A stretch of 63,064 nucleotides of DNA, filler included, from Welwitschia mirabilis (taxonomy: Eukaryota): the NCBI GenBank assembly GCA_051453625.1. It is 7 parts of one record of this genome, joined end to end, with 100 filler letters (N's around TTAATTAATTAA, not from the genome) between each part and the next. Parts side by side here need not be neighbours in the genome. Positions count along the whole stretch, not along the records: positions 1 to 15,845 come from JBOZIK010000001.1; positions 15,946 to 20,844 come from JBOZIK010000001.1; positions 20,945 to 25,894 come from JBOZIK010000001.1; positions 25,995 to 42,244 come from JBOZIK010000001.1; positions 42,345 to 54,634 come from JBOZIK010000001.1; 2 more parts are not named here. One strand, written 5' to 3'. Both the position numbers and the translations under genes were made by a program. A model generated the notes under the pieces. The model worked only from the letters and a program-made list of their open reading frames with translations, searched no databases and was not told the DNA's origin. Below are positions 1-63,064 of this stretch, in pieces (the first letter of the stretch is position 1; each line of letters starts with the position of its first letter).

Positions 1-75
1 TAGTTCATATTGTTTGTTGAAAGAATTTTTAGAACCCTATTCACCCCCCCTCTAGGGTATTCGGTGATCCTAACA
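1..75 (+). mobile_element. 3' end (U5) of SIRE-type copia LTR, inserted into another element
   Basis: ATTCACCCCCCCTCTAG...GATCCTAACA terminus; near-identical in reverse to 20670-20735. Confidence 0.85.
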
Positions 76-127
76 CTTTTAGTTTTTATTTCCTTTCTGT
101 GCTTCTCCTCTTCCTTCTATTCCATCA

Positions 128-1140
128 TGCCAAAACACAAGATTTCAGTTTCAAGAAAAGAAAGAGGCAAGGATTAGGAAGTAGAACTAGTGTTTGTTTC
201 TTCTAGAGCAAAGGCTATGTGGACCCAAAGCTTTAACAAGAAACCCCTCACTCTAGAAAGGGTTATCCTTCATGATACTTTAGGCATTACTTCAATCTAT
301 TGCCCAGGTTAGAGGAACTTAGTTGAACTGACATTTTAAACCCTCATACATATAGTAAATTTGGTTCGTATGTTCTATTGTAATGGGTCGTCTCAGTTTA
401 AGCAAAACCAGTTTGTTTCCAACTTGATGGTGTTGATATTGCGGTTAACCCAGGAATGATACCTAGTACTACTAGTTTCCCATTAGGAGGAGAAGAATAT
501 GTGCATGTTACCTCAGTGTTTGTTCTAGACTGTCTTGTTCCTAGGGATGAACTCATGGAAGTTTTATATAAAATACAAGAGAATTGGAGAACAATTATTC
601 CCACTCACATGTTATGCCCAGTTTACAGGTAGTGTTCAGAATTGTTTCAAGCAATCTCATTTCTAAGCTCAGGCACATGGATGAAGTTTCTCCTTTTTGT
701 GCATATGTAATGTGCTGTTATGCCAGAAGCATTCAAATTAATTTACCTCGGATGATATGACAAAATATGGCTTCACACACTTCAATAGGTTCATCAGCTT
801 TGCCATATGGTGGCTTAAATACAAAGATGTGTCATCACCAGGTAGCATTACCTAAAGTGAAAGATGAAATTCTCAAATTACCCAAGGCATTTGATGAGTC
901 CTTCCTTATCGGAATGAAAAGTGTAGAAGGCTCTACTCCTCTAGCTCCTTCTTCCCCTCCTTCCAGGCAATTCAAGCACAGGCAATCTAGTGAATCTTCT
1001 TGTGGCACCTCCTCTACAGAAAAATGGCTTAAAAGGGTTTCTTCACAGTTCTTCAAGATTAAGAAGGTTCTTGTGGACTTTGGATTGAAAGTAGCTTCCA
1101 CTTCATGTAGCAGGGGCAGTAGTGGAAATGTGGAGGAATC
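128..1140 (+). pseudogene. Decayed env-like accessory ORF of SIRE-type element
   Basis: FVSSRAKAMWTQSFNKKPLT...LPYGGLNTKMCHH...; stops and frameshifts; homologous copies follow RNase H elsewhere in the window. Confidence 0.8.
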
Positions 1141-1399
1141 TAATTTATCTCTCTTTTTGCCTTGTTTTCATGCTTATCTTTATCTGCTTTGTTCCTTTGT
1201 GGGTTAGTTTGTGTTCCCTTCCTGTTGATTCCTTGTGTTAATTTTTGTGTGTCAGTCTTTGTGTCTATGCTCCTATGTATGACGAACGTTGAACGATATG
1301 TAGTCAAATTTTTGCTATAGATAATGTCAATTTTACTTATGGTCTCAATTTGGTTATAATCATGCCACACTTGAGTCTTATCCCAAATTGCCCTTCTAG

Positions 1400-2623
1400 C
1401 AATCTTTTCCATTGGAAGTCGTCGTGCTTTAGCAAATCTCTCATCATGACAATATTTTTCACTTGCAAACATGTTCATGAAATTGCTTTTATGACTCTGT
1501 ATACTTTAAAGCAAAATAAAATTGGTAGCAAATCGTGTTGTGGCAGGCCTAATGATATCGATACCTTTTGAGAATTCCAAAAAGAAATGTTGAATATGTG
1601 AATTCATGTGAATGAACTTGTAGATAAAGTTGGCTCTCCGCATAGCCTCTAATGACATACAAACATGGAAAATGAAAGTTAAACTTTTATTTCCTTAGTC
1701 AATTGTATCATAAATGCATGATGCCATAATATTTAATTTTTTACCACTGTAATTCAATTGATTTTGCTTATGTCTTGCAAAAGAAGTTGGGGGCAATGTG
1801 CAACACAAAGGGTCCAATATCTTGTAGGGTTAGAGGCCATTAGATTGTGTCTAGCGGCAGCAAAAGAGGAAGCATTGTCTGTAATAACCTATGGGTAATG
1901 TATCAAATTGAAAATAGTTAGTGCCTAGCAAACAAAACTCAAAAACCATACATTAAAAAACTACATATGCTCCATATTCGCATCTAATAAGTTAACATTT
2001 CTTACTTATAGAACATGCTCTGGAACAATAACTTTAATGCATTCCTTAATATGACTGAAAAGATATTGGGCATTTTTATACTCAGTTAATGCATCAACAC
2101 TCTTCAGAAAGACAATGCCTTTTAACAGATCCAACCGTGAAATTCAACAAGTTGTGCCCTCTTTTGTTCCCCCATCCATCACACATCACAATACATCCTT
2201 TATCCTGCTAAGCNNNNNNNNNNNNNNNNNNNNNNNNNNNNNNNNNNNNNNNNNNNNNNNNNNNNNNNNNNNNNNNNNNNNNNNNNNNNNNNNNNNNNNN
2301 NNNNNNNNNNNNNAACTTTAATGCATTCCTTAATATGACTGAAAAGATATTGGGCATTTTTATACTCATTTAATGCATCAACACTCTTCAGAAAGACAAT
2401 GCCTTTTAACAGATCCAACCGTGAAATTCAACAAGTTGCACCCTCTTTTGTTCCCCCATCCATCACACATCAAAATACATCCTTTATTCTTCTAAGCATT
2501 ATGATGGTTATTTAACAAACAATCAATGTCTTCTGTTACCTCATCCANNNNNNNNNNNNNNNNNNNNNNNNNNNNNNNNNNNNNNNNNNNNNNNNNNNNN
2601 NNNNNNNNNNCCCAACACATTTC
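1400..2623 (-). pseudogene. hAT transposase remnant (DUF659-type)
   Basis: Minus-strand GCIVMCDGW, GIVFLKSVDA, YWTLCVAHC-QLLLQDI, IIRPATTRFATNF motifs, disrupted. Confidence 0.8.
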
Positions 2624-3718
2624 TGTTAGGATCATTAGGCACCCTAGAAATGGGGGGAGGGGGAGGGGGAGGTGAGTAGGGTGATTATAAAAAATTATTT
2701 TCAATATCGATTAATCTGGATTATTAAAGAAAAATCCGAGAAGCTTAATCACACACAATTGTGAGAGAAAACAAAATGCAAGAAACAACAAAAGAGATTG
2801 TGCACCAGATTTATAATGGTTCGACAAACCTTGCCTGCTCCACTCTCAGGGGGCNNNNNNNNNNNNNNNNNNNNNNNNNNNNNNNNNNNNNNNNNNNNNN
2901 NNNNNNNNNNNNNNNNNNNNNNNNNNNNNNNNNNNNNNNNNNNNNNNNNNNNNNNNNNNNNNNNNNNNNNNNNNNNNNNNNNNNNNNNNNNNNNNNNNNN
3001 NNNNNNNNNNNNNNNNNNNCCTTCAGCCCAATACATCAACAGGTATGAGCAAGATATCCAAATGTGGTAGATATCTCAATGTAGTATAGATTGTATGATT
3101 ACATTAGAGTTTAGCACAATGACCAAATTTTGGTGTAGGCGCTTACAACAATAATTATTCAATCTTTTATAGAAAAGGATTACAAAAATAACTCATGGAG
3201 CCTCAAACTTGAAACCCTAGCCATTTAGCAACCAACCTTGACTATTGGCTCTTAAAAAAATGTTTTCTGATAGCTGCAACAATTATATTTTCGCTCTAAT
3301 GTTCGCTTGTCCGGACATCCCCTTCTTTATTACTAGATGTCCTAGTTGTAAAGCTTGACTTCTATCAAAACTGCAAGGCATCCAGGACGTCCCGGTATAA
3401 GATCCGGACATCCCCATAATAAGGATAGAATACAGGGTCAAATATCCTTGTCCTGTGCTTCAGATGTCCCCATACAATGTTCCCGCAAACAGGTCTAGAC
3501 GTCTCGATATCAAAATTTCTGTGCTTCGGATGTCCCCATGCAATGTTCCCGCAAACAGGTCCGGACGTCTCGATATCAGAACTTGGACGTCCCCATACAA
3601 ATTATCGCGTATAGGGCCAGATGTCCCAATTGAAACAACTTTAAATTTTCTTAATTTTGACTTAGCTTTGTGGACAACGCGGAGACTTTGACATCATTGA
3701 AACTTGTATTCTTCTACA
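2624..3718 (-). repeat. 3' LTR with GGACGTCC palindrome array
   Basis: TG..CA ends on minus strand; PPT at 3719-3731; repeated GGACGTCC variants 3310-3630. Confidence 0.85.
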
Positions 3719-4399
3719 GTCTCCCCCTTTTCAATTATGACNNNNNNNNNNNNNNNNNNNNNNNNNNNNNNNNNNNNNNNNNNNNNNNNNNNNNNNNNNN
3801 NNNNNNNNNNNNNNNNNNNNNNNNNNNNNNNNNNNNNNNNNAAACTTGTATTCTTCTACAATCTCCCCCTTTTCAATTATGACAACCCTGTCCAGGAGCT
3901 TAAGAAGGATGGTGGATTACTACCCTTAAATTTGTACTCCTGGATTGACTTGTTACCTGCAAAATTAATTCAACACACAAATAGTCCTTGCAAATAGTTT
4001 AGTGCAATGGCTTTTTGACAAGATTTGTTGAGGTAAAGTTAATGAAATGTGAGTATATTCGATATGTCAAAGATGAGATAGACTCACGTAATGATATTCC
4101 AGTGAGAGCACAAAAGCATGTGATAAAATTAGCAATTAGAAAAGCCAGTTATTTAAGCTAGCAATCTAAACTTGTCAATTTGAATATCTTCTCCCCCTTT
4201 GTGGTTATTGACAAGTAGAAACATAACACAATGAAAGCATATCTAATAGAAAATGAAACTGATTTCATTACTTGTCAAACTGAGTTACAAAAGTTGAGAG
4301 TTTGATAGTACAATACAAAAAGAGGTATACAGAATGAGATGTACAAAGTACAGAAAGTGATTATGAGAAGAGGAGAGCAAGGAAGAGGAATCATCATGC

Positions 4400-5450
4400 T
4401 CACTTCTTCTTCTTTTTCTGATCTCGGAGGTATCTCTAGTCTATGAGTAGACAAATCAAACACAATTCGATCAACTCTTCTGCACAGTTTGTCTGTCGTC
4501 TTCTGAGCTCTAAGGGCTATTTCTTTTACATCTAAAATTTCCTTCATTGGATCTTCATTATTGATTTGGCTTGTGCTAGTGCCTTCTTCTCTTTGTTGCT
4601 TCTTCTTTGGCAGAGGAGGAGGACCAATGATATCAGAGAGAATATTCATCTTTTTCAGTCAGTAAAGGCCAAGAGGTTTTGGTACCTTTTTACTAGTTCT
4701 TCATCCTTTTAAATTGCAAATTGATGATTTTCCTGGATAGCAGTAATGAGTCCACTAAGAGGTAAGCTTCTATAATCACCACTGATGAACTAACTCATGT
4801 AGAACATTGTGAATTTATACAAATTTATTCTAACACCCCTGCCAAGACAGAACAAAAGATACCCAGACAACGGAAAAACTTCATCTTTGTGACCTAGTTT
4901 AGGCACGAGGTTGTGTGTAGAAATTTGAAATAAAACTCTATATAATGGAGTTAACTTATTTGTAGGTATACTTGCTCTCCACTGAAAATTATACCCACAA
5001 AGTTTAGTTGTCAATACATCTCGAGCCACAACTTCTTTCAAGAAACTCACTGAAGTAGTTTTACAAAAAAAATCCTTCATTTGGATAGCTAGTTACTAAA
5101 GAAAGGATTCAAGATCTACATCTACACGTCTACCATAAAATTTGGTAGTAATGACCCAATCTGTAGATTTAAAATGGGCATTATAATAGAAAAGGCATAC
5201 CATATGTGTAGATGCTTGAGAGTCAGGGCCTAAGGCATATAACCAGCCTTGCTTTTCAAATTTATCTACTATCCTGACTTCCTGCTTGAAAGAGTTATAG
5301 TCAATCTTCCTCTCTGGAGCTAGGGGTCTCTTGTTGAAGCCACTGAGCCAAGCTTTGCGGGGTTCTGGAGATAAAAACCATTCTGACTCTGGCTCTAGTT
5401 CTTTCCCTTTCCTGGGAATGCCAATCTTGCTTCTAGCTATGATGACTCAA
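4400..5450 (-). pseudogene. Env-like accessory ORF, divergent copy
   Basis: LYRVLFQISTHNLVPKLGHKDEVFPLSGYLLFCLGRGVRINL aligns with the other copies; lies between RNase H and PPT. Confidence 0.75.
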
Positions 5451-5856
5451 GAGGAGGGGCTCAGAGGATTCAGAGGAACTCAGAGTAAGGGATGGAATGA
5501 GAGAAATGAATGAAGAAGTCAAAAGTTTGACTTTTAAGCTCATGGATAGCATGGGCATCCTGCTAGGGTTATGTCTGCTAAAGCGCGGACGTCCGGCTTT
5601 CTAAGTGCAGACATCCGGATTATAACAACAAAAAGATATGCAAAGTTGAAGAAGAGCAGACATCCGCTTGAAAAGGATGGGATGTCTGGTTTATAACCAG
5701 ACTCGGGATGTCCTGACATTAATATGGGACGTCCAGGCGTAGATAAAAACCTAAGATAAGGAAACACCTAGAAAACAACAAACACACAAACAACAAGAAT
5801 GAGCACATTAACAGCAATTTTAATGAGGTAAGAGCATACAAATTTTTATTAACAAA

Positions 5857-8800
5857 TCATTGAGAGGAGGGGCAAGACCTTATACCTAGATTCCCTATGA
5901 GATAGGCAAATCTCTTTTTAGTTAAACTTTTAGTCATTACATTAGCTATCTGATCATAAGTTGAAACATGTTCTAGTCTTATATTATCGTTTTGAACTTG
6001 CTCTCTAATAAAATGGTGTCTAATATCAATGTGCTTTGTTTTTGAGTGTTGAACCAGATTTTTGGTGATGTTTATGGCACTGGTGTTGTCACAAAATAGT
6101 TTAATAATTCTGATTTCACACGAAAATCCAATAGCATTCATTTCATCCATAAGAGTTGGGCACAACATGCTCCTACAGCAATGTACTTAGCTTTAGCTAT
6201 TGATAATGATGTTGAGTTCTATTTTCTGCTTAATTATGAAACTAGGCAGTTATCCATGTAGAAACAGCACTACTTGTACTCTTTCTGTCATCATTACATC
6301 CTGTCCAATTGGCATCACTATATCCTACTAAATCAGTAGAGGTGTCGTATGGATACCAAAGTCGAAAATATTGAGTGTTTTCAAATATCTCAAGATCTTT
6401 AAGACACAAAACAAATGCGATTCCTTAGATCAGACTGATACCTTGCACATATGCTTACACTATGTGCTATAGCTAGCCTACTAGCTGTTACATACAATAA
6501 GCTTTCAATTATTCCTCTAAATAACTTTTGATCTATTTTCTTTCCTATCTCATCTTTACTAATTTTCACATTTGTGGAAAGAGGAGTNNNNNNNNNNNNN
6601 NNNNNNNNNNNNNNNNNNNNNNNNNNNNNNNNNNNNNNNNNNNNNNNNNNNNNNNNNNNNNNNNNNNNNNNNNNNNNNNNNNNTTGCAATCCCAAGAAAA
6701 CGTTTAGTTCACCTACCATGCTCATTTCAGATTTTTTTTGCATTGTTTTGGCAAATGTTTTGGCAAGAAAGGTGTTAGTAGAGCCAAAAACTATATCATC
6801 AACATAGATTTGAGTTAATAGCATCTCAGCTTCTTCGTATTTAATGAACAAGGTTGGATCAGCATGCTCCTTTTTAAAACCATTTGACACTAGAAAGGTA
6901 TTTAGTTTTTCAAACCAAGCTCTAGGGGCTTGCTTCAACCCATATAAAGCCTTATTTAATTTAAACACATGATCTGAAAATTTTGGATTTGTGAAACCAG
7001 GAGGCTAAGCTATGTAGAGCTCTTCGTTGATATATCCATTTAGAAAGATACTTTTAACATCCATTTGAAATAGTTTGATCTTATGATAGCACGCAAAAGC
7101 AAGAAGCATTCGAATGGCTTCTAGAGGAGCAACAGGGGCAAAGGTTTCTTTCTAATCTATTCCTTCTTGTTGGCTATATCCTTGAGCAACTAGACGAGCT
7201 TTGTTTTGAATAATGTTGTGATTTTCATCTCTCTTGTTTTTGAACACTCATTTAGTTATAATAATATCTTTAAGAGAAAGAACTAAATTCCATACTTTGT
7301 TTATCTCGAATTGGTTTAATTCTTATCCTTTTCTCCTTCTTGGAAATTCTTTGGTTCAAGAGAGGATAAGAAACAAAGAAGACTATGTCTAATGCTCTTT
7401 CCACTTCTGGTGGTGGTCTCTTGATCAAGATTACTTACAATACCTTTATGGGGGTGGTTTCTCTTAGTTCTTTGAGGAAGTGTACGATAAGAGTTGGTTT
7501 CCTCTTTTTCTAGGCTAGTTCTTGAGGTTGAGGGTTGGTCTATGTGAATGGATGTTTTTGGCAAGATTGCTGCTAGGTCAAAACTATCTGATGAAGTGAA
7601 ATCACTAGAGTCATCAATTTTAATGGGTGCTGATTCTTCCACTTTGCCAGTTGCTTTGTTCAAAACTCTATAGGCCTTACTTACTAATGAGTATCCTAAA
7701 AATATACCACTGTCAGATTTTGATTTAAATTTAATTGTGGGATACTTGTCTTTTAGTATGACACATTTACTTCCAAAAAGCTTGAAATAGCTTACATTGG
7801 GTTTCTTCTCATATAGAAGCTCATAAGTTGTTTTTGAGGTGCCTGATCGAGAAAAACTCTGTTTGAGCCATAACAGGCTGTGTTTACTACTTTGCCCATA
7901 GATTATAAGGAAGAAAGTATTCATTAATCATAGTTCTAGCCATTCCAATTAAGACTTGATTGTTCCTTTCTGCCACACCATTTTGTTGAGGTGTCTGGTG
8001 AGATATACCATTGGTGCTGCAGAACTTATCAAATTCTGCATTGTCGAATTCTCCTTCTCTATTAGACTTTATAGTCTTGATGGGTTTATCTAACTCCTTT
8101 TGGATTTTCTTTCCAATCTTTAAAAATATTTCAAAGGCCTTATCTTTGCGAGTTCAGAATCCTACCAACAAAATCCTGAAATTTCATCTACTATTACTAA
8201 GAAATATTTTCTTCCTCCCATACTTCTGGTTTGAACTGGACCTATCAAGTCCAGGTGAATTAACTCTAGAGGCTTAAAGGTAGAAATGTCCCTCTTCTTT
8301 GGAAAGCTTGATTTTACCAATTTCCCTTTTAAGCATGATTTGCAGACTTTGGGCTTGGTCTACATTAAGTTTTCGAATACCCATTACTATTTCTTTTGAT
8401 GAAATACTGTTTAAGTCTTTTAAGTTCATATGTTCTAGTCTACGATGCCAAAGCCCAGCTTCATTTGCTTGGTCTAAGTAACAACTTTCTATTGATTTGT
8501 TGCTACTTCAAAGCACATACATGCACTTAGACCTATAACTATTGAGAATTTCTTGATTGGTAACACTGTTGCGAATGACACATTTATTTTTGTAGAATGA
8601 AACAATGTTACTTCTATCATAAATTTGTGATATGCTCAGCAAGTTACGTTTTAGTCCTTCTACTAGATAAACATCATTTATCGTTGGATGAAATTTAGTT
8701 GCAGCAATGGATCCTTTACTAACTATGTGACCTTTACTGTTATCTCCAAAGGTAACTTCACCACCATCATTATCTTGGAAATAGACTAATAGACTCTTGT

Positions 8801-10150
8801 TTCCCGTCATGTGCCTAAAGCGTCCACTATCTAAGTACTATCCCCTTTTTTTTTAAGCCTTAAAGGCAGCATGAGCAAATAGAGATGAAATATGACCTTT
8901 TCTCATCCATTTCTTGGAAACTTGCCTTCTAGAAGGGTTTTGATCTAACGGGGTTTTTCTAAAAAACTTGAAATTGCCGATAGAGTGTCCAAAGTAAGCT
9001 GATTTCTTGTAAGGACAATTAAATTGAATATGCCCATGACTATTATAATAGAAGCATCTTAAACTAGATCTTTCAAACGACTGGTATTGGACACTATGAC
9101 CAAAAGAGTGAAATGTAGGAGTTTTATTGGAAGAGCTTCCTAAACAAGATTTGTCGAGATGGGATCTTCCTACACCTAATAACTTATTTAGATTATCCTT
9201 ACCTTGAGTTAAATGATTGGCAAGGAATCTAGCGTCTTCTTTAGTCAAAGACTCGATTTTCAGATTGACCCTTTTTAAATCACATTCTAGTTTTTTTACT
9301 GATTTTTTATACAAAACATTTTTCTTTCCTAAATCTAGACTAAGCGTATACAAATTTTTGTAAGCTTCAAACAGTTCAACATGGTCAAAATCTAGATCAC
9401 CACATTCTTCAAAAGCGTTTTCTGATTTCTTAGAATCAAAAAAACATTCATCATCAATAGAATTAGAAGAGATAAGGGAACTTACCTCTTCAGTAACCGC
9501 AAGGAGCCCAAAGCTCAAGCCATCTCCTTCATCGCTCGAACTAGCTCCTTCACCATCTGATTCACTCAATGTCCTTACTTTCTTTGATGGCTGTCACTTT
9601 GGGCTTAAACTTCATAGTGAGACTTCTGAGGATTTTGCAAACTACTCTATTCTCTAGAACGTTTTCTCCTAGATCCCATGTGTTGACAATATTGCTCACT
9701 TTTGTGGTGTAGTCTACTACTATTTCAGATTCCTCCATTCTGCTGTTCTCAAATTTTGTTGTGAGGAGTTAGAACTTTGAGTTCTTCACCATGTTGTTTC
9801 TTCATGGGCTACTCAGAGAGTATCCCACATTTCTTTGGCAGTAGAACATTGAACTACTCGATCATACTCTTCATTTGACAAGGAGCAAATGATTGCATTC
9901 ATGGCCCTTGCATTGTTCTAGAGTTTCTTTATGTCATCATCATCCCACTTGTCTCTGGGTTTTACTGATATGATTCCGTTCTCATCAACCTACTTTAGAG
10001 GAGCATAGCCCTGTTCGACCATGTCCGCATGTTTGGATGAAGAGAGGTCAAAAATATTCTCATCTTGGACTTCCAGTGAGGATAGTTGTTTCCATCGAAG
10101 AAGGGAGGCTTTGAAACTGCGTGACTCTCTAGATAACTTGTAGATGCCAT
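5857..10150 (-). pseudogene. Copia gag-pol pseudogene
   Basis: MASTSY..KPPFFDGNNYPHWK gag start; YLDSG protease; GIFLGYS integrase tail; LNKALYGLKQAPRAW and YVDDI RT; CDNTSAI/KHIDIRHHF RNase H; internal gag deletion near 9570. Confidence 0.9.
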
Positions 10151-10192
10151 CAAACCTGTACCTTAAAAAGAGTGTACAGATCTAGAACACCA

Positions 10193-10205
10193 GGCTCTGA
10201 TACCA
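10193..10205 (-). promoter_or_regulatory. Primer binding site (tRNA-iMet)
   Basis: TGGTATCAGAGCC 2 nt inside the LTR end. Confidence 0.9.
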
Positions 10206-10403
10206 ATTGTTAGGATCGTTAGGCACCCTGGGGTGGTGAATAGGGTGATTATAAAATTATTTTCAATGTCAATTAATCTTGATTACAAAGAACAACTTAA
10301 AACNNNNNNNNNNNNNNNNNNNNNNNNNNNNNNNNNNNNNNNNNNNNNNNNNNNNNNNNNNNNNNNNNNNNNNNNNNNNNNNNNNNNNNNNNNNNNNNNN
10401 NNN

Positions 10404-11160
10404 GGCACTATGACTAAAAGAGTGAGAGGTAGGAGTTTTACTTGAAGAGATTTCTAAATCGGATTTGTCAAGAGGGGATCTTCCTACACCCAATAATTTA
10501 TTTAGATTATCTTTACCTTGAGTTAAATGATTGGCTATGAATCTAGCATCCTCTAGTTCCTTAATCAAGGATTTAATTTTCAAATTTGCCCTTTTTAAGT
10601 CACATTTTAGTTTTTCTATTGATTTCTTATAAAAAAACATTTTTCTTTCCTAAATAAAGACTAAGCACATACAATTTCTCATAAGCTTCAAACAGTTCAT
10701 CGTGGTTGAAATCTAGATCACCACGTTCTTCAAATTGTTCTTTGATTTCCTAGAATTAAGAAAACATTCATCATTAATGGAATCAAAGGAGATAGGGGTA
10801 CTTACTTCTTTAGCAATTGCAAGGAGCCTGAAGCTCAAGCCATCTCCTTCATCACTTGAACTAGCTTCTTCACCATCTAATTCATCCCACATAGCTTGGA
10901 GTACTTTTTTCCCTTTGGCTTTGGATGACTTCTCCTTTTTGGTGTTAGCACAATTTGCATTCTTAACATTGAATAGGACTAGAAGAATTTTTACCTTTGT
11001 CATTTTCCCCTTTGAAAGAACTCTTGGAATATTTGCCTTCTTTTTTCTTTCGTAGGAAGCATTTGAAGTTCTTAGTTAGAAGTGCCAGGTTTTCGTCCAT
11101 CTCGTCTTTGCTTGAATAGTTGGCCTCTTTACATGCCTTGAGAGGGTTCTTCCCTTTTTG
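10404..11160 (-). pseudogene. gag fragment of the same SIRE family
   Basis: DEGDGLSF, HLTQGKDNLNKLLGVGRS nearly identical to ORF 8853-9569. Confidence 0.85.
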
Positions 11161-11219
11161 GCATCATTGACTCTGTATATCCAAAATAAACATTAAAAAT
11201 ATGTGTGAAAAGCATATTC

Positions 11220-11233
11220 GGAGAGAGGGAGGG

Positions 11234-11272
<39 letters not shown>
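11220..11272. repeat. (GA)n microsatellite
   Basis: Direct read; runs into a gap. Confidence 0.9.
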
Positions 11273-11699
11273 NNNNNNNNNNNNNNNNNNNNNNNNNNNN
11301 NNNNNNNNNNNNNNNNNNNNNNNNNNNNNNNNNNNNNNNNNNNNNNNNNNNNNNNNNNNNNNNNNNNNNNNNACATGCCTTGAGAGGGTTCTTCCCTTTT
11401 TGTCATCATTGGCTTTGTATATCCAAAATAAAAATTAAAAATATGTGTGAAAAGCATATTCGGAGAGAGAGAGAGAGAGAACAAAGAAATATGAGCACAA
11501 AACAAGTAACTAGATGTAGTATATAACAATAAACTATATTAGCTATAGCAAAGATTTGATTATATATCACTTAATGTTCGCAATACGTCGGAGCATAGGC
11601 ATAAAACTAATTGACAGAAACTAACACAAAGAATGACAAGAGAAAACACACAAATTGACACACAAAGAGACAAGATAAGATGAAGAAAGAACATAAATG

Positions 11700-12700
11700 C
11701 AAGACTGATAGGAGGATCAATCAGAATCATCCACATGTCCATTGCTTCCACTATTGCAAGAGGTTGAAGCCACTTGCAAATCAAATTTCACAATAGCCTA
11801 CTTGATCTTGGAGAACTGAGAAGATATCTTGTTTAACCATTTTTCTCTAGAAGATGGCCCACTAGAGGGTTCACCAGACCTCATGTTCTTGATATGCTTG
11901 GTTGGAGGGGAAGAAAGAGGTGGAGGGGTTGAGCCTTGAACATTTTTCATACAAAGCAAAGAAAATTCATCAAATGGTTTGGGCAGCTTGAGAATGTCAT
12001 CCTTAACTTTTGGTAAGGCTGTTGATCGTGACCAATCTTTGTAATTAACCCACTGTAAGGTAGGCTGTTGATCCCATTGAAGTATATGAAGCCATGTTCT
12101 CTAGAATTAACTGAGGTAAATTGATCTTAATGCTTTTGGCATTGTTAGTACATAATATAAGCACATAGAGGAGAGATTTCATCCATATGCCCAAGCTTGG
12201 GAATAAGATTATGTGAAACAATTCTAAAGAGTACTTTGTAAACTATGCATAAAAGATGAGTTGGAATGGCTTTTCTCTGAAACTCATGTTTTCCACAAAG
12301 GACATTCATGAGCTCTTGCTTGGGAATAAGACTATTGAGAACAACACATGCGCATACTTTTCTCCTTCCAATGGAAAACCAATAGCACTAGAAATCATTT
12401 CTAAATTGATTTCAATGTTGATGCCATATAAATTTGAAACAAAACGATTTTGTGGAGACTCAAAGGATCCATTGCGATAAAACATACGAACAAGGTTCAC
12501 CATGGCATGAGTACGAGAGGTTAAAATATATGTCCACCTGAGTTCTTCGAACCTTGGCAAAATATTGAAATAATGTCTGAAGGTATCATGAAGAATTACC
12601 CTTTCTGGTGTGAGAAACTTTTTGTTAAAACTTTGAGACCACATAGCCTTGGCTCTTGGAGAAACAAAGATTGGTTTTGCTTGCTTATCCTGTTTAGAAT
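11700..12700 (-). pseudogene. Env-like accessory ORF remnant, followed by 3' UTR down to about 11160
   Basis: FVSPRAKAMWSQSFNKKFLTPERVILHDTFRHYF... Confidence 0.8.
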
Positions 12701-12704
12701 ATAT

Positions 12705-13550
12705 ATCCATGTCCTTTAATGGGATGTCTGGACCTGTTTTCATCCAAATGAAAAGGGGACGTCCAAGTGATCAACTAGGACGTCTGACCACTCACCCCCT
12801 TTTTTTTGTTTCCTGACAAAGTAAAGTATTAAAACCGGGACCTCCAGATTCTCTAAAAGGGACATTTGGCCAGACGAATGTTGGAGCAGAAAATTGAAGT
12901 TTTTGAACGTTGGATTTAGTATTGCAAGAAGCCAATGGGAATGGAGCTTTGCTGGCACACCAACCAATGTTGAGGGCTCACTATTTGAGACCACAACAAC
13001 TATATTCTTAGCCAGCTTCTGCATAAAAGCATGGAGAACATGGTAGCTAGACATTTGGACATGTACTAAACTTCTAAGCTATCTATTATTGAAAGATACA
13101 CTCTTTTGAGTTGTCACTGCAAACGAAAGTATTTTATTCTCTTAGCTGTTGTACTATCAAGCTAATGTTCAGTGCAATTTAAGGCACTTTATATTTCATC
13201 ATATTCTAATTGTATCACTTTGTTGTATGCTCAGGATTAAGCATTGCAGTAAAGTCCCTTGGAAGAAGGGCATTATAAGGAAGTGAAATCCCTAGGGAAA
13301 GGGTCCTATAAGTTTTGAAGAGCTAAGGGATCTAGGAGGTTGGAAGCTATTGCTGCCCCCTGAAAGTGCAGTAGGTAAAAGGCTGAAGCATTCTAAAATT
13401 CTGGTGTATCCTATTACCTATATTTTGTGATCTTCTATTTTACTTGTTTTATTAGCTATTGTCCTCAAGGGTTGTTTCAGCTTAATTTAATTGAAAATTA
13501 CTAAAAACACCATTTTCACCCGTGTTTAGTGTGCCTTTAGAATCCTAATA
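12705..13550 (+). mobile_element. 5'-truncated degenerate SIRE-type LTR
   Basis: GGACGTCC repeats; conserved hairpin at 13365; decayed TTTTCACCC...ATCCTAATA end. Confidence 0.65.
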
Positions 13551-15845
13551 GGTCATCTACTGAGGCCCTTATAGTGGTTGAAGCGACAATCTTGTCTACA
13601 GGTGAATTTTTCCCTTTGGAAATTTGGGACAAGGACCACTCTATGAATTGTGCTAGAAGAACCAAACCCTTGCTTTGTAGGATTATGAGTATGGTAATCA
13701 CCCTTAACTTGGTTGATTAGCACTTCAAAGTCTCCAAGAACATGAGTCTTCCTTTCCTTCATTGAAAGTGCTAGCTTTAGAGTCTACACAAGGGCCTCAT
13801 TTTCCATAGTGTTGTTTGAAGCAGCGAAATCCACTCTAGAAGCTCTTTGGATATAATGCCCATCTGGTGACCATAGCACCACACCGACTCCTCTTCCGTG
13901 TGTGTTAGTGGCTCCACTAAAGAACGCAGGCTGGTGAGGTAGGAAGTAAAGAATCCTTTTCTTGCCTTTGGTGCTTAGCCACTTCCATAATGTCATAGAA
14001 ATAAGTACGTAGACCTAAGTCTTGGATAGGCGCTTTAGGATTAGTCTTCTCTTCTTCATAGGCAGTGACATAACCAATGATTAAAATGTCGNNNNNNNNN
14101 NNNNNNNNNNNNNNNNNNNNNNNNNNNNNNNNNNNNNNNNNNNNNNNNNNNNNNNNNNNNNNNNNNNNNNNNNNNNNNNNNNNNNNNNNNNNNNNNNNNN
14201 NNNNNNNNNNNNNNNNNNNNNNNNNNNNNNNNNNNNNNNNNNNNNNNNNNNNNNNNNNNNNNNNNNNNNNNNNNNNNNNNNNNNNNNNNNNNNNNNNNNN
14301 NNNNNNNNNNNNNNNNNNNNNNNNNNNNNNNNNNNNNNNNNNNNNNNNNNNNNNNNNNNNNNNNNNNNNNNNNNNNNNNNNNNNNNNNNNNNNNNNNNNN
14401 NNNNNNNNNNNNNNNNNNNNNNNNNNNACAATTCCCGAGATTGTGTGCCGACATATTGCCGACACAATGGCGACATGTCTCTCTGACACGACTTTTGAGC
14501 CTGCCGACATTTTAATTTGCCGACATTTTACTCATTGGACATAATAGTTCAGATGAGGCTTTCTCTCAATATGAATCTGGTTAGGAAGGCTTCTTCAAAG
14601 GAGCTATATATGAGAGTAATCAGAAGATATAAGCAATAAGGGAAGCTACCTACATTCTAGTTAAGAAAGCTCCATATGTTGCAGGAATAACATAAAATTC
14701 TATAACACTCATAACTTGTGGTTACAAGCCAATTACATCTTTCAAAATAGTTTCTACCTTTACATTTGTCCAATCTAATTGTACCACTGATTTGCTACAC
14801 TCCTCTGGCGTAAGATCTAACTGCTTTACTATTTCAAAAGGAAGGATATTGAAAGAAGCTCCTTAGTCAATAAGGCAATTGTGAAGATTCTTTCCAACCA
14901 TTCGTAGGGTCACAAGGAAAAGGGGCAGCTTCTTCTTGGTCGTAAAGATGGTGGCCTTATCCTCTAACTCTGCTACATTCATCTATGGTGAGGAATCCTT
15001 TGACTAGTGGGCATCAGTAGACATACATGCCTAAGATAGCTTCTTCCTCTTATGTTTGCTCATCTGAAGAACTTAAAAAATTGAAAGATTTGCCTTACAT
15101 TTCTTCAAATCTTCCATAACATCATAGGCTATGACAACTTTCTTTGTCTCTTCTTTTGCTGCTTTGGAAGTGCCTTGTGCTGAAGGTGATGCCTGCTATC
15201 TGTCATCTCTTGAATGAAGGGGAGCGTCATTAGATGCATTCTAATTAGGAGGTGTAGTATTGCTATTGAGAGGAATAAATATAGTCATGGGATCCTCCTC
15301 CTTTCCAAGCGGATGATCCCATTCATGAGGTCTTGAAGGCTATCAAGGTTAGGTCTTGCTCCAAGAAGAAACGAGTCATACGATCTAGGGCTAACTTATA
15401 CACAACCATAATGTGGATGGCGCATGGCTTGTACTAGCCTAGAAGATGAGCATAGATGATGTAGAAATGGTTGTTGAATGCTCTAATTGTCTCATGTGCT
15501 CTTGTTTGATGGTGGCAAAATGCTAATATATTGTCTCTGAATTTGGTTCGCCTCCAAATTGCTGAGCAAACACTTGGATGAGCTCATTCCAGTAACTAAT
15601 GGACTTAGTTGGAAGTCATAGATATCAAAGTTAAGCTTCTTCCATAAGATAGAGAAACAATTGACATCAACATGCTCCTAAATAATAATGCCCAAGAAGT
15701 GAAGTCCTCTAGTTAAAGTGGTGATATGATCTTCAAGAGCCAAGGAAGAATGGGGGCTTCAAGCTTGAAAGAACATACCATGCTAAGCGGTTTGGCCATG
15801 GGAATAGGTTGCAAAGTAGAATGGATAGGATCGGTAGGAGAATAA
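13551..15845 (-). pseudogene. Ty3/gypsy (Tat-like) remnant: gag, protease, additional RNase H
   Basis: GVGVVLWSPDG..ASNNTMENEALV..GDFEVLINQVKGDY; LHNCLID*GASFNILP protease. Confidence 0.7.
14075..14537. mobile_element. Non-autonomous hAT-type element (MITE), centre in gap
   Basis: 17-bp TIRs CAATGATTAAAATGTCG / CGACATTTTACTCATTG (16/17); 8-bp TSD GACATAAC/GACATAAT; subterminal CCGACA repeats. Confidence 0.8.
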
Positions 15846-18776
15846 NNNNNNNNNNNNNNNNNNNNNNNNNNNNNNNNNNNNNNNNNNNNTTAATTAATTA
15901 ANNNNNNNNNNNNNNNNNNNNNNNNNNNNNNNNNNNNNNNNNNNNTAATAGGTGCAACGGTGTCAAGAAAAGATATGACTTTGATGGAGAGCGTGTGGCT
16001 GGGGAAGGCAAGGGGACAAGGAACAAAGCCTCAGAGGAAGAGTTGCCAAATGAGGATGAGCTCTTAAAGAATGGAAAGGATTAAAGGAAGTCTTCAATTT
16101 CTTTCTTCTTCTCTTGCTACCAATTTTTGGAGTGCATGTTGTAACGATAAGCCAATGCAACTATCAAACTTAGGCCCTTTTTAGTGACAAAGAGAACATG
16201 TTGATCTAAATTCTTTTTCCTTAGGCATGGAAAGGACAACACCATTCCATTTCTAGGGTGAGGCAAACTAGACTTGTACTAGAGGGCTGCTGGAAATTAA
16301 GTACCCAAAATGGACCATTAAGGTATGGACTAAGGCTTATGAGAAAACCTCACAGAATAAAGGCATTTAAAAGAAATGAAAAAGAGGTAAAGGGATAAGA
16401 GAGGCTAGGACTTCCAAAGAAAGGAGTTATCCTCTAGCTTGCTTCAAAGTATCTATAGTAGAACGGGGTGGAAGAGGTCTTTGGTTTCGGAAGCAAGGTT
16501 CCCAGTGGATCTCTTCCCAAGGCCGAAGTGAAGGTGGTCAAGGTTCTTCAAAAAAGTGGAAGGAGGAGACCCTAGAGGGGTGATCTTCTTCTAATAAAAC
16601 AAAGGGAAATCTCTTACTCATGGAAAGGAGCTTGCCTTAGCGAAAGTCCTTGATTCACTCTCTTTGATTTGCTTACAGATTGTAAGTAACAGAGTATGAG
16701 AAGAAAAGAACGCTTTATTGTAAAACTCTTAACTATTAAAACATTGCCTTTTTTCTGAAGAAAAAGAAGAGGGTATAGATAAGTCTTCGTAAACAAGAGA
16801 GGTAGGGAGACAAATAGAGCATTTAGACATAGAAAAGAGAGAGAAATATTGTTAGACTTAGAGAGATGCATAGATGAACTCTTCACAAGAAGAGAAAATC
16901 TTTTGTCTTCTTCATAAGGGAGAGGAATACTTGTGTGAGGTTGAGATTGTCATATGAGCATGGGAAGGGAAACCTCCAGTTTAACATATTAACATTACGA
17001 GACTAGAGAACGATTGGAAATACAAGAGATTACATTGAGAGGGTCCTTCAACCACAGGGACTACGAAGCAGGAGAGAAAGGGAAAAAATGTTTCTCTTGG
17101 CTCAGGGTAGAGAAGAGGGAGTGATGTGGAGGAAAGGGAAAGGGATGTGATGAGGGGCCCATATAACATCTCTTTGTTGTCTCCGAAGTGGCTGTGACCT
17201 TATGGGGTGTTAACTCCTTGAAGATTAGAGGTCGAAGCGATAGGAGATCGGTTTGGCCCCTGATGGTGTCAGAGGGGATCACCCCACTAGAATAGTAGTG
17301 ACTTCCTTGGTTATCAGGTTTTGGCACTCATCCTATGTTGTAATGTCTCGGGCGGGCTCGTTGGATTTTGGCGCATTCCAAGGATTTGGTGCAAACTTAT
17401 AACTCTTCTAGATCTGTGATACATGAACTTTGATGAAGATGTCCATAGAGGTAGAAACTAGACAATAGAGGCTAAAGAAAGTTGGAATGCACTAGTGCAC
17501 TAGGTTTGCAAAAGGAAGCAACAACTGGAAGAGAAACCTATTTGGCAGGAGGACTGGGTTGGATTCCAAATGAAGAGGCTGGATGAGCCTAAGGAAAGGA
17601 GAGACAGGGTCTTATGCCACACCCAAGGTGTGGAGGTTTTGGATTCGACAGCTAAGGCATCGAATAAGCTTGGATTCCATGTCTTGAGGGTGGAAAGTAC
17701 TAGGTGATAGAACAATGGGAGGGAAGAAGGAGGGAGGAGAAAGCAAAATGAAGAGGAAGGTGAGAAAAGGGTCAATAGATGGAAACTTCAGGCTTGGGGG
17801 TTGAGGGAGATGCTTTTGTCTAACATGAGTCCTGCACTTGGTCTAAATCACTAGAGGAGAAGGCTTCTTGAGCTTTGGAGTCACTTTCTGCCATAACAGA
17901 ATGTCTTCATTTTCGAATTCTAGTCCATAGGAGCCACTGAAAATCTTTTACGTTGCCCAAGGCATGGAAGTGCCTTGGATCCCATGCTGGGCATGGAATG
18001 CTGTGGAGACCCTAGGGGTGAAGGGTGGAGGATGAGGGGATGCAGAAGGGGATAGGAAGGGAAGAATGAAGAAGAAGTAGGAGGTTTGTTTAGTGGAAAA
18101 GAGGGTGGAGGATGAAGGAGGAGGCAGATGGGATGGGATGGGATGAGATCCCCAAGGAGGATGATCAGGTCCAGAGGGGTTTTCTCATTTGACTGGGATG
18201 AGAATGCTAAAGATAGTGCTGGAGGCGAGGGATCAAGATGGTGCTAGAGGTTGGAACTAAGGAGAAATGAAGAGTGCTAGGTTAACGCAGAGGTAGATTG
18301 CAAAGGTGGAGGAAAAATTGTGGGAGAGGATGGGGAATGAAGGAAGGGGAATCTGTAGCAAAGGGAGAAGGTGAAAATGTTTTGCAGAGGGTTGGAGTCC
18401 CATACTTACAATATTGAGTTGTGCATAGACATGGAATAAACCATTTTAATACATATATTACATTATTAACTAAAAGTAATACATCAATTTAGTAATAAGG
18501 TTTTACAGATAATGTACTTGTTTAATTTAAACAAAATATGGCAGGTAATAGTTATAATAATGAGAACGATAGTGAATTTACAAGTTTTAATTTTTAGATG
18601 TCAATAAATGTAATGGCACTTAGATTCCTAATAATTGCTTATCTTGTTTACATTATCTCAAAAACAAATGAGATTTGCTGTCTGTATATTGTCAAATTTC
18701 TTCCCTGTTTAGGGTCTACTTCTGTTAATATTATGTTTAGGGTCTATTTCTGATAATATTATTCTATTGTTTGCAG

Positions 18777-18854
18777 ACTCTTGGATGTTGTTGATTTCCT
18801 AGGGCAAATGATTGAAGATCACCAACGTGTTCAGCCAGATGCAAGGACATACGC
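18777..18854 (+). CDS. PTAC3: Internal exon of plastid transcriptionally active chromosome 3 (pTAC3/PAP1)
   Basis: TTGCAG acceptor, GTAAGC donor; encodes LLDVVDFLGQMIEDHQRVQPDARTY(A), matching recalled pTAC3 VQDVAELLGMMVEDHKRVQPNVKTYA; phase 2 fits the next exon. Confidence 0.88.
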
Positions 18855-19641
18855 GTAAGCACAAATAACTTATGTTTTTATAAATGGTGGAATAGTGAAT
18901 GCAAAATAATAATCATAAACACAAGGAGATGATTGGCAAATAAATTTGAATAGAAATTCCTGCAAAAAAATTGCAATCAATACAGAAAAGCCATTTTCTT
19001 TTCTCTCTCTACTTTTGATTATTCAGCTTAAATCATATGATCTCAAAAACCAGTTTATCTATTTGAAAATCTAGTAACTTATACTATTATCTCTCATAGA
19101 TTCATTGTTACATAAATTCCAAGGTTAATCAATTTGATTAAGATACACACTGTGATTTCTTTGATATTTGTGTTAGGTTTTGGTATGACAGCCTCCATCT
19201 GGTTGCTAAGAAACATATGCATGCTTGTAATTGTTTTTGGAATTGACATCAGCTGTAAATAATAAATACATCCTTATTTTATATCTTAGTGGAATGCACA
19301 GATCAATCTGATGTGATTCTTTATTACTTAGCACAATCATGCCTTGGAAATTGAGTTCTTAAAGAATCCATCTTGCTTATTGTTGATGCAGATTTAGATG
19401 GACCAATCATCTATTAATAAGGTTATTTTGCATTGATGTCTATGCCATAGTTTCCAGTTTTGTTCTTATTTCTCAAGACAACAGTAGAAGCGCTTCTCTT
19501 GTGCCAACATGTTATATGCCTTAGAATCTGGTGTCCTAGGTGTTGTAGATGACTCTCTAACCTAGAAATATATGTAAAAAAAGGGACACATAGCTGCTGT
19601 ATGTTCAGAAACCATAATAACAAACCATAGGGTTAGACATC

Positions 19642-19841
19642 AATTTTGTTTTCTTTTCTTTGCTTTTTTTCCCTTTGTGGGTAACAATTGGTAGGGAGGG
19701 ATGTGCCATACAAATGCCAAGTGCCACTTGGGCCCTTGCAATCTTTTCAAACTACACACCACAGCCAACATGCAGGTTTGAACTTGGCACCCTGGGTTTA
19801 GTATGTCCAAGACTTAACCAATGTGGCATTTGATGTTGGAC
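19642..19841 (-). mobile_element. tRNA-derived SINE
   Basis: A-box-like TGCCACATTGG (19828-19818); B box GTTCAAACC (19783-19775); A-rich tail; 13-bp TSD AGGGTTAGAC(A/G)TC. Confidence 0.8.
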
Positions 19842-19899
19842 AGGGTTAGACGTCTTTACATTAGAAGGAGGCTAGGTGTTTTCCCACATTTGTGTTGCT

Positions 19900-20440
19900 T
19901 TAGGGGGTTAGAGAGCCTAAACCAATTCATTTGCTATGCACACAAAGAAGCGAAAGGCCAAGAAACACAATGGACTAAAGTCGTATGCAAGAATTGATCA
20001 GATACAAACTCATGTTTTGAGCAGTTCCACTAGTAGGGAGTGTTTCTTGATTGCAAGAGAAGTGTCATTTGAAAGTACTTGGGGAAACTTTTAGGATATG
20101 AAGTCTTTGAACTTGGGATGAGTATTGACTAAGATTGCAGTCAACCTATTCAGAACAATGCCTTGTCCAACAATCAAGACGATCTCCAATTCTTCTTTCT
20201 TAAGATCAATTTTGTTGGGAAATTTTTATGAGGTTTGACTTAGATTGTTGCGCCTATCACTTCAGTGTTGAAGAAAACTTCAGAGGTAGACACTTAGAGG
20301 TAAGAATGCTTTTGAAATAATGACGCTATTTTTGCTGCTCCTTTGTTGGTCAGTCCAGATTTTAGGAAAGACTTTCACATTTACACTTGTTCCTCTTAGC
20401 AGACGACCGCCATTGTCCTTACACAGAAAATGCAGATCTG
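19900..20440 (+). pseudogene. Gypsy RT/RNase H remnant
   Basis: KINFV..IVAPITSVLKK..APLLVSPDFRKDFHIYT..AIVLTQK. Confidence 0.65.
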
Positions 20441-20544
20441 CAAGGAGACTAAGGGGTGTGCCCCAAAAGATGTAGAAGCTCAGGCACTACATTTTCTATT
20501 TCAAAGTACAAGTATGGTGTTTGAACTAGCAAGGAAGACCACAA

Positions 20545-20844
20545 TCGAAGAGAACAGAGGAGGTCTAGATATCGATTGAGCTTCTGAGAAATTTGAAGAA
20601 GCCATCAAACCTGCAAAACACAATATGCAAAAGAACCCTAGACTAGAGCAACCAGGCTCAGATACCAATTGTTAGGATCACCAAATACCCTGGGGGGGTG
20701 AATAGGGTTCTAAAAATTCTTTCAACAAACAACTAGACAATATAAAATATAAATAACAAATGCACTATACCGATTTATAGTGGTTCGGCTCTCCAAGCCT
20801 ATTCCACTCACAAGAGGCAGCAAAAGCTCTTCAGCCTCTTGGTT
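20545..20844 (-). mobile_element. SIRE-type 5' LTR end, PBS and truncated gag start
   Basis: LTR end at 20670; PBS 20655-20667; MASSNFSEAQSISRPPLF from 20605. Confidence 0.85.
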
Positions 20845-20944
20845 NNNNNNNNNNNNNNNNNNNNNNNNNNNNNNNNNNNNNNNNNNNNTTAATTAATTAA
20901 NNNNNNNNNNNNNNNNNNNNNNNNNNNNNNNNNNNNNNNNNNNN

Positions 20945-23156
20945 TACATAAGAAGGTAGATCGGATGGTATTTGGCCTTTCAGCTTTTGGCCTAGATATT
21001 CCTTCAGAATCAGAAGAGGAATTCGCCCCTAGAGATCTTGTTTCTTCTTCTCCTCATGATGAATTCTCAGATTAGCCTCCTTTTTTTTTCTCTCAGTCAC
21101 TCTTCTTCTCTCATTTTGTATCCTCCTCTATATCTTCCATCCCTCTTGTTTTGCGTTTTCAATGATGACAAAGGGGGAGAATATCATGGGTGTAAAATAT
21201 CGCTTAACTAATTGAACCTTTTTCTGCTTTAAAAAATCTATCTTGTTTTGGTTATCAAATGATTTGTATAATTTCTCATTTTATGTTTTGTATGAGCATA
21301 ATTCAAATCCTGTGTCTTTTTCAATTATGAACTAACCCCAGGAATATATACATATATATATAAACATAAAGGTTTCTTATTGTAGTATGTTGTTCTTTTT
21401 AAGCTTATTGAACAAGTAAAGCTCATGGTGATCAAGTTGCTGGACTAAGGGGGAGCATCTCCTGCATCAATAATTTTGTCATCATTGAAAAGGGGGAGAT
21501 TGTTGAGAACAAATATATTGCAATGATGAAGTCGACAAAATTATTCTCAGGTCAAAGTCAGCTCAAACCTGGAAAAGCGAAATCTGTCAAGAAATCTCAG
21601 AAAACTACAGAAATATACTAGGACGTTCGACCATTAGTCTGGGGACGTCCGACCCTGTACTCGGTAAAACATACTGGGATGTCCGACCATCAGTCTTGAG
21701 ACGTCCGACCCTGTACCCGGTGAAACATACTGGGACGTCCGACTCTCAACCTGGTACTGAGACGTTCAACTTTGTTTTTAGGACGTCCGAACCTGTTTCA
21801 GAATACTTGTAGAATACTGATTACAACTGGGACGCCCGACTTTTTAACTTGGGACGTCTGATAGGCTATCCGTTCGCATGCGGAAATAAGCGAAAACGAA
21901 CGTTGGACACTCATATCAAAACGCAAACGGCTAAGAAAAGGCCTGGCATGGCCCTGCAATCTATATAAGGGTTCTCAAAAGAGTCTCCTCAATAGAACAT
22001 CTATAAATATGCCTTTCAAAGATTGTTAGAACACCGAATTGTTGTACAAAAGAGGAAAACTTGACTCTGTTGTAAATGGAGAATCATTCTACTCCAAACT
22101 GCTGAAAATCAATCTCTCCACTTGTATGTAATGTTGATGTATCAAAGCTAGGAGGCTTACAAATNNNNNNNNNNNNNNNNNNNNNNNNNNNNNNNNNNNN
22201 NNNNNNNNNNNNNNNNNNNNNNNNNNNNNNNNNNNNNNNNNNNNNNNNNNNNNNNNNNNNNNNNNNNNNNNNNNNNNNNNNNNNNNNNNNNNNNNNNNNN
22301 NNNNNNNNNNNNNNNNNNNNNNNNNNNNNNNNNNNNNNNNNNNNNNNNNNNNNNNNNNNNNNNNNNNNNNNNNNNNNNNNNNNNNNNNNNNNNNNNNNNN
22401 NNNNNNNNNNNNNNNNNNNNNNNNNNNNNNNNNNNNNNNNNNNNNNNNNNNNNNNNNNNNNNNNNNNNNNNNNNNNNNNNNNNNNNNNNNNNNNNNNNNN
22501 NNNNNNNNNNNNNNNNNNNNNNNNNNNNNNNNNNNNNNNNNNNNNNNNNNNNNNNNNNNNNNNNNNNNNNNNNNNNNNNNNNNNNNNNNNNNNNNNNNNN
22601 NNNNNNNNNNNNNNNNNNNNNNNNNNNNNNNNNNNNNNNNNNNNNNNNNNNNNNNNNNNNNNNNNNNNNNNNNNNNNNNNNNNNNNNNNNNNNNNNNNNN
22701 NNNNNNNNNNNNNNNNNNNNNNNNNNNNNNNNNNNNNNNNNNNNNNNNNNNNNNNNNNNNNNNNNNNNNNNNNNNNNNNNNNNNNNNNNNNNNNNNNNNN
22801 NNNNNNNNNNNNNNNNNNNNNNNNNNNNNNNNNNNNNNNNNNNNNNNNNNNNNNNNNNNNNNNNNNNNNNNNNNNNNNNNNNNNNNNNNNNNNNNNNNNN
22901 NNNNNNNNNNNNNNNNNNNNNNNNNNNNNNNNNNNNNNNNNNNNNNNNNNNNNNNNNNNNNNNNNNNNNNNNNNNNNNNNNNNNNNNNNNNNNNNNNNNN
23001 NNNNNNNNNNNNNNNNNNNNNNNNNNNNNNNNNNNNNNNNNNNNNNNNNNNNNNNNNNNNNNNNNNNNNNNNNNNNNCTAGTTTAAATCGTTTTTGCAAA
23101 AAGAAATTTGAAGAACCCTATTCACCCCCTCTCGAGGGTATTCGGTGATCCTAACA
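20945..23156 (+). mobile_element. 3' part of SIRE-type element: multi-PPT region and LTR (21501-23156, gapped)
   Basis: AAGGGGGAG tracts at about 21171, 21448 and 21490; TGTTGAG start; GGACGTCC array; ATTCACCCCCT..GATCCTAACA end. Confidence 0.85.
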
Positions 23157-23344
23157 ATTTATAGTGGTTCGACAATCCTTGCCTACTCCACTTACAGGAG
23201 CAGCAATGTTCTTTCAGCCGCGTACATGGTTAGACATCCCGACTGAAACTTTGGACGTCCTGGATTGCACAACTTCTGATTTGCACAATTTTTGGTAATG
23301 CCACTACCTATCCTTCATCATCATTGAAACACTGGATACGACGA

Positions 23345-24060
23345 AACATTGGATACGACGACAAGTTCTTCCACAGGGCCATGGTAGAAGAGATTCAGGA
23401 GAATTAAGAACAAGCTTGTTCAGTGTATGAGAGAGAACCATGGTACAAGGATGTCCTTACTTATGCCGCTAGAGATTTATATTGTTCAAACTGCACTGAT
23501 TCCTAAAAGAAAGCACCTTGTTGAAACCTAGTAGATTCATGAACTTCTCTTCTGCAAAAAGGATGGGGGTGTCTACATGATATGCGTAACTCGAGTAGAG
23601 CTGACTCAAAGATCATGCGGGTAGGACACTAATGACTCACCATTAGGATGCGTGCATACAATCATACTAAATTTTGTGATATGTCTGAACATTTGGCATG
23701 TAGAGACGACACCCCTCCCCTGCCACTGTTGCTAGTGTTGGAGATGAGGGGGGAATTAACTTCAGTTGGAATTGTTTCATCCTCAGTGCTACAGATTATT
23801 GCACCAACTGGATGGAGGCAATTCCTACTTGCAATGCCAAACTGATATGGTTATTGATTTTCTGGAAAACAATATAATTTACCGGCTTTGCTATGCCAAA
23901 GCAATTGCATTTGATAACAGGCCAGTGTTTGCTTCCATCTGTTCCCTGGAGCAGTGTTATGATGAATGCATGAAATTGAACTTTTTATCCCAATATTATC
24001 TACAAAGCAACAGTTGAGCTGAAAGTTCAAATATGTTTAACGCCATGCAGAAAGCTTCAT
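23345..24060 (+). pseudogene. Gypsy integrase remnant
   Basis: WMEAIPT, VIDFLENNIIYRL..IAFDNRPVF, QYYLQSNS*AESSN. Confidence 0.65.
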
Positions 24061-24867
24061 TGCACTTGGAGGAACCAGTAGATGACCAAGAGTCAGTTGT
24101 ACATACAGGAAGGTTCCAGCTAATTCAAAAGAAGCAGTGCAGCTGACATGTCTTACTTAAGTATGCCTGGTGGGCAGACCACTTGGGCTTGATACAGTTT
24201 CCCATGAAGTGACCTCATGAAATTAAAAAATTAGTAAATATTAATGACTCATATGTAACACACATATCAAAGCATATCAAATTGAATGGAAACCAATACC
24301 TGAGGAATAAATAAGGAAAGTATCTAGACAAACACTGGCAAACTAAATAGAGAGCTCTGAAAGTGTAGGTCGTTCGCAAATGTACATCTAAGGCATTTGA
24401 CAACATATGTCTTGAGATCTTATTTAGAATGAAAATCTTGTTAATGACAATACGACGTCTTTTCAGTTAAGATCAAGGAACAGTAATCTGTATTTGTCTT
24501 TACCCACCATAAGGAAATTCCTGTGAATAGTAGATATGAAGAAGCTCTTCCTTAGGCATCAAAGTTAGTGCATCACTCTCCATACAAGCACCCAACGGAT
24601 CAACAAATTGCTTAGTGAGAATGGTCCTACTCTTTCCATTGACCCTAGAAGTTTGTAATTCAATTAGTTTCCTTACAGAAGGTCGATTTTTTCTAGGCCA
24701 TGTTAGAACTTCTCTTAATGGCATTATTTCTGCATTCATAAACAACAACATCCTAAATAATAATATAAGATATGTGTGACATTCTCTTTTGTTTATAGTT
24801 TCAACTACACTATATCATCTAAACATAGGTTGTGTTTGTTTTAGACGTTTTTGCATTTATTTATTTG

Positions 24868-24915
24868 GTGTGTGTGTGGGTTTGTGTGTGTGTTTCTGTG
24901 TGTGTGTGTTTGTGT
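24868..24915. repeat. Imperfect (TG)n microsatellite
   Basis: Direct read. Confidence 0.85.
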
Positions 24916-25066
24916 TCAAGTGACAAACATTCCATTTTCTTGTTATGAGTAGTTACCTCAAAATTTCAAGTTGTGAAAAATATTAGGAAGCATAGAGACG
25001 TAGTTTATTTGGGTCTTGAATGTAACCATTAGATAGATGTGTAACTAAAATTATTTAAACTTTCAG

Positions 25067-25224
25067 GTTATTGGTGGAGTGCCTTACAAAATACTGCATT
25101 ACATCTGAAGCTATGAGACACTTTCGGGCTCTAAGCACATATCCTAATGGAATGGAATTGTTGCACAATGATGGAAAGCATGGAGATCCCCTCTCTCTTT
25201 ATCTTAGAATGCTGTGTTTGGATG
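25067..25224 (+). CDS. PTAC3: Internal exon of pTAC3/PAP1
   Basis: TTTCAG acceptor, GTAAGG donor; encodes LLVECLTKYCITSEAMRHFRALSTYPNGMELLHNDGKHGDPLSLYLRMLCLD(G), matching recalled pTAC3 LLVECFTKYC..EAIRHFRAL..DPLSLYLRALCREG; no stops. Confidence 0.92.
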
Positions 25225-27483
25225 GTAAGGTTTTGTAGTACTGTGGTATCTCATAAATATTTTTACCTGCACAAAATCAGTAATATAATGAGAAAATAAT
25301 TCTCATATTATGTTTGGAAGAAAGATAATGATTTTGCTAAAACATGTAAAGTGCATTTTCTAGCTTTAAAAATTATTCTTTTCAATTATTTGGCTATGTG
25401 CTTAGGCTCTCATTTAGGATTGAATGAGTTGAAACTGCAAATATTTGAATTATATTTTTAGGACATTTAAAATCTTGAAAGCTGAAATATGAACAGTTGG
25501 AGAGTTGAGATGATTTAACTAGTGTTTAAAGAATTGGATATGACATCACAAAAGAAAAGGTTTTTTAGTGAGTCCAAGATGACTATGCAAAAAGTCAGTA
25601 AGAAAGTCATTAATAAAATAGAATTAGAAAAGTTGTGTTTGTATATTTAATAACTTTGATGTTCAATTGACATCATATGAAAGTGGCTACAAATAGAACT
25701 GTTCAAAGGAAATACATATAAGATTCCATTATGCAGTGGTCTATTCCCGATATTAAGGTTGTAACTTTATATACAAATGCTAATAATAGTGAAGGTAATT
25801 CGACAATTGGTAAGGGATGATAACCACCATCCATAAGAATAGGTAAGCTAGTTATCTATAATAATAGACATTAGTGAACATAAACTATAAAATTNNNNNN
25901 NNNNNNNNNNNNNNNNNNNNNNNNNNNNNNNNNNNNNNTTAATTAATTAANNNNNNNNNNNNNNNNNNNNNNNNNNNNNNNNNNNNNNNNNNNNAATCCT
26001 TCATAGGCTTACAAGTAAGTTTAATTCATCCAAGACATGCATCAAAAGAATAAATGCACAAATCTCAAAATTGTTATGTGGCATAATGAGACAAACTCTT
26101 CAATTCCAATGAACAATACAATAAATAGGTTATGAATCAAGTGCTCTTACACTTCTCACATTTTTTTAGTGCACATCTAATTAATCATGAACTATAAATT
26201 TTGTTATGTCTTCTGGCTACTAAATAATTCTTGATCAAAATGTCTTTTGTCACATATATTTGGAAAATTACATACCTCACAAATTGTATTACAAATTGTT
26301 TTAATTATGGCATAAATTAGAAGCTCTCTAAAAATGTCTCAGTATAAATGTTCAATATCACTTGCAAATGTAATGGCATTTTCTGAGGGGGAGCTTTTCC
26401 AGAGATTAATATTTTCAAATAAGTATAAGTTTGCCATCAATGTCAAAGGGGGAGATTATTGAGTTAATATTTGCCAATTTGATGTCAAACTNNNNNNNNN
26501 NNNNNNNNNNNNNNNNNNNNNNNNNNNNNNNNNNNNNNNNNNNNNNNNNNNNNNNNNNNNNNNNNNNNNNNNNNNNNNNNNNNNNNNNNNNNNNNNNNNN
26601 NNNNNNNNNNNNNNNNNNNNNNNNNNNNNNNNNNNNNNNNNNNNNNNNNNNNNNNNNNNNNNNNNNNNNNNNNNNNNNNNNNNNNNNNNNNNNNNNNNNN
26701 NNNNNNNNNNNNNNNNNNNNNNNNNNNNNNNNNNNNNNNNNNNNNNNNNNNNNNNNNNNNNNNNNNNNNNNNNNNNNNNNNNNNNNNNNNNNNNNNNNNN
26801 NNNNNNNNNNNNNNNNNNNNNNNNNNNNNNNNNNNNNNNNNNNNNNNNNNNNNNNNNNNNNNNNNNNNNNNNNNNNNNNNNNNNNNNNNNNNNNNNNNNN
26901 NNNNNNNNNNNNNNNNNNNNNNNNNNNNNNNNNNNNNNNNNNNNNNNNNNNNNNNNNNNNNNNNNNNNNNNNNNNNNNNNNNNNNNNNNNNNNNNNNNNN
27001 NNNNNNNNNNNNNNNNNNNNNNNNNNNNNNNNNNNNNNNNNNNNNNNNNNNNNNNNNNNNNNNNNNNNNNNNNNNNNNNNNNNNNNNNNNNNNNNNNNNN
27101 NNNNNNNNNNNNNNNNNNNNNNNNNNNNNNNNNNNNNNNNNNNNNNNNNNNNNNNNNNNNNNNNNNNNNNNNNNNNNNNNNNNNNNNNNNNNNNNNNNNN
27201 NNNNNNNNNNNNNNNNNNNNNNNNNNNNNNNNNNNNNNNNNNNNNNNNNNNNNNNNNNNNNNNNNNNNNNNNNNNNNNNNNNNNNNNNNNNNNNNNNNNN
27301 NNNNNNNNNNNNNNNNNNNNNNNNNNNNNNNNNNNNNNNNNNNNNNNNNNNNNNNNNNNNNNNNNNNNNNNNNNNNNNNNNNNNNNNNNNNNNNNNNNNN
27401 NNNNNNNNNNNNNNNNNNNNNNTTTCCAGAGATTAATATTTTCAACTAAGTATAAGTTTGCCATCAATGTCAAAGGGGGAGAT

Positions 27484-29025
27484 TATTGAGTTAATATTTG
27501 CCAATTTGATGTCAAACTAATGATTTCTGTTTAGCAAAACATGTTGTATTCTGTGTAGAAAATACTAATCATTGCAGGTCAGAAGCTGAAACAATTTGTG
27601 ACAATTTGAACCTGAACCTGTCACGTTATCATACCGTCTTGCGGAGTCAACCGCACCTGAAGCTTACACAGGAATGAACTGAATTTAGAGGGGTGGACCG
27701 GACACATGAAGGGTCGATCGGACCTATAGATCTAATACTTCACAGTCGATCTTTAAGGGGTTGATCATATTCCTGAGGGATCGACCGGACCTATCCATCC
27801 AATATTTCTCAACTGAACATCAAGGGGTCAACTGGGCTTTTGAGGGGTTGACTGGACCTAAGCATCAAACTTTCACAGCCGATCGTCAAGGGGCCGACCA
27901 GATTCTTGAGGGGTCAATCGGACTTGGAGTGATGTTTTCACCCTTTACCAGCAAGGGGTCGACTCAATATTTATGGGGNNNNNNNNNNNNNNNNNNNNNN
28001 NNNNNNNNNNNNNNNNNNNNNNNNNNNNNNNNNNNNNNNNNNNNNNNNNNNNNNNNNNNNNNNNNNNNNNCCGGACTCTAAGGGGTCGACCGAACATAGA
28101 GTCGTAAGAAACAGGGGTCAACTAGAAGAACATGAGGGCGACCGATTACAGTGAAGACATCAGATGGGGTCCACCGAACGTTTCGAGGGGTTGACTGGTC
28201 GTGATGGAAATGGGATTTTGTTAGCCATTGGCCTCTTGTTTTTATCCGGTGGAGAATATAATTCACTTAGAAAACCCTAAAATGTATCTCTTATATATTT
28301 GTCAGCCATCAAAATCATTGTATGAATCTTTTCGGCACATCTTCNNNNNNNNNNNNNNNNNNNNNNNNNNNNNNNNNNNNNNNNNNNNNNNNNNNNNNNN
28401 NNNNNNNNNNNNNNNNNNNNNNNNNNNNNNNNNNNNNNNNNNNNTGCCAAGAGTCAAAATCACCACAGCACTTTTTGAATCATTTGTAATAATTCGTTGT
28501 ACTCATTGGCACGTTCTTTACCTGACCAAAGATGAACCGAGAGCTGTTGTTATCATTGTGTATGTGGTCAAAGTCGCATTATACGCTTTCGGATTGTACC
28601 ATCTTCTCAAGTAGTGTAGTAATACTATTTCTTGAGCCAAAGATCGAGTGAAGCTTGTGCATTTCGATACACCATCGTCACCGCTTCACTTTCTTGCTAA
28701 AGGTTGAGACCGAGCCTCAGAAAAGTCTGATTGTAAAGCTTATAGGTGAACTTGAAACACCTGGAAAGATATTAACGGAGATTCGGATTAGGCTTGGATA
28801 GAACCTGGTCGTTGACAGTGGAGTAGGGGGTTTCCCGAACCACTATAAATCTTGTGTGCTTCCTATTTGGTATTTCTGTGCTTTCTGTTCTTTATTTTGC
28901 AGAATAGTTTTAATTTTATTTGCACACATATTTTAGTGTTTATTTCCAGTAAAGATAATTTTTGTGAAGTTATTTAATTATTTTTAAATCCTATTCACTC
29001 CCCCTCTAGGATTTTCGATCCAACA
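27484..29025 (+). mobile_element. 3' LTR of a second SIRE family with GGTCGACC palindrome array
   Basis: PPT AAAGGGGGAGAT immediately upstream; GGGGTCGACCGGA variants 27690-28200; ATTCACTCCCCCTCTAG..CCAACA end. Confidence 0.85.
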
Positions 29026-30325
29026 TAAACTACACTCAAGAAGAAGGTATAGACTACGGTGAGGCCTATGCCTTAGTGGGTAGGGTTGAGTCTATTAGAC
29101 TTTTGTTAGCCTATGCATGTGCCATGGACATTAAGTTATTCCAAATAGATTTGAAAAGTGCCTTCCTCAATAGTTACATAGAAGAGGAAGTACTTGTCAA
29201 ACAGTCACCAGGTTTTGTTGATGCCAACTATCCCGAACATGTTTTCAAGCTCAAGAAGGCCTTGTATGGACTTAAACAAGCTCCTAGAGCTTGGTATGAG
29301 AGGCTGTCAAATTCCTGATAGAGCACAGGTTTAAATGTGGTAATGTTGACCTTACCTTGTTTATTAAGAAGACTGATAATGATATTCTCATTTTACAAAT
29401 TTATGTTGATGATATAGTCTTAGGTGCAATATATGAGAAATGAATAGTGGTTTTTTGAGCATGCTTGAAGAACTCAATTTTTTCTTAGCACTGCAGATCA
29501 AGTAGCTCAAAAATGGAATTTTTATGAGTCAATCAAAGTATATTAAAGAATTGTTGGTGAGGTACAAGCTTGACAACGGCAAAGAGGTCAGTACTTCTAT
29601 GTCTACAACAACAAAAAGTAGCAAGGATGAATCAGGTAAATCAGTAGACCAGAGACTTTATAAAGGTATGATTGGTAGCTTGTTGTACTTGACTTCGAAT
29701 AGACTGGATATTGTAGTTAGCGTAGGCATTTGTGCTCGATATCAGTCTAATCCTAAAGACTCCTACTTTTCTGCAGTGAAAAGAATATTTTGATATGTTA
29801 AGCATACAAGTAATTTGGATATTTGGTTTCTTTGTGACACTTCACTTGATCTAATTGGGTATAGTAATGCAGATTGGGCCACATGCACTGATAATAGGAA
29901 GAGTGCGAGTGGTGACTGCTATTTTCTTGGGAGTCGTCTAGTAGCATGGATCTCCAAGAAACAGAGTTCTATATCATTGTCCACTGCATAGGCTGAATAT
30001 ATATCAGGTGGAGCTTGCTGTACTCAATTGTTACAGATGATGCACACCTTGTGTGATTAGGGAATGAAAATGAGTAGTAGTCAATTCTTGTGTGACAACA
30101 CTAATGCCATTGATATCGCAAAGAACTTTGCAACACTCATGCACTAAGCACATTGACATAAGACACGATTTTATCAGTGAACAAGTTCAACAAGGGGTGA
30201 TAAAACTAGACTATGCCTTTATTGAAAAACAATTTGCAGACATGTTCACGAAAGCGTTATCAGAAGCAAGGTTTGAGACATTAAGGGTAATGTTGGGCAT
30301 AGGAACATGCCCAACCGAGGAATGA
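29026..30325 (+). pseudogene. Copia RT-RNase H pseudogene
   Basis: QEEGIDY, KSAFLN, LKKALYGLKQAPRAW, YVDDI, KHIDIRHDF. Confidence 0.9.
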
Positions 30326-30784
30326 TCTGTTTATTTAGATGTCAACATTCACACATATTTGATCGAAGTTTAAATACATCTGAGCATAGTTTGAGCCTTT
30401 CATGTTTATTCATGATTCTTGGCCTTTTCTTATGAAGTTTTGTCATAAACCTATCATATTTTCTCTTTTTGTTCTATTGACCTTTAGTCCGCACTCCCAA
30501 GATGTTGGACGTCCGTAGGCCTGTGCGAATCTTTTTGGGTCGATTGAAGGGTGCACGTCTACCCTCCAACAATCTGGTGCCGAACGCGAATTTTTTTTAG
30601 GAAAGCCATTTTCTCAAAACAAAAAGGGGCCTCCTCTATATAAAGGACGTCCCTCCTCCTTCCTCCTCATCTAGTCATTTTTAGAGTTCAAGTTCAAAAA
30701 GTAAGTTCCTTTCTTTCCATCTCGTTTTCATCCCTTCCTTTAGTTTTCCTTTGTGTGCCTCTCCTCTTCCTTCCATATTCCATC

Positions 30785-31399
30785 ATGCAAGACAAAAGAT
30801 TCGAGTTTCAAGGAAAGACAGAGGCAAGGACAGAAGCAAAACCAGTGTTTGTTTCTTCTAGAGCAAAGGCCATGTGGACCCAAACCTTTAACAAGAAGCC
30901 CCTCACTCCTAAAAGGGTCATTCTTCATCATACTTTTAGGAATTACTTTAATCTGTTGCCTAGGTTAGAAGAACTCAACTGGACTTACATTTTAAACCCT
31001 CATGCACATGTTCTAGTAAATTTGGTTTTCAATCTAAACAAAACATCTTTGTTTCCAACTTGTATGGTGCTAATATTGAGGTTAACCCAGAAATGATAGC
31101 TAGTGCTACTGGTTTGCCATTAGAAGGAGAAGAATATGTGCATGTTACCTCAGTTTTTGTTCTAGACCATCTTTTTCACATGGATGAACTCATGGAAGTT
31201 CTATGTGAAAAACAAAAGGCTTGGAGGACAGCTATTCCCACTTGCATTTTACACCTAGTTTACATGGTGCTTTTTAGAATTATTTTTAGCAACCTCATTC
31301 CAAAGCTTGGCCATATGGATGAAGTTTTTCCTTTATGTGCCTATGTAATGTACTATTACGCCAAAAGCATTCAAATTAATTTACCTCAGATGATATTAC
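30785..31399 (+). pseudogene. Env-like ORF downstream of RNase H, interrupted by an LTR inserted at 31400
   Basis: Same peptide as other copies; TGTTGAGAACAAATAT at 31400 matches the LTR start at 21501. Confidence 0.8.
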
Positions 31400-31629
31400 T
31401 GTTGAGAACAAATATGTTTCAATGATGAAGTCAACAAAATTATTCAGGTCATCAGCTCAAATACGAAAGGCANNNNNNNNNNNNNNNNNNNNNNNNNNNN
31501 NNNNNNNNNNNNNNNNNNNNNNNNNNNNNNNNNNNNNNNNNNNNNNNNNNNNNNNNNNNNNNNNNNNNNNNNNNNNNNNNNNNNNNNNNNNNNNNNNNNN
31601 NNNNNNNNNNNNNNNNNNNNNNNNNNNNN

Positions 31630-34500
31630 CATCCTGTTTTTTTCAGAAGTCCAAGTTCAAGAAGTAAGTTCTTTTCTTTCCATCTTGTTTTCTTCTCTCC
31701 CTTCAATTTTCCTTTTGTGCTTCTCCTCTTCGTTTCATATTCCATCATGCTAAGACAAAAGATTCTAGTCCAAGGAAAGAGAGAGGCAAGGACAAAGAAG
31801 CAGAACCAGTTTTTGTTTCTTTCAGAGTAAAGGCCATGTGGACCTAGAGCTTTAACAAGAAGTCTCTCACTCTCGAAAGGGTCATTTTTCACAATACATT
31901 CAGGCAATTACTCAATCTGTTGCCCAGGTTAGAAGAGCTCAGTTGGACTTACATTTTAAACCCTTATACACATGCTCTTCTAGATCTAGTTCACATGTTC
32001 TATTGCAATAGGTCATTTCAATCTGAGCAAAACCAGCTTGTTTCAAACTTGTATGGTGTTGATATCGAGGTCAACCTAGAAATGATATCTTGTGCTACTG
32101 GTTTTCCGTTAGAAGGAGCAGAATATGTGCATGTTACTTTAGTTTCAGTTCTAAACCTTTTGTTCCTAGGGATGAACTCATGGAAGTTTTATGTGGAAAA
32201 CAAGAGGCTTGGAGGACAACTAGACCCACTTGCATTTAAAGCCTGCTTTACAAGGTGCTTTTTAGAATTATTTCTAGCAATCTTATTCGTAAGCTCAAGC
32301 ATATGGATGAGGTTTGTCCTTTATGTGCATATGTAATGTACTGTTATGCTAGAAGCATTCAAATTAATTTATCTTAGATGATATTACAAAATATGGCTTC
32401 ATGCACTTCAATGGGTTCAATAGCTGTGCCATATGGTGGTTTAATTACTAAGATGTGTCATAACAAGGCAACGTTACCTAAAGTAAAAGATGAAATTCTC
32501 AAATTGCCCAAGCCATTTGATGAGTCCTTCTTTGTCAGAATGAAAATCGTCAAAGGCTCTGCTCCTCCAAATCTTTGTTCCCCCCTTTCGAGGTATTTCA
32601 AGCGTACGTGATTAGGTGAAACTTCTCAAGGCACATCAGCTACAAAAAAATGGATTAAGAGGATTTCCTCACAGCTCTCCAAAATCGAGAAGGCTCTTGT
32701 GGACTTTGGATTGGAAATGGCAGATCTTCCTTTTAGTCATGTCTTCCTGATGATCTTTATCTACCTTGTTCCTTCATGTGTCAATTTGTGTTCCCCTTCT
32801 ATTGTTCTTTTCCTGTTGTTCTTTTTGTTAGCTTCTGTGTGTTAGTTGTTGTGTCTATGCTCCTATGTATGATAAACTTTGAACGATATGTAATTAAATT
32901 TTTGCTATAATTAATATAAATTTCTCTTATGCTCTTAGTTTGGTTATAGTCAACATTTATTTTCTGTACATATGCTTTTTATAGGTATCTTCTGTTTATT
33001 GTTTCGTATACAAGGTCAATGATGCCAAAAGGGGGAGATAACTATCTACCAAAATGCCCAAAGTGTGCTTCATAAGGGCATCAACTTAAGGGTGAGTAAA
33101 TCTAAGCCTCAAGGGAAGATACATTATGGGTTTATGGATTATGAAAATATCACTTTCAAGGGCAGTTTATTGTTTCTTAAAATACAAAAAGGCATGGGTT
33201 CTATCATCATTGAAAAAGGGGGAGGCTATAGATTAAAAGATTTCAATGATGCCACTAGAATGAAGTTGATAGAAAAATATCGCCATGTGCATGATCAACA
33301 TGCTCATCACCCTTTGCCAAAACACGTGGATGATCTAAAAGTTGGCAATCTTCTATCTGAGTAAGTCATTTTCGTGATGAACATCCAAGATACTTAAGTA
33401 CGCCAGATGTCCTCAATCAATAAAGCCCAGACGTCTCCTCTTCTCGCAGTCAGATTGCATGGAAGTGGCCTGCTTATAGGTGCAGACATCCCCACCCAAA
33501 CAAGGCGGATGTCCCCACTTAAATAGGCCGAACGTCCCCTCTCCTCGTAGGAAAAATGTATGAGACTGCTGTATAACAGGTGCGGATGTCCCCACTCAGA
33601 AAGCCTAGACGTCCCAACTCTTTTCGGGCTTTTGGTATGAGAAACTAAACCACCGAGAGGTGCAGACGTCCCCACTCAAGTACCCTTAATGTTCCCCCTC
33701 CTGTCGCGATCTTTTAACGAGAGTTTGCATCTTTCACAGTTGCAGATGTCCCTGCCTCTCAGAAGTGTAGACGTCTGCACCTAATGGTTCAGACATCCAC
33801 CCTCTTCAATTGTGGACATCCCCCTTATTTAAGGGCATACGTCCCTGCTCTTGGACCATTGCAAAATGGTCATCTTCAATGAAATGTGTGACGATTTTCC
33901 ACAGTCACTTTTTCTAGCACGATCTTTGAGGCTGATTCATGGAGATTATTCCTTGGGGGTAGGCTTAGATTGGCAAAAAAATCAAATAATATCTAAAATC
34001 AAGAGATCTTGGAAATATCAATTTGTCTATTTTCTAACAACTATATTTGATCTTCTATAAATGATGGAAAGTTATTCATTTATTGCTGATGATCTTTTGT
34101 GAACAGTGACTTGACCGTGGATATTATTAACAAAGTGTACCTATCTTGTGTGATCTATCTGTACTGCATTCTACTCATCGTATCTGTGCTTGAGGCACCT
34201 TTCTCTTACCTTTCCTTCTTAATGTGGTTGAGTCTCAGCCATCAAAAGACTCTAAACTGTACTTAGTTGATGATAAGCCTGAAGTCATCACTGTTGTAAA
34301 GGGTTGATGATCAGCTAGAAAATCATCAGCTGAAGAGATTTAAGGAAACCAGGGAAGAAGTCATCTATCTCTCCTTGAAGAGTGGAGTAGGCACATTGCC
34401 AAACCACTATAAAATTTCTTGTGTGCTGATTATTTTCTTCTTTGCATTGCTTTCATATTAATATTCATTTGTGTAAAGCTGATTAACTTTGATAAGGGCT
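31630..34500 (+). mobile_element. 3' part of SIRE-type element: env-like ORF (31747-32720), PPTs, LTR from 33227 (3'-truncated)
   Basis: Env-like peptide; AAAAGGGGGAG at about 33027 and 33215; GACGTC palindrome array 33400-33850. Confidence 0.8.
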
Positions 34501-34509
34501 GAAGTATTT

Positions 34510-36450
34510 TTATGTTTCTAGGATTTTCAAAAAAAAGAAGGAAAGCATAAAAGTTAACAAACATGCACCTAAAAAAATTAACAAGGTTTGGGCCCTTCTA
34601 TCTCAAGGCTTTTGAAAAATGCAAGACTTGGCTTAATTATAACTATCTCCCACTTCTAGCCAAACTTCCTGCCTTCCTAGCAACATATGGCAGAAGAAAA
34701 TCTAAAAAGCTATTTTGGTTATAAACAAGCTTCATGTTATGAAGCTACAAGTCCAAGCAATGAAGTGCAGAACTGATGCTTCGCCACAAATATAACTTTT
34801 GTCAAAGTATCACTAGCATTGTCATGTGTATGAATCTTTTGAATCTGCACATGACCATTCTCAAATCAAATCATGAACGTAGTGGAATCTTAGGTCAATA
34901 TGATTAGTCCTAGCATGATAAGTAGAATTCTTAGTGAAGTGAAGAGCACTTTGACTATTATAAAACACAGTATAATGCTTCTATTTCTACCCTAACAACT
35001 CAAGAAATTGTCTTAGCCTCTACATTTCTTTGCAAGCTTTCGTAAAGGAATGCATTTATATTTTGTCGTGGACAAGGTTACAATGGATTGAAGTTGTTAT
35101 AACAAACTAATGACAACTCTACCAAGAATAAAACATACCCTATAATGGAGCAGTTGGTGTCACATCAGCAACAAAGTTTGCATCAACATATTATGTCTCT
35201 TGGAAGCTTCCTTCTCCAAACTTGCAATCTGTGAGACTGAGTAGCTTGCAAGTATCGTAGGATCTCCTTAACTGCTAGCCAGTTACTCCAATAGGAATTA
35301 CTTAGAAGCCTGCTAACCATTCCCACTACATATACAATGTCTAACTATATGCACACCATAGCATACATTAATGATCCAACTGCTGATTTATATGGGATTG
35401 ATTTCATGTGCTTCTTATCATCTCTAGATTGATGGCAATCCTTCTTGCTCAATTTAAAGTGAGATACGAGTGAAGTACTATTAGTATGAGCAACTATCAT
35501 ACCAAAATGCTCCAAAACCTAGAAGAAGTAATTCTCTTGACCAAGCCATAAGAATTTATTAGTAATGTCCATGATTATCTACATCCCAAGGATTTGCTTG
35601 GCTAGCCCAAAGTCATGTCCATTTCAAGACGATTATCCATTTTATGCTTTAGGTGTTTAATTTCACGCTTATCATTTCCTCATATGGGGATATATTCAAC
35701 ATATGATCATAGTGAAGTTACCTCCCACTTGCCCAGAGAAATGAATACTGCTGTCTACTTTGCATGGGATATAATCAACATATGATCATAAGGAAGTTAC
35801 CTCCCACTTGCCCAAAGAAATGAATACCGCTGTCTACTTTGCATTAGCTATATTATTGCACTTTCACAAATGAATCAAAACCCTTTTTTACCACTACCTT
35901 TGGGCTTGTTTATGACCACACAGACTTAGCTTGATATGCAATAGGATACGTGGGATCAACAAAAACTTCTAGTTTAGCCATCTAGATTCCTTCTTTTGAA
36001 TTCCCATGCAAGAATGCAATCTTCAACATATGTTTGCACTTGTTCGAGATCTAAACATGTAGTCATAGACAACACATTCCTAATAGAAGAATGCTTAACA
36101 AGTAGAGAAGAGATCCTTGTAAAATCAATACCGAGTTTTTGTTCAAAACCCTCACCGTAAGTCTTGCCTTGTACCTAACAAGACGATGCAAATCTTCCTT
36201 TAGTTAGAAGAGCCATCTATTCTGCAATGCTTTCTTAACCTTTGGCAACGATGGTAGTTTCCATGTGTTATTAGACATGAGTGATTTCCACTCATCATAT
36301 AGTGCAACCTCCCACTAGTTTCAATCAATGCATGACCCTGCTTTTAAAATAGTTTCTGGTTCTCCTGAATCAGTTAGGAAAACATAAGTTAAAAAAGGAG
36401 AATATTTGTTAGGTTGCTTTGTTACCTTAGTGGGGCTCCTTATCCAATGT
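34510..36450 (-). mobile_element. Decayed Ty1/copia (Tork/Tnt1-like) RT-RNase H with PPT
   Basis: GEPET, KALQNRW, RYKARL, KHSSIR, PYKSAVGSLMYAMVC motifs; PPT-like AAGTGGGAGA near 34650. Confidence 0.7.
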
Positions 36451-37699
36451 GAAGGAACCTTTGTTCTTCATCTTTAGCTTTTTCCTCTTCCTATTCTACA
36501 TCCATGTTCTCTTTTTGTTCACCTTAAGGAATGTCTTCATTGTCATAAGTATATTCTTGCTGCTTATTTTCATCATCATTGTCATGGGCAAATACTTTGG
36601 TAGACTCTTTGCGAGGGAAGCCAAAATCAGGTGTTTTCCTATCCTAATTTTGAATTTGCTTCAGATTAAACAAGAGAGTATTCTCCAAAGGTTGCATCTT
36701 TGGATCTAACCACTTGTTTACAAGCATGATTCTAAAAGTCTATATCCATAATCATCATTGCCATGGCCAACAAAGATACATCTATGCATCCTGTCATCCA
36801 ACTTGGACCTGTGAGATCTCTATACATGAACATAATCTTCATAGCCAAAAACGTGCTGCTAGGAGGTTTCCTTTCCTCTCTAGAGAATTTCTAGAATTTG
36901 TCCATCTAGAGCTAAACGAGGTAACATGTTGAAGAGATATGTGGTGGTTTTGACTTGTTTGGCCTAAAACGATTTTGGAAGACCTGCTCCTGCTATCAAG
37001 CTTGCAGCATGCTCTAAAAAGTTTCTGTCGCATCTCTTTGACACTCCATTTTGTTGGAGTGTTTTAGGCATAGTACGTCTATGTATCATCTCTTATTTGT
37101 TTGCAAAAATTAAAAAAAGGCATGTAAGGCATAATATTCAATTCATAATTCAGGATTGGATTTAGCACCATCAAAAATTTGATTCAGCAGAAAATGCGAC
37201 ACAAGGTTCAGAGCAATTCAATATAAAATTCTAGAGTTTGCGAAACTCAAGAAAAAACAGAAAAATGATTTTTCATACGAATAAAAGCAATTCCAGATGA
37301 TTGTAGACACGATAAAACATATAGGGAAACTTACAAAATGCCCATAGCATTATTAAGTTATAGATTCTAAATGTTATGGAAAGAATTACATGACATCATG
37401 AGTCTAGGTATGTACCCAATTTGCAAGAAATTATACTTTCTAGATAATAACATGCAAGACTTCAAAAATTTGAAAATAGAAGCATTGCATTATCCACATT
37501 CATGTCATTTGTAATATCCAAGCAACCAAGCATTAGATAGGTCCATCTACTTACTAACGAAATAGTCAAAAAACATAGATAAAACAAAATGCTTACTGCA
37601 ACAAAATTTCTACATCCACCATGTAGTAAACGTTGACAAAATACATATATGATGGACTTATGGAGACAAAGAACAAGCTTCAACTGGATAAATACTAGA

Positions 37700-39950
37700 G
37701 ATTGGCCCTGTAGAGTCCTACCTCATAGTGCTCTAATTCAAGACTTCTTCTTTGGAGGACGTCCTCTTCCTTGAGAGGAATTAACTGTGATATGAACATC
37801 AACATCATTAATATCATCATCCTCAAGAATATTAACAATGGACTATTACTAAAGCTCCATCTTTCTCTCAAGATCAAAAACTCTCATGGATTTCTAAAAT
37901 TAGCATCCTGCTCCTCCTGGATGTTATCCTATGGACCATAATTAGGATCGCTACCATCAAGATCTTCTTCATTTGGAGCCACTGCATCTGTCGCAATCAC
38001 TATAGGTTGACAATCCCCATTGAGATCAATGTCAACATCAGCCTTTACCTTTGGCTGTGGGGATCGTCATCTAATAACAAATCATCATCATCATAAGCAT
38101 GAGGATTCCCATTGGAATATCTATGTTATCTCCTCCCTACTCAGATGTGCCCTTCTCTAGTGTGGTTCCTATACTGGGTTCTTTAAATGGCTGATTTTGG
38201 ATCCAATTTGTAAGTTGGTCATCGTTTCTTATGTCCTCCAAGTTCAAATCAACATTAATTTGTACTACTTTGTCTCTTCTTCTTTTTCCATTTTTGGATT
38301 TGTGGTAAAGCTTCTTGTTGAAGTATATGTAAACTAATTTGCTTANNNNNNNNNNNNNNNNNNNNNNNNNNNNNNNNNNNNNNNNNNNNNNNNNNNNNNN
38401 NNNNNNNNNNNNNNNNNNNNNNNNNNNNNNNNNNNNNNNNNNNNNNNNNNNNNNNNNNNNNNNNNNNNNNNNNNNNNNNNNNNNNNNNNNNNNNNNNNNN
38501 NNNNNNNNNNNNNNNNNNNNNNNNNNNNNNNNNNNNNNNNNNNNNNNNNNNNNNNNNNNNNNNNNNNNNNNNNNNNNNNNNNNNNNNNNNNNNNNNNNNN
38601 NNNNNNNNNNNNNNNNNNNNNNNNNNNNNNNNNNNNNNNNNNNNNNNNNNNNNNNNNNNNNNNNNNAATCAACATTAATTTGTACTACTTTGTCTCTTCT
38701 TCTTTTTGCATTTTTGGATTTGTGGTGAAGCTTCTTGTTGAAGTATATGTAAACTAATTTGCTTAGTTTAACATGTCCTAATCTATTGCATGTTTTGGAG
38801 TTTAGATGTTAATAAATTAAAAAATATTAAAAAATTTAAAAAAAACTCCAATTGGGTGCACATCCCATGAAGATAACATTCAAAAGTTAATATCATCTAA
38901 ATTGCACAAACAAACAATGGAATTCCCGAACTTGAACACTTAAAGAGCTACATGGTTGCATTAGGATATGTCTTGCAAATTGTGACAAACCAAGAGTATC
39001 AGCATCATACATCTTCCACCATCTTGCTGTTAAACCAAAAAAAAAAACGTGGGCGAATGTTAAATGAACAAAAGCAAGAACAAATAAGGTCACTAATAAT
39101 ATAACATTATAAATGTACCTGAAGTATCGTGAAATGCACGTTCCTTTGCCTCAAGACTACTCATTTGTTCATTTGCAGGTCCCTTATAAATTGCAAGTTG
39201 GCAACTTAATTGCTTTTGAAATTCTTTAGATTTCAAATCCTCTTAAGTCTTGCCTCCTTGTAGTGGATAGATTTTTCTAATAACCCAATGTAATTGTGGA
39301 ATAAGAAAGTCAAAACTTGAAAGTTATAACACAATGATAGATTATGTAACTAATCAATCAAAATGTTAAAAGCTTACAATCACTTTTTGTGGTGTAGTTC
39401 TTTATTCTTCTTTGTTATTTAGTTCCTCATAGTTGCCCAAACAAAACTCAAGGTTTAGGGCAAAAGCTACAATATATAAATCTGTTTTTCACATATGATC
39501 CCATCTCGTTTTAATGAAGCACTCTATATGTTCTACTCTTTCCTCAGATTTCATATCAATTAAGAGTTGTCCAATCTTGGTCTTTACCTTCGCCATAATA
39601 TAATATACATATCCCGTTGAGGGATGATTTGAATCCACCAACCTTAGTGACCTTTCAAGGACTCCAAAATCTATTCAAAACATAAAAATATAAAATTTAA
39701 TATCACTATTAAATTCTATAAAAGATAGAAAAGTAGAACATACCTCAAATTGAAAATTGAAATCACTTGCAACAATTAGCACTTTTCTAGTAGATTACCT
39801 TGATGGTAAGTGGGACTAAGTATCAAAACATCTTCTCTAGAGATGGACTATCAATAGGATCATCAAATATTACTCTTTTCCAATAGCCTCCCTCAGGAGA
39901 ACTCCACACCTAGGCTTGTCCCATAATCATTTTGGGAATATACCCATCAA
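37700..39950 (-). pseudogene. hAT transposase remnant with C-terminal dimerisation domain
   Basis: WWKMYDADT..LSQFARHILMQPCSS, NRLGHVKLSKLVYIYFN; apparent intron remnants. Confidence 0.7.
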
Positions 39951-42343
39951 GTAGTGTTTAAAAAGTCAGCCAAATTAAGAAGTTGGCATCCTAAAAAATG
40001 AAAGTCATGTCGGTGAGTCAGAGCCTAGTCGGCAAAACGTCAGCCAAAAAAGTCAGTAATGAAATAAAATTAGAAACCATGTTTTTTAAATATGACAACT
40101 TTAACAACTATAAACATCATTAGAACACACTGTACACTAGAATAATATGATTAAAAGATGTGAAATGCTTCTTNNNNNNNNNNNNNNNNNNNNNNNNNNN
40201 NNNNNNNNNNNNNNNNNNNNNNNNNNNNNNNNNNNNNNNNNNNNNNNNNNNNNNNNNNNNNNNNNNNNNNNNNNNNNNNNNNNNNNNNNNNNNNNNNNNN
40301 NNNNNNNNNNNNNNNNNNNNNNNNNNNNNNNNNNNNNNNNNNNNNNNNNNNNNNNNNNNNNNNNNNNNNNNNNNNNNNNNNNNNNNNNNNNNNNNNNNNN
40401 NNNNNNNNNNNNNNNNNNNNNNNNNNNNNNNNNNNNNNNNNNNNNNNNNNNNNNNNNNNNNNNNNNNNNNNNNNNNNNNNNNNNNNNNNNNNNNNNNNNN
40501 NNNNNNNNNNNNNNNNNNNNNNNNNNNNNNNNNNNNNNNNNNNNNNNNNNNNNNNNNNNNNNNNNNNNNNNNNTTATACACTAGAATAATATGATTAAAT
40601 GCTGTGAAATGCTTCTTTGTGGTCATTTTTCCAACATTACAAAATTGTGAAAGATCAATAATAGAAGTATAAGACAAAGAAAAGAATACTTTCTCCATAA
40701 ACTTTAACTAAACTCAATATTTCACTAAAACATACAAACCTAGGTGTAATAATATATATAAAATTAAATTATGTAGGAAACACACCAACATGAGGAAATT
40801 TGTAGGAAACCTAGTGACTTGAGGTCTTGCTAACTCCCTATCCTTAGTATATTGACGGATTTAGGAATGACTCAACTTCTGTGAATATATGAGCGTGCAA
40901 ATGTAATTTGCCTTACTTGATGGTCTACTAGGAAATTAATTAAAAAATGAGGAAAAAAACAACTCATATAGTAGATATGTTATTATGAAACAAACTTGCA
41001 ACATTAAGTAAAGCAACTTACAAGTTGGATGCATGACGACTTGCCAATGGCCTCAATCAACAAGTTTAGGCAGTGAGCAACACACAGAGGTCAATGTAAT
41101 AAAGATTTTGAATAAAGTCACTGACAGAAGTTCCTAACAAAAGTATCTTTGATAGGATTTGTCAACAAAACCTTTCGATAGAATCCGTTGAGAAAAGTTT
41201 TGATTGAGGTTTCTGACGAAAAATACAAATGTTACACAGAAGACTCAGTCCAGTCTTTCTTCCTTCCACATCGTTGTCACACATAAATTGAGTCTTCTTT
41301 TTGATTCAAAACTCCTAGATCTTAATTCAAGCCCAATGATCATGGATAAAAGTCTAAATGATATTAGGCTTTGATTATATTTTGAATATATTTTATGTTC
41401 TTAAATTCAGCCTGCAAAATCAAGGTAGGCATGTGTCAAAGAGTCAGACAAAAGACCCAAAGATGTTGTAGATGGAATTCAAGAAACGCGTCCAAGTCAA
41501 ATGCACTATATTCATCCCTTTTATTTTACACCCTAGAATAAGTCCACAATTCGTGGGACATTTGTCATTCTCTTTCCTACATTGAGAAGACGAGTGGGAA
41601 CTATATTTGAATAACTAAGCTACCCTAAAATTAAATCATGTCATTTCCTATAAATTCTCATGAAGTTGGGGTCGATGTGGTAGGATAGGGGAGGAGGGGA
41701 TAGCGGATCCCAAGAGTTCTGAATATAAGTCATTCTCCTTCAAAATCCCAAGTGAAAATATATCAAAAATCCCTTTTTGTTTTCTATTTTAAACTTCTAG
41801 CTGAAATCCTATCACCTGGAATCTTGTCTTAGAATTTTGTCAATCTATAGTTTGGTCATACAACTCTATGATAGCTTAGAGTCTTGTCGCTGGGTCTAGT
41901 GATCATTAGCAGTCATCTCTGTTGCCCTTCCACATGCTTCCTTTTCTTAGTCTTGTAAGTTGAATCATTACTGAAAATATTGTTGCAGTGTGTATTTATG
42001 CACGCTTTTACATTCAAATAGATTTTGTCATTAATAATTAAAACAGATATTATGCATAATACAACACACTAGTATAATGGGAGTGACCCAAAATGTCGTA
42101 TCTCGTTGAAGTTTATCCGTAAAGAGACTTAGGTTGCTTTTGCAAAATAATAGGAATTAAAGTAAAGAACAAAGCAAGTAAATAAAACTACCATGCAAAG
42201 TGTAATATGCAATCTAAACTAACATGCAATGCAAAGTAATCCTANNNNNNNNNNNNNNNNNNNNNNNNNNNNNNNNNNNNNNNNNNNNTTAATTAATTAA
42301 NNNNNNNNNNNNNNNNNNNNNNNNNNNNNNNNNNNNNNNNNNN

Positions 42344-42505
42344 NGTGCACTTGTTTTTATTTTTATTGCTTAAGTTTTTACTGTTCATTGTTTAAGTTTG
42401 TTTTAGAAGTATAATATTGTAAAAATTAGTAAGAAATCTTCTAGAACCCTATTCAACAGCCACCTCCTCCCCCCCTTCCCCCAAGGTGATTGTACGATCC
42501 TAACA
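42344..42505 (+). mobile_element. 3' end of SIRE-type LTR
   Basis: GAACCCTATTCA..C-rich..GATCCTAACA. Confidence 0.75.
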
Positions 42506-45451
42506 AACTTATCATTGAAATGACTAATTTTACCAATAGTCTTCCCCCTTTCTAAAGATGAGAACGAATGAGCCAGAAGGGAACATACTTATGGCAAAGT
42601 TGGTTTTCTTAATTGAGCATCATGCATTCAAAAGATGCACATGCAACAGAACATTGTAACCCTAAACATGCAACAACAATTCCAACTTAAACCTCCTTCA
42701 AGCAATCTAAGAAAGTCATTAATGATAACATATAGTTCTAGTAAAATGTTAGGACATAGATAAGCACTAGGCACATATGGTTGGGTACTAGGTACATATG
42801 AAGCTTCCTCTAGAATCCACTAAGATTACTGTTCGAAAATATTATGCTAAGCATGTAAAGGATGCTAAAAAAGATCACATAAATTAAACCACTATCCAAC
42901 TGTCCAACTTTTTTTCCCTTTTATCATTATTAAAAAATAAACAACAAAAGGCAGCCGTAACTATATTACTATCCAAAAAATTACATTAATATGATAACAT
43001 AACCATTAAGCATCATCAAAATGTACATAATAAGTATATACACATAGCTTTCAATCACATAATATGTATAATCTACACCACAAAAAGTTGAGAGAAGTTA
43101 AAAAAAGTATAGCCGAAAGGTACAGTCAAAGAAAAGCATTAAGAAGATAAGAGAGAAATCATGGAGAGCGTGGAACTGCACAACAAGGGTCATCAAGTGT
43201 GGAATGTGCTTCTAGGTATGCCTCTTCTACTTCATCTGATGTGTTGGGGAATATTATAACCATGAGCTTGTAAACCGAACTTAATCTTGTCAACTTTGGA
43301 CTCGATCTTGATGAGTTTTTGCAAACTTTCATTATGGGTATAAGAATCAGTAGACGTTCAACCTTCAGTATCTTTTCTCTTTAAGAGGAAAAGAGAGGAG
43401 GTGGAGGAGATGCCTTATCCCTGAAAATGTGCATTTTATTCAAGGAAGATAATCCCAATCGGTTGGAAACCTTTAATTACTCTTCTTCCTTGTCAAGAGG
43501 TATCTCCTAGCCCATAGGCTACCAAAAGGATGTATTGAATTATTAGCACTAAAAAATTGTCCTATATAGTGCATAATGTATTGACATAGATTTATCTTAA
43601 TTCCTTTTCCCAAACAATCCATATTATATGCGTATAATGGAGAAACATCATCATTATACCCTAATTTAGGAACCAGATTATGAGTGCAAACTTGAAATGG
43701 TCCCCTATAAAATGGTTTTAGTTGATCCATGGGCAAGTTACATTTCCACCCTATAGTTTTTCCATGTCGTTCAAGAGTTAGGGTGTCTTTAGAAGCCACA
43801 TTTTCCAAGGAAGCCACTACAGAAATGAAATGAAAGGGCCCTTCCTTGGAAAACCTAGTCAATTCAAAAATCATATCTAGTGTGACGATAACGTTTTGAC
43901 CATGTACTCTTGAAGACAATCTATTTTCAAAAACATGAAAAGTGCCATTCCAATAAAACAATAGAAGCATTTTAACAAAAGCTTTGGTCATTGTGTGTAG
44001 GGCATAAGTCTATTCAAGCTCTTCAAATTTGTGAAAGAGAGTTGGGACATCTAAGAATAAAAGAGAGCTTAATGTAACATTTGATTTTATTCTTTTAATT
44101 CAAACTATTAATGTTTTAGCAAAATGATCAGAATTGAATCATACCTAGGAGGGACATTTGCCTGCTCGAATGATCGGAATTGAATCATACTTGGTAGGGG
44201 CATTTGCCTAGTCTTGTACTTGCCCTTAAAGATATAAATTGATCTTCATTAAGAGTTTTAGTAAGGATATCTAGAAGTTGATGGTTAGTATTGATATGTT
44301 CCAATTTAACAACTTGATTCAATACCTGCTCTCTAATGAAGTGATCTCGGATATCAGTATGTTTGGTTTTGCAATGCTAGACTGGATTCTCTCTGATGTT
44401 GATTCCATTGATGTTGTCACAATACATCATAATTTTTGCATTCACTTCATATTCAATGACCATTTGTTCCATCCATATCAACTGAGTACAACATGCCTTG
44501 ATAGCTATATATTTAGCCTTAATAGTAGATAAGGTTGTTGTGTCTTGATTTTTTCATAACCAATCTGCAAGACCATTTCCTATGTAAAACCATGATCCAC
44601 TTATGCTTCTTTGCATGACAATGTAACCTACTAAGTCTGCACTATACCTTACTAAATCAAAGGATAGTGTTATATGGATACTATAAGCCATAAGTTATAT
44701 TATGCTTCAAATACCTAAATATTTATNNNNNNNNNNNNNNNNNNNNNNNNNNNNNNNNNNNNNNNNNNNNNNNNNNNNNNNNNNNNNNNNNNNNNNNNNN
44801 NNNNNNNNNNNNNNNNNNNNNNNNNNNNNNNNNNNNNNNNNNNNNNNNNNNNNNNNNNNNNNNNNNNNNNNNNNNNNNNNNNNNNNNNNNNNNNNNNNNN
44901 NNNNNNNNNNNNNNNNNNNNNNNNNNNNNNNNNNNNNNNNNNNNNNNNNNNNNNNNNNNNNNNNNNNNNNNNNNNNNNNNNNNNNNNNNNNNNNNNNNNN
45001 NNNNNNNNNNNNNNNNNNNNNNNNNNNNNNNNNNNNNNNNNNNNNNNNNNNNNNNNNNNNNNNNNNNNNNNNNNNNNNNNNNNNNNNNNNNNNNNNNNNN
45101 NNNNNNNNNNNNNNNNNNNNNNNNNNNNNNNNNNNNNNNNNNNNNNNNNNNNNNNNNNNNNNNNNNNNNNNNNNNNNNNNNNNNNNNNNNNNNNNNNNNN
45201 NNNNNNNNNNNNNNNNNNNNNNNNNNNNNNNNNNNNNNNNNNNNNNNNNNNNNNNNNNNNNNNNNNNNNNNNNNNNNNNNNNNNNNGATGCATATCAAAT
45301 GAGATTTTTTTAAGGATCAAATTAGTACCTTCCACATGTACTTGTAGTGAATAAAATATCAGGCCTATTGTCCAGTAGACGTAGGAGGCTACCAATCATA
45401 CCTCTATATAGTTTCTGTCAGGGATTTGCATTATAGTGTAGTTTCACTGCA

Positions 45452-46529
45452 ACAGACAAAATTGTGTGCCATTTTTCAGCCCTACAATGAATTGTTGCAT
45501 GGCGCAACACAGAGCCACAATTTGTTGCAATTGCACAAAATGAAATAATGGCACAATTGCAGCATTTTAATGGTGCAATTTCATTATTTTTCAGCTACAA
45601 TGAAAACAAACCAGGAACATCAAAAAGCGAATTAGAGGGGTTTCTCTTTGCATTTTCTCATTTTTATATGTCATTCTCTTGCTCTTGTGCATTTCTCTCA
45701 CCATGAATGCCATGTTCAAAGGCAACTTAAGATTTCTTTTGCATCAATCATTTGCATTTGAGATATTTTAGCAGCAAAGATATGTTCCTTTTTTTTATTT
45801 CGCAATGAAATTTGTTTTCAGACCAAGATTTTAAAATGGTGTCCATGTGGCTCTAATACAAAGTAAACATTCTCATCAAGATGAGTGTCAAAAATTGCAT
45901 TCTTATCGTGGTGGCAGTATATCTTGTGCTACATAGAGCAATGGTCATACAAGGCCACTAACTTAGTTTTTCTCTCTTCACCCTCCCTCCCTCCTCCTTT
46001 TTTTTGCCCCTGTGTTTTTCCCTTCTTTTTCTGCTTTTTTGGTAGCCCTTGATGGGCAAGGACTATGGTGTTGACACTTGACAAGGTATGTGACCATTTG
46101 CCACTTTTGAAATTAAAACTCCAAAGTATATGTTATTGTTCTTAACTCATTACTCTATGCTTCAGTATACTTTATTGTTTTCATTTTGCACTGTGGTATT
46201 ATATCTCTATGTTAATATTTGTTGCTTTTATGTCAATGAAAGACAAGAATTGACAACTTAAAAGAGTTTATTTGTGTGTTTCCTTTTTCAAGCAAAATGA
46301 TATGACCAATAAGCTATTAACATGCTTTATTACTGCTTTTGAATTACAATTACTTAATTATATTATATTTATTGTTTGAAACATCTTTCAAATTAATTTG
46401 AAGCTATTTTTAATTTGCTAAAATAAGTCTCAAAACAGTGCCAAAAAATGGTGAAACCTAGCCCTGAAATGAAACATTGACCTTGCAGAAAGATGACGAC
46501 ATCTGAAATATCAAACATTCGTTTCTGTT
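45452..46529. mobile_element. 1.08-kb unclassified insertion in the copia RT
   Basis: Removing it restores GIKTPMAP-AVKL; flanks CTGCA/CTACA; short ACAGA/TCTGT inverted ends. Confidence 0.6.
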
Positions 46530-48094
46530 CTACAGGGGCCATGGGAGTTTTGATTCCCTTGAGATCTTGCAGATTGTACTTCTTTCACTTCATTTGACTG
46601 AAAAAAATTCCATCTTTAAGTTGCTTGAGTTGCAGACCTCAGAGGGGGAAAAAGAGGTGGGGAAAATAACTCAATTGCCCAATGTGACTCATTTCAATTC
46701 CAACTTGCATAGCACAACAAACTTGTAAGCAAGTGATTCATTTGTTAATCCAAAGACTATGCCATCCACATAGATTTGTACTAAAAAAATGGAATCCTTT
46801 TCAGTTTTAATAAAAAGTGTAAGATCAGCATTACCTCCTTTGAAGTTATTTAAAATTAAGAAATTGGATAATATCTCAACCCAAGCCCTTGAAGCTTGCT
46901 TCAACCCATCTATAGCTTTATGCAATGTAACTACATGATTAGGACATTTAGGTCAAGTAGAACCTAGAGGATGAACTACACAAACCACTTCATTTATGTA
47001 ACCAACTGGGCGATGGGGTGGCCTAGGTTTGTTAATGCTATTTTCAATTTTCCATATATATCAATTGGAATTCGCATATACATAAAAGGTCTGATCAATT
47101 GACTTCCACCTAAAACACTGTCATTTTATGGTGATAAGCAAATGCTAATAGCATTCCAATAGCTTCAAGTCTAGCAACATGGGCATAGCTTTCATCATAA
47201 TCAATCCCCTCTTACTGACAATAAGCTTGGGCTATTAATCTAGCTTTATTTTGAATAATATTGTTGTGTTCATCCATTTTATTTTTGTAAACCCAATTAG
47301 TATCAATGACATGCTTGACTTTTGTTCTTGGAATGAATGCCTATACCTCGCTTCACTCAAATTGGTTCAATTCTTTTTGCATAACAATTATCCATAATTC
47401 ATCACTTTTTTTCTTTTTTTTTTTTTTGGGCTTCTTGAAAATTTTTGGGTTCTAACAAAGAATCAAAACAAAATAAACTTCATCATATTTCCTCAGCATT
47501 TCTTGTAGTAGCTTGCAAGTTAATGTCACAATAGCTTGAACTTTGGAATGACCTCTTCTAGTCCTCAAAGGGAGAGAAGAGCATTATGAGAGTTGTTAAC
47601 TGTGCTTTGTGAAATGCAAGGAGGATTTGGACTCTTTGATTGAGTTAATACTTCAAGATGTTCTCCTTCCATGCCATCTGAAATTTTATAGAACATGTTA
47701 AGGTTATTGACTATTACATTGGCAGATTCTTCAACCTTTTGAGAACTATTGTTTTAAACTTTAGAAGCCATACTCATCATAGAGTAGCCAATGAAATATA
47801 ATCAGCCTTAGAATCATTTTTTTTGAGAAATGGTAAATGGTATTACAGACACAAAGGTCAAACAAATAGAGACTTCAACATAGCTTAAAAGCTATTTTTC
47901 CAAGGATGGTAGAAATCATGCTAATACTCAAAGTGCTAAACATCTGCATCTAAATTTGTTAGCCCATTCTCCCTGTTACAATCTGAGAGAAGTTCCAAGC
48001 TAGCATATCTTACATGATTAACAACAAATTTGTATTCATTGGGACCATGTTTTGGGTGAGGGATTTGGGCAATGGGGTTGGCTACAATGGCATC

Positions 48095-48459
48095 TATTGG
48101 AAGTGAAGCCAAATCTCTCTAAGTTATTTATTCTTTTGTAGTTTGACTTTATATATTTTTATATAGTCCCGTTGTTGTTGTAATTTAATATTAANNNNNN
48201 NNNNTAGAAGTTAGGGTTAGGGTTTCTACCCTAAAAGAAAATCTATATAAAGAGAGTAGAGGCATGGAATGCCACAATGTGTATGGGAGTCGAGAGTTGC
48301 AATATTGGCTATTGATGACGACTTGTGTCCTTACCCTTTTTCATTCTAAGAGAGAGCTCAGCACTGCTTCCATGGTTTTTCCCCACACTGTGGTTTTCCC
48401 CATAAATCTAGTGTGTTGATTTTTGCATTTTGCTTTTGCTCTGATGCATTTTTCTAACA
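48095..48459 (+). mobile_element. Small copia-type solo LTR
   Basis: T(A)TTGG...TAACA ends; CTATATAAA; GGTTTTCC..ATAAATCTAGTGT; TSD GCATC/ACATC. Confidence 0.7.
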
Positions 48460-48632
48460 ACATCATCATTCAGGTCTTCTTCTTCTTTCTACTCAACTCC
48501 TCCTTGAGTTTGCCCTAGTGCATCGTCTGTGTGCCTTCTTGATGTGCGAAGGCTACACTTTTCATTACTCTTCATATTAACCAGAACATGCTATAGAAGT
48601 AGCTTTTGCACTAGACTGCGGGGAATGTCTTG

Positions 48633-49140
48633 CTAAGCAAGAATTCTAGCCTCTGTTTGGATCCTTCTTTGGTGAAGGAGCCAAATGAGGCCTTTATGCC
48701 TCACGTTTTCGCTGTCAAGAGAATAATATAATAAATCTGAAAGGTAGAAAGGGAGATCTATTTGAAACTTATACATCATAACTGCAAAAAAGTGGAAATG
48801 AAAGCTTGTTGATTTTGTCAAAGTGGCCCTCCAAAGTGAAATATTTCATGATGAGTGCTGCCCATGCATCAAATAGGCAAGGGAGATCCTTCCTCTTGTA
48901 ACTGCCACTTTGTTTCTTGCGAGATTTACCTATAAGATTCTCAAACTGTGAAACAATGGACGCTTTTGGGGCTCTTCTCTTAAGCTCTATTCCTTGAGGC
49001 CCTGTCCGAATAGCATCCCTAATAGAGGCAATATCAATGAATATAGTAGTGTTACCTATGTAGGAAGATCTGCCATTCCAATTTCTACAAATCTAGATCA
49101 TGCTTTCTCTAGTTGAAAACATATGGAGCCCATCCCGCTG
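48633..49140 (-). pseudogene. Frameshifted retrotransposon accessory-type ORF of unknown function
   Basis: About 100 open codons WNGRSSYIG...LIMKYFTLEGHFDKI, continuing after a frameshift as HFHFF..IDLPFYL..HKGLIWLL. Confidence 0.55.
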
Positions 49141-50779
49141 TTTGGAATTGTTCCTCTGTTTGCCCATGGTTGAGAAGAACGTCGTGCTCTGCTGGCTCAA
49201 TGTGGAGTGCCTTTCCTATGTCTTCTAGATATGGATGTGATGTAAACACTCTACAGTTGCATGGTGTAGAGACTCTCTGCTACAGTTGAGAAGGATGTCG
49301 TGCTTTGAATGGCTCCCTAAACCAGATTTGTCGAGGGGTGATCTTCCCATACGTAATAGTTGGTTGAGATTGTCTTTCCCTTGAGTCGATCTTTCAGCAG
49401 TCCTTCTAGAATCCTGTAAATCTTTAGATAGTTCTTCTACTTTATTGTTAGCTTCCTTCAATTTTAGCTCTAGGCCTGAAATTTGTTTTTTGAAGGAAAA
49501 ATTTTTCTTACCAAGTTCTAGATTGACTTTATACAACTTCTCATAGGCATCAAAAATGTTATTATCATCAGAATCGCTGTCAATTTGATTTTTAGTTTCT
49601 GAGCATACCTGAGTTTGTTCATTACATGGATTGGAGCTGATGTGCTCTGGACTTTGCCCTTTATCAAGAAAGGCCACTAGCCCAAAGTTCAAGGGTTTTT
49701 CATCATTTGATCGGGCTTCATCTTCTGAATCATCATACCATGTTGCTTTGAGGGCTTTCTTTTCCTTGAATTTGGGCCTTTTTTACTTTTTCTTGTTAGC
49801 ACATTCTGATACAACATGCCTAAATCCCTTGCACTCGTAACATTGAATTGATGAAGAGGGATTCTTGCGTTTGTCACTTGTTCTTTAAAGTTCTCCTTTC
49901 AAGTTCCTGCTTTCTTTCTTCTTTTTGAGGAACCTCTTGAAATTCTGTGTTAGCAAGGATAAATCATCATCTTCTTCGTAATTACTTGATGTTTTTACTT
50001 CATGATCATTGCTTGCTTTAAGAGTGATACTTTTCTTCTTGGGCATCACTTCTTCAGGAAGAAGGGTAGCTTCATAGGTTATTAAAGATCCCTTCACTTC
50101 TTCAACTCTCATCTTGTCGATCTCTTTGCTTTCTTCAATGGCAGTGATCTTTGTTCTGAACTTTGCAGTCAGGCTCCTAACGATTTTTCCTACTACTATG
50201 TTTTCTAGGACTCTTTCTCGTAGCCTCCACATGTTGTTAACGATGTTGCTGATTTTCGTGGTGTATTCTGCCATAGATTCTGATTCTTCCATTCTGATGT
50301 TCTCAAATTTGGTTGCTAAAAGTTCTAGCTTTGAGTTCTTAACAATATTTGTTCCTTTATGAGTTGCCTTCAATGTGTTTCGCATGTCTTTTACAGTTCA
50401 ACACTGAACTACTTTGTCATATTCTTCAGTGGACAAGGTGCAGATGATAGCATATATTGCCTGAGCATTAATTTGGATTATTTCTCATCATTCGAATCCC
50501 ATTTGTCTTTGGGCTTTGGCACCACATTCCCATTCATATCAGTTTCTGTTGGAGGTGCATAACCATGCTCCACTGTAGCCCAAATATTAGGATTCAGGGA
50601 AGTTAGGAAGATGCTCATTTTGGATCTCCAATAAGCATAATTGCTACCATTGCAAAAGGGGGGTCTAGAAATAGCTTACTTTCTGGATACCCTGAAAAGT
50701 TTGAGCATGCCATGAAATCTGTACCTGCACTTAAACAATAAAATGTACAAATCTAGAGCAACCAGACTCTAATACCAAT

Positions 50780-51808
50780 TGTTAGGATTTTGAGGCACCC
50801 TAGAGGAGGGGTGAATAAGGTTTTATAAAAATTTTGCAATATTAGTACTTCAGAACATGAGATTAATAAAATGAACGATGAGACTAATAACAAAAAGAAC
50901 TTTGAGAGGACAAGACAACAATCAAGTGCACTAAGATTTTATAGTGGTTCAACCAAGACTACTTCACTCTCAGGGGGTAAAAACTGTTATCAGCCTCTTG
51001 GTTCCCTTATCACCAAAGCTTGTATATACACCAAGCCCTTTTACAGGAAGCTTTTTACTAGCCTTCAAGCCAAGCTCAACTCTTTGAGCTTCTTACAAAG
51101 TGGTTTTGTCTAATGGTATAGTGCCTAACTATTAGCACAATATATTAGCTTTGAATACACAACAATAGATCTTCTGAAGAAGAAGTATTTCACAGTGAAG
51201 TACAGAAGATTTGAATGATACAAGTTTAGCACAGAGCGATTCCAGAGTAGTGTATATTCTTATTGAACATCAATGTGATATCTCATAACAAGAATAATTA
51301 CATATTTATAGAGATCTACAAAAACTAGTTGTTAAGGTCTTCGTAAGATGTGCTGTAGTTGATGTGCCAAACCAGAAAAGGACCATCGCTACATTGAAAT
51401 CTTCAAACTGGCGTCTTTAACGACTAAATTGCCGTGTCAACGGGCACAAGGCTGGACATCCCATCGATGAGTCTCAATCATCCCAGTTTTAATATTCTAA
51501 AACCTGATCGACTGAATATCTCCAAGCGTCCTAGTTTTACAGGGCAGACATCCCCATATAAATGATTGAATACAGATCTGGACGTCTTGGATTCATTGGG
51601 TGGGCATCCCAATAGAAATTACTGAGTACAGATTCGGACATCCCAGTTTCAAAGGATGGACATCCCCATAGAGAAAACCGAGCACAAGGTCGAATGCCCC
51701 GATTGAAGAGGGTGAACGTCCCAATATTGATGAAAGCTTAGTTGTATTCGTATTGATTATTTCTTGATTTTGTATCTTATCTTATCATTGAAAACACGTT
51801 CTTCAACA
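50780..51808 (-). repeat. Complete SIRE-type LTR (1029 bp)
   Basis: TG..CA ends; adjacent PBS; decayed GGACGTCC array 51450-51725. Confidence 0.85.
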
Positions 51809-52980
51809 CTCTTCTTTTCTCTGTCGTAAGTGCAAGGATCAAATCATGAGAAAATGCATCCCAAAATGGGAACAACTAACAAATTTTACATCTTTATCAT
51901 GAGGGAGTTTGTAGAGGACACCTTAGTGGAAAGAAGATAGCTATGAAAATCCTTCATGTTGGATTCTATTAGCCTTCTTTATTTTCATGGTTGTTTTAAA
52001 TGTGTCAAGAAATGCGAGGCTTGCGAAAAGTTTGGAGGTTTGACTTGTAAGGAAGACATGCCACTTCAACCTATTACAGAATGTGAACCTTTTGATTATT
52101 AGGGAATTAACTTCATTCAACATTCAAACCCTCCATCTTATGGAATGAAGTACATTCCTGAAGCCATTGATTACATAATCAAGTGGGTACAAGCCCCTTG
52201 ACTGTTTGTTGATTTGTTTTCTTTTGTTTTGGCTTTCCTGTACTTCTTATAAGCATCAAGGGACTCATTTTATCAATAAGATTCTTATGAAACTCCTCTT
52301 ACAAGTTAGGATTCAACATCATGTTGCCAATGCTTATCATCCACAAAGAAACGGTCGAGTTGAAAATGCTAACATGAAATCAAGCAAACACTTCAGAAAG
52401 CTATTAGCTCTTTATATCAAAATTGGGCTTTGACACTTGATGGTGTCCTTTGGTCTTGTAGAAACAGTTGGTGAAATTCACTTAGCTTCTTTTCCTATGA
52501 ATTAGGCTATGGTAAATCCTGTGTGCTTTTTGTTAATATTGCTTTTTGCTTTATGACTTGCCATACTTTGAACTTATCTAATCTAGAATTTAATATCTAA
52601 GACCACCTTGCCAGATTCAACACTTTGGTGAAAAAGAGAACACAAGCTATTACTCGACAATTTATCGCTAAAGCTCTAGTAAAGTATTAGCATGATAAAT
52701 GTATTCGACCTAAACATTATGAACTTGGATTGCTCATAGTCCTCTTTAACAACAATGCTAATATGATTGACAATAAGCTTATGTCTAGGTGGTTAGGGTC
52801 TTACCATGTTCAAAAAATCCATTCTCATGGGTCAGTTTCGATTCAAGATCTTACCATCCATGAAACCTTCATGGGACAATGCTTACAATCTTATTTTAAT
52901 GATGATCTTCTAAGACAAGATTCCAACTTAGTGGAAGAACTACACTTGATAACCCCTTGCAAGAGGAGCATTACTTATTG
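51809..52980 (+). pseudogene. Gypsy integrase remnant
   Basis: CKDQIMRKCIP, KCEACEKF, AIDYIIKWVQA, QGTHFINK, AYHPQRNGRVENAN, KLMSRWLGSY. Confidence 0.8.
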
Positions 52981-54353
52981 ATCACCTAAAATCTTTAATA
53001 GAAAGGGGAGTGGTGAATAAGCATTGTCCCTTCAATCTCTTCTAAGGGAAATTAACTTTTATTTTTAATCTTCCCTTGTGACAGGTAACTTGTGTAGGTG
53101 CACACTACTTAGAATTAGTTCACTTGAAGTTATAGATTGGAATTGATCTTATATGGTGCTTCTACTGAGTTAGATTCATTTCACAAGGAGTGTTAAGTTA
53201 TTTACTTCAAAAAGGAAGAATGCAACAACATCATCTGGTCGATACCTTCTTAGAGGTACGCTAAACCCGCTCATGGTTACAGTCTTTGAAGCACTAGTTA
53301 TGGTGTGTCTTGGGCAACACTTATCTCTTGGGAATGCCATGCTAATGCAGGTAAATGCTTAACAGATGGATTCTCAACCCATAGTCTCTACAGAGTCTAT
53401 GGAATGGTTTGACTGTGTAAGAAGGAATTGCAAAGTAGGTTGCTGAGATGTATCATTCGTTAGGAGCATAATGGTTTAGCCTCGTCCTATCGGCGAAACA
53501 TGCCTGTGTAATTCACTATAGCCTCAAATGGTTGCTTATGAAGTAACTGACCTTCAATGTCTTCAATCTGACTCAATGAAGAGGTGAAACCATATTGAAC
53601 TAATAAGTGGTGTACTCCAAGCTAGCTATTTACGCCCAAGGGTGTCTTGATCAATGTGGAAGGCTTCCCTTGCAAGTTGATTACCCTTTATCTATTCTTA
53701 GAAGGACGTCTGTTTTCATTTCTACTTAATCTCATCATAAAGTTAGTTGCACTAAGTACTGTAATTTAGCTAATTCGTTTCTTAGTTTGGTTAATTGCCT
53801 TAGATAGGAAATGTTTTTAGTATCAACATCATTCAACTCCTTTCACTTGATGCCCAAGATCATCAAAATCTGGAGTGTGCTTTATTTCTTAAAATACATA
53901 ATCTTTGCAAGTTCTTAAATCATCACCACTTGTGGTCGCCTAGCTACTCAAGTAGTAATTACTTGATCATCACTACTATATTGCCTAGTGACTTACAGAG
54001 CAATGATCATCGCATCCGATCACCATTACTACTTGTGTCGTCTAGTGACGTAGGCAACAATGGGCATTGTTATCTTGCAAACATTGTTACTTATAGTCAC
54101 CCAACAACATCCAATGACACATTGTGAGGTTATAAACTGTCGCTCCTCCATTTTCAAACTCGTGTTTCCTTTGTTTCACTCATGCATCAGTAGTGCTTAA
54201 TACCTTGAAGCGACTTTCAAGTGACCCTAAGAAGCACAATTCTCTAACATCAAGTAAGTTTCTTCCTCTCTATCTATAGATTTTCATATTGCAACTTGCA
54301 TTTCTTTGCCTTGATTCGCAACAGCTTTCTTTTCTTTACAAGTTTCTTTTCCT

Positions 54354-54633
54354 TGTTAAGATCAAAAGGCACACTAGGGGTACAAATAGGGTATTTTAAA
54401 ATTGTTTTACAATAACAGAATTTTAGATCTAAAAACCAATGGAAATAAAATAGGAGAAACAAGAATAGAAGCAAAAGACAAGTGCACTAGTTTTATAGTG
54501 GTTCGGCAATCCTTGCTTACTCCACTCTTAGGGGGCAACAACGTGCTTCCAGCCTCTTGTTTCCTTTAAAACACTGAACAACTTGGGCACATCACAACAC
54601 CTGTCTCTAAGGGTTACAATCCACTCCTTTCAC
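54354..54633 (-). mobile_element. SIRE-type LTR 3' end, cut by gap
   Basis: TGTTAAGATC..AATAGGG; conserved hairpin 54497-54526. Confidence 0.75.
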
Positions 54634-54738
54634 ANNNNNNNNNNNNNNNNNNNNNNNNNNNNNNNNNNNNNNNNNNNNTTAATTAATTAANNNNNNNNNN
54701 NNNNNNNNNNNNNNNNNNNNNNNNNNNNNNNNNNAGAG

Positions 54739-54990
54739 TGTATTATTATCTACATTGATAAATGTGTATATGTGCTATTGTAACATTATCAAAAAAACAT
54801 TAGCAAATAATTCTCTATTTAACATCACTACTGGGCTTACAATTTAACCTATAACTATGTACTACTTATATTAAAAATAAATGTCATAAGATCGATGTTG
54901 GAATCAAGAATGCACTCCTTGGCATGTGTGTGAAAAATGGTAAAATTAAGGATGCCTTTTTCATATGACTCCTCTAAAAGATGAGGGATA
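54739..54990 (+). pseudogene. PLS-class PPR gene fragment
   Basis: IDVGIKNALLGMCVKNGKIKDAFFI* and VLLSTLINVYM resemble the PLS repeat consensus (DV.V.NAL+.MY.K.G.+.DA..+F). Confidence 0.55.
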
Positions 54991-54994
54991 TTGA

Positions 54995-55526
54995 GCACTC
55001 CTCCTTCTAACATCAACAATAAGTGAAAATAAGAAAATTCAGGGGAAAATGGTGATGATGGTATTTTTAGAGCTCAAGCACGGTGCTAGCACTACAGTGA
55101 TACATCACATGAAAGAGGCATTAACATTGGGTGAAGCCTCAAAATAAGGATTCATCTTATATCTCTGTTAATTTTGAAGACCAAACGAGGTGGGAAGAAA
55201 TCATGTAGAAAGTAATAGTTTCTCATAGATCTATATAAGAAGAAAGACAAGAAGGATGTTTAAAAAATAGTTCAAAATATCTTGCTATTTATTTCTAAAG
55301 TGCCATAATAAAGTAATGGTAAAATTTTTTAGATTCCTAAGGGTTTTAATATTTGCATTTGAGAATAAAGAAAAAAATGCCATAAAAAAATTTCTTAAAA
55401 TTTCTTGATTTAATTGGTTCTTTATTTTCAGTTCTAGAGATGGTCTCCATTGGATCAGTGGTAATATCATTGCTAGATTGGAAAGAGAGGTTGCAGAAGA
55501 TGGGACCAAAATATCTAGCAAATTAG
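54995..55526 (+). other. Putative two-exon fragment of an unidentified gene (to 55082; 55432-55526)
   Basis: GT..TTTTCAG phase-2 intron; spliced peptide ENGDDGIFRAQARSRDGLHWISGNIIARLEREVAEDGTKISSKL; GTAAT donor. Confidence 0.45.
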
Positions 55527-55729
55527 GTAATCATGGAATCTTATTAAAGTTATTTTGGATGCTTGTTCATTTTAAAATGCCTTCAAATGTGCAAAGGAAA
55601 AATTACTATGCTTGAAGATAAAGTATACTAACTTGTATGATTTTCTTACTCTAACTATTAAAATGCTTAGAGTTATTGTCAAAAGTTTTATATAATTAGG
55701 GTTTTTTGGTGATTTCATCATATATAATT

Positions 55730-57131
55730 TAAAGAATGAATCAACCCTAGAGGGGGATGAATAGGTTGTAATAAAATAATAAAGTACTTTGAATACCTAT
55801 AAATAGAATGAAAAGAATCCACCAAAAGATCAAAAAATGCTTTAATGATGGAGAGTCACCACCCTTCAACTCTTAGACACCAAGTCTCTAGTTGGCATAG
55901 ATTAACCTCAACAATTGGTTTTTAGGCTCACTAGTAACTTATACAATCACCAGTGGATTTTAGGGCTCATCCACAACCACACAAGAATCGATTGAAGTGA
56001 GGTGCACAAATGCACAGTTCTTATCCACAAGTACAAAGAAAGCCCTGACAAGCTTGATTGGAAAGAGTAGAGTCCTGAAGATTTCAGATCACAAGATGAG
56101 TCAAGCACAGTGCATACAGTACATGTTACAGTATTCGATTTTTGTCTCTGTTGATCAATAGTAGTCTGTCACTCTTGTGAAGGAGGTATTTAATTAGAAC
56201 GGCTGGAAATAGCCCTTCATAGGGGGAGGTGCAGACCATTGGAATGTAGTTCCGCCTTTTCTTATAAAGCGTGGAAGCACAACAGTTATAATCAAAACAC
56301 ATTGGGTCGACCTTACAGAATTATGGGCGGCCCGTAGCATCCCTTACCAAAATGTTCGGTGGCCCTTACCTGGTTCGGTTTTGACAATCTGCTGATCTTG
56401 AGTATTTGGTCGTCTTTCCAATGATCGGGAGTTGGCCTCTTCTGATTCAGTTTCACAGACAAGTCGCCCGAGTATAATTGGTCGATCGCCTGCTTAATAA
56501 CCCTTTCTTTTCTGGGCTGCATTTGGTCAGCCTATCTTGTGTATTCGGTTGTTCTCACTGTTAGTCAACTGAAATTTCCGAATCTAATTTGGTCGCCCTT
56601 AACAAGAATCTCGGTCGCCCGTTCTTGTTTTAGTTTGCATCTGGTTTGACTGTCGGTTGCCCCACCTGAAAGACACAGTTGCCTGTGCTAGAAGCGGACT
56701 TCATCTTTATAACAGTCCGGTCACCTGGATGAAAAGTTCGGTCACCCGCATTTCATGTGGGTGTTTATCTAAATGACAGTTCGGTCACCTGTGCTAGAAA
56801 ATCTCTGCCAAATACACTGACTCCACACTCCACAAAACGCGTTGATTGATCAATGACAACAGGTTCTTTCAATAGTCCCCATATATGCTTCCTGTATACA
56901 AGTTCGGACGTCTCGATAACAAAGCTCAGAAGTCCTCATACATTTTCCTACGTATAGGGTCGAACGTCCTGGTGATAATGTTCGGACGTCCCCATACATT
57001 TCACCGCGTACAAGGTTGGACGTCCTGTATAACAAGCCAAACGTCCAAATTGGTACAACTTCAGATTTTCATGACTTTAGTAAAGCTAATGCACAGACTT
57101 AGACATCATTAAAACTTTGGATACCTCCACA
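55730..57131 (-). mobile_element. Degenerate or composite SIRE-type LTR
   Basis: CTAGAGGGGGATGAATAGG U5 signal; GGTCGCC array then GGACGTCC array; CATCATT..CCACA end. Confidence 0.65.
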
Positions 57132-57244
57132 GATTCTTCCACATTCCTTTCTTCGCATTCTTATTCCATTTGTTTGGATCTTCCTTGGAACTTGAATCTC
57201 TTCTATAAAATTCTGCGGGTGTTGCAACTTCAAGCTATTAAGAT

Positions 57245-58034
57245 CATACTTTTAAAAAGTGGAATTGCTATGGAAGTGTTTTTTCGGTTGAAAGATTCAA
57301 ATGCAAAAATCGCCAAAATTCTGACCCGAAACCACGCAGAATCACGAAGTATAGAAATGAAGAATTATAATAAAATATGTTATTTTTCAAGTAGATTTTG
57401 AGATCTTGAATTTTTAATGATAAGTCAAGTCCAAAAACAATTTAAAAGTATTGTTATTAATAACGAGACAAGTAAGTATCAATTACCAACCACAGTTTTT
57501 GAAGTGTATTAAACAATTTAAGGTAGAAAACAGTATTGCATATAGTTTTTAAAGTTCAAAACAAAACATGAAAAGTAAACTATTCACAATTTCTGAAAAA
57601 GATCAACGTTATATGCAACATGTTATAGCAGGCGTTTGTATTCTAGTACCATAGGTGAAAAGTTTTTAACATTGCAACCATAACACAACTGTGGTGATCA
57701 TCCATGTTAGAAATCTTTAAAAAATTGAAAATACTTTACCTTCAATGAAATGGTAGTTTTAATGTCAAAATTACGTGTGTCTAGGTTACTAAGGGAATGA
57801 AGCAATGTTCTTGATGTAAGATGGTATTGAAAATATAGGGATAAAACAAGATTTTTGAATTTTACTAGACCGTTTTACGCTAGAAGATCTTGGAATCGCC
57901 GAAATCGCGATTCTAGATCAGTGGAATAGAGATTCCTACATAATTGCGATTTTGTGGCAATTCAAAGCGTTTTTTATGGAATCGTGATTCTAGATCGCTA
58001 GAATCGCGATTCTAATCAGTGTTTTAAAAGTATG
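57245..58034. mobile_element. Non-autonomous hAT-type element (790 bp)
   Basis: 13-bp perfect TIR CATACTTTTAAAA; 8-bp TSD ATTAAGAT/TTTAAGAT; subterminal AATCGCGATT palindromes. Confidence 0.85.
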
Positions 58035-60589
58035 TTTAAGATACACAACATTTGTAGCTTCATTTGGATTGTAAATGCACCTCTATTGTAGGAGTAGGAA
58101 TTGACTCCATGATAGCTCCCAGCTGGCTCATTAACCTTCTTGATTTTTCACTCTTTATCAAATGCTTGGGCATAATAGATGTCTACTCTGCAGTAATGCT
58201 CCATTAAAAAAAACACACATATCCAGCTAAATTGAATGCAATAGTGCCCTTAGATCCACATTTTCAACCATGAGTTCTTGCTTCTATGCTCTCAACAGGC
58301 ATCTACAATTATTTTATAAAAGTCACCATCAGGTTTCTTTCCATTCCATGTTCCATGTTGCCGACCTTCATTTTGTAAGAGATTCATTATCTAGGTTATT
58401 TACTTTTGTCCATTAATACTTCATTGAATTTCTTATTGTGATAAATAGTATAATAGATAGATTTGCAAGGCACACTATTCACTAGATTCCAAATTAACAT
58501 GTTTTCAAGATAAAAACCACTCTTATATTTCTCATAAGGGATTCAAGAAGATATGTTACTTGTTCAATGATGAACACAGACTATAATTTGACTGCATTCA
58601 TTTGGTCTCACATAATAGAGTTCACGAAGGAGGGCAAGCTAGCATTCTCACCGTATCCATGCCTCATCAATAGATTAACCTGATGATCCATTCCTCCATG
58701 TGCAAATATAGGCTTCATCTCTAGTTGCATTGTGATGATTAAAACTTTGTAGATGATGGGCATTGGAAAAGGCTAAGCAGTGGAATTGGAACTTACTCTA
58801 CCTTCTACATCAATTGTACCTAGCCCTTCTTCTTCTATAGTAGGTCCCTCTACTTCTGCTATGTTAGGCCCTTCCACATTAGTCATTCCTCCTCCACCAT
58901 TGTTGGACACAAAGGAGGAAAAATTGCTAGTGGACTAAATTGCAGATCTATGGTAGCATTTTGATCAATAGATGGTGCATATGTGAGCCTACATCAACTA
59001 TCAAATCATTGGCATGCGAGTCCTATGGCCTTCAAATTACGACCGTCAGATCTTATGTGTTCCAATGCATGGATAATGTACGCGAAGGATTTGCACAACT
59101 TGGGCATGCACTCTTCTAGCAACAAATCACACTAAATGAGTTGGATGCTTTCAAACAAGCTATCAGAGAAGAAAAGGAAGGGTTTGCATTTCTTGCTCCC
59201 CTTTAGGGGACCTCTCTTGTTATTCCTTCTTCTTCCACACCTTCTCTGTGTTGCTATATTTTGGTGAGTTATATGTTGTAAAGGAAATAACTCTTTTTGA
59301 CTTTTGTAATACATGCTTTACATTATTACAAACACGAACTTTGTCTTTTTGCTACCTCTTCTTTTTGGCTTTTTTATTTGGGGAGTAATCTTCTTCCATA
59401 GGTCTTGTTTATCTTTAATCAACCTACCTTGCTATGGTTTGCAACAACTTCGTAGGGGGCTATGTAAACACTTAAACCGAGGCTTAGGGACATGCTAATC
59501 TTGGAAATTGAGTGTGATAATGTTATAAGAACTTTGCCAGAGGATTGGAAGCACACAAATGCAGAGTTGGCTAAAGATAAAAGAATCGTCAAGATCATCG
59601 CTACTTCTATGAAATATTGTCATCAAGCGACTAATCCCACAAAGATCTTGTGTGTAAGCTTATTGCCACATTCCTTCATCGGGGCGAGGATCCAACAATA
59701 TTAAAAGATAGCCAAATTCATTGCCACTTTCCATCATTGCAACAACTATCTAATGACAAATTGTTCTATTGCAGACCAAATCTATCAACACATGCCATTG
59801 CCAAGCAATCGCATCCACTGATCCCTTCTGTTGTTACAAATTGCAATTGTTACCACATTCCATTACGCAATGGCATCATCCAACGACACCTTCTGCTATT
59901 GTAGAGTACAATTGTCACCACATTCCATCACCTGGTGACACGAGGAGCTACAAAAGTAGTTCCTGCATAACCAACTCTTTTAACTTCCTAACTTATTCAC
60001 AAGCTATAGAAGCAAGGGGGTTGTCCTTGCTAAGGTTAGCCAATTTCATTGCTAACAGACATGACAGAAGTAGTGAGAATGAGGAGGCCACTGGGAAGTA
60101 GTAGGAATGAGGAGGCCACTGGGAGAGACGTGGAGCTAGGTCCCTGCCTCATCTCGTGAGTTAGGGTGAGAACCTTGTTTCCAAGCCCTCAACGTAAGTC
60201 ATGTATTAGATGTATTGGACTTAATAAATCATCTCATATTCTGATTTTCAAATTGTGTAGTGTTTTGCATTAAAGAGTCTATTGATGATTGATGTCATAT
60301 TGGTGTGTGGTTAGAGACTAGCTGGGTGACAGCCAACTAGCGTTTGGTAGTGACTTGCGTTGTTTCTTTAGTTGCATTATTGTTTCTTTTAGTTTGCATT
60401 CCAACTTCTTTTGGAACAATTTGTAATCTCTTTCTCTCTCAAGCATTCTTCTACTCTCTAACCTCTTGTCTTCATCAGTTATGATACTTGGGATTGTTGA
60501 ATGGTTTACATGTATGCTTAAACATGTTGCACAACAAGCCCATCAAGCCCATCAACCTTATGTCAGACCAGACGATGAAATGTACAAAA

Positions 60590-61150
60590 CTCCCTACCAA
60601 GGAAAAGTTTTCTTCCATTTTGATCTTATTTATATCCTTAGTTTCCTCAGTGACAGTGGTTTTAGGTTTAAACTTCTTGAGGAGGCTGCAAAGTATTTTT
60701 CAGACAACTTTATTCTAAGGCATGCTCTCACCTAAACCCCACATGCCATTCAATATGTCATTGATTTTTGTGGTGTACTTAATTACTGATTCATTCTCTT
60801 CCATTTTTATATTCTTAAACTTGGTTGCAAGCATTCACAACTTAGTGTTTTTGGCCACATCAGTGCCTTCATGTGTAATTTCACGTATGTTCCAAATCTC
60901 CTTTTCAGTTGAGCATTTGATGACTACTATTCTTCAAAAAAGAGGGCACTTATTAGAGCATTAATAGCCTTGGAATTGAGACTAGCATTCTTCTTGTCAT
61001 CAGCATCCCACTTGTCACTAGGTTTTGATACCATAACTTCCACCATATGATCACAATCAATTGGTTGTATGAAGATCACCGTCTTTGATTTCTAGTAAGC
61101 ATAGTTTGATCCTCTAAACAAGAGAGAGATTTAGTTGATTCTAATCCAAG
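60590..61150 (-). pseudogene. Copia gag remnant
   Basis: GSNYAY*KSK, NSKAINAL, KEIWN..THEGT, KFKNIKMEENES. Confidence 0.75.
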
Positions 61151-62068
61151 ATGTGCCTGCACCAGGTATTAACTCTAAGTATAAAACAAAAAAATGATTG
61201 TAGAGTTTTGCTTATGGGAGATTGAGATCAAAGATAATTACAAGTGTAGCAGCAACAAGAAGGGATGATGTTTAAAACTTGTTATGTGTGCNNNNNNNNN
61301 NNNNNNNNNNNNNNNNNNNNNNNNNNNNNNNNNNNTTAATTAATTAANNNNNNNNNNNNNNNNNNNNNNNNNNNNNNNNNNNNNNNNNNNNCTTTTTCTT
61401 TTTCTTTCTTTCTTTCTATCCTTTTTTTTTTTGAAGCAAAATGATAATTCCCACAGGATCACACACTTAAGAAGACTAAGGTGAATAAGTAAAGTAAAAG
61501 ATGAAAAAGAACACTCCTTGATCACTTAGGATTTAACCACCATTAAAAAAAATAATACAAGAAATAAGGTATCTTCCTGTAAATAAAATCCATAGACATG
61601 GGAATGTCTCAAGATTGGGTGAATCCAATCTTAATACTTATAAATACCCAAGTATAAAACTAATCATAATATTTTATGAAGTAATACACAAGCCAAGTTA
61701 AAAGATGATCAGGTAAAGTTATAATATTTAACTAAGGAAGTAGGTTAAGAAAGAACTTAGATAGGAAACAAATACTTCTACTATGTTCACAGTTACATCT
61801 AAAAATACTCATATCATTTCAATCATTTTCTATGTGTGCACACCATTTTACACCCATAATTTTTATGATTTGTTCNNNNNNNNNNNNNNNNNNNNNNNNN
61901 NNNNNNNNNNNNNNNNNNNNNNNNNNNNNNNNNNNNNNNNNNNNNNNNNNNNNNNNNNNNNNNNNNNNNNNNNNNNNNNNNNNNNNNNNNNNNNNNNNNN
62001 NNNNNNNNNNNNNNNNNNNNNNNNNNNNNNNNNNNNNNNNNNNNNNNNNNNNNNNNNNNNNNNNNNNN

Positions 62069-63064
62069 CTCTACCTAGAAGTAGGGGATATCCATTTTGA
62101 TACTTAACTTCTAAAACAACTATATCTATAGGGTAGAAAACTTTCTCGATCTGAATAACCAAGTCCTTTATCACACCTAAGGGTTTCTTAACAGATGAAT
62201 TAGCTAACTCCAAGATAATTTATGTAGGTTCTATTCTCTTTTCTAATCCTAAATGTTTACAAATGTGCAAGCGCATGATATTAACATTGGCTCATATCTA
62301 TCAAGGCTTTCTTAATTCTTTGGTTTTCCTCTAAAGTAATACTAACAGTTGCTACCCTTAGATCTTTAAATTTTAGATACTTGTTAGAAACTAAGTTGCT
62401 AATAGATTGAGCTAGGAAGGTTTTACTAGGGATAGTTCATTTTTGTTTTCTTCTGATTAAGTCTTTCCATAGCTTAGAGTATTTGGGATTTTCTTATAAA
62501 AGTTTTCAAAAAGGTAAATCGATGCTTATGTTTTACATTAAGGCTTTTAAGTGATCATTAAAGACATGATTTTTGTTAATCCTATTAAGTCATGGAGTGA
62601 TAGGTTTCTTTTGAGACTGATCTTTCTTTTTATTGCTAAGTAAAAAAGGGAAGGAATGATTTTCTAAGGTTCTTATGTCTTCTTTACCATTGTTCTTGTC
62701 ATTTTGGGAATTTGAAGCCTCATGAGTAGGCGAAGTTATGTTAATTCCACTCCTTATCACCACCTTATAATTTTTTTGTACTTTGTTAGGATTTGGTAAA
62801 GGTTGAGTAGCAAGGATCCCTTGTGGTCTTTGGTTGGCAACCATGGTTTGTTGTAAAATGTTCACAAGATTTTCTATGTTTGCATTTATCTTCTCTTGGA
62901 TTTTTCTTAACTTATCAATATAAATTCTAAGAGGATTACTATAGTTATAGGAGTTGAAAGGGCTTGCCATGTTATTTTAATAGTTGGATTAAAAGTTTTG
63001 ATATTCAAATCTATTTCGGTAAGGTTGGGATTTAGGATGATGTATTTAAAAATTGTTAGTTTGT
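62069..63064 (-). pseudogene. Gypsy (Athila-like) gag-protease remnant
   Basis: LATQPLPNP..VIRSG; LELANSSVKKPLGVIKDLVIQI..YPIDIVVLE..PLLLGR. Confidence 0.75.

Follow-up and report, generated by a model that had tools for sequence, protein, structure and literature searches.

What is the short hairpin motif that recurs at eight sites in long terminal repeats (LTRs) of Welwitschia mirabilis, where in the LTR does it lie, and in which form of the element is it likely to act? These questions were addressed in a stretch of 63,064 nucleotides, hereafter the window, from assembly GCA_051453625.1. The hairpin described in the first-pass annotation is called HpB, and a second hairpin found upstream of it HpA. 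All eight sites carry the same conserved module, which lies at the 3' edge of U3 of Sirevirus-type Ty1/copia LTRs.

Eight copies of one LTR module

All eight hairpin sequences proposed by the first-pass annotation are present, letter for letter and on the expected strands, at the positions given in Table 1. The pattern AGTGGARYA-N8-16-RAACCAYTATAAA has six matches in the window and none in 100 shuffled sequences; the 9-mer alone, with at most one mismatch, gives 18 window matches against 11.4 expected, which is not significant. A covariance model built solely from 40 metagenome plant LTRs, with no window copy among them, returned exactly the eight sites as its top eight window hits (E from 5e-9 to 0.037 for seven sites, 0.77 for the copy at 2815). 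Hits ranked below them have E values of at least 1.3, so that the list is complete at that sensitivity.

The CA/ATTGG/PBS junction motif, as in Bousios et al. 2010 (PMC2829016, available sections), was found in two 5' LTRs of the window, C-rich LTR end signals are seen in window elements, and AGGGGGAG occurs 15 times against 0.9 expected. The combination of PBS junction, PPT octamers and C-rich end signal identifies the elements as Sireviruses. The module extends well beyond Welwitschia: a metagenome scan yielded 92 loci, comprising 75 plant LTRs with the module and 17 chance hits, which bears out the proposal that SIRE-type copia LTRs, in other plants as well, carry the motif as a conserved cis element able to form a hairpin. 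The hairpin is thus confirmed as a real and widely conserved part of plant Sirevirus (Ty1/copia) LTRs.

Table 1. Module copies and associated LTR landmarks in the window.
Feature	Position	Strand	Description
Module copy 1	28772..28849	+	HpA 28772-28815 (7-bp arms, 30-nt apical part); HpB 28817-28844; TATA box 28844-28849
Copy 1, C-rich "integrase signal" and LTR 3' end (..CCAACA)	29000..29025	+	181 nt past the motif
Module copy 2	34339..34413	+	HpA 34339-34379 (8-bp arms); HpB 34381-34408, 3' loop AAA; TATA box 34408-34413; best covariance-model hit (E 5e-9)
Module copy 3, 5' LTR	20774..20841	-	HpA 20811-20841 (8-bp arms); HpB 20779-20808, 5' loop AATA; TATA box 20774-20779; module folding z -4.0
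Copy 3, LTR end CA (20670), ATTGG, PBS TGGTATCTGAGC (20656-20667)	20656..20670	-	Sirevirus 5' LTR/PBS junction
Module copy 4	23158..23192	-	HpB 23163-23192; TATA box 23158-23163; LTR truncated by an inverted LTR end a few nt past the TATA box
Module copy 5	54492..54570	-	Interrupted HpA ~54527-54570; HpB 54497-54526; TATA box 54492-54497; LTR end 54354
Module copy 6	2810..2844	-	HpB 2815-2844 (AGCA loop, CCATT arm); TATA box 2810-2815; LTR end 2624; upstream part lost to an N block
Module copy 7, decayed	13331..13397	+	Interrupted HpA 13333-13362; HpB 13365-13392; degenerate TATA CTAAAA
Module copy 8, decayed, 5' LTR	50938..51003	-	HpB 50943-50968; TATA box 50938-50943
Copy 8, LTR end CA (50780), ATTGG, PBS TGGTATTAGAGT (50766-50777)	50766..50780	-	Junction motif

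Position relative to the TATA box and the expected start site

The 3' arm of HpB, CCACT, ends in a T that is also the first T of the LTR TATA box (CTATAAA), so that CCACT is directly followed by ATAAA, with zero spacing, in every copy. What had been described as a trailing "(A/C)TAAA" motif is therefore the TATA box CTATAAA itself, sharing one T with the hairpin arm. A conserved TATA box is a described feature of Sirevirus LTRs (PMC2829016, available sections) and likewise of LTRs in PMC3601003, and the hexamer in its CTATAAA context is read as a TATA box in Sire, BARE-1 and Tnt1-type LTRs in these two sources.

A pyrimidine patch follows on the sense strand, 10-30 nt past the TATA hexamer: pyrimidines make up 81% and 78% of this interval in 47 distinct LTRs, compared with 46% upstream of TATAAA and about 48% in the 17 chance hits. 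It matches the plant Y Patch, a direction-sensitive pyrimidine signal of start sites (PMC2094075, available sections), and is typical of such sites. With the TATA box abutting the motif and the patch behind it, the motif lies upstream of the expected start and hence in U3; more precisely, it forms the 3' edge of U3, some 35-65 nt before a start site expected from core-promoter motifs and the literature. The distance from motif to LTR end (109-191 nt in six copies with a recognisable end) agrees with the approximately 110-190 nt reported earlier; the earlier placement in R/U5 is not supported, as the motif runs up to the TATA box, with the pyrimidine patch 10-30 nt further on. Being upstream of the expected start, the module would be copied into RNA only via the U3 of the 3' LTR.

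Conservation of pairing in HpB and HpA

HpB consists of an outer stem AGTGG/CCACT, unpaired AGTA and RAA strands, and an inner stem of 2-5 bp capped by an apex that varies freely. Outer-stem sequence hardly changes among window and metagenome LTRs, although in the metagenome set its invariance and that of the loops are built in, because the search pattern fixed both. The only outer-stem covariation is the compensatory flip already noticed in the copy at 13365, where one pair is C-G instead of G-C. The inner stem does keep pairing as its sequence shifts, as had been suggested, with 3-5 pairs across window copies and about 2 bp in most other plants. Window inner stems average 3.4 closing pairs against 0.75 in shuffled sequences (maximum 2.25 in 2000 shuffles), and 33 distinct metagenome interiors average 1.82 inner pairs, compared with 0.80 for shuffled sequences and 0.71 for the chance hits; at the second inner pair, 17 sequences have G-C and 12 have A-U.

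HpA is a dyad located 0-3 nt upstream of HpB. A stem of at least 7 bp with a loop of 3-6 nt, ending 0-1 nt before AGTGG, is found in 15 of 31 distinct LTRs, compared with 1.2% of shuffles and none of the 17 chance hits. By our reading of the stem lists, these 15 LTRs include at least five unrelated arm sequences. In some families the arms are swapped in orientation (CTTG..CAAG versus CAAG..CTTG), and loops range from 3 to 30 nt. In one alignment (A2), 85% of HpA cells are paired, six of seven pairs show changes on both sides, and one pair occurs as C-G, A-U and U-A, i.e. with compensatory transversions; the paired fraction of cells for the entire structure is 85.5%, falling to 27-51% when the partners are slid. 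HpA thus stays paired even though families differ in the sequence of its stem. A contiguous HpA stem of at least 5 bp is missing in four of seven window copies, and stems of at least 6 bp also occur in 8 of 17 chance hits once loops of up to 30 nt are allowed.

Folding and RNA reads

The minimum-energy RNA fold of HpB is the exact arrangement of outer stem, 4x3 loop and inner stem in four of the eight copies (28817, 34381, 20779, 23163). The copy at 54497 folds as expected with its first inner pair open, those at 2815 and 13365 adopt a shifted form, and no fold was obtained for 50943. Folding z-scores of HpB are modest (-3.5 to +0.8 over eight copies), the mean for the whole module is -0.63 in 46 LTRs versus -0.26 in the 17 chance hits, and RNAalifold on a plain MAFFT alignment predicted the outer stem only. 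A strand-specific signal is absent from the ratios of sense G-U to A-C mismatches, 37:20 for HpA and 17:14 for the HpB inner stem, in counts that are not independent.

In RNA-seq data carrying the same species label, the motif is covered in four of four runs from two studies (in run X2, 67-75 reads at 50951-50964 and 257 at 54517), by unstranded reads mostly from partly fitting paralogs; no read-start pile-ups were reported in these runs. The reads run over the motif and on across the TATA hexamer. At mismatched positions of two decayed copies, most reads show the pairing letter: for the copy at 50943, the majority of relatives' reads differ at four motif positions, each time with a letter that pairs in the model.

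Possible roles of the module

Because both HpA and the HpB inner stem keep pairing rather than sequence, use in single-stranded form is the most likely explanation, and we tentatively favour, at somewhat less than even confidence, a two-hairpin U3 module that abuts the TATA box and is used in this form. Such a form would arise in each replication cycle, as the U3 copy close to the genomic RNA's 3' end (and in its cDNA), about 30 nt before R. There the two hairpins and the purine-rich internal loop may offer a putative protein-binding platform directly against the UAUAAA hexamer. Speculatively, control of 3'-end formation would be its most plausible role: the module could prevent premature use of the TATA-derived hexamer as a poly(A) signal, or could be an upstream element visible only in the 3' LTR. 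A contribution to first-strand transfer would be less likely.

The same DNA is the promoter-proximal region from -35 to -100, and the closest rival, possible though it appears the less probable, is that the module acts there as a DNA-level element of the proximal promoter. AGTGGAGTAG and RAACCAC would be putative boxes bound by proteins next to TBP/TFIIB, the dyads would form the TATA-proximal end of the known palindrome-rich cis-regulatory region of Sireviruses, and hairpin potential would be a by-product of dyad-symmetric binding sites. Zero spacing from the TATA box would be equally expected of such an element, conservation in HpB falls in contiguous blocks of sequence, G-U mismatches come close to balancing A-C mismatches, and palindromic motifs above the Sirevirus TATA box have been read as cis-acting regulators (PMC2829016 and PMC4728375, available sections). 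Further palindromes are present in window U3 regions, stem potential is raised 80-120 nt upstream (5.0-5.1 versus 4.3 in shuffled sequence), a perfect heat-shock-element pattern spans HpA in 2 of 32 LTRs, and, in an unrelated copia LTR of the window, an inverted telo-box-like dyad precedes the TATA box by 9 nt. However, the turnover of HpA arms, orientations and loop lengths and the 4-5 nt variation in HpB arm spacing speak against this reading, and a dimeric DNA-binding protein predicts no compensatory transversions. No known plant cis-element fitting all copies was identified. By eye, CCAAT-like and W-box-like strings were noted in subsets of copies only.

It is rather unlikely that the pairing has no selected function, the sequence blocks being kept for flanking the TATA box and the inverted repeats being mutational and tolerated, for example through reverse transcriptase template switching in a palindrome-prone U3. 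The abundance of inverted repeats throughout U3, the weak folding z-scores, the 2-bp inner stem of most other plants, and the occurrence of some 5-bp complement near about 15% of TATA-like window sites would all suit this view, but HpA holds a fixed position with unrelated stems far above its null expectation, changes including transversions are compensatory, and reads of expressed relatives pair where decayed copies mismatch.

The bulged-G S-turn motif of the sarcin-ricin loop and eukaryotic loop E has the strands 5'-AGUA-3'/5'-GAA-3', and the AGUA/GAA of the window fits this motif as far as sequence can indicate. UAUAAA-like hexamers can act as plant poly(A) signals. The first-pass reading, a structured R/U5 RNA with such a loop, under which TATAAA would be the poly(A) signal and transcription would start upstream of the hairpins as in an HIV-1-like R, draws on these points, on the helix-flanked loop in sarcin-ricin orientation in the minimum-energy fold of 4-5 of eight copies, on a GTG conserved a few nt past the hexamer, on TATA-like strings about 60 nt upstream of AGTGG in two window copies and on reads spanning motif and hexamer, but it is improbable given the CTATAAA context, the start-site-type pyrimidine patch downstream of the hexamer, A/T-rich poly(A)-like strings lying further downstream, shortly before the C-rich end signal, and, for the S-turn, 3' loops that are AAA in 28 and GAA in 12 of 40 distinct metagenome LTRs, an A at the "bulged G" position in 4 of the 40, and the AATA and AGCA loops of the window.

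Comparison with known systems

The closest counterpart is the Sirevirus TATA region of Bousios et al. 2010 (PMC2829016), which shares element type, host kingdom and the cTATAAA context and belongs to a handful of short motifs conserved among LTRs that otherwise cannot be aligned; the CA/ATTGG/PBS junction, the PPT octamer and the C-rich end signal agree as well. The available part of its main text describes the TATA box only, with "hairpin" and "stem-loop" occurring 0 times there, whereas in the window the conserved block is hairpin-forming and reaches about 30 nt (HpB) or 70-100 nt (with HpA) upstream. As a fraction of LTR length, the TATA box is placed at an estimated 85-88% here and "approximately in the middle" in that source. 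The palindromic motifs of Sireviruses (Bousios 2010; Bousios et al. 2016, PMC4728375, available sections) are likewise dyads upstream of the TATA box, with family-specific sequence and predicted RNA hairpins, but they consist of tandem boxes, present in high copy and built on a CGG-CCG core, that lie in GC-rich islands and stop on average 37 bp short of the TATA box. HpB, in contrast, is single-copy per LTR in the covariance-model scan, AT-moderate, devoid of a CGG-CCG core and in contact with the TATA box.

With the sarcin-ricin loop HpB shares, at the sequence level, the strand signature, with AGUA on the 5' strand, a helix below and a short helix and loop above; it differs in having AAA for GAA in most other plants and, in some copies, A or C in place of the G and U. 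HIV-1 carries the TAR and poly(A) hairpins in R and an upstream enhancer of polyadenylation in U3. Hairpins adjoin a poly(A)-like hexamer in both LTRs, and a U3-only element, as in retroviruses, would allow the 3' LTR to be distinguished from the 5' LTR; the HIV-1 hairpins, however, lie in R, whereas the Sirevirus module, known from its sequence, lies upstream of the promoter TATA box. Yeast LTR elements possess 3'-end replication signals, namely the bipartite PBS of Ty3 in U3 and CYC5/CYC3 of Ty1. By eye, no complement of the conserved block was seen in the few available leaders. The likeness to Ty3 and Ty1 would consist in U3 or 3'-UTR sequences that work in RNA during reverse transcription, and Sireviruses further resemble Ty3 in their short, 9-nt PBS (Sirevirus length from PMC2829016).

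Eight motif copies in Sirevirus LTRs

The window (63,064 bases, including 5,265 N) is a mosaic of degraded LTR retrotransposons, in which the first-pass annotation had described eight copies of a hairpin, referred to here as HpB: an outer stem AGTGG/CCACT, a 4x3 internal loop and an inner stem. All eight sequences read as reported, on the same strands and at the same coordinates, and the observation of eight hairpin-motif copies is confirmed. The copies are named by the start of HpB: 28817, 34381 and 13365 on the plus strand, and 20779, 23163, 54497, 2815 and 50943 on the minus strand. The 9-mer AGTGGAGTA alone is not above chance in the window (18 matches with one mismatch allowed, 11.4 expected); the full pattern AGTGGARYA-N8-16-RAACCAYTATAAA has 6 matches, versus 0 in 100 shuffles. 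Upon RNA folding of the isolated copies, the exact succession of outer stem, 4x3 internal loop and inner stem was the minimum-energy structure for four of the eight. Copy 54497 gave this structure with the first inner pair open, copies 2815 and 13365 gave shifted folds, and the decayed copy 50943 gave none (folding z-scores of the eight, -3.5 to +0.8).

Bousios et al. 2010 give four hallmarks of Sireviruses (PMC2829016): the junction CA/ATTGG/TATCAGAGC, PPT octamers in multiple copies upstream of the 3' LTR, an "integrase signal" rich in C some 20-21 bp before the LTR terminates at its 3' side, and conservation of the TATA box. Two of the eight copies are 5' LTRs, each followed by CA, ATTGG and a PBS. 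The PPT octamer AGGGGGAG has 15 matches in the window against 0.9 expected, some of them being the C-rich signal read on the opposite strand, and its same-strand clusters of 2-3 agree with the hallmark of multiple PPTs. If an LTR is assumed to begin at the final PPT of a cluster, LTR length is estimated at approximately 1.1-1.5 kb, with the TATA box at approximately 85-88% of the LTR. A run of 4-7 C lies 25-45 nt before the LTR end in five of the six copies with a recognisable end. Compared with the conserved Sirevirus TATA box cTATA(A/T)A(T/A)A, seven of the eight copies have CTATAAA, and copy 13365 has CTAAAA. The TATA motif is the most conserved feature in the LTR models of Sire and Retrofit elements according to Benachenhou et al. 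2013, who also cite BARE-1 as an element in which it functions as a TATA box (PMC3601003). Element coding regions in the window are degraded, and no tRNA genes were found in it.

Sirevirus-type features in the window
Feature	Position	Strand	Remark
5' LTR/PBS junction CA / ATTGG / TATCAGAGC	20656-20670	-	1-3 PBS mismatches
5' LTR/PBS junction CA / ATTGG / TATCAGAGC	50766-50780	-	1-3 PBS mismatches
AGGGGGAG cluster	3721/3863/4191	-	
AGGGGGAG cluster	21172/21448/21491	+	
AGGGGGAG cluster	26386/26447/27474	+	
AGGGGGAG cluster	33030/33217	+	

Two further features of the window were noted in passing. In copy 23163, a few nucleotides past the TATA box, the sense strand enters an inverted Sirevirus LTR 3' end (23117-23157, minus strand), with the C-rich signal and the terminal ..CTAACA read backwards, so that the 23163 LTR is truncated there. 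N blocks of one layout (44 N, 12 letters, 44 N) occur at 15846, 20845, 25895, 42245, 54635 and 61292, and two of them lie directly upstream of the second hairpin described below (HpA) in the 20779 and 54497 LTRs.

Relatives in other plants

Metagenome contigs were scanned with AGTGGARYA-N8-16-RAACCAYTATAAA, which fixes both outer-stem arms and the loops except at R/Y sites and leaves the interior free. The earlier suggestion that similar sequence occurs in copia LTRs of other plants was borne out: among the 92 loci obtained, 75 are, by their flanks, plant LTRs of the same layout. The remaining 17 are unrelated chance hits, about the number estimated beforehand, and were used as controls. The layout common to the plant loci consists of TATAAA, GTG, a CT-rich tract, a T-rich tract, the C-rich signal and the LTR end, in some cases followed by a PBS. 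A covariance model built from 40 distinct metagenome sequences only had exactly the eight copies as its top eight hits in the window (E-values of 5e-9 to 0.037 for seven copies and 0.77 for one; next hits at least 1.3). The motif had no matches in a viral contig collection, and Rfam gave none for the window at the gathering threshold or for seven metagenome LTR loci at E up to 1.

Position relative to the TATA box

In every copy CCACT runs directly into ATAAA, the final T of the 3' arm being the first T of CTATAAA; copy 13365, with CTAAAA, is the only degenerate one. The (A/C)TAAA that the first-pass annotation had listed as a separate feature following the motif is therefore the remainder of the TATA box, sharing the T of the 3' arm. 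Its figure for the distance from motif to LTR end was accurate (109-191 nt in the six copies with a recognisable end). Across 47 distinct LTRs, the pyrimidine content of the sense strand is 81% and 78% in the successive 10-nt bins that cover +10 to +30 after TATAAA; upstream it is 46%, and the 17 chance hits give about 48%. This tract matches the plant-specific, direction-sensitive Y Patch, which peaks around start sites (PMC2094075).

The end of the motif at the TATA box and the Y-Patch-like tract after it argue for placement in U3 and against the R/U5 placement proposed initially. Judging from core-promoter motifs and the literature, the motif would lie in U3 approximately 35-65 nt before the expected start. 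By the same core-promoter motifs, it would not lie between start and poly(A) site as does an R-region hairpin of the TAR or poly(A)-hairpin type. It would therefore be absent from the 5' end of the element RNA and present once, in U3 of the 3' LTR, so that with the placement corrected any RNA role must be sought at the transcript 3' end and not in the 5' leader. Literature searches for mapped Sirevirus start sites yielded none that was usable, the RACE result in PMC5838962 concerning another element. As to pairing between the module and the 5' leader, inspection by eye of about five distinct types of 5' LTR/leader revealed no complement of the conserved block.

Pairing in HpB

The proposal of a covarying conserved hairpin cis element held for the inner stem, where pairing is kept across window copies; for the outer stem, covariation in the window amounts to the single G-C to C-G flip of copy 13365. 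Invariance of the outer stem in the metagenome set is uninformative because the search pattern fixed both arms. A 5-bp complement within 14-29 nt is also present at approximately 15% of TATA-like sites in the window (47/314, true copies removed), which makes the outer stem alone weak evidence. Inner-stem closing pairs average 3.4 in the window copies, where 2000 shuffles have a mean of 0.75 and reach 2.25 at most. In 33 distinct metagenome interiors they average 1.82; shuffling these gives 0.80 (at most 1.70), and the 17 chance hits give 0.71. The interior varies in length from 11 to 15 nt, and in most other plants it is closed by two pairs only. In A2, the alignment of metagenome LTRs, 32 of 40 sequences form the first inner pair, the second is G-C in 17, A-U in 12, G-U in 4, C-G in 1 and unpaired in 6, and the third is unpaired in 31 of 40.

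For the internal loop, a fold of the sarcin-ricin/loop E type (S-turn) had been put forward. Such a loop sets AGUA opposite GAA between two helices, its non-canonical geometry comprising a bulged-G triple, a trans U-A and a sheared A-G. The window copies have AGTA (6), AATA (1) or AGCA (1) on the 5' side and GAA (7) or AAA (1) on the 3' side. The 40 distinct metagenome LTRs have AGTA (36), AATA (3) or AACA (1) on the 5' side and AAA (28) or GAA (12) on the 3' side, with only R/Y sites free in the search pattern. An S-turn is compatible with the window sequence, and neither the frequent AAA nor an A or C found now and then at the G/U positions decides for or against it. Visual inspection showed strings resembling CCAAT (ATTGG) and the W-box (GGTCAA) in the HpB apex of a few families only, and these were not retained as a general feature.

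A second hairpin, HpA

Directly upstream of HpB lies a second hairpin, HpA, separated from AGTGG by 0-3 nt in almost every plant copy. With strict thresholds (a stem of at least 7 bp, G-U pairs counted, a 3-6 nt loop and a 0-1 nt spacer), 15 of 31 distinct LTRs have it, versus 1.2% of shuffles; none of the 17 chance hits reaches 7 bp and one reaches 6. With looser ones (stem of at least 5 bp, loop of up to 16 nt) the figures are 33 of 40 for the LTRs, 6 of 17 for the chance hits and 37% for shuffles. In the window, HpA has clean 7-8-bp arms in three copies, with an apical part of 15-30 nt, and interrupted stems in four.

From a reading of the hairpin lists, arm sequences are wholly different between families, and in some the arms are exchanged. 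In A2, 85% of HpA cells pair, and changes occur on both sides in six of seven pairs. One of these pairs is C-G in 23 sequences, A-U in 6, U-A in 2 and U-G in 3, so compensation of the transversion type does occur. For the whole structure, 85.5% of A2 cells pair, compared to 81.9% in column shuffles (0/500 reach this value) and 27-51% for slid partners, and the covariation score is 0.258 versus at most 0.133 for slides.

A perfect three-unit heat-shock-element pattern, GAAnnTTCnnGAA, was noted in the 30 nt before AGTGG in two metagenome loci (L007 and L047), where it runs from the HpA loop through the 3' arm to the first A of AGTGG. No pattern of this type was found elsewhere in the 24 kb of loci, and a heat-shock-element reading of HpA was dropped, since it fits only 2 of 32 distinct LTRs.

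Several results weaken the case for structure. Whole-module folding z-scores average -0.63 for 46 LTRs versus -0.26 for the 17 chance hits. With loops of up to 30 nt, 8 of the 17 chance hits also reach a 6-bp stem, and RNAalifold on a plain MAFFT alignment returned the outer stem only. The ratio of G-U to A-C mismatches on the sense strand, 37:20 in HpA and 17:14 in the inner stem (counts that are not independent), favours the sense strand only mildly. Stem potential is also somewhat raised 80-120 nt further upstream (5.0-5.1 versus 4.3), and other palindromes occur in these U3 regions, in keeping with the cis-region already described as rich in palindromes (PMC4728375).

The palindrome AAGCTT recurs in U3 of several LTRs, twice each in the 50943 (51016, 51048) and 28817 (28651, 28736) LTRs and at position 123 of metagenome locus L079. 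It may be a local counterpart of the published palindromic repeated motifs.

RNA-seq coverage

Of six RNA-seq runs carrying the same species label, four, all unstranded and coming from two studies, were mapped to 48205-54634 with a likeness cut-off of 85%. All four cover the motif, and reads run on across the hexamer; depth in one run, X2, is 67-75 reads at 50951-50964 and 257 at 54517. What this shows is the presence of the motif in RNA preparations, as distinct from its strand or the transcript start. The majority read letter differs from the window at four motif positions of copy 50943 and one of copy 54497, and all of these letters pair in the model. In X2, 2017 of 2407 mapped reads fit only in part, since they derive from paralogs matching the conserved patches. 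No pile-ups of read starts or read ends were reported for the four runs on 48205-54634.

Reads joining two LTR copies (50990-54527) span a stretch of 16-22 letters that fits neither copy and corresponds to the variable apical part of HpA in expressed relatives. Coverage is deepest, at approximately 240 per orientation class in X2, over the end of a short copia-type LTR unrelated to these (48205-48461, plus strand). This LTR has its own CTATATAAA, preceded at a distance of 9 nt by an inverted dyad resembling a telo-box (TTAGGGT / TACCCTAA), and reads of relatives run from the LTR end into TGGTATCAGAGC.

Possible function of the module

Sirevirus LTRs of this genome and of other plants thus share a conserved module in which two hairpin-forming dyads lie side by side, the second stopping precisely at the TATA box. 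HpA and the HpB inner stem preserve pairing, not sequence, and loop lengths vary, which suggests that a single-stranded form is used. The form produced in each cycle would be the U3 copy close to the 3' end of the genomic RNA, together with its cDNA. At that place the hairpins, along with the AGUA/RAA loop rich in purines, would directly adjoin the hexamer UAUAAA, and control of 3'-end formation would be the most plausible role, as a candidate. A purely DNA-level promoter-proximal element is a close rival, favoured by direct abutment on the TATA box and by the balance between mismatch types, and disfavoured by covariation and variable spacing. A structured RNA in R/U5, which would need the hexamer to be the poly(A) signal, is very improbable. 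It is tempting to speculate further that the genomic RNAs of Sireviruses of many plants bear at the 3' end a conserved two-hairpin U3 element directly at UAUAAA, with a loop E/sarcin-ricin-type loop in the second hairpin, that binds a host or Gag protein and governs 3'-end formation or strand transfer. Taken in full this is unlikely; if true, a replication-grade RNA signal would lie inside sequence read as promoter DNA.

Comparison with known systems

The TATA region and the palindromes of Sirevirus LTRs have already been published (PMC2829016, PMC4728375). The words "hairpin" and "stem-loop" do not occur in the main text of Bousios et al. 2010, whose Figure 5A, an alignment of the TATA region, may show the block (PMC2829016). 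A literature search with literal motif strings and by topic gave no description of the dyad or of a loop E reading, the literal-string matches listed being, by their titles and abstracts, not on plant LTRs. The conserved TATA region is better described as a 70-100-nt module with two hairpins, one of them covarying. Many plant genomes consist to a large extent of Sireviruses, whose few ultra-conserved non-coding motifs (PBS junction, PPT, end signal and TATA box) serve as handles for detection and for reasoning about the life cycle. The module adds a cis element to these, and raises the question of whether promoter-adjacent U3 works as RNA as well as DNA. Systems for comparison on the RNA side are the sarcin-ricin loop, the HIV-1 R/U3 signals, the bipartite PBS of Ty3 and CYC5/CYC3 of Ty1. 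With the repeated motifs (RM boxes) of Sireviruses the module has in common dyad symmetry and a location upstream of the TATA box. However, RM boxes have a high copy number and a CGG-CCG core, whereas the module occurs once per LTR, with arms AGTGG/CCACT and no such core.
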